Source: Bispira polyomma (Eukaryota). From it: a stretch of 64,000 bases of DNA. This document shows, piece after piece, positions 1 to 64,000 of this stretch. Every line of letters starts with the position of its first letter. The stretch's first letter is position 1. The stretch is taken from positions 18,104,001 to 18,168,000 of the forward strand of contig OZ287758.1 of NCBI GenBank assembly GCA_965649765.1, given 5' to 3'. Under the pieces are notes generated by a model, which saw only the letters and a program-made list of their open reading frames with translations, searched no databases and was not told where the DNA came from. The position numbers and the translations under genes are program-made.

Positions 1-149
1 TTAATCTATCATATTAGAATCGTAATAACCCATTCACAACCACAGATATATCAGGAATTTTACTACTGTTAGAGCGCATGAATGCCACAAATCATAGTGA
101 AATTTTGGTATATCAAAGGTTTGTTGTGGGTTATTTCTAAATAGATGTA

Positions 150-486
150 CTACAGGCAGTAGTGTACAGATGTGGTTATACCGACTCTAGTGTACAGATG
201 TGGTTATACAGACTGTAATTTACAGATGTGGTGATACAGGATGTAGTGTACAGATGTGTTCTATACAGACTAGTGTACAGATGTGGTTATACAGGCAGTA
301 ATGTACAGATGTGGTTATACAGGCAGTAGTTTACACAAGTGGTTATACAGGCAGTAGTGTACAGATGTGGTTGTACAGCCTTTAGTGTACATATGTGCTT
401 ATACAGGCTTTAGTGTACATATGTGGTTATACAGCCTGTAATGTACAGATGTGGTTATAGAGGCAGTAGTGTACAGATGTGGTTAG
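150..486. repeat. ~28-30 bp minisatellite
   Basis: tacaggcagtagtgtacagatgtggtta, about 11-12 copies. Confidence 0.9.
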
Positions 487-487
487 G

Positions 488-867
488 TAACCCCTGTAGA
501 GTACATGAGTATATCTAGTATATCTGTATCTAGCCCTTGTAGATAAGAGTTATGCTGACTAAGTGTCTGTGTATGTAACCCCTGTAGATAAGAGTTATGC
601 TGACTAAGTATATCTGTATCTAATGCCTGTAGATGAGAGCTATGCTGACTAAGTGTCTGTGTATGTAACCCCTGTAGAGAAGAGCTATGCTGACTAAGTG
701 TCTGTATCTAACCCTGTTGATGAGAGATATGCTGACTAAGTGCCTGTGTATGTAATCCCTGTAGATAAGAGTTATGCTGACTAAGTGTCTGTATCTAACC
801 CTGTTGATGAGAGCTATGCTGACTGAGTATCTCTGTATCTAACCCCTGTAGATGAGAGCTATGCTGA
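488..867 (+). repeat. ~44-bp splice-acceptor-spanning minisatellite
   Basis: taacccctgtAG|atgagagctatgctga..., about 9 copies; the last copy is the real junction. Confidence 0.9.
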
Positions 868-3800
868 TGACTTTGATGATGATGATGACCAGAAGAAGGG
901 AGAGAGTACCGATTACTCCAGCAGATCCAGATCCAGGTCCAGCAGTCGTAGCAGCAACAGCAGTAGCAGCAGTTCAAGAAGTCACAGCCGTAGCAAGAGT
1001 TCTTACACATCTGGAGGCCGTTCTCGAAGCTCCAGTTCTTCATCACGCTCATCTTCAAGCTCAGACACAGAGAGGTCCAAGCAAAGTGAGTGGTGTACCT
1101 TTGTTGCTGTTATTGGGATGTTACTTTCAGCCTAATGTTTAGTCCAAGCAAAGTGAATGGTGTACCTTTATTGGTGGTATGGGTATGTTACTGTCAGAGT
1201 TAACGAGGTAGTATGTATCATTAGATAGTTTGTTTTTGAAACAAAGAGTTGTAATTACTAGTTACATTGTTTGACTTTGAATAAGAGGGTTCCAGGATCA
1301 ACCCTCGCTGCAGGTCTCGAGATTGTACGTTTGGTTCCTGGACTAGGTACTTCACTCTAACTTGTGCCTTTCTACCCAAGTGTATTGGGTCGCAGTGCCC
1401 TTGTGGTTAGAAGTGCCTGCCTGACAATTGCTCACCTCTCACCAATATGATGCCAAATCCCGTGTACAGTGCTTCAGCACAGTTTCTTCCACAATTGAAT
1501 CTGGCCATCGTGATATGACCTAAGCAGTTAAAAGCCATGCAAAACCCAACTAATTCAAATCCAACCAGGTGTATGAATGAGTACCTGGCTGCTAGTGGGT
1601 GTTAGTCTTTGCACTGTATGTGACAACATGGCTAGTATGCTCCCTTGGTTTGACAATAGGGTAGAACCCAGGCTGTGTAAATTGTGCTGTCAAATGAGAC
1701 CTCATTTAGGGTGATATCAGACTATAAACCCACATTTACATATGTGTTATTGTATTAAGTATTGTCATTATTTAAATTTATTTACAGATTTAGATTGGGA
1801 ACTTTTGTGAAGCTTGGAGATTAATGTGCCAAAATGCAGACAACATTTTCACACACTTTATAATTTATACTGGCTTTACAATTACAAAATAATCCATTTG
1901 AAACCAGAAAGTTAATAATACAACCTGTCTCCATTTTCTATTGATTATTGTCTGTGTGCTCTATTCAACCATTTAGTACTATTTGTGATTGTATCTAAAG
2001 GGCTTGACCACAGTTTGCTTGTAAATTAACTGCCGTGTTAGCTTGTGCATCAGTTACTTTTTCAATTCATATTTTAGGGTAAAATTCTTATCAAAGCCAA
2101 ATTTACTGACAAGTAGCAAAATCAATCCAAGACGTGGATAGTTTCTAGGGAAAGGAATGATGTTACAAATTAAAAAAATAAAATGTGAAGTGTTGTATGA
2201 TGTAGATAATAGATATTATGTTCTGTTCATCTTAGCACTGGTACTGGGAAACATTAGGGATGCACAAGATCAAGATAGTGTCTAAACGAGCCTAAGATAC
2301 TGGCAAAGTTTACAGTTCTAAAACCTGCAGGTGTGGCTTATTGAGTGGTGTAGTAAGTTTGTATTACTTTGCAAGCTTTGGGAAACCTTGATTAATGAGT
2401 TGTGTACAGATTGCTAGTCAGTTCTATTTGCGGTAGCCAGTTTTTAGTGATCTGTGAAGTTGTATGCTTTTTCTCCTTTCAGAAGACTAAGCCCTCCAAT
2501 CCCATATCCAAACCCAACCACTCCACCCATAAACACCAATTTTCTTACTAACAAAGGACACCTATTTACAAAGACAACAGCTTTTCATATTTCATACCGC
2601 TTATTCAAACACATAAAACTTTTATAAAGTTTGGCTGACTGTTTTTGAAAAATGTCATAAAACTGTATATATTTATGTTTATAAAAGGACAAATTTAACA
2701 AAATATTGTTGTAACTGTTTCATGTTAGTTGTAACTTCAAAAGGTATTGGTATTCGGCTTGGTATCAGTTGACAAACAGTGATTAAAGGTTGCTGTATCT
2801 TCTTAAGAATGATTGTGTCTTTGTAAATATTGGTCCAACGTTTTCATTAACCCTGATTTTGTTGTGTTATTAATGTTTATTCTGAATTTTAACCTTTGCC
2901 AGGCTATAGCCTGATAGGGAGTCGTTTGTTTATTCTTTACACTTACTCTTATAGTCGGTACATGTACAAGTTATCTTTATGATATGGTGAAATCATTGGT
3001 TAATTCAACCATGACTTTAAGAACAATTTTAAGACTTGTTATCTTGTTATTTTCATTTCTCAGAAAGTATAAGCTGTGCATTAATTTCGGTTTAGATCAG
3101 AAAATAACCATTAGCTAAACTAGCTATGTATATAAATTAGATTTAAAGCTGATTTCATGTTGATTTTTTACTTAGAGGTCATGACGTTAGACTGAAAATT
3201 TAGATCTAGACTAATTCTGAGTTTTGTGTCACCTGACTGAGTTCTAACCATGATGCAATACCCTTGATCTTAATTGACCTCTGGCTTTATTTAATCGTAT
3301 AAAGCACTGTATGATCCTTGACGTGAATGGCTAGTTTACTGAACAGGAAGCAGATGTAGTTCATAAACATGTTGCATTTGTTTATCGTATTCACGACTGC
3401 AAAAAGGTTTTCTTTATTAACACATTTTGCTTAAATAAAGTCATCTGACATAAGATATCTGGTGCCTGAAATCTTTATTTTAAAACCGAGCTTGTGTCAT
3501 CAGGACTTTTACACAGACATGTTTTTTCAGTTAGAATTGCAAATAGTAGCTGTACTTAATACCTTTTGGGGGATAGCTCAATGTAAGGTTTACTTTGTTG
3601 TTTGTATATCTTTCTGCTACATTTGTACTTTAAGTTGTATTCTATATATTCACCTCAGTGGAGGTAGTCTTTGTTTATCTTTACTGTTTTATCAGTGGAC
3701 CTCGTTATTGGTAAATGATATAGTTAGCGAGACTTGCCTCTATTTAATTAGTGTAGAGACTGAAAATTAATATGTCATGTTCAAGGTAAATGAAAAATAA

Positions 3801-6800
3801 TAACACATGAGGTGTTGTAGCCTTATGTCTCGTAGATTCGCGAGTTTTAACCATTTCTTTATGGGCTTATTTGACATTGAAAAAGATCATTCTTGACGAA
3901 AATTTGAGCTGTATTTTAATCTAGAGATGTTAAAATATGATTTTGTAATGTAAGAGATATAAAACACATTTGGTTATTGAAGAAAAACGACAAATATCGA
4001 ATTTACAAGACCCTTGAATCAACAATACCCAACTATATCTATAGGTTACTCAGTCCCATGTGAGAAAAAGTGGATAAAATCTAGTAAATAGGTTTTGACC
4101 TTCCTTTTGTAAGGCATGCAAGACTTTAAACAGGAAATGTGATGAATCAGATGCTTGAAGTTAAACAGAATTACAATATATGTGTACTGATAAAAGTAGT
4201 GATATTCAAAAATATGATTAAATGACAAGTGTTTAAGGATTTTGGGCAATTTATAAAGAATGTGTAACTTTAGACTTTGGCCACATACCAGTTTTCACTC
4301 TGGTTTTAGGTAACTCACACTGATACACAGATTGACAATACATGTTATTCTGTTTAGTGTTAACAAGACCAGCTTTCAGTTTATTGTCTTATTTTGTACT
4401 AAACCATGTTTTCTTTGTTAAACTATTGAAGGACTAACTTCTACTAAGTAACATTCTGAAAGTGACTGCTACCTAAATATTACTTAGGTTTTCAATGTCC
4501 TATTTATTCACAAAATTATGCGCTTTATTACATGTGTCTTTAAACTCAACAATTCCTTATTTCTTCATGAATAACTTCTGGTATAGTCGAGTCTTGGTAT
4601 TGTTATATAGTTTGGTGTTTCTGTATTAACATCAGTTTGTATTGCATGTTACATGTTTAGTATAACTGGTGATGTCATCTGTCTAGTGTAGACTGTAGAG
4701 TTAGTGAGATCTGATATGGGAGTGGTTGTGTTTTCCTACTTGCTGAATCAATTAACAGGGCCCATATTCACAAAGGGACTTAGCCAGGTCTTAGGCTTAA
4801 ATCTAGCACAAAAGTATACTAAGTTAAGCCTAAGACCTGGCTAAGTCTCTTCGAGAATACAGGCCCGGATGTTATTAACTCTTGATTCTGCAAGTTAACT
4901 AATCCCTGTAACAAACACCATCAGTTTGCACACACCAGGCTAACAAACATTATAATCTAAACATAGCACGGCTAGATAAGATAATCTGTAGCAATGCAGT
5001 TGGTGCAAAAGGGTCAAGCTCTTTAGACGCATCTCTGATTTAGTTCATGGACTTTAGGACAGTCCTCACTATGTCTTGAAAAGCTGTAACGTTTGTCAAG
5101 TAAGTCCAACCTTTGTGCATTTTGTAATTTTGTACATGTATTTTGTATTGTACATGTGTATAGCAGTATGTCGTATGTCAGTGCTGTGACTATGTTTTCT
5201 GCATTATACTACTAAATGGTTTCAAATGGATTCTTGGAACACAACTTGTATACATTGTGTACACCTCTAAACACTCAGGTTTCCTTGCAGTTTACTTGTT
5301 CTCAGTATGTATTTATATAGTCAGTCTATGGAAGTGCTGCAGTTGTCCAAATATCTGCTAATATAAAAGATGATTATTTGAAAGCTCTTGCTGTACAGTC
5401 AATACACTGAGACTGTTGTCCCCTCTCTGTGAAACCTAATCATCATATGTCTACATCTGGCATGCCTTACTTTCTGTATAAGCAGCATGTGCACTAGAGT
5501 AGTTTGATGGCTTTATCTCTACACCTGGGAGAAATGCTTTGAAAGATGGTGATGTTGTTTGTGTATTCTCTACACTCTTAACTACACCTACTGTGTATGT
5601 TGTAGACATGGTTTCTGTTAATACCTGTGTAGTTGACTGCACTTTTCCTGCCCCTGTTACTAGCTAAGTCCCCGTCCCCTGTCCAGACATTAGAGTCCAA
5701 GGAGAACCAGGTGACCTCTCCAACTGCCAGGTCTCCTGAACCCGTCATGCCTATTGGTCTCGGCAAACCAGCAGAAGTCAGGAATATGTCTTCTTCTGAC
5801 AGTGATGGTGACAGTAAGTACTTCCACTTGTAATACTCACCACTGGCTTATTATATAGCTAATAATGTTCTACACCTGTAGCCATATTCTACCAAGATCT
5901 CAACTCAGATCTGAGCTATTCATATCTCTGGCTAGAGTGAAGTAAAATCTGACTGCATATTTAAATTTAGTACTTAAAGCTTTTGTAATATGAATGGTTA
6001 CAAGTATAGCTGTATATGTTATTTCTGTCCTGTATCTTTACAGTAATAGTGATAATTAAGGTTAAAAGTTGTGAGCTGGGGTAATAGTCACAAAAGACCT
6101 AAGTCATGATTTTGTCTCAAGTCTCAGTCTTTTGTCTGAAGTCTTATAAAAAATTGTCTCAATTTAAGCTCTTATTCACATAATAATTCTTTGTGTCTTT
6201 ATGACTTGTCCATTAAACTCAGTTAACATGGCAACAGACAATCTTATTTCTGAATTGTATAAACGACAACGCAATTTGGTCACACTTTTTGCATATAAGT
6301 ATCATTTACTTTTGGAGGTGTTGTTGGTATTTGCCTACAGTTATTCTCTATAATTTTGTTAAAATAGCTGATTAGTAGCCTATTGTATGATGTTCTGTTT
6401 TAGTGCCTGTCCCAAGACATGAGAGGTCCATGTCATACCACAGCTCAGATGATGACATGTATGCAACACCAGATGAGAATGAGTCACCAAGACAACAGAA
6501 AGAGTCACCAAGACAGGATACAGGGTCACCCAAACAAAAGGCAGAGTCACCCAGACAGAATACAGGGTCACCAAGACAGAAAGAAGAGTCATTAAAACAG
6601 AAGCAAGAGTCACCAAGACAGAAGGGAGAGTCACCCAGACAGAAGGAAGAATCACCCAGACAAAAGACAGAGTCACCAAGACAACAGAAAGAGTCACCCA
6701 GACAGGATACTGAGAAGCCAGTTGTGTTGAGTAAGTGGTGCTTCAGTTCACTCAGTTAAACGCATCTTTAGAGTCTACATGCACTTTGTTTGACCCACAA

Positions 6801-9800
6801 AGTTTAAAAAGGTTCCAACTAGCATTCCAAGTTCAAAACTTTAAAAATTTCTAATGTGTGGATTTGAGCAGATATCCTGAATAAACTTTTACAAAAATGT
6901 GTGATATTAAACATGAATATTACTATCTAAGTTATGAATTAAATTTGCACAAAATATTAAAATTTAATATTGCTCAGCATACTTTTAAATATCTGTGACA
7001 TTTACAAAAATGTGGTCAATTTCGTAGCAAAGTAGAGCTCTCCCAAGATTTTGGTTTAGTAGCAATGTTTTTTCAACACCATTTTAGTTAAATGTAAAAT
7101 TGAATGTTTAGGATAATTTTAAACTATAACAAAGCGCTGATTTTAATCTACATGTGTCATTTATATGCCTTAAACAAGCTACAATGGACATCTGTAACTG
7201 TTGTACACATTGTGTGGTGAGGTGTCCTGGCTGTTGTACACACTGTTATACACACTGTCTATCCTGACCAGGCCAAGCCTCCACCTCACGTGATGACAGT
7301 GACAGCAGTACCACTTACACTTACACTGACAGCTCCAGTGACAGCAGTGCTGCCTCCACCCCTCGCCCAGTCTCACCCAAACAGCAGCCCCAGCCAGACA
7401 GAGCGAGTGTGGGTGAGACAGAGGGAGAAAGAGAGGGGGTCAGTGCTATAGTGGTCAGTACTATAGAGGAAAAGACTGACAAACCCACTACAGAGGTAAG
7501 CCGTGAGATATCAGGTACTTATACAGACAGTAAGACAAACCCACTAAAGAGGTAAGCTGTGAGATAACAGGTACTTATAGGGGCAGTAAGACAGACCCAC
7601 TACAGATGTAAGCTGTGAGATACCAGGTAATTATAGAGTTAGTAAGACAAAACCACTACAGAGGTAAGCTGTGAAATAATTTGTACTTATAGAGTCAGTA
7701 AGACAAACCCACTAAAAAGGTAAGCTGTGAGATAACAGGTACTTATACCAACAGTAAGACAGACCCACTACAGAGGTAAGATGTGAGATAACAGGTACTT
7801 ATACCAACAGTAAGACAGACCCACTACAGATGTAAGCTGTGAGATACCAGGTAATTATAGAGTTAGTAAAACAAAACCACTACAGAGGTAAGCTGTGAGA
7901 TAATTTGTACTTATAGAGTCAGTAAGACAAACCCACTAAAAAGGTAAGCTGTGAGATAACAGGTACTTATACCAACAGTAAGACAGACCCACTACAGAGG
8001 TAAGATGTGAGATAACAGGTACTAATAGGGGCAGTAAGACAAACCCACTACAAAGGTAAGCTGTGAGATAACAGGTACTTATACAGACAGTAAGACAAAC
8101 CCACTACAGAGGTAAGCTGTGAGATAACAGGTACTTATACAGACAGTAAGACAAACCCACTGCAGAGGTAAGCTGTGAGATAAAAGGTACTAATAGGGTC
8201 AGTAAGACAAACCCACTACAGAGGTAAGCTGTGAGATGAAAGGTACTTATACAGACAGTAAGACAAACCACTACAGAGGTAAGCTGTGAGATAATTTGTA
8301 CTTATAGAGTCAGTAAGACAAACCCACTACAGAGGTAAGCTGTGAGATAACAGGTACTTATAGGGGCAGTAAGACAAACCCACTACAAAGGTAAGCTGTA
8401 AGATAACAGGTACTTATACAGACAGTAAAACAAACCCACTACAGAGGTAAGCTGTGAGATAACAAGTACTTATAGAGTTAGTTTGTAACTTTTATGGATT
8501 TTAAGAAAAATTGTTGATAATTTCTCAGTATTTACCCAATTTACTAGTTGTGATATCATGAACCAACTTTTAGCATTGATAGAGTCTTCTTATCGATTTT
8601 GTTCATCAGTGTGTTATGCCATATTTAGGTGACTTAAAATTTTACAAACTGATAATGTTTACATCTGTTTGCCCAGATGTTTCTCTAATTTCTGCTATTC
8701 CTTACATTGTACATGTACGTGTATATATCTACTTTCTTGACTGACACTGTAATACATGTACGTGTCCACATAAATATGGGAACTCTTAGATTGTTAAGTG
8801 TTGATTTGATGTACATACAGTTAGTAGTGTGTAAAGATAAGCATTCTGTGTTTGTTAATTGAAGAGTTTGGACAAAGCCACAACAGACAGTGAGACAGAT
8901 GACAGGGAATCTACTGCTTCTACTCACAGTGTACAGTCTAAACAGGACTCCATCATTGATATGGTCAGTACATTTTTTTTTTTTTTTTTTTGAATTGGGT
9001 TATTTAATGTCCACTCTAGTACCTGTTTAGGTTATATTGGACGGGTAGTTAGAAACTCTGGAGGAAACACTGCATACAGTTGATCAAGGTTCTGCACTGA
9101 AACCAGCGGCCCACAGTAAGGAACTACCACCATTCCCACAGGATTCGAACTCACGCCGCCCAGAGGTGAGAGACCAGTAATTGTGAAGTGCAATGCTTGC
9201 CAACCACTAGGCCACCGCGGCCCCTGATATGGTCAGTACAGCCCTCTTAAGTTACTGACATTGATATGGTCAGTACAGTCCTCTAAGCTACTCACATTGA
9301 TATGGTCAGTACAGTCCCCTAAGTTACTCCCCTTTATATGGTCAGTACAGTCCTCTGAGTTACTCATATTGATATGGTCAGTACATTCCTTTTTACTTAC
9401 ATGTGATTTGGCATATTCCAAACTTTTACATGAATCAGTAGGTTTCTAACTAATGTGTAGCCACTACCCATCTGAGTTAACACTTTGAATGAACATCCAT
9501 GTACAACTAACCTATCTTACTGAAAATGCATAACCTGAATGGTATTGTGTTTTTTGTTCAGATTCCTGATGAAGCTCTGTATCAAGGGAAGTACGAATAT
9601 GATCCACTCCCAGAAGCTGCTTTATACGATAGGAAAGAGAAGAGTGCAGAGAAAGCAGAGGATCAAGGGGCTGGCCTAAGTGCCTTTGCTCCTGTACTTG
9701 TGCAGAAAGCACGTGAGTGCCTTACAGACCTAGAGACACCAGTCTGGATTACCAGAATAACTAGATCTAATGTTATACTTAAAAACTAAGCAGTTAATCT

Positions 9801-12800
9801 ATCCAGTTATAAGGACAATGTAATCTTAGATTGAAATGAAGATGGAGTTAGCATGCCTATTGGCATTTAAGGACACTTGAAATATTGACAAGTATTGGTG
9901 GTGACATTCTAACCACATGTTACCTAGTATTGCAGTTCCCCTTGCTTGCCAGGTGGGCATCTCACTCTACTGCTGTAGACTTCCAGCATCTCACTCTACT
10001 GCTGTAGACTTCCAGCATCTCACTCTACTGCTGTAGACTTCCAGTATCTCACTCTACTGCTGTAGACTTCCAGCATCTCACTCTACTGCTGTAGACTTCC
10101 AGTATCTCACTCTACTGCTGTAGACTTCCAGCATCTCACTCTACTGCTGTAGACTTCTAACATCACATGCTTTTTTGTGATTTCAAGTTGATATTACCTC
10201 CACCAGGATGGTAGTTAGTTTGTTTGCAGGATTATGGGAAAAGCACTCGAGTAATTTTGATAAACCTTTGTGGGAGGTAGGACCAAGAAAGAACTTATTA
10301 AATGGTGAAAAAAAAAATGGCCAAAAAGTGAAAATATTTCTGCAGGATTAAGAGACAAGATCAGAATGGAATGGCCATTGGTTGCATACTAGTTTGCACA
10401 TACAATGGGCAACCCGTGCACACTTTTCTCACCCAAATATGAACCACCTCGCTACTCCGTATAGTCGTATGGTATACGTCATATCCTCGCTCATCGGCGA
10501 TAACCTTATAAAATATTACTTTCATTAAACAGTACTTTTACAATCACCATTTTCCTGTACATCCTAATTATATTGTTCAAGGTAATTTGCGGGCATATTT
10601 TACTGCATATTATGAAATATGAAGCAAACAAAAATCTAAGCAATCATTTCCAAAGCCACGTTTAATATTTTCATTTTGTTGTTATATATCTCGAAATGAC
10701 CTTCACCCGAAACTGACGTCATACTTTAAAAAGAGGTACGTTTTGTCTACTTGGAAAGAAGTACACAGATATATTCGTTGAAATCTGTGAATTAAAGAAA
10801 TTTAAACAAACTCAACCATGTGTGACTATTAAGGTAATATTATACATAACATTTATTTATCTTCAAGCATTTATTGGTGTTATGTCAATTGTCTACCCCA
10901 CCAAACCATCTAGCTTTTATTCCGATTTCATTGGTCGAGAGGATGGAGTTCTATCACCCAACTTTCACGACCAAGGCCGACTAAATAAAAATCGCAATAT
11001 TTCTTTACTGGAAAAGGGAAGCGTTCTGAATTTTGAAACGATTCATCCTCAATAGTTACAGTGCACTTGACTACAATTTCAAAATACAAGCTCCAGTACT
11101 TCCTGAAATTAGCTTGTAGACACACAGACTTAAATAAAAGTATAAAAACCACACTAAACCCTTGATATTTCGAAAAGTACTGTAGGTATCGTTACAAATT
11201 TTTTTTAACCTAGGGCCATCTTCGTACCCAACAGATTATATCTACCAAATTTGGTACTAAAATTCCCAGCTTTTTGTGAGAGTTGCTTGTCGACACGCGT
11301 ATCTAAGGGCATTGTTAAGGAGGTGTGCCTAAAGTATAAACTACTTAAGCAGTTTAGACCAAACTTTGTGGAACCCATTTAATGGTCATAATGGAGTACA
11401 TGCCTCCGCCAAGTGAAAAAGGGCCAGGACTGGAAGTAATCTTTCTCAGCCATTGTGGCACTATGTGCTCTGACTGAGTGCCGCTCTAGTTTAAGTAAAC
11501 TTGTAACTGCAGTTTTCCATTTGTTATCTGTGTAAACTATGTGTACTTGAGTTATGTTAGGATATAGCCGCTGTGTCCTGTATTAACAGGTAGCCAAGTG
11601 TCCTCTGATGAGAGTTCCGACAGTTCCAGTGACTCAGACAGTGAGTCAGAAGAGGTCAGTCACACTGACCAGTCTCAACCCTGTAAGTACTGCACTAACA
11701 CTCTATCGTCTACTCTCTAAAGCTGATACTTACACAGACTTGCAGAATTCTTGCATATATTAATGTATTCAGTAGTGGGTAAATTGTGTGTCACAAGATC
11801 GATATTAAAGGAAAAATTAGTTCAATATCAGCCGATTATCGTATCAGGACATACTGGAACATTTTATCAAACAAACAAATCTCCCCTAACAAAACAGTAA
11901 GTGCAAACCTCTAAATTGTTTACAAGTAAGAATGGACTTAAAATGGTTCATCATTTACTAATTAAAAGGTATTAACTCAAAAATAAGATTAAAATTGTTG
12001 TAAAAGTGTTGTCCCAAGTTAAAATATATACCATTTACACAAGTTGTTTGTGTTGCACATAGATATCGCTAGCCGAAAGGTCAAACAATAAATATTGTTG
12101 ACTAACAATTTACCCACTAGTATTCCGCATATTTTTAACCCTGTCCGAATTTAAATGCTGTGCACAAACCAGGGGAATAAAGTAGCTGCCTTCTTTACTT
12201 GTTTGTGTGTGTGGTTTGCTTTGCGTGTATGTGTGTTTGAGGTGTTGTGGCATTAAAATTGTGTAGAACAGTGGTACTTGCAGACAAATGTGTGATCAGA
12301 GTCCATCTTGCAACTGATATTACAAGACATTTCATACCTTCTGTATTATGTAGCCACCTCAGATGCAGAAGCAACTAGACCAACGTTAGTACATAGGCCA
12401 TTTAGTCAACAGATGGCTTTCAAGATAGGTAATTTGGCAAGGGGTTATACTAAATCACAAAATACTGTCCACACAGTAAAATGAACTTTACAAATAGTAC
12501 ACATGTTAACAGATTCTTTACTTTTTCAATCTTCATAATACTTCTCCATCAGTGTTACTAGCAGAAGTTAGTCATTATTTCCAATTTATAACTAAACAAA
12601 GAGGAACCATCTTACGAACTGACACTGTAATTACTGTACTGTAATTTTTCTTTGATGTTCTGCAGCTCTAGATAGTTCAGTACTCTGCTCATACTAACTT
12701 GTGTGCTATTTATACCAGGAGACTCAGAAGACCTTCAGGTACAATATTCTGTGGTAGGTTAGGACCATGGTGATGTTCTGTCTTTGAGTACAGTTAACAC

Positions 12801-15800
12801 TATGTCAAAGGGACATTTTCAAAGAGAAAGACTCTAACCCACTAAATTTACGCAATATATAAAATAGATATCCTAAACAATATAGTGGCATGTAAAACTT
12901 AATTTTTACACCTTTGTAAATATGATTGCGAAGCTAATTATTTGTCGTAACCACTCTTCTTTCATTTCAAACTTGCATTGTGACGCCACAATAGACAGAA
13001 GGTTTTCAAACGTAAACAATGTTTACTTCTTTAGGGCTTTTGAATGATACAGTGTATAATAAAAGTAAAACCTTACTTGTGGCAAAATGCTTTGTCTTCT
13101 TTCATTTAATTTAATCATACAGACCACTTGTGTAGTTTTACTATTATATTCCATTTCTATATGGGTTTTTTAGTGACATAAATAAATGTACACTGTTTGA
13201 AAATAGAGGACACTTTTTCAATGGCAAACTTTCCCAGGTATAATCTAAGATTGTTTAAATGATGGTTAGCATGATTGAGCTTCGATTGTAGTCCTTTTTT
13301 TTTGTCCTATACATGTCTGAATTGTTTGTGGGTGGTTATTAAGCGTCCCGTAAGGGCGCTTGTTTGTATATAGGAGGTAAATTTACGCATTTTCGGTCGT
13401 ATGACTTATTTGATTGGTTGAAATGTAATGACACTATATTGACAAGTTGCCCAAGGTCTACTGGATACATGTGCCAAATTTGAAGAGAATCCATCCAGTG
13501 GTTGCTGAGTTACAGCCAATTGAAAATGCGTGACTAAAAAAATTTCCCTTGTTTTGTATACAGGAGACAATTCACGCGGAAGGGGCCACCGGCTCCCGCC
13601 TTTTCTATTGGCTATAGCTCAGCAACCACCGGGCGGATTCTCTTCAAATATGGCACATGTATGCAGGAGCCCTGGGAAAAAATTTTGAATATAGTGTCAT
13701 CACATTTCGACCAATCAGAGAAGTCACATTACCCAAAACACATTTTTTAAAGGGGTGTGCTTGTCCGGATGATAACTTAAAAGGCGCTTTACCTATTCTC
13801 ACGAAATTTGAAAAGTAGGTTTCTTATATAGATGTCCGGAACTAGATAACTTTGATAAGTGATCCGATACAAAATAGCCGACTTATAAACGATTAATCAA
13901 ACGTTACGATTTTTCTCAACAAAGGAAACAAAAAATCCTTAATATCTTGGAAACGGTGAGAGATAGAGTGATTTCGGCTGAATTTTCGGCCCACAGGGTA
14001 TCAAAATTAGTTTAAAATGTTAAAATTTTCAAAATTTTGCAAAAGTCCTCAATCTCAACAAAGGAAACAAAAAATCCTTAATATCTCGGAAATGGTGAGA
14101 GATAGAGTGATTTCGGCTGAATTTTCGGCCCACAGGGTATCGAAATTTGTTTAAAATGTTAAAAATTTTCAAAATTTTGCAAAAGTCCTCAAACTCAACA
14201 AAGGAAACGAAAAATCCTTAATATTACGGAAACGGTGAGTAATTTTGGCTAAATTTTGGGCCCACAGGGTATCAACATTTGTTTAAAATGTTAAAATTTT
14301 CAAAATTTTGCAAAAGTCCTCAATCTCAACAAAGGAAATGAAAAATCCTTAATATCTCGGAAACGGTGCGAGATCGAGTGATTTCGACTGAATTTTGGGC
14401 CCATAGGGTCTAATGGTTTTTAAAAAATGTTGAAATTTTCAAAAAAGTTAAAATTTTTTAAAAACTTGAAATTTTCAAAAAAGTCAATTTTTTTTTGGGG
14501 GGGGGGGAGGGGGGGGGGGAATATTTGTTTTTCTCTCCCCTTTTTTGGCCACCAACTTGAATTTATGCTTTTATCTCAGAAATGGTATCAGATAGAGCAA
14601 TTTCGGCAGAATTTTGGGCTTGGAGGGTATATGCAGAAAATTGCTCAATGTCTTATTGGGATGCTTTGTTTTTGCTCTGCAAAAACAATTTCCTTTCATT
14701 TGCAAAGCAGTACTCTAGTTTTTCTTGTCTTTGTTTTTTTTATTTGTCTTTGTGTGGTCCAGAAGTGCTACAGATTTTAGCCATTGGTTTGTAATAATGT
14801 GTTAAATATCTGCCTTTATTAGAGCCTCATCCTGTTTTCTGAAGACAGTGTCTAAATATGATTCTGTTCTGTTTTACAAAGACAGTGTCTTAAACAACTA
14901 ACACTTCTATACATTGTTAAATTTGTGTTAACATTGTGAAAAAGTTAGTCTGGTCACTCTACTGAAGCATTTGATTGGATTTCCTTTTTTATTTTCGCAT
15001 ATTTGGTTGATTAACTGCCTTAATATAGTGGAACCTCTATTATCCAAACATGCTGAGAGAGCAAGATTTTTTTCAGATAAAAAAGGGAAGACATAAATTT
15101 GAGAGATTAGAAAGTAGTTCTTAAAATTGAAATTGGATAATATAAGTACTGATGATAGAGGTTCTACTGTAACTACAAAAGGAGAACTAATTGTATGGAC
15201 TGTCTTATAGAAGCCACCTTTCTATGAGTCACAGGGCCACAGTACAAGTATCAAGAACGGTTTTATTATTTCATTCAACAATGCTGTTAATGTACACAGA
15301 GTCAAAATACAATACAAATGTAGTATTTGAAACCCCCAAAATCTAGCCATTTAATTTGTAGTTGTAAGTGATGTATTATGAAACTTGTATGTCACCCTAT
15401 TGGACAAGTACACCTTGTTATTTCCAGCCAAACCAGACAAGAGTTCGAGTCCCTCAGGAGGGGTGATGTCTGCAGAGAAGGAGACGAGTATACGTAGTCT
15501 GGTGGAGGGACGGAGTGACCTGGAGCTGACGGGGAAGGAGCTCAAGGAAACACAGGTATGTACAGGTGTAAACAAAGCTTTATTGTACAGAAAAGAAGCT
15601 CACGGAAACACAAGTACAGGTGTAAACAAGAATTTAGTGTAAGTGGAAGGAGCTCACTGAAACACAGGTACTGGTAAACCACACAGGTGTGTACAGATAC
15701 ATCTCACATGTATTAACAAGCTTTAGTGTGCAGGGAAGGAGCTCACTGAGACACAGGTACACTTACACCACACAGGTGTAAACAAAGCTGCAGTATACAA

Positions 15801-18763
15801 TGTAATGACAAGAGGAAATCAGTGGTAAAATATTTGTTATGGTGTTTAATCATGTCTAGGTGTTTTTAGAGTTTATTAAGAATATAAAGTAAAGCAGTGT
15901 TGTGTTTTGTTGACAGATTGATGAACTGTGTGATTGTATCAAAACCAACGGTACAGTGCATTCTCTGACATTGAGGAATTCTGGTGTAGATGACGTGTCA
16001 GTGGGCAAGCTGTCCCGGGTGCTAGTGGACACGGCCCCCTCTACTGACCTCAGATTGCTCAATGTTAATTGTAACAACATCACAGCAGCAGGGGTCCCAC
16101 CCATACTGTGTATAGTCACTGCAAAGACTGACATGAAGATACTACTGTAAGTATACACCCGAACAGCCGGTTTTGTGGACCAAGTTGTGGTATTCTGCTG
16201 ACTCATGTGAAACTTACTACAGCATATGTATTAAAGTTTGCATTAATTATTTTAGGTGTGTACTTCATGAAAAGATTTAACTGGGTAAGATGTTTAACGT
16301 TCATTCCAGTACAGATATGGGTGACATATCGTTCTATAAATATATTAGATTATTGCAGTTTAAAAAAATAGAAACAAAACATGCCGATGCTCATAAGGGT
16401 ACTCCAACGACTTGCAGTGTAGATCCGAAAATGGTTCCCTAATTCTAACCTTCAGGAACTATCACAGGTCACAAGCTTCAGCACTCTTCCTAATATTGTT
16501 GAGATCAAAGTAAAAGGTTATTTTGTGACTTGTCTTCAATGTTAACTTGATGAAAACAAACTTGTAGTAGAGACCACTCATAGGGTGACTACTGTAGTTG
16601 TGACCACTGTAGTAGAGACCACTCATAGGGTGACTACTGTAGTAGTGATCACTCAAGAGTGACTACTATAGTAGAGACCACTCATAGGGTGACTACCGAG
16701 TTTGGACCATTCTAAAACATCCCCATGATTTTTGCATTAAAATTGACCTGATAAGCCGACCATGTACTCATTAGACTTATATATACTGTATTCTATTTTA
16801 TTTAGTATGCATGGCAACCCTCTTGGTAACAGTGGAGTGGCAGAGTTAATCAGAGGTTTAGTCCAGACACACCAGTTCAGACAGTCAGATGAGGAGAGGC
16901 TGTCTAAGGAAGAGCTACAGGTTAGTGTGGGTATACAGTGTGTGTGCAGTAAATCTGCAAAGTCACTTATTTTAAGTAATGCTTAAAACATTCATTTGTT
17001 TGGTAATGCCAAAATGATACTGGTGTCAAGATACTGATATCCTGATACTTGTGTCCAGCTTCTGATGTCCAGCTACTGATACTAATGTCCAGATACTGGT
17101 ACTGGTGTCCAGCTACTGGTGTCCAGATACTGATGTCCAGCTACTGATACTGGTGTCCAGATACTGGTGTCCAGCTACTGATACTGGTGTCCAGATAGTA
17201 TCTGGTGTCCAGGTACTAGTGTCCAGATACTGGTAATGGTGTCCAGGTACTGGTGTCCAGATACTAATACTGGTGTCCAGTTACTGGTGTCCAGCTACTG
17301 ATACAGGTGTCCAGCTACTGATACTGGTGTCTAGATACTGATACTAGTGTGTACCGCTACTGATACTGGTGTCCCACTAGTGATACTGGTGTCCAGATAC
17401 TGATACTGGTGTCCAGCTAGTGATACTGGTGTCCAGATACTGGTGTCCAACTACTGATACGGGTGTCCAGCTAGTGATACTGGTGTCCAGATACTAGTGT
17501 CCAACTACTGGTACTGTTGTCCAGCTAGTGATACTGGTGTCCAGATACTGGTACTGGTGTGCAGATACTGGTGTGCAGCTACTGGTGTCCAGCTACCTTT
17601 CAAGATGAAAGTTTTAATATAAAAAGGGGGACAAGTTAGTGTTGTATGTTGTAGAGTATCCGTGCGACAGCCCAAGACTTGGTGTCTGATGTGATGAAGG
17701 AAGTGCTGCACACGTCTACTACATCTACAGACAGTCAGGCCTCACACACACAGGTGTCTGGGGGACTGCCACTCACACAGCTAGATATAGGTGGGTACAC
17801 ATATCACACTCACACAGCTAGATATAGGGGGTACACATATCACACTCACACAGCTAGATATAGGGGGGTACACATATCACACAGCTAGATAGAAGTAGGT
17901 ACACATATCACACAGCTAGATATAGGTGGGTACACATATCACACTCACAGCTAGATATAGGTGGGTACACATATCACACTCACAGCTAGATATAAGTGGG
18001 TACACGGCTAGATATAGGTGGGTACACACATCACACACTTAGATATAGGTGGGTAAACATATCACAGCTCACACAAAACCTTCAAAACAAAAATGGTCAT
18101 GGAATTTTTTAAACCTAGCCAAAATTTTATGCTGTGACTGCAGTAAAATGCAGTGATAGGAAATGTAGTCCATGTGACGTTCTAATAGATGTGGAAGTTA
18201 GAGCTGTAACTTGTAAGCGGTGATGGGAGGCCATACTGTCATATTTTCTTTGTACTAGACATCACAAAACCAAATATCACAAAAGTAAATGATTATTTGT
18301 ACCTAAAAAGTGAATTTTTCTACTGAAAACAAAGAATAAAACAATTCTTTTATCTTTCACAGGTGACTGTGGAATGACAGAAAAGGGAGCTACAAGTGTT
18401 GCAGATTTGATCAGTGCAAACACAAATATACGCACACTGGGACTGACAGGAAATAAGAATATTGGCATCACAGGCTGGCTGGCTATAGCTGATGCTCTAC
18501 GCAACAACACACACATTCTGTCCCTGTCCCTGGATTACAATGAGTTGGGGGATGCTGGGGCGGCCATCTTGGCTGAGGCTCTGAGAGAGAACAGCAGCAT
18601 TAAGGAACTTGATTTGGAGGGCAATAAGATTGGGGAGGAGGGTGCGAGTAGGCTACTGGAGATGTTAGAGGAGAACAAGACACTGCAGGATATCACCCTG
18701 TTCAGGGGAAACAACATCAGTGATGAGACGCTAGAGAAGATCAACAGAGCCCTCAAAAAGTGA
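852..18763 (+). CDS. RNI-like leucine-rich-repeat protein (LRRC73-like C-terminus) with long Ser/Asp/Glu-rich N-terminal region; 5'-partial, 14 exons: 852-1085, 5664-5813, 6404-6730, 7272-7495, 8865-8963, 9562-9712, 11590-11682, 12354-12384, 12719-12738, 15428-15555, 15917-16146, 16806-16920, 17655-17790, 18363-18763
   Basis: All exons have AG/GT boundaries and compatible phases, giving one open frame. C-terminal motifs LELTGKEL, LLMHGNPLG, LDIGDCGM, LSLDYNELGDAGA, LDLEGNKIG are RNI-type LRRs and recall human LRRC73 (from memory). Joining the low-complexity 5' exons to the LRR exons is inferred from phase only. Confidence 0.8.
1285..1740 (+). mobile_element. Old SINE-like element apparently interrupted by a second SINE (~1386-1565)
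   Basis: Core-like ...ctacccaagtgtat[insert]ccaggtgtatgaatgagtacc; the insert starts with an A-box-like sequence and ends in a (caaat)-type tail. Confidence 0.4.
4758..4866. mobile_element. Small palindromic MITE (PIF/Harbinger-like ends)
   Basis: gggcccatattc...gacttagccaggtcttaggcttaa is inverted to ttaagcctaagacctggctaagtc...gaatacaggccc. Confidence 0.7.
6481..6711 (+). repeat. Coding 21-bp repeat (ESPRQxx x11)
   Basis: gagtcaccaagacag... repeated in frame within exon 6404-6730. Confidence 0.9.
7478..8480 (+). repeat. 56-bp splice-donor-spanning minisatellite, ~18 copies
   Basis: gacaaacccactacagag|GTAAGctgtgagataacaggtacttata... Confidence 0.95.
8954..9386 (+). repeat. 36-bp donor-spanning minisatellite interrupted by a SINE
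   Basis: cattgatatg|GTCAGTacagtcctctaagttact, about 5 copies. Confidence 0.9.
8973..9224 (-). mobile_element. Same SINE family, 16-bp TSD
   Basis: Reverse complement of the 55653 copy; TSD tgatatggtcagtaca at 8957-8972 and 9225-9240. Confidence 0.92.
9958..10164. repeat. 29-bp near-perfect minisatellite x7
   Basis: catctcactctactgctgtagacttccag. Confidence 0.95.
11775..12117. mobile_element. TA-flanked MITE with GTGGG termini
   Basis: TA|GTGGGTAAATTG ... CAATTTACCCAC|TA. Confidence 0.7.
13336..14640 (+). mobile_element. HINE-like element carrying a ~140-bp satellite array (13915-14410)
   Basis: 5' hairpin aagcgtcccgtaagggcgctt after TTATT; ctcaacaaaggaaac units at 13915, 14054, 14194, 14325. 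Right end approximate. Confidence 0.6.
15026..15169. mobile_element. pogo-type MITE
   Basis: agtggaacctctattatc ... gatagaggttctactg|TA; same family as 57218-57386. Confidence 0.6.
15532..15790 (+). repeat. Degenerate donor-spanning repeat, 4 copies
   Basis: ggaaggagctcaaggaaacacag|GTA at ~15532, 15591, 15644, 15733. Confidence 0.8.
16564..16696. repeat. 30-bp minisatellite
   Basis: gtagtagagaccactcatagggtgactact, about 4 copies. Confidence 0.85.
17016..17597. repeat. 14/20-bp minisatellite
   Basis: (gatactggtgtccagctact) variants. Confidence 0.9.
17770..18074 (+). repeat. ~31-37 bp donor-spanning minisatellite
   Basis: cacacagctagatatag|GTGGGTacacatatcacact, about 9 copies. Confidence 0.92.
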
Positions 18764-18767
18764 GGAC

Positions 18768-18833
18768 CTGACTACCACAACTAGGCCACTGACCACCACA
18801 ACTAGGCCACTGACCACCACAACTAGGCCACTG
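18768..18833 (+). repeat. 21-bp repeat x3 immediately after the stop codon
   Basis: ctgaccaccacaactaggcca. Confidence 0.85.
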
Positions 18834-20214
18834 TGATAACGTGGCTCCATGTCTTTCTGTAAAATCAGATTCATTTTATAGTATTGCAAACAGAATGGCT
18901 TGAATTGACCCATTATATCCAGTTAAATAAAGAAGTGTATTTAACTAACACGAAGCAAAGCAGACATTATATTGCTTTGCTTTCACTGTATAATAATACT
19001 ATTAGCAATTCTGTGTTTTCTGTCCTATCTGTGATATTTGATGCACTGTTATATGTACATATGTTAAGCTTTTTACAGTTATTTTTAGATGTACTATTGT
19101 GGTTACTTCATGCTTTAAGATGGTACTGTTACAACTTTATCCCACATCCTTTTGACTTCGGACTGATTCCATGGCAAAAGTGTAGAACTACCAAATCAGT
19201 CCCCAGTACCACTTCATGTTAACCTACTTATAAAGGAGCTGGCTCCATGATTCTCTTGTTTATTATCTTAAGCCTTGTAGGATGTGGTGATGAGTGCTGC
19301 ACAATAGAATTTCCTGAACTGTTCACCATTTTATAATGTTCTTCAGTGTAGTAAAAATAATGTCAGGTCATAAGTCCACCAAACAGAATGTTTTGATATA
19401 CATATAAATTGTACTTCCATGGGCTAAGTAAGCAAATCGAATAGATTGCAAGAAGGGTACAAGGAAACATTGTTAGATTTAACTTGACTGATGGAAGACT
19501 TTCTAGAAATACTGTGGGATCGGTTTTCTAATGTTTTGTTGATTAGTGGTATGTTGTTGGTACATGGGAAGGGGTTGCTTTTAATTAATGAATAAAATCT
19601 CCTTTTTAAGATTTATTTTTCTTTTTGAAAACTTTCTACAGCTTTTTAATTAGAGGTACACATATTAAAATGCTACAACAAAGCACTGCTCTTGTGTGTG
19701 TTTGTTACACAATTATACAGGTTTGGCCATATACACTGTACATATGGTTCATGTACTAGTACAGGAGTCTTTATACTATTTTTAAGTACATTTTATATCC
19801 ACTCAAAGTTCTCACCCTAAGCTTGTTATTGTTTACAGATTTAAAAAAAATTTCAGCGTCTTATTTCTAAGTTTTAACTTTTTTTTAAGGTTTTATTCCT
19901 TGATAGTCTGTTGAAATGTTGAACTTTGTGAGAAGTTGGTAGCTGGTGTGTACAATTAAAAGAACAATGTTGCTAAAAATGATGAGCCAAGTGGCGTGTT
20001 GCATCAACAAACTATCCTACTGTATAATGTTAGTCAGATTAAATTGTATTTACTTGTATAACCAATCAAAAATTGTCTCTGCGTAATATTATACAATATT
20101 AATTGGTGTAGGAATATTGTTAAGAAGAAGCAGCAGTGTGCTCTGTTTCTGCTGCTTGATGTAATGTATAAATATCACTTACTAGACAAGCCTGCTATGT
20201 ACTGTCATATTATC

Positions 20215-20220
20215 AATAAA
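20215..20220 (+). terminator. Candidate polyadenylation signal of the LRR gene
   Basis: AATAAA about 1.45 kb after the stop, just before TE sequence begins. Another AATAAA lies at ~19591. Confidence 0.4.
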
Positions 20221-20564
20221 GGATGTCTAAACAGCCCACTCGCACTATCTTCTGATACTTTGTTTAGTCCTTATCAAGCAACCTTTGCTTACCAATTACA
20301 AGAATACTTTTTATCTCGGAGGGCAAAGCCCGCCGAGATCATGTAGGAGATGCATGTTTTTTTTTCTGTAGACAGCACTTTCTACCAGTTCCATCCATTA
20401 CGTTAAGTCAGTTTTTGGCAGTTACATGTGGTTGGTACTAAGGACGAGTCAGAAGCATTAATATATCTTTTTATTGCGATAAATACTCTTTGCCTTATCC
20501 TCACTAATGCTTTTAATTTAGTACACCTAAATATTCTACCATAAAAATCACATCAGTCTTTTTT

Positions 20565-22391
20565 GCATGATTATGCCAATGCTTATTGGCATAATCATGC
20601 TTTCCTGGAGACAGGGGGTGTATAGTGGAAAAAATTATGGTAACCATGGTTACATCATGGTTAAATCATGTAGACAGGGTAATCTCAGAAGTTACAAGGA
20701 TTTCAGCTTTCATATTTGGCATACATATTGGGTCTGTTTCAGCGACGATTCATTTGTAATTTGGTGTTAATACAGCTAGAAATAAGGGAGAAACAGTCAT
20801 TTTCTTTTTTCAGTTATCAGTGTTTTGATCAATAATATGCATTGTATGAGGACATTATTGTAATTGATTCCATTCATGTAGTAGCTAGTGCATGGACTCT
20901 AAATCTTTTGCCGCAAGTTCGATTCCGGGCAGGGGGAAATTTTTTTTAATTTTTCTTTTTTTATTTATTTTTTTTCTAACCTTTAACAAAGCTTTCATAA
21001 CGCTTTTTCATTTTTGCTTGTGTGTCTGGCAGATTCCCAATTCCGGGCAGGGGGAAACTTATTTTTAAAAAAATTTGCCCGCCTTATTTTTATTAAAATT
21101 TTTTCCAACCTTTAACAAATCTTTTATTACTTTATCTATTTTTACTTGTGTTTCTGGCAGAATGCCAGTAGACATACTCGATTTGTCTTAAAGCTGAGTA
21201 GAAGATTGTAGAAAAAACGTAAAGACGTATACTGTGGCTAATAGACACCTTGAATAAATCAATCTGGATAGAACTAGCATACTCAGGATTAGGGCCTATA
21301 ATTGACAAAAAAATATTAAAAAAAAAAAATCTTGCCCCCTGTTCGGATAGAACCATCAACTTTTGGATTACTGCCTGTAATTGGTGAAAATATTCCAAAT
21401 GTACTACAAACCAAGCTATAACTGCCACTGACTTTGATAATGTGGATAATGGTTCATGAAGTACATAAGTAACAAACTACAATGGAATGTTTCAAAGTGG
21501 CCAATTTCAGGTTCCTCTTATTTTATAAAACGACCACTTCATTTAACCTGTTCCTATACGAACTACACCTGATAAGTATAATATATATGTTCAATTGAGG
21601 TTTTGGTAGTACTGTGTCAAAATATGACCAAAATACATACAGTTGTGCTTAATTATGCAACAAATTGTGTCAAAATCATAGAAAAAGTGGCCAATTTCAG
21701 GTTTCTTACTCTATATTTACTTTGTAAAACTTGCACTCGAGAAACCTGCGAAATAATGTGACTAAAACATGGTTTCACGTGACTGTACACTAGCTAGAAC
21801 CTTCAAACAAAAAACGATTGCTAATATCTGTGATTTTGGCCCAATAATATGCAGTAAAATATGTCAACACATGAACTTGATTATTATTTGGATTATAACA
21901 ATTTGGCCCTTGTAAAAGTTTCTGGTTAGGGTTTTCACAGTCGTAGCATTTTCATACAGCGTGAGCGAAAGTAGAAGATACTAGACACTGTACCAGACAT
22001 TTGGTATCCAGACATTTCAATTTTCACAATGATTCGACCTGTTATGACGTTTGCAAAGATATAGTTTCTATTTATATACTGTCACCGCCGATATGTATTA
22101 TCACTCACTGAAGATGAAATCGATTTGACCGCTAACTAGTGGTTCACTAATTTTGGACCTTTTGCAAGCTATAACAGCTGAAAATATTAAAATTAGAAAA
22201 TAAATTGTTTAGTTATTTCGAGAGCCATACAAGAATCGTTTTTATCAAGTTTTAAAGCAAAAGTAGACAGTTCTCGAAATCCATTTTGACCGCTAACTAG
22301 GGACTGGCTCACTATTTTCAGACTCGTCAGTAACTGGCTTTGTACTAGTGGCATTATCATGATATGGCCGCCAGGCCATTTTCCTCTTGTT
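20565..22391 (+). mobile_element. Helentron-associated non-autonomous element (HINE-like) inserted in the DIRS left ITR
   Basis: 5' hairpin gcatgattatgccaat-gctt-attggcataatcatgc, 3' subTIR tggcattatcatg, stem-loop atggccgccaggccat, end ctcttgtt. Sits in a T-run; removing it restores the ITR. Confidence 0.75.
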
Positions 22392-25300
22392 TCTAAGACT
22401 ATTCTTGTGATTTGACTTAAATTATTCTCACTAACCTCACTGCGCATCTGCCGGAAGTCCCTTCAACTCTAGTCCTCAAGATCCCTTTCACAAAAAATTT
22501 GGTCGCCATTGTGTCAACACCTAGTTCAATCTACTTCTGTGGAGTTTTTGAAGGAAAGATGCTTTATTTTATAAGGCAGGATGTATTATGACGGAGGAAC
22601 TTTGCTTTCTACATTTTTTATTTAACATGGGCAGCGTTTTTGAGGGTTTACCACATCTTCCATTTCGTTAGCGATCTTCTGCTTTTATTGCCGATTTTTG
22701 GAACAGCACAGAGGGTCATCTTAGAAACTTGGCATCTGTGTGCTTGTTAAAAGCCTCCACAACGTTAGTGAGTTTGTAGCAGTGTCCAAACAGAGTGATG
22801 CCAAGATTAGGTCACCACCATTTTGGATCGATTTTCTAAAGTCGAGTTGGAAAATGTGTCGGGTGCTACTACTACTGTGCAGAGTGAGGATGCTGAAGTT
22901 TTTGGGAGGCAATACATCTGGTATATCTGAGATGTCATAGGACAGCATACATTAGTCCTGTGTATACAGATTTTTGCTTAAGTTCCAGTGATATCGCAAC
23001 AGTGATGTCCCAATTGTGATGCCCTAACAGTGATGTCTCAACAGTGATGTCTCAACAAACTCAGTACTGTGTGCTTGATAAAAGTCTCCACAGTATTTGG
23101 GTGATATATTATTTGCTTATAGTTCATTGTGAACGCTAGAAGCTCTTAATATGTCCTACAGATGATGATCCCAGAGCTACCTGGAGATGACTGATGTATT
23201 ATTTGCTTATTGTTCGTTGTGAACGCTGTAAGCTCTTAGTATGTCCTACAGCTGGTTGATCTCTGAGTTATTTCCCTGTCAGCTTTGTTACGAGCTCTGC
23301 TACAAGGATGGAAGGAGACCTGAGCAAAAGAGGGTGAATCGTCAGCACACAGGATTGGTATAGGGTTTTCTCTGACTAGGTTAACAGTCAGTTGGTTTTT
23401 CCCTGGAAACTGGAGGTGTACAGAGATGATGTTTCCAGAAAAAGCAGAAGTTCAGACTTTGAGGTTGATTCTTCTGACTACAGTTTTACCTTCATCTGAC
23501 TCATTCCAATTCTTCTACAGAGATTGGAACTTTATGGTGCCAGGGGATCCAATAACCAGCAATTTGCAAAAGTTTCAAGTTATTGCCAGGAAATTGAATG
23601 AAGTTTCACAGAGATTCTTTTATCTCGGGCACTTATCCTTGGATTGCTCAATCTTCAAGAGATGCAGTTTTGAAAGCTGCAGATCACCTTGTTTTTCACA
23701 GTTTCAAATCCAAGATATGTTACAGGTGTAGCCATGTTTTGCAGTCTTCTTAACAGAGATTTCTATAAAAATTGTCACGATAAAGCAACTAGTTTTCAGA
23801 AGTTTGTCAAATTCTTGAAAGGGCCATGTTTTTGACATAAGAACAGCTTACATGCAGTATTCTACCTTCTCACAGTCTTCCCAGCAGAGATCCTATTAAA
23901 GACTGTTAAGTATTGTCTTTGGTCATTTCAGCATTGCTTGAGAAGTAGTGACTGTTAACTGACGTGTGGTGCTTTCTCAGAGTTATACGTATGACAAGAT
24001 GGGCTCTTCATTTCAGCATGTAAACATGGCAGAGTTCGAAGACGTTTCCATATTTTCAATTTGTTTTTCACCATACAAGATACAAATGACGTCATCATGG
24101 CAAACAAAGCAGAATTCTTGTAGCAGTTTCTCGATGTTAAAGAGACAGAAATGGTGATACTTGACAAATATTGTGTATGGAAGCGGTGATTTGAGATCTG
24201 GGGAGAGTTCTTAGTGTTATGACGGATTATAAATGAAGAACGATTACTACTAGCGATGGCAGAAACCCTGTATTTTCTACGTCTTCTTTTGAGTTTGGAT
24301 ACTAATGGGGATGTTGGGAGAACGATTTTTTTTACTGACTACAGTAGCTTGTTAAATTCAGCACGAAGAGATATCTGAATTTTGCAGTTATTAGCTGTAA
24401 TAGGTATATTTGGGTGGTGTTAGACGTCTAGTACTGTCATATTCTATTTAATTTCACTGACATTAACAGATTCAGTGTGAGGAATATTCAGTGTATGAGC
24501 GATAATGGGTGGCGCTAAAGCTGACCTTTATATCCTTATTTTGTCCAATTTGCAGATATTCAAGAGTTCTATGAGGTGGAAGCAGTTCTCTCACGAAGTT
24601 ATTTGAATAATGAGATAACCGGATTATTGTTCACACTTGGGTACATGGGTGGCTTAAGGGCCGACTTTCATATCCTAATGAATTTGGAGTTGCAGAGATT
24701 CATTTTATCTTCATTTTTTAATCGTCGAATTCTTGGGAAGAGTTCTAAATCATATATTCCGACTATCAGATTTAGACTTCTCAAGTCAGATTTAGAGTGT
24801 TTTTACAAGATACAAGTACTGAATTACTCAGAATATTGTAATCTACAGGCTACATGGCTGGTGCTTGGCGCCGATTTTCATGTATTTATTTTTGTGATTC
24901 GTCCGACTGTCAAGTCTCCTACAAATAGGATCATATTTTTTTATGTCCATGGACTAGTTGTTGCTTATTTAGGTCAGAAATTGATGTGACATACTGAATC
25001 AAATTTCCAGACTGTCATCTCCTTTTGAAGCAGGATTTTTTGTGATTGTACAGTATATAAGTAGACTGTAGTTCAGAACACAACTCAATTTTTTCATGTC
25101 CTTAATAAGGGATCATGTTTAGTTTAAGGAATAGAGTATTTTGGAAAATTTACACATGGGAATCGGAAATGACCATTGCTGAGTACCATATTGCAATTGC
25201 AGATAGGTGGGTAACTGCTGCTTTGGACATGTTTGAATGTAATGAACTGAATTAGTGGGTTTCTGAGATTCCACATTCCACTAGTAATCATTCCAGCCGT

Positions 25301-25679
25301 TAAATTTGCTCTGGATGCTTCATTTGCTGGAGTTATTTTTTGGTGTCCTACCAGACCTGGAACATATTATTCAGATGGATCTGACAGAGTTCACATGGAC
25401 TATTTTATCTTCAAACATACAGTTATATGCTGATAAGCTGTTTATTTCTCTCATTTGTCTGTCCTCTTCCTGTGAGGTATAGAGGTGAAGATTTTTTAGT
25501 TGAAGAGATGATGCCATCTGAGTGACTATTTCTTTGCATGATGGCTACAGTTCAGTACTTTGCCCATTAGGTGGGTGTGAGATTGCTTCTCGATCAGGTT
25601 TTCATGCTCTACATGTCTAGTACTTTTGGTACTTGTATTGAGACATGCTCCAATTACCATGTCATGTCTTTGAGTAGAC

Positions 25680-26560
25680 AGTTGGATGAATACTTGCTAG
25701 TTCATAAGAAATGCCTAGTTAGTCACTTTATCCTTAAAACACAGCACTATTTACATGGAGTGAAATAGGCTGATAAGTAACTGTTCAGTATATTATATTT
25801 CTTTATCCTTGAAATACAGCACCATTTAAATAAGTGAAATGGGCTGCTGATTGAATACTTACTAGCACACAAGTAACTGTTTAGCGAGGTACATTGCTTT
25901 ATCCTTGAAAAACAGCACCATTTACATGGAGTGAAGTTGAATTCTTACTGGTTTACAAAACTGTCCAGTGAAGTTATTCTCTTTATCCTTAAGAGACAGC
26001 ACTACTTACATAGTAGGCTAGGCTGTTGGTTAAATACTTACTGTTTTGTCAGTAACTGTCCAGTTGAAGTAATTTTCTTTATCCTTGAAATACAGCGCCA
26101 TTTACATTAAGTGAAGTGGTTTGCTGGTTGAATGTTACTGGTCTATTAAACTGTCCAGTGAAGTTATTCTTTTTATACTTAAAGGGCAAGTCTACTTATA
26201 TGATGTTGAATAGGCTGTTAGTTGAATACTTACTGGTTCTTAAGAAATTGTTCAGTGAAATATTTTTCAGTTACCTTAAGGTACAACGTTACTTATCTTG
26301 TAGTGAAGTGAGTTGTTGATTGACTACTTACTGGTGCCAAGACATTTATCAGTGAAGTAGTTTTCTTCTTCTTTTTACTACAATTCGTCTTTTATTATCT
26401 GAGTGGTCTGTTGGTTGAACACTTTTTTGGACATAAGGAACTGTTCAGTGAAGTGACCTTATTGATCTTGGCAGAACAGCATTACTTATCACAAAGTGAA
26501 GTAGTTCTGTTTGGTTGTATACTTCCTGATTTTATAAGAAATTGTCCAGTGACGTAATGG
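25680..26560 (+). repeat. Degenerate ~75-96 bp tandem array inside the DIRS element
   Basis: ctttatccttgaaatacagcacc recurs at ~25727, 25801, 25898, 25981, 26077 and further on. Confidence 0.75.
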
Positions 26561-29500
26561 CCCTTATACCGTCTACATACATTTATGTATGTGCTGATGA
26601 CTTGTCTGTTTCTCTTGCAAGGCTTTCATTGAGTGGCATCCTGTGAAAAGATCAGCTGTGGGATGTCATGTCATTTTGATGACGGTTCAGCATAATAGCC
26701 AGATGACATTATCTTCTTGGCCTATTGACATACATATATGGTATAGTCATATCGGTATAGAACGCGGCACTACTTGTTTTCCAGTTAGGTAGTTGACTGT
26801 TTTGTCAGACTTACATGCTTCTCCTGAAGTGTCAAGAGTAAGTCTAATGCCTTATCCTCAACAATTAATGCTTTAAAACTCCTTAATTCCTTAGGTGGGG
26901 CTCTGTTTTACACAAATAACCCTCCTCCTTCAAGGTTGGATTCAAGCATTAGTAAGGATAAGGTAAAGTATTTATCGCAAAAAAATGTAAAAATTTTATT
27001 GTAATTTATCTTTTTGGAAGATAAATACTTACCTTATCCTCACTAAACTGGATCCCGTCCCAGCCAGCTCCACTTTTATTTGTGGAAACGTCTCCCAAAT
27101 TAATTGTGAAGGCACTTCCCGCGCATGCGCAGTGAGGTTGGCGAGAATAATTTAAGTCAAATCACAAGAATAGTCTTAGAAAAAAAGACTGATGTGTTTT
27201 TTATTGTCGAATATTTAGGTGCACTAAATTAAAAGCATTAGTGAGGATAAGGTAAGTATTTATCTTCCAAAAAGATAAATTACAATAAAATTTTTACAAT
27301 TTATTTTTTTATTTCGTTTGTAAAATAAAATTTAACCTTTAACCTCCCAATTACCACATATTTTGTTATGCCCATTTTTTGTGGAGCCAATCAGATTCGT
27401 AGGTTTCAAAAGGCATTTATACATGTGACAAAGACTAGGGTTGGGGATGTATATACAGTAGAATCTGTGTAAGTCGAATGTGCAATATCCACCATAATTA
27501 CTTCGAATTATGGTAAATTCTGTCAGACCAAAAAACTCTTAACACTTGCAGTAAGTATGGGCGATAATAACGTATGTCTAGTATGACGACATATAGGCAC
27601 TCGTAAAATTAACTATTTTAAAGTACAAACATCTTTCTTAGTTTTAAGGAATCTACTAAGTACATTCCAATTTCAATTTATACAACCAAATTGCACTTAG
27701 TGTACATAAAAATAGTTATAGCTCGAAGGCGGTAATTTATGCAAATAAGATGAAAGGCGGCCCGTGTCATATAAAATAGGATTAATTCAAAGTGATTTTT
27801 GGGTAAGTTTATGTATATTTTGATGAATGTTATGGATCAGACATCTAAATAACCTTAATTGGAAATAAATATATCTCCACTAAATGCTCTTTTTAACAAT
27901 AGCCGTATACAAATATGTGGCTCATGAGGACATACAAAATAACAATAGTGGACGGCGACCAGTTAACGCCCACCCAAACACACAAAAACGGAAATTAAAA
28001 ATATTTCCCAGTCACAGACCACCCGTGTATTTTCGGACAAGCAACATGGGCACCTCGAATCCGTTTTGCAATCGTGTCTCACGGATCTGCCCCACCTAGA
28101 AACAAGTATTTTACCAAATAACCTGTAATATCGCTCATAAAGGTACGAAATAACAGTACCAATTGACGCCCACCCTCATTCAAACGACAAAAAAAATATT
28201 TGTGGATTAAATGATAATCCTAATTTCACTTCAATTACCAATTTTATGCTCTATTATCACTGAAACATCTGTGGTTTGAATCTTTTAATGCATCATGGAA
28301 ATTTGTTTATTTTTTCTTTACGGTAGGCATGAGAGTAATCATTATTTGGTCCATATTTCTATTGAAACAACAACTTCTACTGCAAACCCATCAAGTGTTA
28401 AAATGGATCTGTGAAGCGTAAATTTTGACACCTTTGATTATTGTGAGGGACATACAAAGGTCAAAACTTATTTTTATATACAAGCAATGAAATTATTACT
28501 TCAATACTTAAAGTCTTAATTAGATGTATGATTATAAATAATAATAATGATATTTCCATTGTGTTTACTATATATTATATATTTATGCAACAACTTTTTG
28601 AGTTTTAAAGCCTATTAAACTCAATGTCAAGAAATGTATCACAAATCCAATAGGTCATTTAAGTTCAGCTCAATCATTTCTGTAAAAAACAAAATACCCA
28701 GTGAAACCAAGAATATGTGATTTGGTGATTCACTTCCTACGTACAGGGATCTGTGTAGTAGTCTTAATACAGGCTTATATTTTGCACATTTTTAATTCTT
28801 CAATATTTATGTTTTATTAAACGTTTACTCTCTTATTATAAAGCTATTATATATATTCTGCAGTGACAATGTATCTATTACTGACCAAACATTGTTCATT
28901 CATGTTTCAGTATTTTATAATGTTTTTCAACTGATTATACATTGTTTTAACACTTCCAGCATGTGTATTTATAATTTTTGCTCATATTAAGTATTTATTG
29001 GAAAGGTTATTCACTGCCCAATTAAATTTTGTGATTATAAAAAGAGTATTTTTAATGATAATTCAATTCAGGTGTAATGTTTAAAGGAAATTTGTTTGGA
29101 CTTATAAAAAGGAGCTAGTTTGTTTCCTCTCAAAGGATATAGCTAACTACAGGACATGCTATCGGCTGTGTGTGACCAGCATTAAACCATAGAGTGGGAA
29201 TGTAATTGTTTAAACGAAGTAATATGCACTTGACACCTATTTTTACCTAACTTTGATAAATGTAAAAAATAATCAAAAACATGCATGCAACATGTTGAAT
29301 GTTGTGAAGTATTTGTTAAAGTCCGGATATCATCAAAACAGATACACTGGAGTTTGCATTGCAATAACAACAAGTAGGTACAGGTGTGTAAACTGCAGAA
29401 AGGGCAATACCGATTAATAACTGCAGATTCATCATAATTTCTGTGGTGCTTTCTACCAGGTTGTACCTATGGTTGAAAATTTAAACAGTGAGTAAATGAT

Positions 29501-32500
29501 AGACTAATGAGTTGTCAACTGGAGTTGACAATGTCATACATCATTTCATATGTTATCCATTAAAGGATTAATATTTTGTTGATGTGAAGGTACTTCACAT
29601 TGTTTTTCTTCAGTCACAGTTGGCTCTGTCTGTGTGAATTTAGTTAAGCAGATACACTCTTGCAAAGTGTCCAAATAATACGCATTATTAACTTTTCCAA
29701 GCATCAATTGTTTACTTTCCCCACACTAAATTAACCAAAGTTGAAGACTCGTAATAAGTGAACCAGGTTGGACTGGTCACGATTAACAGCTTGACAGAAT
29801 CCATGGTGAATAAGTCGTGGCCTAGAAGCTGTACAGCTGTTAAAAGAGTAATTATCCATAGATGATCTAAGCTTACATGCGTGTCGCTAAAGATCTATGC
29901 TCAGAACATATATTTCAAAAGTAGCAACAATACCATATACCCGGTGCAATGTGGAAATATTCGTGTGTGCGAATTTTGATTAATTTTGGAGGTACAGAAT
30001 GAAAAATAGCCAGTTACTCAATTCAAACATATCAAACTCCAACTTCAATGTACTTTTTGCAACCTTCATTTTTTCAATTTATATTTACCTGTAAAAGTGT
30101 AACATGTGTGAGTGAAACTGCAGTTAAATATAATGAGCCCACATTGAAAGTTTTTCTCATTACTTAAACGTTGAAACTCATGGAAAAAGTTATTGCTTTT
30201 TGACATAGTTTGGCTTCAATTCCAAAGCAAGAACTGATGACTATCCATCAGTCAGTCCAAAGTCAGGTTAAAGGTGGTGGAGTTTAATTGTTACAAATGA
30301 CCAACAGATCTAAATATGTAGAGTATGTTGCAGCTGCCATTGCATAGTTTCCAGAAGGTGTCTTCCACTGTTGCTGTTTCGGCAATAGCAATACGGTTAT
30401 TTAATCTCGGCCTACCGGCAGATACATAGTGGCTTGGAGGAGCACTGACAATTGGGAAGCAATGCACACAAAAAAGCTTTACTATAGGTCAATGGCAATG
30501 CATTGTCTTCCAACCTCAATCATAGTGTCTTCTATTCTCAATCAAAGTATGTGTCTGGAATAAAGTTGGCAGTACACTTGCTGACGGCTGGTGGTTTGTA
30601 AAGCAGGCAAACCTTAACCAAATGTCCAAATAAGATTCCCCTACACATTGGCAGCATCCACAAAGGTAGAGACATTCGAAGCTGTTGCAGTCATTAACTG
30701 AAGTATATTAAGGTAAAAATGGAATCAAGTGTAACCTCAACTTAATTGCCAATACTTTCACAAGAGCCCACCTCTACTTTTCAATAATTACTGTTAAAAT
30801 TTTGAATGAAAAAAACACATTCTCTTTACAGTCCATCCCTACATTTTCTTAAGTTCAAGTTAAAAGCCCATGGGCTATGATGAGGGAGTTTAGGGTAAGC
30901 AACCTACACAAAGCAAGGCTAGTGACACTGAAAGGGAGAGGCACTTCTCAAATGTTAATAACTGCATGCAGCCTGAAAACATAAACTGAATGAACAGCAG
31001 CGGCACCAAAACCAACAGTTAACTGTAACAACAAGCAATTAAAGCAAGGAGAGTAGCAGTTGCAGAAAAGAGAATATGTCATTGTAAGTAAGGATATACT
31101 ATAACAGAATGGACAAAGTGGACATAATTATGAAAGACAGATAAAGCCAAGACCTATAATTATGCCCTTTGTATGACAGTAGCATACAACTTCTTCACTA
31201 GCTATATTTGCAAGATTTCCAAACAAAAGCAACACATAGAGCAGCAATTTAACAAAATACAGTTATGTACAATCAACTACAATTAGCACATTTAAATGTT
31301 TCCTTCAAAGCATCCATACGGACCCCAAGGCATATGCAGTGGAACCACTTGTTGTAGGTGTCGCAACATACCCATTGTATAGCCGAACTTTTGCCTTTAC
31401 CCCGGCCCTTCTTTAGAGGTGGCACTTCCAGGTGGCACTGTTGACATTTGTCCGAAGTTATCAGCTCTTCATCAAGAAATGGCTCCTGCTTGGGAGCACT
31501 CTTGTTCTTCCCCTCCATCTTCCGTTGAAGATCGCTCTCTAACTCTATGCCAGTTGTACGTGCCAAGTTGCACGTGACAAGTCGCTTCTTCTCTTTTGCA
31601 GGGTTGTTGTCTTTTAGAACTCCAAATGCAATCTGCACAGCGGGGGGAAGCTGCCTCACTGAAGGTAATGGATGGGGATATAGGCCACAGAGTTCACAGG
31701 GAGTGCTGCTGCTGGTGGTACCAACTGCCTCAGAAAGGACGCTAGGGGCCGCACTTGAAGTTGATGTTATCGAGGACACGGTCATCCCTGATGTGGAGGG
31801 ACATTGGTGGACACTGTACAATGTTAGATATTGGAATTAGACATTACCTCGAACATGTTGTTACTCGTGCTGACATGTATTAATGAACAATTACTGAGGC
31901 AAATCTCATTATTCACATACAATGAACGTGTCAAGATTAAACAAAGTTATATACACCATGGACCACAAAGTGGGATAGAAAGAGTTGTGAATATATTAGT
32001 AGCCAGTATACAATTGACGTTGACACCAGGTATGAATGTTCGACGCTATTGACAGTCTGTGTAAACAGAATTAAATAATTTATTCCATTCACTTGACTGT
32101 TGCCAGATCTTTGCCTGTGGTCTAAATCAAACATCATTGCATGTGTCACTGACATGGAGCACTTGAATTCCTATTCCAATTGCAACACCTAAACCTTTAA
32201 GTTATAATGACAGAGTTACGCATTATTGCTGAAGTTACTGTTACATCATAGTCAGCAGAAATTAATTATTACATACAGTTTGTCAAAGAATGTGTGCCTG
32301 TTTAATGGTAAACACAGGCATAAGACATGATAATACGCATAAGAAAGTTTTTTTCAGACATTCTACTGAAACCTACCCAGCACACTTAACCTTTGAAAGG
32401 TCAATAGCAGTAGGGTCGAATGGCCACAGTCCCGACCTCTGAAATGAACTTTTAACCAGAGATGGGGTAACAGCCAACCTAATTTGGTTGGGTTTAGCGT

Positions 32501-32691
32501 GCACCAGTTAAGTACCATTTTAAAATTTCCGTTTCGCGATTTGTAAAATTCTTACTGGTACCTCGAGTTATGGCGAAAAACATTACACATTTTGATTAAT
32601 TACAGTTCTTTTTATCATATTTACTTTGTCTGTCTTATAGGGCTTTTCTTGCCATTTATCACCTAGCTGTTTAACCTTCTGTTATTATCGC

Positions 32692-33032
32692 CCACATTTC
32701 CCGTTTTACGCATTCGTTTTTCTTCTGCTATTTTCGCATTTCCTTTTCTTCTATGTGACTTAGTTCACATATTTTTTATACTACAAGTGTTTTTACATAG
32801 AATAGACTACATCTTTTATTTTGATTCTGTCTAGCTGTGATTTATATTTGGTTCTTTTTCTTGCCACATTCCCCGTTTTACGCATTCGTTTTTTTCTGCT
32901 ATTTTCGCATTTCCTTTTCTTTTATGTGACTTTGTTCACATATTTTTATACTACAAGTGTTTTTACATAGAATAGACTACATCTTTTATCTTATTCTGTC
33001 TAGCTGTAATTTATATTTGGTTCTTTTTCTTG
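32692..33032 (+). repeat. Two tandem ~172-bp units in the LINE 5' region
   Basis: ccacatt-cccgttttacgcattcg... starts at 32692 and again at 32864. Confidence 0.85.
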
Positions 33033-33054
33033 CTACTGCTCCTTCACCTCTGAG

Positions 33055-36000
33055 ATGTGGAAGTTCTGTTTAACACTTCTCCCGTGTATGATTCTGGCCA
33101 GTGTCAGATTACATAAATGGAGCGCCTGCTCTCCATCCAATACACCTTTTTTCGACCAATTTGCACTTGGTCCATCTCTACTAGCCTCCCTGGATAAGGT
33201 GAACACTTCTTTTTTAGCCTTTCAAATTCACATTACCCGCCGTCCAAACCCCAGGGTTAACAGTATTTGGATCCCTCTGTTGACTGCGCTCTGCGGGGAT
33301 GTCAGCATTAATCTGGGCCCCCCAGCATCCTTGCTTAAGATCGGTGCATTTAATGCCTGTTCCTTGCGGGATAAGGCACCTGGGGCTATCGACTTAGTCA
33401 TAGCCCAGGACCTGGATGTTGCTGCCCTCTCCGAGACGTGGCTCAGCAGTAGGGATACAACATCCTTTTTATCGGATATTACTCCTCCGGGCTACAAATT
33501 TCATCAGTTCCCCAGGTTGCACAAACGCGGGGGAGGAGTTGGCATTTTTGTGAAAAATACCCTTTCCTGTGAAATTCTAAAAAACCAGTCCTACTCGTCT
33601 TTCGAACACATTTCATGCAAAATTTCAAACGGTTATCATTCATTCCTAGTTTCCTCCTTTTACAGACCACCCATCCCTTCTTTAACTAGTTTTACTCAAG
33701 AGTTTTCCGAATTCCTTGAGACCCTTAACCTTCTCCCATTTGAAGCTATCAACATCAAGCTCGACATAGAAAATACTACGACAAAAGATTTCAACACCCT
33801 CCTTAAGACTTTTGGGTTCTCACAGTTTATCTCTACTTCAACCCACATCCACAATCACATACTCGATCTGGTAATCGCAAGACCAAATTCAAATCTCATC
33901 AGAGAATCATGGGTAACTGATGGGATTTCAGATCACCTAGCAACCTTCGCCTATTTAAATTTACCAATACCTGCCTCACATAAACCTCGTGTCATAAAAT
34001 ATAGAAACATCAGAAAAATTAATATAAACAAATTCAGAGACGATATCCTGGAAACTAATCTCATCAAACATCCATGCAAAAATGCTGAAAGCCTTAGCTT
34101 ACAATACAATCACTGCCTTTCTACTGTCCTTGATAAACATGCGCCATGGGTATCAAAAACCCTTCCCCCAACTAACAACCATGAATGGACCAATGCCGCC
34201 ATTACAGAAGCCAAAAGACGCAAACGCCAACTTGAGCGTCAATGGCGACACACAAAATCCTCCTTAGACAGAAGCCGTTACCGTATCGCCACAAATAATT
34301 ACAACAGGCTAATAACTGATGCCAAAAAGCAACACTACGACTCCATCATCACCGAAAATCAGGATAATCCCAAAAGGTTATGGGCCTCCATAAACAAAAT
34401 TCTACATCGAACATCAGAGAAAGTTCTCCCCATAAACCACTGTCTTACTTTTTTAGCAGAAAAATTTGGAAAATTTTTTATAGAAAAAATCAGCAACATT
34501 CGTGACGCCTTCCCAACGATACATCACTTCAATCCTCCAGCCCCAGGATATAAGGTTTGTAACCTGTTTCATTTTAGTACACTGTCAGAGCTTGAAGTTC
34601 TGAAACTCATCAAATCCTCTACTATTAAATCTTGTGACTTAGATCCCATCCCAGCAGTTATTCTGAGTCAATGTCTTTCCCACCTGTTTCAAGACGGCAA
34701 ATGTAACTCCCTTGATTAAAAAACAAGGGCTTGATAAAAACCATCTCAAAAACTACAGACCGGTGTCAAATCTTAGCTTCGTCTCAAAAGTCATCGAGAA
34801 AGCTGTGGCTAAACAAATTTCTGACCACCTTAATAGACAAAACATTGAAAATCGCCACCAGTCTGCTTATAGAAAATTTCACTCTACAGAAAGTGCCCTT
34901 TTTTCCATCAGCAATGATGTCAATCTTGCACAGGACCACAACGACACAGTGGCCCTCACCCTTCTGGATCTCTCAGCTGCATTCGACACTATTGATCATG
35001 TCCTGCTCTGTGACACTCTCAAGCAGTGGTTCGGTATAAATGGCAGTGTCCTTAAATGGATCAGATCCTACCTTACTCTTAGGGCACAAAGAATTAAACT
35101 AGATGATCACCTATCATCTTCCATAAAACTTCCATATGGAGTACCCCAGGGATCCGTCCTTGGTCCTCTACTTTTCACCCTTTATACACATCCTCTCAGC
35201 ACTGTCATCAATAAACACAATATAAAACGCCACATGTATGCAGACGACACTCAAGTCTATTTCTCCCTCAATCCACAAAACGCAGATACTAACATAGACC
35301 TACTTGCAGACTGTCTGTCTGATGTCCAGGCATGGATGAACTACTCCAAACTAAAGCTTAACCCTGACAAAACAGAATTCATCCTCATAGGAAACAAGAA
35401 AAACAGTGAACTCCTAAAATCTTTGTTTCCCATCTCCCTGCTGGGAAAAGACATACTACCTTCCAAAAATGCTAAAAACCTGGGTGTCACTTTTGATTCA
35501 GCTTTTTCGTTCGATACTCATGTTGCCAACATCTGTCGCTCCTGCTATTACCACATACGCGACATCAAAAGAATCAGAAACCACTTGTCCATGGACACAG
35601 CGATAATTGTGTTAAATGCCCTTGTAAGTAGCCGCCTCGACTACTGCAATTCTCTCTTGTACGAAGCAAATAAGTCAAACATTAAAAAGCTCCAGTCCAT
35701 CCAAAACTACCTATGTAGGGTCATTTTTCGCCTGGGTTGTCGCACAGACGTTACTCCTTACCTCAAAAAATTACACTGGTTGCCCATTAAATCTCGAATT
35801 TTGTTTAAAATTCACGTTACCACTTTTAAGGCTGTAATCACTCAACAGCCACCCTACCTTGCCTCCCTTCTTTCCTTTAGTAACCGCAAGACAGGCAACA
35901 GACTCTCTGTCACTTCGGTCAGACCAATCAGAAAGGCGGGTTTCAGAGCGTTCTCCACCGCAGCTCCACGGTTATGAAACAGTCTCCCAGTTGACCTCAG

Positions 36001-36073
36001 ATCAGTTGACACACTTATCGGTTTTAGGAAAAAGCTTAAAACCTATCTTTTTAATCTTGCCTATCCACCTTAG
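33055..36073 (+). pseudogene. LINE ORF2 (endonuclease + reverse transcriptase)
   Basis: ORFs 33055-34719 and 34712-35977 are joined by a deletion/frameshift near 34685. TGA replaces Trp in RL(W)NSLP at 35975. The GDF motif of the APE domain is missing. Confidence 0.88.
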
Positions 36074-37207
36074 CTTTCCTCGTGCACGCTCCCACTTCCT
36101 TCCTTACGACTCTGCAATTTCCATGGACTTAATGATTGGACTAATGATTCTGCTGTTGCGCTTTAGAAGATGCCTAGCATCAACAAAGCGCGTTAAAAAT
36201 CTATAATAATAATAATAATGCTGTTTCTCCAAGTAATAGGGAACAATGACCTTGACATTTTAGTGCACGTGGCTGCACGACCTGCAGTGATGCACAAGCT
36301 ACGGTATTTTTGGTTCAGAGGACCAAAAACACCAACATCTAACGGCTGTAATATATGTGTGGTGTGAGGAGGCAATCCTAGGAACTCCACCTGAAATATC
36401 CGGTTGCATATGCAGTGAAAAAGTAACACAATTGTCATCAAGAGGGACTGCCACAAACTGGATCAACATTTGCCCATTCAATACCAGGTAATTGTTATCA
36501 ACTACAACATCTGTACTGCAGTGCTATGTGGGAAGAAGCAAGGTATATATTGGAATAAGCAAGCACAGGTGTCAAAGGCATGCAATTCTTGTTAGAAGGC
36601 TGGGGTACATGTTACAAAACAATTTATATGTGCAGCAGTTATGACTAAGGTACATGAAGTTGCTGCTTGTTGCAAATTGAAGTGTGTTTGTCCAATGGGT
36701 CCATTTTGAACATTATAGTAGAAGGCGTCTTTATAAACTAGATAGAAACAAACCTGGTTTTCTTTTGCAAGTTTAATAACTTCTGCTGAAATGTGGCTGA
36801 CATGGTTGTCCATGATCAACAATACCGGCTTGTCTGGCCCACAGTGCTTCATAAAAATTTCCTTAAACCACTGACAAAACAGCTCTTTATCCATGTAACC
36901 TGTGGCAAAAATGATGATATTGACAGTGACAAAGATCAAACAATAAACAATGCTGCAATTGAGGGACAACATGTAACAGGTTTGTAGTTGTATTCCTCCT
37001 TCTACAATGATATACATACCATTGGGACTGTAACCGTAAAGCCATGACTTTGGCAGATCATCCCTCAAACAAACATTCGGCAGGCCCTTCTCAAAAATAA
37101 GGAATGAAGGGAGCACTCGTCCATCGGCGCAAATGCAGGTCATACCTGTGATGTGGTCTATATTGGAAACCTATTCAGTAAGCAGAGCGTATGAATCATA
37201 CATAGGT

Positions 37208-40200
37208 AACAAGATAAGAGTGGCCCATAGGGCCACATGTAGATTGTCTCACTCAGTACTTGTTTAATACGATGAAGCTATTATGACGACAGATGACAAA
37301 TAAAGTATTATCTATTTTATCAACTAGATTTCAGATAAAAAAATTCTGTCTGCAAAATAATATATGGTCAATAATCATATTTTCGGCTCATTTGACGTTT
37401 CTACCAATAATGAAGAATGAATCATTGTTTTAAACATAGATCTTACTTAACAAAATTACAAAAATATACTAATGGCACTTCATATACCTTAATATTCTAA
37501 AACGGCCCACAAAACCATAAGGATTAATTATTTCTTTAATAGGTCGAAAATACAGTGAACTATGATCAAACATTTATATCTGTAAACAAATCACTTTTTG
37601 TCCGCAAAAAAATATTTACATCTGTAAATTACCTTCCATTCACTGACGACTTGTTTTTATAGGTAGACAGGTTGACAGATAAAACAAAAATACATATTGA
37701 TATGTAATGTGTGAAATTTATTTATATTAACATTAAATATATATTTTTTTTAAAAAAGATTATTTTGTTTTCGAAAAAAATATCTATGTATTTGTACATG
37801 GGCAAACAAAGAACTTATAGTATTGTTAGGCCAATAAATTTACGAGGAGACTATTATACCGACGTAGTTGGCATTTTAACTCCCAATATATTTTGCCGCC
37901 AGTCAGTAACATTACAAATATAAGCTGAATTTGCTATTTTGTTGACAATTCAGTCACCGAAAATAAATTTGCTGAATCCTTACATTTTTTTTATTGTTTG
38001 TCGGGATGTATGCCACTCGTTAATACAGTTGATTATTGCTCACACAATATAAAAGATCCATAAAATATTAACATTTGCACATTTTGGCCTGGTTACATCG
38101 AATAAAATTTTAGATTTAGTCAAATAACCTACATTTCATTCCATATTCCTATATATGTTTTAAAATATCAGACGTTTTTTACAAAAACATCGCTACGGGA
38201 AACGGCCATATTTGTTTTGGGTTTCCATATAGTTAATACTGAAACTCGCGAGTACCTGAATTCGAGTCAGGTTTCCGAACACGAGCACTCGAAGCAATTA
38301 TTTTGCACCGTCCCACCCCTACTATGGGAGAGCACCCAGAAATACCAACATCCATATACGGCAGCTAAAATTTTTACTTACCTTATACTTGGCAAGCATG
38401 TCAATAGCTATACCAAAATATAACGGATATTAATGGCGAAATTCATGGAATAAATTAGGTGATCTCATCAGCTGTTTCATCGATGAATAGTTTTCGTTGT
38501 TTTTGTCCATGAAAGTAGAGCAGGGAGTAAGGCTAATTTATTCTCATGAAGACACAAAATTGACCCAAAAAGTCGATTGTCGGCAAAATACCTTGGGAGT
38601 TAAAATGCCGACTACGACGGTATAATAGTCACTTCAATAAATTTAATTAATTTGAAGTTATGACACAGGGAATTAATTTGAACTTATGGCACAGGGATTT
38701 TTTTTATTTTACCGCACTTTTCCCTTTTAAAGAGGTACATACTACACCTCAAATATCACTTGGATTTGGAATAGACTCGGGGAAAAAAACACCCTGGAGG
38801 AAAAACGCTTTGGAAATTTAAACTGGTTACAGAGCTGTATCTAGATGAATACTTACCTAAAATTTTTGTTTTAGTATCACCAAAAATTTCTTGTTATATA
38901 CCTTCCGATAGATTTCACCAAATTTAAATCAAATGATTAAACACATTATTATTAATTGCATGAATTTGGACTTTCTTAAATATATTTATTATGATTATCA
39001 AGAATTATAAATTTGATTAATGTAATATAAGAAACTAAAGTTTGTTGTTTCACAAATTCAATATATTTGTTGTCAGCTTCAATGATGAAACTGCTTTTTA
39101 AATTTGAAAAACACATCATTATTAAGAAAGTTACAAGCTTTGAAGTTAGTGTGATGGAGTTGGAATGTAACAGGAAGAAAACGCCCTTGAAAAATACGCC
39201 CTGGAAAAAAAAACGCCCTGCGGAAGTGGGGAGATACAGTCCAACTTAAAAAATATGTTCATAATCATTATATTTTATTAGAATTTGATAAACCTACCAC
39301 AAGGTACATTAAAACAGCTTACTGTTGGTACCAAGACCAATATTTTTGGTGGAGTATCCAGGAAAAGATATCCATATCTCTTGACCTTCACAACGTTTCG
39401 ACCTGTTTTTCCTCAGATCGTTCGACCCTCTTTTTTTTAGGTTCGACCTAAAATTATGTTTTAGTTCACTATACAGATAGAATAAAACTATTTTATTGGC
39501 ATTATTGTGCTTTTTGTTTCATCAAAAGCCGTAAGAAAATGGTTAAAATATTTAAGTTTTAATTAAAAATATCCTTCGACCCATTTTTTTTTTAAATTAT
39601 ATCTGCCATTTTTACTGTATGCTACATAATGAAAGACAAGATATAAGGTAATATATGTTAGCGATTACTGCCGAGTCAAAGGTCAGAAACAGTTAAATAT
39701 CCGGCCTAAATATCCTAATATGGAAGTAAGTGATAGATTGCCTAATTTGCATCAAATTCTTTCATTGTCGCTTATATACACGTGCTTCACTTCCCCAATC
39801 AATAGAATAGACGTGGGTAGATATACATTTGCTTTAATAATATTATTATTATCGGAGCCGTGGAAGAAAGGTAAAACTTTAATCCATGCTACCTAGACTG
39901 AGTTTTCAGTCCTCGCTGATGCTTTGATTTATTAACAGCACCACGAGGGACAGAGTAGTCTACTATAGCAAATCATTGTGGATCTAACACGGCAGTTTAC
40001 TATATACTATACAACGGGAAATATACGTCAATTTTTTCAAATCATTGTATTTTATTAATGAAGTACTTTTAGGTTGGCTGTAAGTTATAATATTGTGGCT
40101 ATTGGATGAATCAATATAACCACAAACTACATAAGAAAATGATTCCTTTTGTCTGTTATATGTGCCATTACACATTTACAACAATTTGCTATAGTAAGAA

Positions 40201-43200
40201 ACTCTGTCCCTAGACAAGCGTATGTCATTAAATCAAAGCATTGTCACGGGCAGAAAACTCGGTTTACATGCTACCGTGACTTAAAGCTCTTTGTTAAAAC
40301 TTATGAAATTGTTTGTGGTCACAGACTTGATCTGGTAATCCAGGGAAATCAATAATCGTACTGTAGTATTTCTTCTAGAGTACTGTAAATCACCGTACCC
40401 CAGCCTCTTTGTATAACTTTTGGGCCATAACTATTCTTTTCGTCATTTGTGTCCATATACAGACTGTGTATAAAAACTTTCAATGGTCATATCTCCCTTA
40501 ATAATGGTCCGATTTTGAAAATTCTTTCACTTTTGTAATCAGTAGCACAAGGGTAAATGAATCACACAATGAATGCTGTAATATTTAAGTTTTTAAAAAC
40601 GGATCCGATACAAGTAGGCGAAAATTGAAGATTTGTCCTATTGAAGCTTCAGATATTTTATTTGATTTAAGATATGAACGGAACTTCTTTTTAAATCTGC
40701 AGAATTTGGGTATACCCAGGGAATTACCTACTTAAAACTTGTTATTAAATTATTCTGTGGAAGTTTACTGTAAGTAAACAAAATAACTTACTAACTGTAT
40801 TTTTTCCAATATCCTACGCATACACGGCTTTACTTCTATACATCTCCAATAAATTAGGTGCATAATGTTTTCACCCCAATTAGGTGGAGGACTTACATAT
40901 ACATGACAATTATATTTTGCATGTTATATTTTATACTGTAGCGAGCACCTGCTAATAATAATAATAACCCCCAAAAAATTCTAGCCGTTTAAATAGCAAA
41001 GATAATAAAATTACTCGAGATTTTTGATCTCCACTAGTGTCATATACCACTGTGGTAGGTTGAAACTAAAATAATGTAAAATACTATTTTGGTGCACAAA
41101 TATATTGTGTAATCTCTTGCAATGTATATCTAAGTGAGTACCAGCAGAAAATAAGACACTGTTGTCTCACAGCAGATCTATTGAAGCTGCTCAGAAGATA
41201 CACCTGTATATGGTTTCAGAAACTAAAAACCCCATAAATATTCCACACAAATGGTGTTGCAAAAAAAGATCGCACTTTGTGACCATCTTTATTTTAATGA
41301 TAAAAATAAACATAAAAATATATTATATCAGTAAGTAAAAATATTAAAAATCTTGTAGATATATCATGTTAAATTAAAATTATTGTAGTTTAATCCATAA
41401 AATGTATTATCTCATTAACCTAGAAGAGCTTAATAGCACATTTGAAAGGAGCACATGTTGTCAGTCACATAGACCTTGCCCCTTCAATGCATTATTAGTA
41501 AAAATCCAAATCAGGGTAACTATCTAAATTGCTTTGCACCTTGTGTAAATCCCAATGAGCTTTGAATACTATAGTGGCATGTATTAATACATCATTAAAA
41601 AACTATTTTTATTTAAGATGTCACCAGCAGATCTATTGAAGCTGTCTGAAAGATATAGAATATTTCAGTAACTAAGTACCCTACAATCATCTAGTTGAAT
41701 TTATTAAATGGAATAATGACAACTATTGACAAAAATTGATCAAGTGCATACATAGACCTACAATGTACATCTGGAAATAGCACCATTTTAAAAGCCAATA
41801 AATACATCAAAATTATTTTCTCAGTGAGTAAAAACCCAAAAAAACTTGTAGATATATTATGTTAAATTCAAATAATTATTATAGTTTTTTAGAGTGTTAT
41901 TTGAATAAAATACATGTTATACTCGCATAGAGACATACTATTTTAATGTTCTGATGTCTGGAGGGACTGTTTTATACTTGGATTAAAGAAAATAGGTGGA
42001 GCTTCTAAGTTAGTTTTTAAGGTTGTTTTTTTGTGTGTGGAGATATAAAGCTGCAGTGTACATCTAAGTTATCATTAAAGTGTTATTCAAGTGATCAAGA
42101 AATACTCTTCTGTATTTCCCATGGGGCAGCTCTTCACTTCCTGGAAGGAGGTGTTAGTCTGTGAGGTACCAGCTGAGAGTCAGACACTGTTGTCTCACAG
42201 CAGGTCTATTGAAGCTGCCCAGAAGATACACATGTATTTTTTGGTGTAAATCCCAATAAGCTTTGAATACTATAATGGCATATATTAACACATCATTAAA
42301 TACTATTTTTCATTTAAGATGAGACTACAGTGATTGCCTGAACTAGTAGATATGACATTATTTCTTGCAATCGATTACAATTAACTATGTAGGTCAGGTA
42401 ATTGGTGTGGCCTGTGTGAGCATGTGTCAACATTTTGAACTATGCTAATCTTTTTTTGACAATAGGCAATTTCTCGTAGCTATAAAACCGTTTTTCTTAC
42501 AGTGTCATCAGTTGCATTGTGAGACACATGGTGATAGGGTATTGGAGAGATATTCTGTGTGATCTATTTATGTGTATACCTGAATTTTGTTGGAACTTTA
42601 GGTTTTGTTTTGAGTTTTTCTGTGTACATTGAGGGGACAATCTATAGTTCTTTGTTAAAACGGTAGACAGTATATCTGAGTTTTGAAATGCAATTTTGGT
42701 GTGGAAAAATGTTGTGTAGTGTCCTGCCGTGTATATCAAAGTGAGTTTTTGAAGTGTTTCTTTTGTGTGTGGGAATATATAGTTGCAGTGTAAATCTCAG
42801 TTATTAATAAGGTAATAAATAAAATTACACAAAGTATATAGTATTTGACAAAACCCTTTTTTCTGGTATCTCCTAGTTTTTATGGCTAGAGGCAGTATTC
42901 CAGATGTTAATTGGACAATGAGAGACCTTTTATTTCTGTAAAAATTGTTCAATGTATATTCTTCTGTAGAGCTATGAGGTTTATATTAAATATAAGATCC
43001 CAATTTAGGTTTGGTACATATAGAATCTTGCCATTCAAGATCATTTAAACACAATAGCTTCTCTTCTGCGATATTTAAATCAATTGCAACTTGTGAAAAA
43101 TGGTGGTCAGTACATCTGAGTTTTTGAAATCCTATTTTGGTGTAGAAATATATTGTGTTGTCTTGCAGTGTATATCTAAGTGAGTTTTAAGGTGTTTTTT

Positions 43201-45049
43201 GTGTGGAAATAAATAGTTGCAGTGTATAACTAAGTTATCATTAAAGTGTTATTCGAGTGATCAAGAAACACTCTTCTGTATTTTCCATGGGGCAGCTCTT
43301 CACTTCTTGGAAGGAGGTGTTGGTCTGTGAGGTACCAGCAGAAAATAAGACACTGTTGTCTCACAGCAGATCTATTGAAGCTGCCCAGAAGATGCACCTG
43401 TATGGTTTCAGAAACTAACAACCCTACAAATCTTCCACACATATTGTGTTGGAATTTAATGAATGCAATAGTGCATGACAATTATTTCAATGTTCAAGTG
43501 TATATGTCGACCTACCATGTAAATGTTGAAAGATCACCATTTCAAGAGCAAATTTAATACATAAAAATGTATTATCTCAGTAAGTAAAAATCCTACAAAT
43601 CTTGACAACTATTGACAACAAAGTGTATATGTAGACCTACAATGTACATCTGGAAATAGCACCATTTTAAAAGCCAATTGATACATCAAAATTATTTTCT
43701 CAGTGAGTAAAAATCCCACAAATCTTGTAGACATATCATATGAAATTAAAATTATTGTAGTTTTTTTACAGTGTTGTTTGAATAAAATACATGTAATGTT
43801 TACTAATACTTTGATTGCTGAAAAAGACACCTACCATTTTAATGTTGTGGTATCTAGAGGGACTGTTTTATACTTCAATTTAAAAAAATTGGTGGAGCTT
43901 TTTTTTTTGCTTTTTTCTTTCATTTCTGCATTTTTGGTCACCAGTCAATTTCTCTAAAACAAGCTTCGAGTGATTTCCAACTTTTATTGAAAAGTAATAG
44001 TGAGTAGGACTTAATTACATGTGGTAGTACTGTACACATTTACCAAAAGACAATATATAGGTGTACACCGAATATTTCAAGTTAATTTATCTTGATGATA
44101 ATATTATAACACTGGTTATAATTATTTTTTTAGTTTTAATTATTTTTGTTATGATTTCTATGGAACCATATTTTTAAAACATATTTTTCCTATTAATTCT
44201 GGAAATATACAAAAAATTCAACACAAAATATATCTACTGATGGTCCATATAATATGATTGTATGAACACTTTTGAAAAATACATAATGAAAGGTTTCTAA
44301 TGATACCCAAACCAGATTTGTATCTTTAATAATGTCAGAGAAAACAGTTTCATGATTACCTGATTTCCGGGGCTAATAATTATGTGGACATGAAGTCATC
44401 TGTCATAAAAAAACTGTGGGGGTGTATTATTTTTGCATATTGTCGGCAAAATAATAAATTCAGCTAAGATTCATAATTCCACTGGTTATGTTTAATGGCA
44501 AGTATATCTATTTTAAAATGGCCATATATCAGTAAATATCAGACAGAATTTTAATTTGTAAACGTTTTAGAAAGTGTTTAAATTACTTTTTATGGATATA
44601 TTAATCTTAAAATTGTAGCTTCAGTAACTTTGTTATTTTTTGTAAATCTAGCACTCGTATCTGACTGACAACAATCAGTCGTTATATAACCTACATCAAT
44701 AAGCTCCTCCCCATGCACACGTCAGAATTAATTACTGGACGGAGAGTTGGCGGGAAACACTCGGCAAAGATATATCAGGAAAAAAAAACTGCCAATTATT
44801 TTTTTCATAGCAACAGGCAGGCCGAATAAATCAGAATACAAAAAACGGCAATAATTCCTTAAAGATAAGCACCAAATGTACCAAAAAAAAAGTTGCAACT
44901 TCGAGAACACATAATCTATATATATGCCGAGTTTCAGCGCTCCAATGGCAACAGTCTCTGATATTTGCTTGTCCTATCCCAGTATCCAGGCTACATCATC
45001 TCCATAATATTATAAGTAGATTGGCCTTGATTGGCCAATCTACTAAAAA
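37208..45049 (-). mobile_element. 7.8 kb HINE/Helentron-like element filling transposase intron 4
   Basis: Hairpin agtagattggcc-ttgatt-ggccaatctact plus A-run at 45015-45049; stem-loop gtggcccatagggccac, subTIR gtagattg and aacaag end at 37208-37246. Internal degenerate direct repeats at ~41137, 41625, 42165, 43330. Confidence 0.6.
37849..38630. mobile_element. MITE with ~37-bp TIRs
   Basis: gactattataccgacgtagttggcattttaactccca versus tgggagttaaaatgccgactacgacggtataatagtc. Confidence 0.7.
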
Positions 45050-45722
45050 GCATTATATTTATGGATTTCATTCTACAAATAACAATTAACAAACTTTCTT
45101 AACTACCAAAAATGAGATTACCAGGCTTCAAAAAGACATCTATGATTCACATGTCACATAGCAACTTACAGTCACCGCCATGGCTTGCAGTTGTTCCTGG
45201 ACACAGAATTATGCATTATTTTCAGTTTTGATTTTGCAGAGTTCATAATATTAATCAATAATGGAACTGTAACTGAAAAACGGGTAAATGTAAATTGCAA
45301 CATGCAATAGCAGATCATGCTCACTACAATAACAATATCTTTGAGTTTTTGCCTGTAAGAAGCTGGCCAATAGTAGCAATACCTTCTGCTGGTACATTGT
45401 TTGGCCCTTTAAGCGATACGCTTTCTGCCGGGATGCAATGTGGCTCGTCACCCCGGTCTCGTCACAGTTAAAGATACGTTCTGGGGAGGACTCCAACTTC
45501 AGCTTCCTCAGAGTTGACTCTGTTGACCATTACATGCACAGGAAACAGTAGCTACATCAATGATGGTTACTTCTTAATCCAAAATTATGTTTTGTTAACA
45601 TGAAACAGTATGCTGCAGCAGTTATGCAAAATGTCATTTCCATGTCAAGCTAGGACAAATTTACTTCTAGCCATTAATGAACACTTATAAGATTCTGGTT
45701 ACAATGCACGTAATTTTACCTG

Positions 45723-45972
45723 TTTTTTTTTTTTTTGAATTGGGATATTTAACGTCCACTCTAGTACCTGTTTAGGTTGGGACGGGTGGTTAGAAACGCT
45801 GCAGGAAACATTGCATACAGTTGATGAAGGTTCTGCACTGAAACCAGCGGCCCACAGTAAGGAACTACCACCTTTCCTACATAGGCTTGGACAGGATTTG
45901 AACTCACGCCGCCCAGAGGTGAGACACCAGTGATTGTGAAGCGCAATGCTTGCTAACCACTATGCCACCGCC
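45723..45972 (-). mobile_element. Same SINE family in transposase intron 3
   Basis: High similarity to the 8973 and 55653 copies; poly-T on the + strand. Confidence 0.9.
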
Positions 45973-46318
45973 TGGAAGAATAATTGCAGGGAAAGTCTGA
46001 TTCAAAGTTATTTATTTGCAAGTTTACCTCTCCTGAAAAACAGTGACAACAAAATTAACAACAGATTTACCACATACTAACCATACAGATTAAAGAAATG
46101 GTCAATGACATAATCATTGGCCTGCTCTATCCGTGATTTGTCAATAGTTTCTGGGATTCTCCAGGTGATGTGCGGGTGACTTGCTTGGAACTGTCGAAAC
46201 CATTTGTCACTCGGGCCACGCTCCAGGTTGAACTTACAGTTGTCCATTCCTGTAGGACCACTCTCTGTAACAATGTCCTACAAAGTAATTTCACATGAAC
46301 TACCACGATTTAAACAAT

Positions 46319-46647
46319 TTATTGTGATTTATGAAATAATAGGATCTCTGGACAGTAGTTGTCCTCATTAAAGTCCATTATATCGTGAAAGTGATTTGTA
46401 ATGGCCTCGGCAATTTCATCAATGTATAAAAAGTCATAGAATTCATCCCTAGAAAACCTAAGCAGTTTATCTATTAAATTATCTCTAACAGCTGCAGCAC
46501 AGGGATGGGCACACTTCAGCAGCGTCATTATGTGCTCGCATATACAGTCACAATCCAGCCATTGGCTGATAACCCTTTGTAAAGCGAATCCTTGATTGAA
46601 GGTCCCCATGGCTTCTCGACTTTGAATGGCGTCAAAGACATTATTAC
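46319..46647 (-). CDS. Putative alternative terminal exon inside transposase intron 2 (120-aa product if joined to exon 1)
   Basis: Acceptor ctttgtatctccag followed by a 109-codon open frame; phase 1 matches the exon-1 donor at 53780. Confidence 0.45.
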
Positions 46648-47026
46648 CTGGAGATACAAAGACTGAGAAACATGTTGAAGTTTGTTTACTTATTATACAA
46701 AATGGAAAATATCATTACCACTATAACCCCGCGAAGCTCAGTTCGGGTAAGGGGGAAGTTCTGGTTGGACATGTACAAAATGTAGTCGACAAAGGCCGCC
46801 TCCTCATCAGGCGACAACATACAGTCCGGACCACACTTGGCCGTTGCTTGGATGCCTTTCGCCACATGGTCTCTTAATGTGCGTCTGGATATGCCATATT
46901 CTTTTGCCGCTCCTCTTACACTCCCCCCACCAGATCGTACTAGCTCTACAGCTTTGTCCATGCTTTCACAGTCGTAGGTCTCTGTTGGTGTAATAAGTTT
47001 GTATACATGCAAACATTAGGTTTGTA

Positions 47027-47520
47027 CTATACCTCGAACAATTGCGCCCTGCAGGCAGTTGGAGCAGGGCGGTAGGGCGGTAATTTGATATCTGTTCAAT
47101 ACACAGTTTACTAGGCCAATTGATTAAAAAGATGTAGCTTTATAAATACTTCACATGAAATATTCGTTTTGGTATCAAAATAAAGCTCTAATTATGTAGC
47201 TTGTTAATTTAATTTTCAAATAAAAGGTTATATGTTTTTGTGTTTCTTCAGAAAAAAAAAAATATTATGAAACAGATGAGAAAGTTTAAATTGACAGGAG
47301 TTAATTATTAACTAGAATTACTCAAAATCATTTCTTTGTATTCAATTGTACATAATAAAAACTTTCAGACCATACCAAAACGAATATTTTAGGTGAAATA
47401 TTCACAGATATATCCATTTAAGCAGTTGACATTTTTGAGAAAATCACCAATAGAAGTCCAGGACGGTTTTCAGGGCGGTATCCGAATCCACTTCACTTTA
47501 AGCAATTGTCCGAGGTATAG
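47027..47520. mobile_element. TA-flanked MITE (494 bp)
   Basis: TA|CTATACCTCGAACAATTGC ... GCAATTGTCCGAGGTATAG|TA, plus an internal inverted repeat (~47150/~47370). Confidence 0.8.
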
Positions 47521-48180
47521 TACTAACCCAAAGATTATGGTGGTAAAACTTTTGTACTACAGAAATTGTGAGTATATTTTGGTCATAGCAGCTAAACATA
47601 TTTCGGGCCTGTTATGTGTCTTCATAAATGTGTGGCAATATCAATTTTCATTACTATTTGCAAAATTCAAACTTGCTTGGGCATATCTACATGTAACCAT
47701 GTTTTTGATGTCCAGTCTACGGAAGGGGCTGCAACTTAGGAGGGAGACAATGTGTAGATGAAGACAATGATGGACCAGATTTACAGTTTTTCGCACATTT
47801 GGGCATTTATTCTTAAATATATATTAATTATTACATTAGTAATGTTAAAACCTAAAACTACACTATATTATACACAATTTTAAGTTTACTTTAAGGTCAC
47901 CTCAACCTTAGCTTGAGGTGAGCATAAAATTTCTGAGTTAAGGTCACCTCAACCCTGTCTTGAGGTGAGCATAAAATTTTGAAGTAGGGTGGCCTTAATT
48001 TTACTTTAAGGAGACCCTTTAGAAAGTGAATTTAATTTAATATAAGGTTAACTTAAGGGTAACTTATTTTAAGGTAAACTTGAGGTTTTATATTTATACA
48101 AAGTTTAATAATACTGTTAAAGTATGTGTAAAACTACATACAAGGTATATATATAAAATGCCCAAACGCCATACTGGTAG

Positions 48181-49302
48181 TTAGGTAGTTATAATGCGTT
48201 GTAGGGAACGAGCCACTGTAGCCGAAGCATTAGGAGTGGACTGGAGATACGCCCATACAGCTGAAGATCTCCAGCCACCATGAGCCATTATTGACTGGAG
48301 CTGAACATTGTTATCAAAGGCCAACGTGGCCCCAGACCTACGGAATGCATGGAATGTAAATGAAGCAGGATTCAAAGAAAGTTTTACAATAATTTCTCTC
48401 AATGTACCCCTTACTTTGTAAGCAGTGAGGGGTAATAAGTGGTTCCCCACTTTACACACAAATACCTGAGAATTGATACAATTTTTATTAATCCGAAACA
48501 TGTATTTAAGGGCTGCTACAGGGCAGAGCTGTGAATCCCCCAAAGAGGGAATCTGGACCACATGGTACTGGTTATATTTCTGCAAATTTTTTGCCCAATG
48601 CAGTATCACATGGACACCAGGTGAACCCCATACAAAGTCCTCATTTGTGAGATGTCGCTCTGGATCAAAATGGGATACCCTGGAAGGGACCAAATTTGAC
48701 AATCTAAAAAACCCAAAGAAGGCTGTTAAAAACAGAGCCTTATACACATAACAATGAGAAACATATTTACATTGATGGACAATAGCCCTAAGTATGGGCA
48801 CAGTAATTATACCTTTGAGCTGGGGGGTATAAGGAGTGGATAAGGTGAGTGATTTTAGAAACAATCGAATCTGTGGATGAGCAAAAACATCAGAGGGACA
48901 GTCCCACAAGTGGAATTGGTGCTTGATAGCAGAAATATAATTCTGAATGGAAGGGGGCTTCAGCCCCTGTTGGGCTAAGTATTCCATGAACTGAAGCACG
49001 AATTGCAATGATATAATACTGGTATTCCCCATAAATATGGAGAAGGCAAAGAAAAGCCTGACGCAATTGCTATATACTTGATTTGTTTTTGGTCTCAATG
49101 CAATATGTAATCTCGCCTGGGCGGCATTGGTAAGGTAAGTCTGCAAAGGAGTACCTGAAAAATTAAAGTATTTACAAATCAGCATGGAGGTGGTAGTGTT
49201 TCTTTGTGACAACGCACCAGGTTTTTTCCCTAAGTTGGTCTCGAATATTTTCATTAGTGAAGCAAGGGATAAACATACGTGATAAATAATCAGCATATAC
49301 AT
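48181..49302 (-). CDS. Tyrosine recombinase (YR)
   Basis: FFGFFRLSNL, K, CPV, FHAFRRSGAT, HGGWRSSAVWAY: the R-K-H-x-x-R-W-Y catalytic set is intact. Confidence 0.92.
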   Translation of the reverse strand: MYMLIIYHVCLSLASLMKIFETNLGKKPGALSQRNTTTSMLICKYFNFSGTPLQTYLTNAAQARLHIALRPKTNQVYSNCVRLFFAFSIFMGNTSIISLQFVLQFMEYLAQQGLKPPSIQNYISAIKHQFHLWDCPSDVFAHPQIRLFLKSLTLSTPYTPQLKGIITVPILRAIVHQCKYVSHCYVYKALFLTAFFGFFRLSNLVPSRVSHFDPERHLTNEDFVWGSPGVHVILHWAKNLQKYNQYHVVQIPSLGDSQLCPVAALKYMFRINKNCINSQVFVCKVGNHLLPLTAYKVRGTLREIIVKLSLNPASFTFHAFRRSGATLAFDNNVQLQSIMAHGGWRSSAVWAYLQSTPNASATVARSLQRIITT

Positions 49303-51412
49303 TTTTTACTCCCGCAATGTGGACCAGTTCCAATTTTATATTGAAACGGGCTGTCTCCAGCCACACACATCGGGCCATGGTAGCCAGGGCTTGGTCCCTG
49401 AAACGACTTGAATTGAGTGAGGCCACCACTGCTGCATTGTCACACCACACTCAGACTTTGGTATTCCTGAAATATTGTCCCCACATGCGCAGAGCCACTA
49501 ACACATTCCACATTTCAAAGTGAACAATACCATAAGTGGAGGGAGTGTCAGCGGGGAGAGAGGCAGCATATACACAATCACTCCACATAGCCCCTATACC
49601 CTGCAAGGAGGCGTCAACATACAGTTCATGAGTGTCACCACCCTTCAAGTGCATTTCCACTACACCATTGAAATCCTGCAAGAAAGCATTAAACCAATTA
49701 AGGTTGAGTCGAAAGTCATTTGTTAAAGCTATTGTCTTGTGAGGATAAGTGTCCCTCAGTAACTTGAGCATTCGATTTAAGAAAAGCCTGGCAGGGTGGA
49801 CACACCTATGGACATACAATAACTTTCCCAATAAGGATTGCAGCTGTCTTCGGGTACACTGAGTTTTTTCCCCCCATTGTTTACATTCACTCTGTATGGA
49901 GGCCAATTTACCAGCGGGTATTGTTAACGTGCCAGCACGAGCATTGACCATTATACCCATGCAAACAACAGCCTCAGTGGGCTCACACACCTTATTGGGG
50001 TTAATTGGGAGACCAAGAAATTCAATCAATTTGTACAAGTGTTCAAAGGAGGACCTAGCCTTTCCACAAGGCTCTACGGAGACTAGGTCGTCGATATAAT
50101 TCCACACTTTAAAGGATTTTTGTTTCATAAGGCGACGTATACTGTCTGTTACACGCTCACAGATGGCCGTGCCATGCTTATACCCCATCATGACGGCAAG
50201 GTCCACATAAGTTTTTTCCCTCCAACTTAAACCCGCATACTGGTAGCAATAGGGATCTATCCTCATATTCCTAAACGCGCGGGACAAATCGATCTTGTAC
50301 AACTTAGCGGAGGGGCCAATCTCATTAATACCATCCACCAGCATGTCTATGGTAGGGAGAGTAAGGCTGAATTCGAGACCATCATACATTCCGTTACTCA
50401 CATTACTGTTGACAGAGGGGGCATCATGGGGCCATGAAAGGTCAACAATAATACGTCTACTCTGGTCGTCCTTTGGACGTGTCATAACAGGGGAACAATG
50501 TATTTGTTTAAAGGGTTTATCCTGAAAAGGGCCAGCAATAGCCTTATGCAGGCGCTCAGTGACAAAATAATTGTCCACGTCCATGGGATACTGCAATGCA
50601 CTGTCATGGTTTTTAACCTTTTCATTGAACACAAATCCCTCAGTATTAATGTCAAGGGGGAAACCAAATTCCAAGTACTCAGGCAATAACACATCCCTAT
50701 CCCCCTTCAATACAGTTCGCCAATTATCTATGTTTAGCTCAGAGGGGACGGGGACCCTCGCCCCTAGGTAATTATGGCAATCAAATGAGTGAACCTTTCC
50801 ATGAGACTTAATCGCCCAGTCCTCTAATGAATCATATTCAATAGGATTTCTCTCCCCCCTGACATGTAACACTTGGTTATACAAACACATAAAGCCAAAG
50901 TTTTCACTCGACTTTCTGGCAACGGTGAAAACGTCACAATCACCTTTAATAGGTGAGTCTACAGTTTTGTCAACACAGGCCTTGGCCTCTAGAAGGGGTT
51001 TGCCCTGATTTGAATTTTCCAGTGAACTGGAACGAGTGGTGTTAACACCAGAATTTGAAATCACCTCAAGGGTGGAAATTAGGGGTTCGCCCTCAGAACA
51101 ATACACATCAGAAATGGGGGGACATGCAATTTCCCCCCCCCCCCGACATACAGACTGCACATTGCCACCTTTATTCACAACAACGTCACTTGACGCCTTG
51201 TGACACACTATATTTACACTGGTTTCAATGTTATTTACACGAGGTGCAGATCTTTCACTATCAGAGTCTTTAGATACAATTTTTACAGCTTTTACATTTT
51301 CAGATACTCTAGCACAAGTTTTATTTTGACATGCCTGATCACACTTCTGTAAACTACGTTTTTTAAAATCACAATAAGCCTTATTCCAAAAATCCCGCGT
51401 ACCTACTTGGAG
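49172..51412 (-). pseudogene. RT/RNase H ORF2 with one internal TGA (49451-49453)
   Basis: RRIIVDLSWP, KIDLSRAFR, NYIDD, YVDAS, VWCDNAAVV, HIAGVKNVYADYLSR. The frame is open right up to the gag stop. Confidence 0.88.
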
Positions 51413-52639
51413 TCAATTTTGGTTACCCTTGTTTGAGTCTTTATGGTAACCCTTGGTTTTATCACAATTGATTTCTTTGTGAAACTGATTTCGCTTCCCC
51501 ATATTGTAACATTTAGAACAAGCGTGTTTGAGAATAAGGTTGCCAAAAATGTGATCATCTGTTTGACTGCACGTGCCCTTGTTAAATGCACTGCACATTA
51601 CAGTGGTACTTTTTCCCTTGGTTTTTTCACTGCCCCCAGCCCCTTTAGTTTCATGAGAGGAGTTATCTTTGAGAGTACGTTGCGTTAACCGTGCTCGGAG
51701 ATCATGAACATCCCTTATTTCATCCCAATTTACTTTACCCTTCTCCATTTCAAGTAGGAGTTGGCAATGGGCCGTTTTAACAGTGTACCAAGAAGTCTCA
51801 AGGGCATCACGCATCAACTGCATGCCATATTTAAGCATATTGTCACGAATGCGACTACTTTTCTCTTCATATATACAAGCCAAATATCCCTGAAACCACA
51901 TGATGGGGGTTAGCTCATCATATGAGGGCTGTTTTTTAGTTGAAGTGATATAACATAACTCATGTGGCCAGTTTACAATATGTTTTACACAGTTCTCAGC
52001 AGTTCTATGCAACCCTGACTTTATCTTTGGCTTACCCTGTTCTGGGGACTGGAGGTACTGACATCGGTGCCTTTGCAAACGTCTGTCGACCTGAGCTTGA
52101 ATGTCCTCGTTGGTTCTAAGGTATCTCTGGCTGGGCAGGATGCCGTCATCTAGCTGCTGGACGTCGTCTCGATGGAAGTCGTGATCATAGTGAGAACCCC
52201 CTAGGCGCCGACGAACGGGGTTTAAATCATACTGTTCCTCAATGTCTAAGTCAGTATCCTGGGCATAACCCCGACGTACAGGCGAACTATGAGATGGAAA
52301 AGCAACTTTAGCATTTGAGTCCGACTTTCTTTGTTGCAGTTCCTGCCTGACTTCGATCATGTCGTCCTCAAACTTCTGTAGTTTATTGAGGATTATATCC
52401 AGTTTATTAGTTGCTGATGTATCACTGTCTTCTTCCTGCGTCGTCTGCTTCTTCTTGGTCTTACCAGAGGCCTCGGCCGTTCCCACAGGTGCGGTTCCGC
52501 TGCCCTTCTCTGACTGATTACGCTTCCTGCCCCTGGTAACCGGAACACTCAGCACAGTCAAGTCCAGAACACAGTCCCTTCCCACAGGGCGATGGTGCAC
52601 GATACTGCATCTCTTGCAGTAAGCCGTCTTAGTGGCCAT
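51413..52639 (-). CDS. Gag-like ORF1 (N-terminal CxxC-HH-C and C-terminal CCHC-type zinc motifs)
   Basis: aaaATGG start; YCKRCSIVHHRPVGRDC; WPHE; CSAFNKGTC...HACSKC...H...C. Confidence 0.8.
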   Translation of the reverse strand: MATKTAYCKRCSIVHHRPVGRDCVLDLTVLSVPVTRGRKRNQSEKGSGTAPVGTAEASGKTKKKQTTQEEDSDTSATNKLDIILNKLQKFEDDMIEVRQELQQRKSDSNAKVAFPSHSSPVRRGYAQDTDLDIEEQYDLNPVRRRLGGSHYDHDFHRDDVQQLDDGILPSQRYLRTNEDIQAQVDRRLQRHRCQYLQSPEQGKPKIKSGLHRTAENCVKHIVNWPHELCYITSTKKQPSYDELTPIMWFQGYLACIYEEKSSRIRDNMLKYGMQLMRDALETSWYTVKTAHCQLLLEMEKGKVNWDEIRDVHDLRARLTQRTLKDNSSHETKGAGGSEKTKGKSTTVMCSAFNKGTCSQTDDHIFGNLILKHACSKCYNMGKRNQFHKEINCDKTKGYHKDSNKGNQN

Positions 52640-52964
52640 TTTCGATGTGATATCCAATAGTGATCTACAATAGTCCACTTTTATAACAGTTCAACTTTCT
52701 GAAAACACAAAGTGAGATGCTTGCAGTTCACACTTGTTTGTTTGGTTCCAGTGTGAAAGAATAAATTAACAATGGAAAATTTATATCATATATCTATGAA
52801 TTTTCAAAATGGAGGGAGGCCACGCCAGAAGCGCGGGAAATAAAGTAGTCACGTCCCCAAACAAGTAGGCAGAAAAGCCAAAACAAGCATGAAATGCAAA
52901 TCCCAATTGCAACAGCACTTCTCCCAGCAGATGAATTTTGTGCTGAAAACCCTAACAACATGCT

Positions 52965-52972
52965 CTTTTATA
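52965..52972 (-). promoter_or_regulatory. Candidate TATA box for the YR retroelement
   Basis: TATAAAAG on the minus strand ~330 bp upstream of the gag ATG. Confidence 0.35.
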
Positions 52973-55184
52973 GGCAGAAAGGTGACACCTGAGAACCTTC
53001 TGACATAGTAAACTAATTAACCAGGGGGTAGGAAGGGGGACTGTTTAGGACAGGATGTTGACTTAAGAGGCCCCCCTTCTCAGACTGACACCAAGTGCTA
53101 AAGCCCCTTGTACACAATTATAGTTACACCCGTTGACATTAAATGGAATGGATATTAATTGGAACGATTAAACAGTAAATTGCAAGGTTATAGCTTCAAT
53201 AAAACAAATTTAAGATAAAATTCCACTGCCATATATTTTATTACAAGCCGTTATAATTATGTCCAATAAATGTCCCTGTCAAACAATAACCCATATTTTA
53301 AAGCAATTTCATTCATTTTTATCCTGAAATATGACAAAATGAATGCCCATTTGTTATTCTGGTGATTTCTTAAGATTTACTGTTACAATTTTTACCAAAT
53401 TAAGCTACATAGCCAATTAGGTAGTTGACTGTGCCACAGAAATAAAATATCCATGTTACAGTTTTATCAGTTGCACAATGGGATAACTAGCTTGAAAATG
53501 TCATTACTTTCTCAAAACACTCATTTACTATCACTTTCCACAAGAACATAACCAGTGACTTTGTGTTTGAATTAGGAGTTGACCTACAAAAGTATATGGT
53601 CAAATACTTCATGCCCCCAATTTGTTTACACAGGAAGTGGCTGAGGAGACATGAGCAGCTCAGTTTCATCAAAGAAGTAAACAACTTCTGGAAATCATAT
53701 AAACAACCGGAATTAACAAATACAGAGTTAGTTTTTATGTTGCTTAACTAATTATAGATACAAGTGTATGTTTACTTACTCTTACGTTTTCTAATTGAGG
53801 AGTTATTGGACATTTTACTTTTACTTTAAAGGCAACACCACTAATCTAAAGTGCTTTACTGGTCAACGAGTGCCCTGAACGGCCTTGGCAGGGACAGCTG
53901 ACCAGTAACTGACCAATACGGGTGATATTTACGGCTGCTGGGTGGGCGTTAACTGGTACACGGGCGTTAACTGGTCGCCGCCCACTAGATGTAATCTCGT
54001 GTCAAACAACACAATCTTTCCATCCCTCTGATTCGAGTAATCCTTTTTTTTCCCATGCTAAACCTAAGCTTAAAGTCAGAAATTTGCTTCGAATAATGGC
54101 TTTAAGGGTACCTCGAATGTTCGAGGATTTCCTAAAGATTAAACTAAAAATTGTTGGGGATCTGAAATTCATTCGAATTTCGGCTACTTTTGAGTATTGT
54201 CTATTCGAGTTTGACCAAATCCACTGTACAATGTATACTGACAGGATATATCTATTTCTTCTAAATTGCGAGAACGCACGCCTTCTAACTTTGGTTTGGA
54301 CCGCTAGACGGCGCCACACTACAGTCCTTTATTTGTGTACAAGGGAGACCTTAATCGGAAGATGAATTCTATTTTTTAAAATAATGTACGAAATATGACC
54401 AAAGAAGAAGAAATTGCCTTTATTCAATAAAAACATTATTATATGAAAGTTTGACAAAATATCATCTATATGCTCATATAGTGGCTTCAATCCATTAAAT
54501 TTCTTTAGTTTGCAAGACTTTGATAGCTTTCGAAACCGCCATTATTTGTAGTACTAAATATACTGTAGCAAGTATCCAATATGGCCACCGACCTAATTAA
54601 ATCACACGAGACGGTGATTGGCTGAAAATCTGAGCCGTTTCCAATGCGCATGCCCAGTAACTGAAGCATATCGCGTCAAAGGTAAGACCTCTTAGACGGG
54701 TTAATTGAAACGGCAACAATGAGGAGATTAAAGTACCAACTTCAATATAAGGAAAGTAAACCGTCGATATACACTAGCAGTATATACTCACATATTCGAA
54801 CTATATATATGTATATATATATATATTTTATGAATATATCCAAGGAAGAAAAATGGAAAATTACGTTGTGTATATACCAAAATATAACGGATATTAATGG
54901 CGAAATGCTAGAATATAGATACATACATCTATACAAGGAAGAAACATAGTGAATAAAAATAATTTAAAATCAAGCATTTTTCTGGACATTTCGGAACACA
55001 AGAAAGTAAGATAAACTCTTTATTTTGTCGTAAAATAACATTTCTAAGAATTACTTCACAGTATGCAAAGTATATTTTGAAATATAGAAAGCATTATAGT
55101 TTCTTCTAAAAACAGAAAATACTAGACACGGTACCTTTAATTGGTAGCCAGACGTTTCAATTTTTACAAGTAGATCCATTATGG

Positions 55185-55528
55185 CGTTTACCAAGATATA
55201 GTTTCTATTTATATACTGTCACCGCTGATCTGTATTACCACCCACTGAACACGGAATCGATTTGACTGCTACTGGTTCACTAATTTCGGAAGCTATACCA
55301 GCTACAAATATTAAAATTAAATTGTTTGGTCATTTCGAGAGCTGTAAGAAATCGTTTTTATCAGGTTTTAAAGCTAAATTATTGAAACATTTTTAAGGTG
55401 ATTCGGTTGTTTATGCACAGATATTTTTAGATTTTTTTTTGTTGTAACTTATAAGTTAACAGAAAGACAGAATAAAAAATAGATACATGTCTCTGAGATT
55501 TGTGACCGCAAGGTCACTTCCTCTTGTT
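55185..55528 (+). mobile_element. 3' part of a HINE related to 20565-22391
   Basis: Shares gatatagtttctatttatatactgtcaccg... with ~22058; ends with stem-loop gtgaccgcaaggtcac + ttcctcttgtt. Confidence 0.65.
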
Positions 55529-55652
55529 AAATTGAAGAACTTTGAAATTATTGACTGAATAGTTTACTGCAAAGATGCACTTATGTAGTGACAGAGGAAA
55601 TGAGTTGATACAATGAGATAATCTTTTATTTTTTTTACCATGTCTTGTAGTA

Positions 55653-55873
55653 GGGGCCGTGGCGGCCTAGTGGTTAGCAAGCATTGCGCTTCACAATCAC
55701 TGGTCTCTCACCTCTGGGCGGCGTGAGTTCGAATCCCGTTGATGCCTATGTGGGAAAGGTGGTAGTTCCTTACTGTGGGCCGCAGCGTTTCCAACTACCC
55801 GTCCCAATATAACCTAAACAGGTACTAGAGTGGACGTTAAATATCCAAATTAAAATTAAATTAAAAAATTAAA
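55653..55873 (+). mobile_element. tRNA-derived SINE with 16-bp TSD
   Basis: A box tggcggcctagtgg, B box gttcgaatccc, A-rich tail; TSD accatgtcttgtagta at 55637-55652 and 55874-55889. Confidence 0.92.
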
Positions 55874-56847
55874 ACCATGTCTTGTAGTAATACTGGATGC
55901 TCAAATATCGCCAGTTTTAGGTAAATTTTCTCACTTGCCTGTTACCTGTCTCGTCTTAGCTAAGAAGCTGCTCCTGGTAACAGAAATGAAAGGACGAACA
56001 CTTCCAAATACAATTCACGCGAACTATTGACATAAAAATTGCACAATTGTGCAAGGAAGTTACAGACAGGGCAAACTCTTACATCAAATTTAGCAGAGTT
56101 ATTTATTTTTTCTAAAATGAGAACAAAACCTATTTCTTGCCACGGCAAAAAGCCATCCTTCAGATGAATGGACACATGAGTGAGGACCCAGACGGCAGGC
56201 ACAATAATCGGCAAAATAATATGTCCATCCCCCATGATGACCATCACCAATACATTCAGTAAAGAAAGTCCTGGATAGTTAAGATGGCAACCCAAATAAA
56301 ATGTTCACTGATGGAGTTTATTACCCTTATCTTGATAATGTGATGTCCTCCACCATCTCTATAGTATCATAAATTTAAGATTACCCCCTCCCAATAACAA
56401 GTTTTGAGCACAGTCTTCTCACCTTCTGCAGGTCTAAAATGAGAGTCCATCTTGTCCATTTTCAAGAAATCGAGTATTTTAAAAATTTTCAGAACACTAA
56501 GATGTGTTACTTTATAATATAAGTTTTTATTGATCTAGCCCTGAAAATTAACTTAATCAAGAGTTATTTAAAGGAAAGTACAATGTGGTGTGAAAACACA
56601 TAAATTACTCCTTTTAACGAATAGTCAACAAACCTAACTCAGTCATAATTTTTCTGTAATAAACAGTGACTAACAGTCTTTAACAAACAACAAAGTTTAA
56701 CAAAGAAGGAAAGAATGAGGACACTTGGTGCATTCCTTGAATCCTTCCACACAACACAAATAGGGGAGACTACAGCAGAGTGTTCCTTTCAGTTTACACC
56801 TGTCTTTATTTCCAACTGTACCCAGCAGCTCTTCTACTGACAACACA

Positions 56848-59800
56848 TCACATGAACATGTCGTCTTCAAACCCGGGAGGTCTCATGTGGTCAGGGTCTG
56901 GTCTGAGGTACACAACAAAGACTAAACTTGCACCTTGCATCATATTACAAACACAACTACATTAAGTAAATATTTTAACATAAGAACTCCATATTTACTG
57001 AACTACTTGTACAAAATCAAATGTGGTTAAAAAACCACTTCTGAAGTCAGCTATAAAATGACAGTTACTGTTATTACGAAAAAGACAGATGGTCTAAAAA
57101 TGTGTCCTTTGACAGTCCAGATGTCACCCTTTAAAACTGTTAACAGATTAAACTTTAACAGTGTAAAAGTAACAGATGGAATATTCACTGCAATACTTCA
57201 CTTAAGATCCACTGATACAGTAAAACCTTTATTATCCGACTATTTGATTTTACACTCAATTTTATTCTCCAAAACTTATTTTTTCCTATTGTTTTATACT
57301 AAATTGTCCCTTCAATTTTACAGACCTTCTATTATCCAAACAAATTATCACTCTCCCAATATGGTCAGATAATAGAAGTTCTACTGTATAATCAAACATA
57401 ATACACATACAGTTTAAGATTTTTATGGTCCAGGACATAACTAAAACAGTAAAGTCAAATTTAGGTCTGTCAAATACAAAATATGAACTCCCTGCTGTGC
57501 AATTTTTTTTAAAAAAAAGTCCTTAGTCGAACTGTGGTTAAACCATGACATGACACTGGCTGAGCTTGTGTCCCACACGTTTTTGTCCTTTTCAATATTT
57601 AAACTTAATAAGGTACTTTGTCTTTGATATAACAATTGGATCAACTTATAGTACTAACCAGTGTCTTATTTGGTAATGATTTTCCTTACTGATACAGCAT
57701 CAGCCGATACCTCATTAGCCATGATAACTAAAAACCTACATTTGTTTACAGTTAATTCTTACCCAGCTCTGTGTCCTCCTCTCTCCAGGTCTGGTGGACC
57801 TAAAGGGTCAAACCTGGCACCAGGGGGCACTGACCCTCTACAAACACAGTAAACACTGGACCTAAGGGTCAAACCTGGCACCAGGGGGCACTGACCCTCT
57901 ACAAACACACAGTAAACACTGGACCTAAGGGTCAAACCTGGCACCAGGGGGAACTGACCCTCTACAAACACACAGTAAACACTGGACCTAAAGGGTCAAA
58001 CCTGGCACCAGGGGGCACTGACCCTCTACAAACACACAGTAAACATTGGACCTAAAGGGTCAAACCTCTACTAACACACAGTAAACACTGGACCTAAGGG
58101 TCAAACTGGCACCAGGGGGCACTGACCCTCTACAAACACTAGACCTAAAGGGTCAAACCTGGCACCAGGGGGCACTGACCATCTACAAACACACAGTAAA
58201 CATTGGACCTAAGGGTCAAACCTGGCACCAGGGGGCACTGACCCTCTACAAGCACACAGTAAACATTGGACCTAAGGGTCAAACTTCTACAAACACACAG
58301 TAAACACTGGACCTAAGGGTCAAACCTGGCATCAGGGGGCACTGATCCTCTACAAACACTGGACCTAAAGGGTCAAACCTTGTCTACAAACACACAGTAC
58401 TGAAAATACTGGCAACAGGCTTACTTTGAATATATATGTTACAGCGAATATGGGTAATCAGGGGATACTTGTAAATTTTAGTGAATACACCTTTTGAAAT
58501 TTCCAGGGACAAATCAGCTACTGGGGTTGGACAACTTCAAATAAATATGTCTAAAGCATTATCACCACAGTGAATATCTACTAATTAAGGACTCATAAAA
58601 TAGTTTGGTGGTGATAAGTCATGCTATATGCTATGGTGACTAAACAACAATTTCTTTAACTTTGGTCCATAATTTTTGGACTCAATACTCTACATTGGTA
58701 TAATAAAACACCATATTGGTGATATAAGAGGATGAAAGTTAAAACTTAACCTTCTACTAATTAATGCCATTATACATTTGTTAACTATTTCCTGCCAGTC
58801 TATGTACAGGTTTGATCTATCAGACCAATAAAATTGTAACGAAAGTTAGTGTTACACTTTTGTCAGCGAACTAGGTTCAGTATGTGGTATAGTTAACGTA
58901 CCAAAGTCTGGTCCATCCCAATTTCTGGTCTAACATTTTTAACATCACATATAAGATATTTTCCAAATGAAAATACTTCCACCAGCTTAATATTCTTAAA
59001 GTAAAAATGTTACTTAAATAATATTTTTAATTATTTATTTTTTGGCAACAGATAAGTGCTCTCAAATGATTTTAACATCAGCATTATACATCAGTACATA
59101 GTACCTTGGTATTCTGCCAGGCATGCCTAGTCCTCCCCTGTCTGGACCTACACCACCCTGGAATCTTCCTGCCCTCAGTGGATCCATCAACATCCCACCA
59201 GCAGAGGGACCAGCCAGCGGGTCAAGGTCACCACGGCCAATAGAGAAGGGATCATCTGGGTCAGCCCTAAGTACAGATATAACAAGGTCACCACAATCAA
59301 AAGAGAAGGGGTCATCTGGGTCAGCCCTAAGTACAGATATAACAAGGTCACCACAATCAAAAGAGAAGGGGTCATCTGGGCCAGTCCTTAGTACAGATAT
59401 AACAAGGTCACCAAAACCAATAGAGAAGGGGTCATCTGGGTCAGTCCTTAGTACAGATATAACAAGGTCACCACAATCAAAAGAGAAGGGGTCATTTGGG
59501 TCAGTCCTTAGTACAGATATAACAAGGTCACCACAACCAATAGAAAAGGGGTCATCATCTGGGTCAGCACGTAGTACAGATATAACAAGGTCTATTAGAA
59601 AAGGGATAATTTGAGTCGGAACTTAGTAATGTAAAGATATAACATTAGGCTTCAAAATATGGCTTCAAAATATGCACTGGTTTCTGAGAAATCATGGTAG
59701 AAGCCTTCAACTGGCCAATGTTAGGACAGTCCGCCTCTACTTCCAAATCCATGATATCACGTTACATGAGACCATAAAATGACTAGTGGTTGACTTTTTA

Positions 59801-61514
59801 GTGATTTTACGCCAAAGTGAATATGTGAATTGCTCCATTCAGTACAGGTTGTATTATGTCCATACAGATCTATCTGTAGGGACGTAAAATAAAAAGAATG
59901 CAACCTGCATTAGTTTTATCTGGAAAAACCTAGAAATGACAGACCAGATTTTTTCTGTATTCCTTTGTGCAAAATGGATAAATATCTGGGCATTTATTAC
60001 ATAATGACATTACCATTACATGATAGATCTGAAAAAAAAATATTTTTTAACTTTCTATACTTTTACTCTTTTCTAAAAATATTAGAAACTTCAGAAAGTA
60101 GACAAGTATAATTATACTTTGGTTTTCTAACAAATTGGGCTCATTTTAATATGACTGAGTATAGCTCCATCACCACATAATAGCCCTACTTAAGATTATA
60201 AATTGTTAAGCGTTACAAGGTTAAAAAGATAATGTACTAGTATTTAAGAGATATGAGGGACCTACCACCCTGGGTTGGACTGTGGATGTCTGGGAGGCCC
60301 CACTCTTAAAGGGTCTTGTGTGTCAGAATGACGCTCCTTGGACTTTCCTTGTTGTTTACTTGGCTGGCCCTGGTTAGACTGAGTTGGGTCTGCTTTGGAA
60401 TCCCGGAATGACTTTAAAATCTCTGTGTGTAGTCTAGACTGCAATCCTTCTAGATCTTTGTAGGCTCTGGGAGTAGAAAACACAAAAAGCTTAATGTAAT
60501 CAGTACAGTATATGTAACAACCTTTTGTTTTGTCAAATAAAGAGAACCCCCAAATCTCACCAAATTTGGTGTGGATATCTGAATTAGTTTTTTTCAAAAT
60601 GAATGGAAATCCCAACAGAATTTGTTGGTAACACAACAGAACTAAGACAGAGGCAGACAACCCCAAAGGAATTCCATACAGTCTTCACCTAGATGCATGC
60701 CAATCCCACTCAACCAATATGGTGGAGACCTCCCTTAGTTCCTTTAAATGAAAAAAAAATAAAACACAGGGCAATGGATGCAATAATCGGCTAAATACTA
60801 TATGGTGAGTAGTGAATCCTGTAAAATTAGGTGTAAGACAAGTACTTTAAGCTTTGGTCACTTACTTATCGAATGAAGACAAATCACCAGTATAATAATC
60901 ATTGATCCTGAATGAAGCATCACTTACTACTTTGTCCTTCATGCGCTGAAGTATACAAAAATAGCACTTAATTAAAAACAGAGGTGTAGCAATTATAGCA
61001 TTATTGATAGTACTTTTAGATACATTTAAGATGACACCTCATTTGTTAAAATTAGATAACTGGAAAAGTAACCTACATCACACACTTTTTATGTCCCAGG
61101 TATACAGACAAGATGCTTATTACAATCTATTGTCATAACTAAGTGCAAGAATGGTTGAAAAAAATATTTTATTTTACACATAAACCTCAATAGTCTTGGT
61201 TAAATTTCATTGAATACCACAAAAACGAAATATAATCTGAGAAGTTGTCAAAATATTAATATTTTACTGGTACCGATTGTAAATTTCACACAAAGTTTTT
61301 GAAAAGGTGTCTTTTTGGACAAGTGTGGTGCATCAACAGGCATCAATCAAAATATACAAACCATAAAGTGTACTAAAATCTCTCCATCAAATGGTACAAT
61401 TTTCAGCAAGTATGAGTAATGTTTGTCTTTGTACAGCAGACTATACACCCCATTATCACTATTCCATTCCTTTGGTAACATCTCTGATGCCTCGGCCTCC
61501 ACTTCATGAGGACC
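56848..61514 (-). CDS. PSMF1: Proteasome inhibitor/regulator PI31, 5'-partial; exons 61362-61514, 60866-60945, 60266-60466, 59105-59266, 57763-57837, 56848-56902
   Basis: Spliced translation SEMLPKEWN...DPLRVGPPRHP...DPFSIGRGDLDP...GGMLMDPLR...GSVPPGARFDPLGP...GPDPDHMRPPGFEDDMFM* matches PI31 hallmark motifs. Splice sites are canonical and phase-compatible. The first coding exon was not found in the window. Confidence 0.93.
57218..57386. mobile_element. pogo-type MITE
   Basis: TA|CAGTAAAACCTTTATTATCCGAC ... GTCAGATAATAGAAGTTCTACTG|TA. Confidence 0.65.
57796..58399 (-). repeat. ~61-64 bp acceptor-spanning minisatellite in PSMF1
   Basis: Minus strand tgtgtttgtAG|agggtcagtgccccctggtgccaggtttgaccc, about 11 full or partial copies. 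Confidence 0.93.
59223..59592 (-). repeat. 60-bp acceptor-spanning minisatellite in PSMF1, 6 copies
   Basis: Minus strand ttgttatatctgtacttAG|ggctgacccagatgaccccttctc... Confidence 0.95.
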
Positions 61515-61904
61515 CTATAATATGATATCGTGATATTTTAAGTTTTAACATTCTGTTACAACACTGAAACTTTGCCATCAAAACAGACACAAAGTAAGAA
61601 ATTAAAAGCCAATTGAGATACAAAACAATACAATGTACTAGACAATCACATTGTTAAACCAAACAAAGTCAAGTCCTAATTGTATCTGCTTTTAAGGCTA
61701 AATATCCATTTAGTAGGTAAGTATTAACAATCCCACTTTTGCAGTTATTTCAAGATTCAATATTGCCAAACAACTAGTTATCAAGGACTTCCTATTATTG
61801 AGCACTAACTTCAATCTTGTCTATTTTGCGACAATGACACAATTTCCGACGGCCTTTGCATTACCTCAAGTTAAACAATAGCCTTTAACTGTGGATTTTA
61901 TTAC

Positions 61905-62015
61905 TATTCTTATTGGTACCAAGAAACACAGTGAGTTTCTAAGATCACTATTCCCCATTTCACCACTGTGCAAAGATATACAACCTTTTAATAATGTCTA
62001 CAACCTTGGTGTTAC
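61905..62015 (+). mobile_element. Fragment of the L2/CR1 LINE RT region
   Basis: ILIGTKKHSEFLRSLFPISPLCKDIQPFNNVYNLGVT aligns to FILIGNKKNSELLKSLFPISLLGKDILPSKNAKNLGVT of the 34712 ORF. Confidence 0.8.
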
Positions 62016-62292
62016 ACATCCTTCCTTACAACCTGGCTGTTTTTTGTTTTTTTTGGGGGGGGGGACTTCTGATAATATTACTTGATTGGTAGGTCATTTT
62101 AAATAGTTAATGAAAAGAAGCCACCTACTAACCTTAATATCAGAATTGTAAAAATAACTTCAGTGAATCAATATATGGATTCCCAGTGTGTGTGACCAAG
62201 GGCTATATTGATCCAATCATGGAGGTAGCCACAGTAGATCTAGAAAAGCTATATTTATTTACTAACATGACATGGCTGTGTCCGCGATTCCG

Positions 62293-62360
62293 ATTATTAT
62301 TATGGATTTTTAACGCGCTTTATTGATGCTAGGCATCTTATAAAGCGCAACAGCAGAATT
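62293..62360 (-). mobile_element. 5'-truncated 3' end of the same LINE family
   Basis: Reverse complement matches 36147-36219, including the (AAT)n tail. Confidence 0.85.
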
Positions 62361-64000
62361 GGTTGAAAGCTTCAGTAAAATTCTGTTATGTACCTGTTGG
62401 CTGTTCCATCAGCCTGTGGAACAGCCTGTTTGTGTATGTCTTTGACCAAAAGAGATGGTTGGATTTTTTTTCAAATTTAAGGTAAGTTTTGTCTTTTTTA
62501 TTATTTTTTCATGTTAGAATAGGAATGGGACAGGCTTTCGTTACAACGTTGTAGTTTGACACTCTGTATGTCAAGAGAAAACTCTTTTGTTACAACACGA
62601 TATAGTCCTAAAATACATCAGCCACAGACCTAATATATTTCAGAGAACCGTCCATGTGTTACATTTATAAAAAGGTCACATATTTGCTTTGATAATATCT
62701 TACATACATGCATAATTTAAATAAGTATATTTTACTTTGGTTCATAAAGTCCACGGAACACATAAAGCAGTAGTTTATATATATCAACTCTTTAGAAGAA
62801 AAACGTGTATATGACCCATAATGAAGTGATTTTATGCAAATTAGGCACCGTAGAGAACACCATGAAGCACCAACTTTCATACAAGGATATTTAACTGGGT
62901 TTCACTCGAAGAAACACCAACAATGTGTTACAGTTTCGATAATGATGAAAATTTTTTTGAATAAAAAATAATTACTTTTAATTATATTGTCCACCATACA
63001 CGTCATATATCCTAACTTCTACTTTGGTTCTGTACATCTTGAGTTAAAATGCACAATGTAAATTCCATGTCATAACCAAAGCTTAAAAGCTTGATGTACG
63101 ACGCCATAACTGAAGAAAAAAATCTTTATTTACGACGCCAAAGCTTTTTCAAATAGCAGCAACACCTTAAATCAATTATGCGTATTGGTTTTAAGTGTGT
63201 TATTCCTATATTATTATCCAGAGTGACCATAATCAGTATTGGACGTTTTGACACCCTCATATATTTGTATTGGTGTCTAGTTTGTGTTTTATTAAGGTAT
63301 CATTTTAAAGCTTACAATACACAGATTTCGATAAGCTAATTTAGCATTTTGTGTGCACATATATATGTTACAGTAAATATGCGAAATTAGTAAATACACA
63401 TATTTTTCAAAAATTTTAGTAAACATGCAAACTTACCGATTTGTTCATTAAATACACGTAATCCCTAAACATGTCAGTAAATACGGGTATTCACTGGTTG
63501 TTGACTCCAGTAAGTTCATGCACTTACTGAATTGTGTTATTATTCTTCAAGTGATGATTCACTAGTTACATTAAGTCTTTTTTTATCCATATGATGTATC
63601 ATTATATGGTGGTGGCGATTTTATAAAATATTAAGGAGTCCATCTTAATTTATTATAATAGTAATAATAGAAGCATTTTATAGCGTAAAATTGATAAAAA
63701 TCATCTAATGCGCTCAATTCCAAAAAGGGACTGTCAATTATCCAGGGTTGAGATAAAAAACCCGCCCAGGTATTACCCGCCCGGGAAAACACGGGTAAAC
63801 CCGTACTGGGCAATACCCCTAAGTGGGCAATACTCCTAAAAGTGGGCAATACTCCATAAGGGGCAGGTAATACTCCAAAAGGTGGGTAATACCAGGAAAT
63901 GTGGGCAGGGCTATTGTTTATTTAAAAAAGACCTTCAATAATAATGTTTTTTATTCACATTCTTTATGTAGATTCACCCACAAGTTGTAACTTAGCAGTT

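Follow-up and report, generated by a model that had tools for sequence, protein, structure and literature searches.

Transposons of the Tc1/mariner/pogo kind are textbook one-gene elements, and the question raised by a locus on contig OZ287758.1 of Bispira polyomma is whether a pogo-type structure of about 26 kb, with an intron-rich gene ending in a PHD finger, is a mobile transposon, how large its moving form is, and what it encodes. The locus lies in a stretch of 64,000 nucleotides (contig positions 18,104,001 to 18,168,000), which is referred to as the window and numbered from its first letter. Surveyed pogo elements measure 1.2-5.2 kb and have one or two transposase ORFs (Gao 2020, PMC7386202; Dupeyron 2020, PMC7325037), and the words "intron" and "PHD" have 0 occurrences in the main texts of these two surveys. 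The window copy is a disabled member of a pogo-superfamily transposon of approximately 9 kb. For the full reading, in which the mobile element carries an eight-exon DD35D-PHD gene and a coding exon in intron 2 that would yield a likely accessory protein via the shared exon 1, we consider the chances about even.

Ends, target site and size of the element

The terminal inverted repeats (TIRs) at 27948-27971 (gene 3' end, plus strand) and 53962-53985 (gene 5' end, minus strand) are 24 bp each and identical in 23/24 bases, and a 14-bp core occurs a second time at 28158 and at 53944. TA flanks them on both sides (27946..27947 and 53986..53987), so that the near-perfect TIRs with TA flanks of the preliminary description are confirmed. 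It had also proposed a comparison with the empty site and a search for other TIR pairs, and both came out in its favor. The host repeat around the insertion gave at least 40 matches, from which 10 loci were taken, the window among them; the predicted empty site aacaaTAgatgtaatc, with a single TA, was found in 9/9 of the other copies fetched. Beyond the window copy, 10 loci distributed over 8 contigs have paired ends, which brings the two-ended copies to at least 11, and among 10 copies with both ends the TA flank is found on the right in 10/10 and on the left in 9/10. The element is mobile and cuts and pastes into TA. With its DDE_1 domain and DDD triad, psq/CENP-B helix-turn-helix (HTH), TIRs with TA, and dispersed copies, it belongs to the pogo superfamily. 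Academ-type ends (TAG...CTA with a 3-bp duplication) were rejected, since the empty site holds one TA and the flanks match past the TA in only 1/10 copies.

The seven introns and a reading frame that is open without the inserted LINE would also fit a single-copy domesticated host gene lying between unrelated short repeats, which is how TLEWI elements are interpreted in 10.1101/656579. Such a gene has next to no chance of being the right explanation here and is refuted by the copy data: the TIRs, the gene and the 3' region are collinear in many dispersed copies with differing flanks, and most pogo copies contain stops and frameshifts in the gene. The claim of a mobile, intron-rich, PHD-bearing pogo family that is not domesticated is upheld by these two-ended copies and by more distant loci of the clade.

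Of the 26-kb element described previously the boundaries are real, and the length is private to the window copy. Subtraction of a LINE, a HINE-like block, a SINE and an Ngaro element leaves a backbone of 8824 bp, near the 8.5 kb estimated before; close sister copies are 8630-9428 bp long, and sister copies as a whole range from 8.6 to 10 kb. The LINE (32484..36219, plus strand) contains endonuclease and reverse transcriptase (RT) regions, one frameshift and a TAA-repeat tail, and is inserted into exon 7 together with a TAAT repeat of 4 bp. The second insert is a 7.8-kb non-coding block in intron 4 (37214..45045) with internal and nested repeats, a hairpin at each end and an A/T-run insertion site. 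Terminal hairpins, insertion at TT and absence of coding capacity are features of Helentron/HINE elements, and the block may be Helentron/HINE-like. The third is an Ngaro-type tyrosine-recombinase retrotransposon (47713..53114, minus strand) with gag-like, RT/RNase H and tyrosine recombinase regions in the expected order and with split direct repeats; one end is truncated, in that the terminal 210 bp are repeated approximately 5.2-5.7 kb away in at least four sibling copies and the second terminal repeat is absent from the window copy. The junctions of these three inserts are spanned in 0/14 other loci, and the 26-kb form has therefore never moved. The Ngaro siblings are 99-100% alike, as against about 3% difference among pogo copies, which makes the Ngaro insert younger than the pogo copy. 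The window copy swelled to 26 kb through three insertions after landing. That the 26-kb composite is itself mobile and ferries large elements is highly improbable and is contradicted by the unshared junctions and the young Ngaro insert; the inserts are enclosed by two intact TIRs and an intact TA, and a second, older copy is likewise swollen to about 29 kb, but that copy holds other inserts at other positions.

The proposed test of whether copies share the nested Ngaro and HINE insertions thus gave a negative answer, and the idea of introns carrying transposon cargo survives for two smaller inserts only. A tRNA-type SINE of very high copy number in intron 3 (45723..45970, minus strand), with an A/B-box-like head and an A-rich tail, has both junctions spanned in 4/14 other loci and one side in a fifth; a MITE-like, TA-flanked palindromic insert in intron 1 (47021..47525) has its junctions spanned in 5/14 and is missing from an older copy. 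Being common to sister copies, the two are carried as cargo. A search of the window for tRNA genes with ARAGORN was negative. Introns as safe harbours, which had also been proposed, require no special mechanism, since only about 1.75 of the 8.8 kb are coding and the LINE sits in an exon.

The transposase gene and its PHD finger

With the LINE subtracted, the transposase coding sequence is 1746 nt (581 aa) with a single terminal stop, as open as had been stated. It is divided into 8 coding exons by 7 GT-AG introns, in place of the nine exons and eight introns of the earlier model, and an additional untranslated 5' exon may be present. All exons are on the minus strand. Exon 1 (53780..53813) has 11 codons including the ATG, a basic end and a phase-1 donor, and is kept in both subfamilies of the element, A and B; in subfamily B the basic character of the end is less pronounced. 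Exon 2 (46719..46981), with a phase-1 acceptor and a phase-0 donor, encodes HTH_psq (38.6 bits, cut-off 20.4) and the first half of a CENP-B-type HTH, the second half of which is in exon 3 (46082..46277); the division of this domain by intron 2 accounts for the weak score of HTH_Tnp_Tc5 (E 0.078). The first catalytic Asp (CDETG) is in exon 4 (45383..45519), and exon 5 (37020..37170) is followed by exon 6 (36754..36899) with the second Asp (MDNH) and by exon 7 with the third (LQPLD), the latter exon being split by the LINE into 36220..36390 and 32377..32483 and unbroken in sister copies. Exon 8 (31273..31813) encodes a linker, the C-terminal PHD finger and the stop. DDE_1 scores above its cut-off in exons 6 and 7, and the triad D184/D291/D327, with 35 residues between the last two, is the DD35D reported before. 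A 59-bp in-frame candidate exon at 47091-47033 was rejected because it lies within the MITE, does not fit exon 1 in phase, and contains a stop in a sister copy. Among six copies of the family, transposase variants are 28 synonymous and 52 non-synonymous (pN/pS 0.54, transition-uncorrected), counts too small to carry weight. Of 20 more distantly related pogo loci, most show the same intron positions and the PHD, which are therefore a mark of the whole clade.

The PHD finger of a sister copy matches PF00628 with 25.6 bits (cut-off 24) and has the Cys4-His-Cys3 pattern, whereas that of the window copy scores 19.3 bits, below the cut-off. The Cys-to-Tyr change (CDTY) noticed earlier affects the fourth Cys in the window copy only, every other aligned PHD copy having Cys there, and the window copy has lost one zinc ligand. 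The nearest solved fingers are those of KDM5B/KDM5A and ALFIN-like proteins; the W-V-x-C-D and W-F-H motifs align with the KDM5B/KDM5A PHDs, where these residues form the H3K4me3 cage. Chromatin reading by the transposase is thus plausible, and the finger would bind histone H3 tails and bias the site or the timing of transposase action. What such a finger binds is not to be taken for granted, since the PHD-like finger of piggyBac binds DNA and that of PiggyMac binds H3 weakly (PMC8086355).

ORF2, a coding exon in intron 2

The most unusual part of the element is an open reading frame in intron 2, which we call ORF2. The preliminary description does not mention this conserved exon. In the window it occupies 46340..46647 (minus strand), with a phase-1 acceptor at 46647, and 102 of approximately 124 codons are left, the 3' end and the stop having been removed by a 312-bp deletion; a full-length copy of about 125 codons is found at L053:2272-2648. 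ORF2 evolves as protein-coding DNA, as judged from its substitution pattern. Between subfamilies A and B (124 codons) the protein identity is 54%, with pN 0.28, pS 0.88 and pN/pS 0.32, compared to 0.36 for the HTH exon and 0.13-0.18 for catalytic exons; the differences fall 42/32/71 on the three codon positions, the DNA alignment has a z of 22.8 versus at most 3.7 in 7 true intron pieces, and all five other frames contain stops. Within the family, six copies have 7 synonymous and 10 non-synonymous variants (pN/pS 0.32, transition-uncorrected), again too small a number to carry weight. The acceptor CAG|GT is present in 9/12 copies examined and missing in 3/12, one of which has a local deletion, and in both subfamilies the stop is followed by AATAAA. 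Pfam returned 0 families for 5 ORF2 sequences. The structural model (pLDDT 71) gave best Z values of 5.4 and 5.8 in fold searches, the latter (rmsd 2.8, 68 aligned) to helical bundles, with no Foldseek match at E <= 0.001, results that favor neither a fold already described nor a novel one. Atlas look-alikes of ORF2 were dropped because they disagree, being SWIM-related for one query (0.94) and Ulp1-related for a homologue (0.80).

ORF2 is the element's second conserved ORF, distinct from the transposase and restricted to the element: 16/16 matches in the genome, and 10/10 with the outside homologue P0028 as query, lie inside pogo elements of the clade. A word-indexed search with ORF2 alone gave no match, but a profile search found four outside cluster representatives (E 4e-27 to 3e-10). 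In one record, P0039, the HTH exon is followed by about 19 intron-like codons and then ORF2, with the break at the same intron position; the junction residues deduced for P0039 and P0028 are Ser-Asp, compatible, from the protein only, with a phase-1 CAG acceptor. As a raw read-through in one frame, P0039 would also be consistent with a HTH-ORF2 fusion. Metagenome scans for the context of the outside homologues returned 0 loci and 1 spurious 19-residue match. ORF2 was found in 0/20 of the more distant clade loci (best HMM E 1.4), four of which group near ORF2-bearing families with weak tree support (0.72-0.84), and this indicates a late gain or repeated loss; the tree comprises unnamed or bivalve-named relatives only.

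It is very unlikely that ORF2 merely travels with the element, as an exon captured from the host or the residue of some other element, and is retained independently or no longer expressed. Passengers do occur in the family (SINE, MITE), ORF2 is missing from most families of the clade, and weak feature-based Atlas look-alikes among fungal proteins, 14-19% of which have a SWIM domain, offer a lead only. Against it are the saturated synonymous sites at 54% protein identity, the confinement of all copies in this genome to pogo elements, and the same location in P0039; in addition, no terminal repeats or target duplication were seen around ORF2.

Exon 1 ends in phase 1, which fits both exon 2 and ORF2, and one promoter would thus likely yield a transposase or a small acidic protein by alternative splicing. 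We think it quite probable that a single promoter at the 5' TIR drives both predicted products along two predicted splice paths, exons 1-2-3 to 8 giving the transposase, and exon 1-ORF2 with intronic polyadenylation giving an acidic, helical protein of about 137 aa with conserved Cys/His. Three sequencing runs of one study behave as DNA, with no spliced joints among the reads listed, and so have no bearing on expression. The phase-0 end of exon 2 is incompatible with ORF2. This phase conflict bears on a different arrangement, in which ORF2 would form the C-terminal domain of a second DNA-binding protein that joins it to the HTH, through a retained intron or a splice not seen so far, and binds the element's own ends. 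The unbroken HTH-ORF2 frame of P0039 speaks for such a protein, which is nevertheless unlikely: the spacer of 71 nt (A) or 81 nt (B) is out of frame and contains stops, inspection by eye revealed no phase-1 donor in exon 2 common to A and B, and P0026, a close relative (73% to P0039), is called without the HTH.

If the exon 1-ORF2 protein is expressed, analogy with MURB and VANC suggests that it would rather probably aid the spread of the element, as a partner of the transposase or in anti-silencing. The argument for such a function is one of analogy and selection only. Sister families without ORF2 are mobile, and the protein would therefore not be needed for the chemistry of transposition. 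A self-limiting switch is conceivable but on the doubtful side: polyadenylation behind ORF2 would divert transcripts, and the acidic ORF2 product (pI 4.5-6.0 in six sequences), a possible DNA mimic, and/or an HTH-only product would act as repressor. Transcripts stopping at the intronic AATAAA would lack the DDE core, exon 1-2-ORF2 splicing or intron retention would reach a stop soon past the HTH in both subfamilies, and the 66-kDa and KP repressors of the P element are a precedent (PMC7776569). Repressors of the P type, however, are truncated transposases, for which a separate selected frame of 125 codons is unnecessary. If selection on transposon proteins acts at invasion, the constraint between subfamilies is more readily explained by a protein that helps the element to establish.

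Relation to known elements and significance

The element resembles Fot and Fot-like DD35D pogo elements in its TA duplication, short TIRs and HTH_psq, CENP-B-type HTH and DDE_1 domains. Fot-like TIRs are mostly 40-60 bp, compared to 24 bp with internal core repeats here, so the likeness does not extend to TIR length. Dupeyron 2020 (PMC7325037) covers DD35D pogo elements in clades 33-40, and its Fot1 subfamily includes six sequences from oyster. The window family differs from surveyed pogo elements by its 8.6-10 kb, 7 introns, PHD and non-transposase exon. Passer shares DD35D, TA and animal hosts, and has BrkDBD plus HTH_Tnp_Tc5 or HTH_Tnp_Tc5 alone (PMC7386202), whereas HTH_psq is found here and BrkDBD is not listed. 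The bivalve Tc1-like TLEWI elements (10.1101/656579) likewise have an IS630-Tc1-mariner transposase with GT-AG introns (2-5), but they are DD36E, mostly without TIRs and maybe domesticated, while the window family is a DD35D pogo with TIRs and recent movement. C-terminal PHD or PHD-like fingers are present in two different superfamilies, in one family of the mobile Ginger1 elements, which have up to 4 introns (PMC2836005), and in piggyBac relatives (PMC8086355). The P element also uses one promoter and alternative RNA processing for transposase and a second product; its repressor is a shortened transposase that results from retention of an intron (PMC7776569), whereas the alternative exon here would encode an unrelated protein. 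Extra ORFs in Tc1/mariner/pogo elements are those of the ciliate TBE and Tec elements, according to PMC7386202 and PMC7325037. The orf2 of Lemi1 is the end of the Lemi1 transposase, unlike ORF2.

Accessory proteins of MuDR, VANDAL, PIF/Harbinger and CACTA are encoded by separate genes and are not known to come from exons nested in an intron of the transposase gene. In keeping a second non-catalytic protein (MURB in MuDR, VANC in VANDAL) these cut-and-paste elements are like the present one; they belong to other superfamilies, and their proteins have no sequence likeness to ORF2. MURB binds MURA and is required for heritable insertions (PMC12973397).

Neither of the surveys PMC7386202 and PMC7325037 includes a mobile pogo clade that combines seven conserved introns with a KDM5-like PHD, probably because exon-split elements of 5-10 kb escape tblastn-and-flank pipelines. 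We propose, with somewhat better than even confidence, that a pogo lineage turned into a two-gene element in which a splice choice after exon 1 yields the transposase with its terminal PHD in one case and, in the other, a small protein that belongs to a new family and tunes the spread of the element or its evasion of silencing in the germ lines of animals. If this is true, the nested exon would give an animal pogo element a partner protein of the sort described chiefly in plants, from Mutator, Harbinger and CACTA elements, and the splicing switch is directly testable. A natural comparison is at hand, since the same genome contains sister families that have ORF2 and others that lack it. Through the PHD finger, insertion guided by chromatin could be tested in a superfamily that already serves for gene delivery (Passer).

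Ends, target site and copies

The pogo-superfamily element at 27948-53985 of the window is bounded by terminal inverted repeats (TIRs, 27948-27971 and 53962-53985) that agree at 23 of 24 bases, and a 14-bp core of the TIR is repeated at 28158 and 53944. The host sequence around the element is a high-copy repeat that served as a source of empty sites; in all nine other copies fetched the site reads aacaaTAgatg, with a single TA, so the target duplication is TA, as the preliminary description had predicted. When the genome (1.035 Gb in 75 contigs, the window lying on contig C11) was searched with each end, end-to-end pairs were found at at least 10 other loci, copy counts from such paired-end searches being lower bounds, and both TIRs were detected by pattern search in nine of 14 fetched loci and in the window. 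Two readings named beforehand as fatal to the proposal are thereby ruled out: the ends pair repeatedly and are not those of unrelated short elements, and the multiple TIR-bearing copies exclude a single-copy domesticated gene. The element is a mobile, cut-and-paste transposon.

The four closest copies measure 8630-9428 bp and an older copy 10.1 kb. Divergence among copies of subfamily A (the close copies, including that in the window) is 1.2-3.6%, rising to ~7% and ~14% for two older ones; in the second subfamily, B (6.7-10.8 kb), the ends are ~85% similar to those of A and the introns are no longer alignable. Many inverted pairs ~250 bp apart elsewhere in the genome match the terminal 50 bp of the element at 84-88% (e.g. 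C12:22744473/22744720 and C5:22762619/22762869), and are probably a MITE family mobilised by the element's own transposase or by a related one.

Transposase gene, PHD finger and the wider clade

The transposase (581 aa) is encoded by eight exons separated by seven GT-AG introns, correcting an earlier count of nine and eight. Exon 1, only 34 nt long and adjoining the 5' TIR, is recognisable in both subfamilies and was found in 10 of 12 copies. An HTH_psq and a CENP-B-type HTH, the latter interrupted by intron 2, are followed by DDE_1, whose triad is D184/D291/D327, and by a PHD at the C terminus; the element belongs to the pogo superfamily, and its domain content is Fot-like. Among eight subfamily A copies examined, the window copy alone keeps a start codon and, once its LINE is removed, the open frame previously described, while in the other seven the ATG, a splice site or exons are missing or the frame is shifted. 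None of the copies seen was both intact and autonomous.

The Cys-to-Tyr change reported in the PHD is present in the window copy and private to it; the PHD of a sister copy scores above the Pfam cut-off. The nearest solved relatives of the finger are those of KDM5B, ALFIN-LIKE 3 and KDM5A, and the two Trp residues of its W-V-x-C-D / W-F-H motif align with theirs. This Trp pair would form a putative H3K4me3 cage. Transposase fingers can also have DNA as their ligand instead (PMC8086355).

An exon 7 search gave 150 scored matches from 501 candidates, the better ones being exon-sized open frames and the weaker mostly long intronless frames. Twenty loci outside A and B, taken from the top of the list (44-68% band), show breaks at matching query positions. 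Seventeen of them carry a GT donor where intron 2 is expected, 17 match the PHD region, and 11 lie between inverted repeats with TA flanks, spaced 4.7-10 kb from each other. A precomputed PHD was present in one of 25 database relatives and PHD-like ends in two more among 10 inspected; the two named ones are of bivalve origin. Introns and PHD together are thus traits of a clade rather than a one-locus curiosity, which upholds the proposed intron-rich, PHD-bearing family. Loci L144-L183 (e.g. G000:C5:52553985-52559970, C12:35.42 Mb and C10:19.91 Mb in the host genome) represent more such families of 4.7-8.4 kb, with different TIRs beginning with C, some copies nearly intact in appearance, and ORF2 (see below) in none. 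Five equal-scoring copies of a distant family lie within 1.1 Mb (G000:C4:97985068, 98065112, 98312262, 99025993 and 99103607), by local hopping or segmental duplication.

Nested inserts

Three large inserts are private to the window copy: a LINE at 32484-36219, which interrupts exon 7; a Helentron-like block of 7.8 kb at 37214-45045; and, at 47713-53114, a tyrosine-recombinase retrotransposon. None of 14 other loci spans their junctions; the window copy was bloated after landing. Over 365 bp the retrotransposon matches 10 other copies at 99-100%, and older subfamilies also exist; at least four siblings have split repeats. It is accordingly of Ngaro type and postdates the pogo copy, and its family is very young. 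The window Ngaro copy has lost one terminal repeat, and its frame for RT/RNase H is interrupted near 49452.

The suggestion that nested elements are carried as cargo fails for these three and holds for two small ones. A tRNA-type SINE in intron 3 (45723-45970) has both junctions in 4/14 loci and one in a fifth, and the 7% copy retains the empty site. Intron 1 holds a MITE (47021-47525) that occurs in 5/14 loci and whose site is empty in the 14% copy. Both travelled with the element, so the cargo is real but small. Further high-depth stretches within the element at ~30750-31100 and 53115-53430, the latter with the Ngaro element at its edge, are probably more small passengers. A second, older copy (G000:C7:27643174-27672126, L065-L067) has reached ~29 kb through separate inserts, two of them LINEs with 66-82% DNA identity to that of the window, and locus L070 (G000:C10:52.09 Mb) holds an 81% relative of the left end of the Helentron-like (HINE-like) block at another site in the same intron 4. 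Outside the element, the window contains tandem arrays (7478-8482, 13914-14444, 17015-17596, 25687-26552, 57795-58399 and 59223-59644) and copies resembling the cargo SINE (8978-9218 and 55652-55868).

A second coding exon in intron 2

In both A and B, intron 2 includes one stretch that is alignable where other introns are not. It holds ORF2, an open frame of ~125 codons that starts at a CAG|GT acceptor and whose stop codon has the same position in both subfamilies, with AATAAA directly after. Between A and B it is 54% identical (pN 0.28, pS 0.88), with differences by codon position of 42/32/71, an excess at position 3, and a constraint resembling that on the HTH exon. ORF2 is a second coding exon under purifying selection; in the window (46340-46647, minus strand) it is shortened by a 312-bp deletion. 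The acceptors of ORF2 and exon 2 are both phase 1; since the donor of exon 1 is phase 1 and that of exon 2 phase 0, exon 1-to-ORF2 is the sole in-frame route found, and would give ~137 aa.

All 16 genome matches to ORF2 lie within copies of this lineage, and it was found in none of the 20 distant clade loci, whose intron 2 is merely ~100-440 bp. In the sister family closest to those with ORF2 (L154/L155, L170/L171, L144), the copies are decayed, and intron 2 (~350 bp) has an internal CAG acceptor-like site and short open frames that are unlike ORF2 and may mark another exon. Profile searching against 1.84 billion representatives yielded four relatives at 30-43% identity, all ENA records. A fifth, P0039, is a raw ORF in which an HTH exon (48% identical in the HTH) breaks off at the same intron position and is followed by ~19 intron-like codons and then ORF2; the HTH exon-then-ORF2 layout recurs in this record from outside the host genome. 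The ORF2 protein is acidic, retains the motifs WLDDDC, CxHPC and YCPE, has no Pfam family, and is predicted to be all-helical (pLDDT 71).

The choice of splice and polyadenylation sites would set transposase against ORF2. A benefit to the element's spread is the simplest explanation of coding constraint that persists from one transposon subfamily to another, and on this ground we favour a helper (a partner or an anti-silencing factor) as the putative role of the ORF2 protein. MURB is a partner protein of this kind (PMC12973397). The main rival is that the ORF2 route would act as a brake like that of the P element (PMC7776569).

The literature compared comprises PMC7386202, PMC7325037, 10.1101/656579, PMC8086355, PMC2836005, PMC7776569, PMC10294476, PMC1636448 and PMC12973397. 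DNA transposons with introns or PHDs are already known from TLEWI (10.1101/656579) and Ginger1 (PMC2836005). Full-text literature searches listed none that describes a PHD, or an intronic accessory exon, in a pogo element, and the transposases of the clade may be catalogued in Repbase/Dfam as Mariner-type entries. The initial observation is partly confirmed and its interpretation partly supported.

Follow-up and report, generated by a model that had tools for sequence, protein, structure and literature searches.

The tyrosine recombinase (YR) of a Ngaro-like retrotransposon in Bispira polyomma is probably produced from a spliced subgenomic mRNA, in which the first 201 gag codons would be joined to the whole YR while the Gag core and pol are skipped. 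The candidate splice sites recur in related elements at the same place and in the same phase. Here ‘window’ refers to the whole stretch of DNA analyzed, 64,000 nt long, and all features described below lie on its minus strand.

Layout and class of the element

The minus strand from about 53114 to 47712 is a retrotransposon with three frames, namely a gag-like ORF, pol, and YR. Its probable limits (47712..53114, 5403 bp) come from a contig junction, as 47711 is joined to 53115 with one shared letter in one contig per run, in three DNA runs of one study. With the letters in between not given, the joint is a putative empty site. The element itself is covered by contigs from three DNA runs of one study.

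The gag-like ORF1 (51413..52639) extends from ATG 52639 to TGA 51413 and encodes 408 aa with Cys/His motifs. It has 3615 relatives at E ≤ 0.001 and matches no Pfam family. Pol (49172..51412) contains reverse transcriptase (RT) as well as RNase H, with an RVT_1 match at E 9.6e-7, the YIDD motif at 50098, and the stop at 49172; in the window copy, a premature TGA at 49451-49453 falls in RNase H. Upstream of gag, a TATA-like box, TATAAAA (52966..52972), is a putative internal promoter. The 3′ region (47798..48166) is a self-inverted repeat, though an imperfect one. It includes AATAAA at 47811 and a 42-nt hairpin in two copies at 47891-47979; a similar inverted repeat surrounds a poly(A) signal in the related locus L003.

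RT/RNase H and YR together, with no integrase or protease family match in the family search and with a gag-like ORF1 upstream (in the same place in the related loci L001 and L003), place the element in the order DIRS. The methyltransferase domain is absent after RNase H, as in Ngaro, since pol ends ~35 aa past the last RNase H motif; DIRS1-like elements would have this domain. No terminal repeats were found in the 47712..53114 copy. When the Ngaro split pattern A1-ORFs-B1-A2-B2 was sought in this one copy, no direct repeat between the 5′ and 3′ parts was found, and one account is that A2-B2 may be absent from it. Comparison of the 5′ part with the 3′ part gave no significant inverted match, only the self-inverted 3′ region. 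The element is called Ngaro-like and not a proven Ngaro. No relatives were found in viral contigs, where two pattern hits were unrelated, or in prokaryote genomes.

Candidate splice sites and the predicted fusion in the window

A sequence-only reading of this DNA had claimed a consensus donor in mid-gag, an acceptor just after the pol stop, and an open frame across the joined exons, and the minus strand reads exactly so. The donor (CAGG/GTAAGC, 52030..52038) has 52036 as the last exon base, in phase 1 within codon 202. The acceptor (TACTTTAATTTTTCAG/GT, 49154..49171) lies 17 nt past the pol stop and has 49154 as the first exon base, also in phase 1. Removal of the predicted 2881-nt intron (49155..52035), which contains the Gag core and pol, would join exon 1, the 604 nt from the gag ATG, to exon 2 (48181..49154), giving an open frame of 525 aa to the YR stop.

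Splice sites were scored with position-weight matrices of approximate frequencies. Over 7.5 kb, the donor ranks first among 482 GT sites, and the acceptor seventh among 407 AG sites. A branch-point-like motif, YTRAY (49177..49183), is located 25 nt before the exon in a 45-nt AG-free zone upstream of the acceptor. One listed variant, a common one at 49178, falls in this motif and preserves YTRAY. In the DNA contigs of the three runs, the 52036-49154 joint was not seen among the 15 joints listed (146 more exist), and the 40 variant rows listed (698 more exist) include none that changes the GT or AG.

Exon 2 encodes a complete recombinase of 323 aa, with the Phage_int_SAM and Phage_integrase families and the catalytic set R, K, H-x-x-R, W, and Y at residues 150, 188, 268, 271, 294, and 302. 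In a weak profile match (E 8e-4) to Cre, the nearest solved structure, exon residue 16 aligns with Cre residue 34. In a structure model of Gag, the donor is placed in a linker of lower confidence, with helix 178-195 on one side and the conserved Gag core on the other. By this profile match and this model, both splice cuts fall at predicted domain boundaries.

Conservation of the acceptor and donor in related loci

A metagenome scan yielded six related loci, L001-L006, from 114 candidate stretches. Their YR identity is 27-45%, and three of them share one metagenome. Conservation of the two sites at the DNA level had been proposed as one check on the fusion, and it was borne out, with an in-phase acceptor in all six loci and a donor in both of the loci that contain gag DNA, L001 and L003.

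In each of the six loci, a phase-1 acceptor occurs where YR homology begins. The acceptor is YAG/G or YAG/A in the window and the six loci, 19-27 codons before a conserved RP anchor (19-21 codons in five loci and 27 in L006). Among all AGs of the respective locus, it ranks 3/262, 2/47, 62/305, 1/192, 17/118, and 2/120 for L001-L006. The chance of an equally good in-phase acceptor in a 9-codon window is 0.004, 0.010, 0.112, <0.001, 0.069, and 0.005, respectively, and the product of the six is ~4e-13, for sites picked by eye after alignment. Acceptors are weak in L003 (3.0) and L005 (4.4). The acceptor phase is fixed in 7/7 elements, and an upstream coding exon should therefore be in phase 1.

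On the donor side, a phase-1 G/GTAA site is present 4 to 14 codons before a KSG motif of Gag in the window (p 0.003), L001 (p 0.009), and L003 (p 0.013). It is not the top gag donor in the relatives, being third in L001 and second in L003. The predicted introns there are 3441 and 2597 nt long, and the joined frames are open for 458 aa in L001 and, up to a later break in YR, for 439 aa in L003.

The acceptor could be real and paired with another upstream donor, either 52464 or that of a short leader exon, in which case the N-terminal addition to YR would be a short peptide or the Gag zinc motif, without the coiled coil. This reading stays live because a second phase-1 donor-like site in the window (52459..52467, first intron base 52464) is in phase and as strong as the main donor (9.2 vs 9.3), and would yield an open 382-aa frame. 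L003 also carries a phase-1 donor at 343 (6.0). However, no donor at the place equivalent to 52464 appears in the top-scoring donor lists of L001 and L003, and only the site before KSG recurs in the window, L001, and L003, and as a G-K/N pair in the Gag homologs described below. We regard another donor as unlikely.

Start codons and the frame of YR relative to pol

The sequence-only reading had also suspected that the N-terminus of the YR ORF, which overlaps RNase H, is non-homologous. Indeed, the 50 ORF codons before the acceptor are not conserved, and homology in the relatives begins at the acceptor. The family has neither a conserved start codon nor a conserved frame relation between pol and YR, which bears on two other routes to YR.

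First, YR could be translated from its own AUG, either by reinitiation once pol has terminated or on RNA from an internal promoter, and the resemblance to splice signals would be incidental. The window copy has four in-frame ATGs upstream of the acceptor, at 10, 33, 47, and 49 codons, and L006 has one at 19 codons. Nevertheless, the other five of the six relatives, L001-L005, have no in-frame ATG before the acceptor, and their first Met is up to 100 aa inside YR. In the 120 listed homologs, called starts are spread between 79 aa ahead of the anchor and positions within the domain, and the conserved acceptor would be left unexplained. Translation from an own AUG, conceivable in the window copy and L006 but not in L001-L005, is very unlikely.

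Second, a programmed frameshift near the pol end could generate an RT-RH-YR polyprotein. As quoted in PMC13003380, Poulter and Butler 2015 consider Ngaro YR the probable product of such a frameshift, placed where the two frames briefly overlap in -1. Five elements include a pol end. Of these, the window has YR overlapping pol by 134 nt, with A-rich runs at 49230-49221, and L003 has it overlapping by 7 nt in the -1 frame. On the other hand, YR in the window is in the +1 frame, not -1, and the overlap peptide is the nonconserved part mentioned above. L001, L004, and L005 have no overlap, with in-frame stops before YR and gaps of 334, 60, and 16 nt, and a frameshift leaves the acceptors and donors unexplained. 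Because the relation is +1, -1, in frame, or up to 334 nt apart, no single frameshift serves all elements, whereas splicing is indifferent to this relation. Frameshifting is excluded as the family-wide route, and we give it hardly any weight as the source of YR here.

Signatures in protein homologs

The acceptor can be followed in protein sequences because in-frame reading of a polypyrimidine tract and NYA-G/NN gives a hydrophobic run and then [SAVTLPI]-[GDE]. Of the 249 YR homologs found, 120 were listed. The count was made on the 48 that reach at least 22 aa before the anchor, leaving out 24 that start after the anchor and 48 that start closer than 22 aa. The signature occurs in 38 of these 48 ORFs (controls 7.0 and 7.9, maximum 16). 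With the sequences grouped at 60% identity, 22 of 26 groups keep it.

For the donor, G-K/N was counted in the 18 aa before KSG in 84 of 154 Gag homologs, that is, those with the KSG-WP motif and 25 aa before it, a set that includes profile-building sequences. It was found in 60 of the 84, while shuffles gave 24.1 and at most 40. This is compatible with a donor and is not proof of one.

The motifs might instead arise from protein constraint on a Gly-Lys/Asn linker and from spacer DNA rich in T. As a pair, G-K/N is common in linkers, two of the acceptors are weak as noted above, and the rules for both signatures were set after the data had been viewed. Against this, the Gly codon at the donor is GGT in 3/3 elements, though GGT makes up only 19 of 61 Gly codons, and the distance to KSG varies while the phase stays fixed in all seven elements. 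Such an origin is highly improbable, and splicing remains the preferred explanation.

No natural Gag-YR protein was found among the 120 listed YR matches (of 249), the longest of which has 378 aa, or among the 154 Gag homologs. Nine longer YR proteins also contained none within the length band of 644-2000 aa, a band above the 450-530 aa of a predicted fusion, and the named gene models in this band are RT-YR or Gag-RT-YR merges. A cluster look-up returned neither names nor any long member. The absence weighs little, because most such proteins look like calls on unspliced DNA.

The Gag half retained in the predicted fusion

The Gag model, built with 85 rows, has a mean pLDDT of 76 and a pTM of 0.47. 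It begins with a small zinc module, followed in order by the long helix 75-108, helix 171-195, the donor linker, a helical core 225-327, and Cys/His knuckles. No fold match was found in the PDB or viral libraries (best Z 5.0). In an atlas comparison, the N half reached only 0.76, and the C half 0.96 to unnamed fungal clusters.

Exon 1 would retain the N-terminal CxxC-H-C zinc-type motif (52571..52618, residues 8-23), which is confident in the model and is found in 64 of the 154 Gag homologs, many of them with an incomplete N-terminus. It would also retain a predicted coiled coil (52319..52402) in helix 75-108, with the best heptad at 80-107. Heptads are present in the N half of 26 out of 45 full-length Gags, but in the C half of only 1 and in none of the shuffled sequences. 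The larger Cys/His knuckle region lies in the Gag half outside the fusion, which itself has the zinc motif, the predicted coiled coil, and a helix. Because the knuckle region is left out, a tether by way of the coiled coil would be more probable than one in which knuckles bind nucleic acid.

Expression of pol

In 3/3 elements (window, L001, and L003), gag and pol share a frame that is interrupted by one UGA (51413..51415 in the window), a candidate readthrough codon. No strong phase-1 acceptor was found in the 5′ part of pol in these three elements, where the best are weak (2.6, 4.6, and 3.6), and splicing of pol from the same donor is not favored. L001 has a strong phase-0 splice pair at 579 and 1272. 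A readthrough hairpin also lacks support, with z of 0.67, -0.56, and -1.32 in the three elements. With strong phase-1 acceptors absent there and no hairpin supported, occasional UGA readthrough is our best guess for Gag-Pol, and we lean slightly toward it. The motif of -1 slippery sites can be read as K-N. This pair occurs in the last 6 aa of 38 out of 115 Gag ends, and would fit such a site in other subgroups.

Discussion

We propose the following course. Unspliced RNA starting from the TATA-like box at 52972 would serve as the genome and the Gag mRNA, and probably also as the source of Gag-Pol when ribosomes now and then read through the UGA. Spliced RNA would give Gag residues 1-201 joined to the whole YR. 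With its retained Gag half, that is, the zinc motif, coiled coil, and helix, the fusion could co-assemble with full-length Gag, and the recombinase would thereby enter the particle where cDNA is made. Co-assembly is a tentative part of this course, with a chance somewhat short of even.

The sequence-only reading had pictured an env-like subgenomic Gag-YR mRNA whose product would tether the recombinase to particles or nucleic acid. Splicing has strong backing in the way the sites, their position, and their phase are kept among relatives, and in the failure of frameshifting as an alternative; that the spliceosome uses the donor and acceptor is what we infer from them. More tentatively still, Ngaro-type elements in general may get around their lack of a protease with three products. 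These would be Gag, translated from the genomic RNA; Gag-Pol, for which the end of gag is recoded (in this subgroup through the UGA); and the fusion Gag(N)-YR from spliced RNA, loaded into the particle via its coiled coil.

The claim that a spliced Gag-YR mRNA had not been described agrees with the literature searched, in which no report was found, although a mention is possible in Goodwin and Poulter 2004, Poulter and Butler 2015, Repbase, or supplements. The available portions of PMC7192593, PMC4495291, 10.1101/2021.08.05.455354, PMC8547959, PMC2632668, PMC3266345, PMC9341512, PMC3537659, PMC6681497, and PMC9940879 contain no mention of it that we found.

For the YR ORF of YR retrotransposons, which often lacks a start codon, the standing proposal is a frameshift, put forward only as probable. 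A phase-1 splice that is conserved predicts one exact junction per family, which can be checked in any RNA-seq set. If true, splicing would account for the freedom of the YR frame relative to pol. It would lead to corrected protein models for a widespread class, and those who build retrotransposition assays would face a native enzyme that is a Gag fusion. Were the scheme general among Ngaro-type elements, the frameshift model would be overturned, and the annotated YR ORFs of these elements would all miss the real N-terminus. Splicing would also add a host control point over integration.

Comparison with known systems

Spliced subgenomic mRNAs serve retroviral and gypsy env and foamy-virus pol. 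The element studied here would resemble these in having, beside one genomic RNA, a spliced one through which a gene is reached or its dose is set, and would differ in that the gene reached is the integration enzyme, fused to half of Gag. A spliced gag RNA (shGAG) is described for Ty1/Copia in the accessible part of PMC5580714.

In Ty3/Ty1 and retroviruses, by contrast, a protease releases integrase from Gag-Pol. YR elements have no protease (PMC3783388), and a Gag-derived oligomerization tag would thus be an economical way to load the recombinase. As for Cre, exon 2 starts at about the start of its folded part, but Cre has no Gag-like N-terminal partner.

DIRS1-like and PAT elements share the same three ORFs and integration by YR. 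They differ in their methyltransferase domain (PMC4157794, in the part seen), which the window element lacks, and no 5′/3′ inverted terminal repeats like theirs were found in the window copy.

Ngaro, of the order DIRS, is closest, with gag, RT/RNase H, and YR in the same order and on the same strand and with no methyltransferase, as the portions seen of PMC3783388 and PMC4157794 describe. In the former, YR can be in frame or shifted relative to pol across all Ngaro groups. The window element differs from Ngaro in that split direct repeats are not seen in this copy and that only a UGA separates its in-frame gag and pol. For YR, an overlap and a frameshift have been proposed in the Ngaro literature, whereas the window element carries candidate splice signals.

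Candidate readthrough and splicing at the gag-pol junction

In the Ngaro-like element, gag and pol lie in the same frame and are separated by a lone UGA (51413-51415). The same arrangement is found in two related metagenome loci, L001 (1122-1124) and L003 (1317-1319; positions in each locus's own numbering), and in all three a Gln is located two codons ahead of the gag stop. Judged from sequence, the UGA is a candidate readthrough codon in the window element, L001 and L003.

L001 additionally contains a donor/acceptor pair at 579 and 1272, scored with approximate position-weight matrices. The donor is a strong phase-0 site in gag (score 8.9), and the acceptor, within the 5′ part of pol, is the best of the whole locus (11.4). 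This pair could be a gag-pol splice in L001's family. Further downstream, the 334-nt pol-YR spacer of L001 (3618-3951) holds another strong acceptor, of phase 1, at 3778, which leads into a short frame ending in a stop.

Leader and 3′ region

The 5′ leader of the window element contains an acceptor-like site and two upstream ATGs (52698, 52890 and 52789, respectively). No clear donor was seen; a leader intron is possible by sequence.

An imperfect inverted repeat flanked by TGGGCAT and ATGCCCA occupies the 3′ region of both the window element (47798-48166) and L003 (4350-4430), and the poly(A) signal sits in its right arm in both. In L004, another related locus, a second gag-like ORF (2994-3806) lies 3′ of YR, perhaps belonging to a tandem or neighbouring element.

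Other mobile elements and repeats

Two tandem arrays occur in the window, with periods of ~63 nt (57801-58382) and ~60 nt (59163-59616), the latter open on both strands. A SINE-like repeat of very high copy number is present twice, in opposite orientations, at 45723-45969 and 55661-55866. A short, near-identical inverted match between 53939-53987 and 27946-27976 perhaps marks the ends of another mobile element. A plus-strand LINE-like element (33010-35977), broken into two parts, contains an RT frame and another that is endonuclease-like. Transposase pieces are also present, HTH_psq at 46686-47015 and DDE, of IS630/pogo-like type, at 36592-37170, and the inverted repeats at 47011-47536 resemble a MITE.
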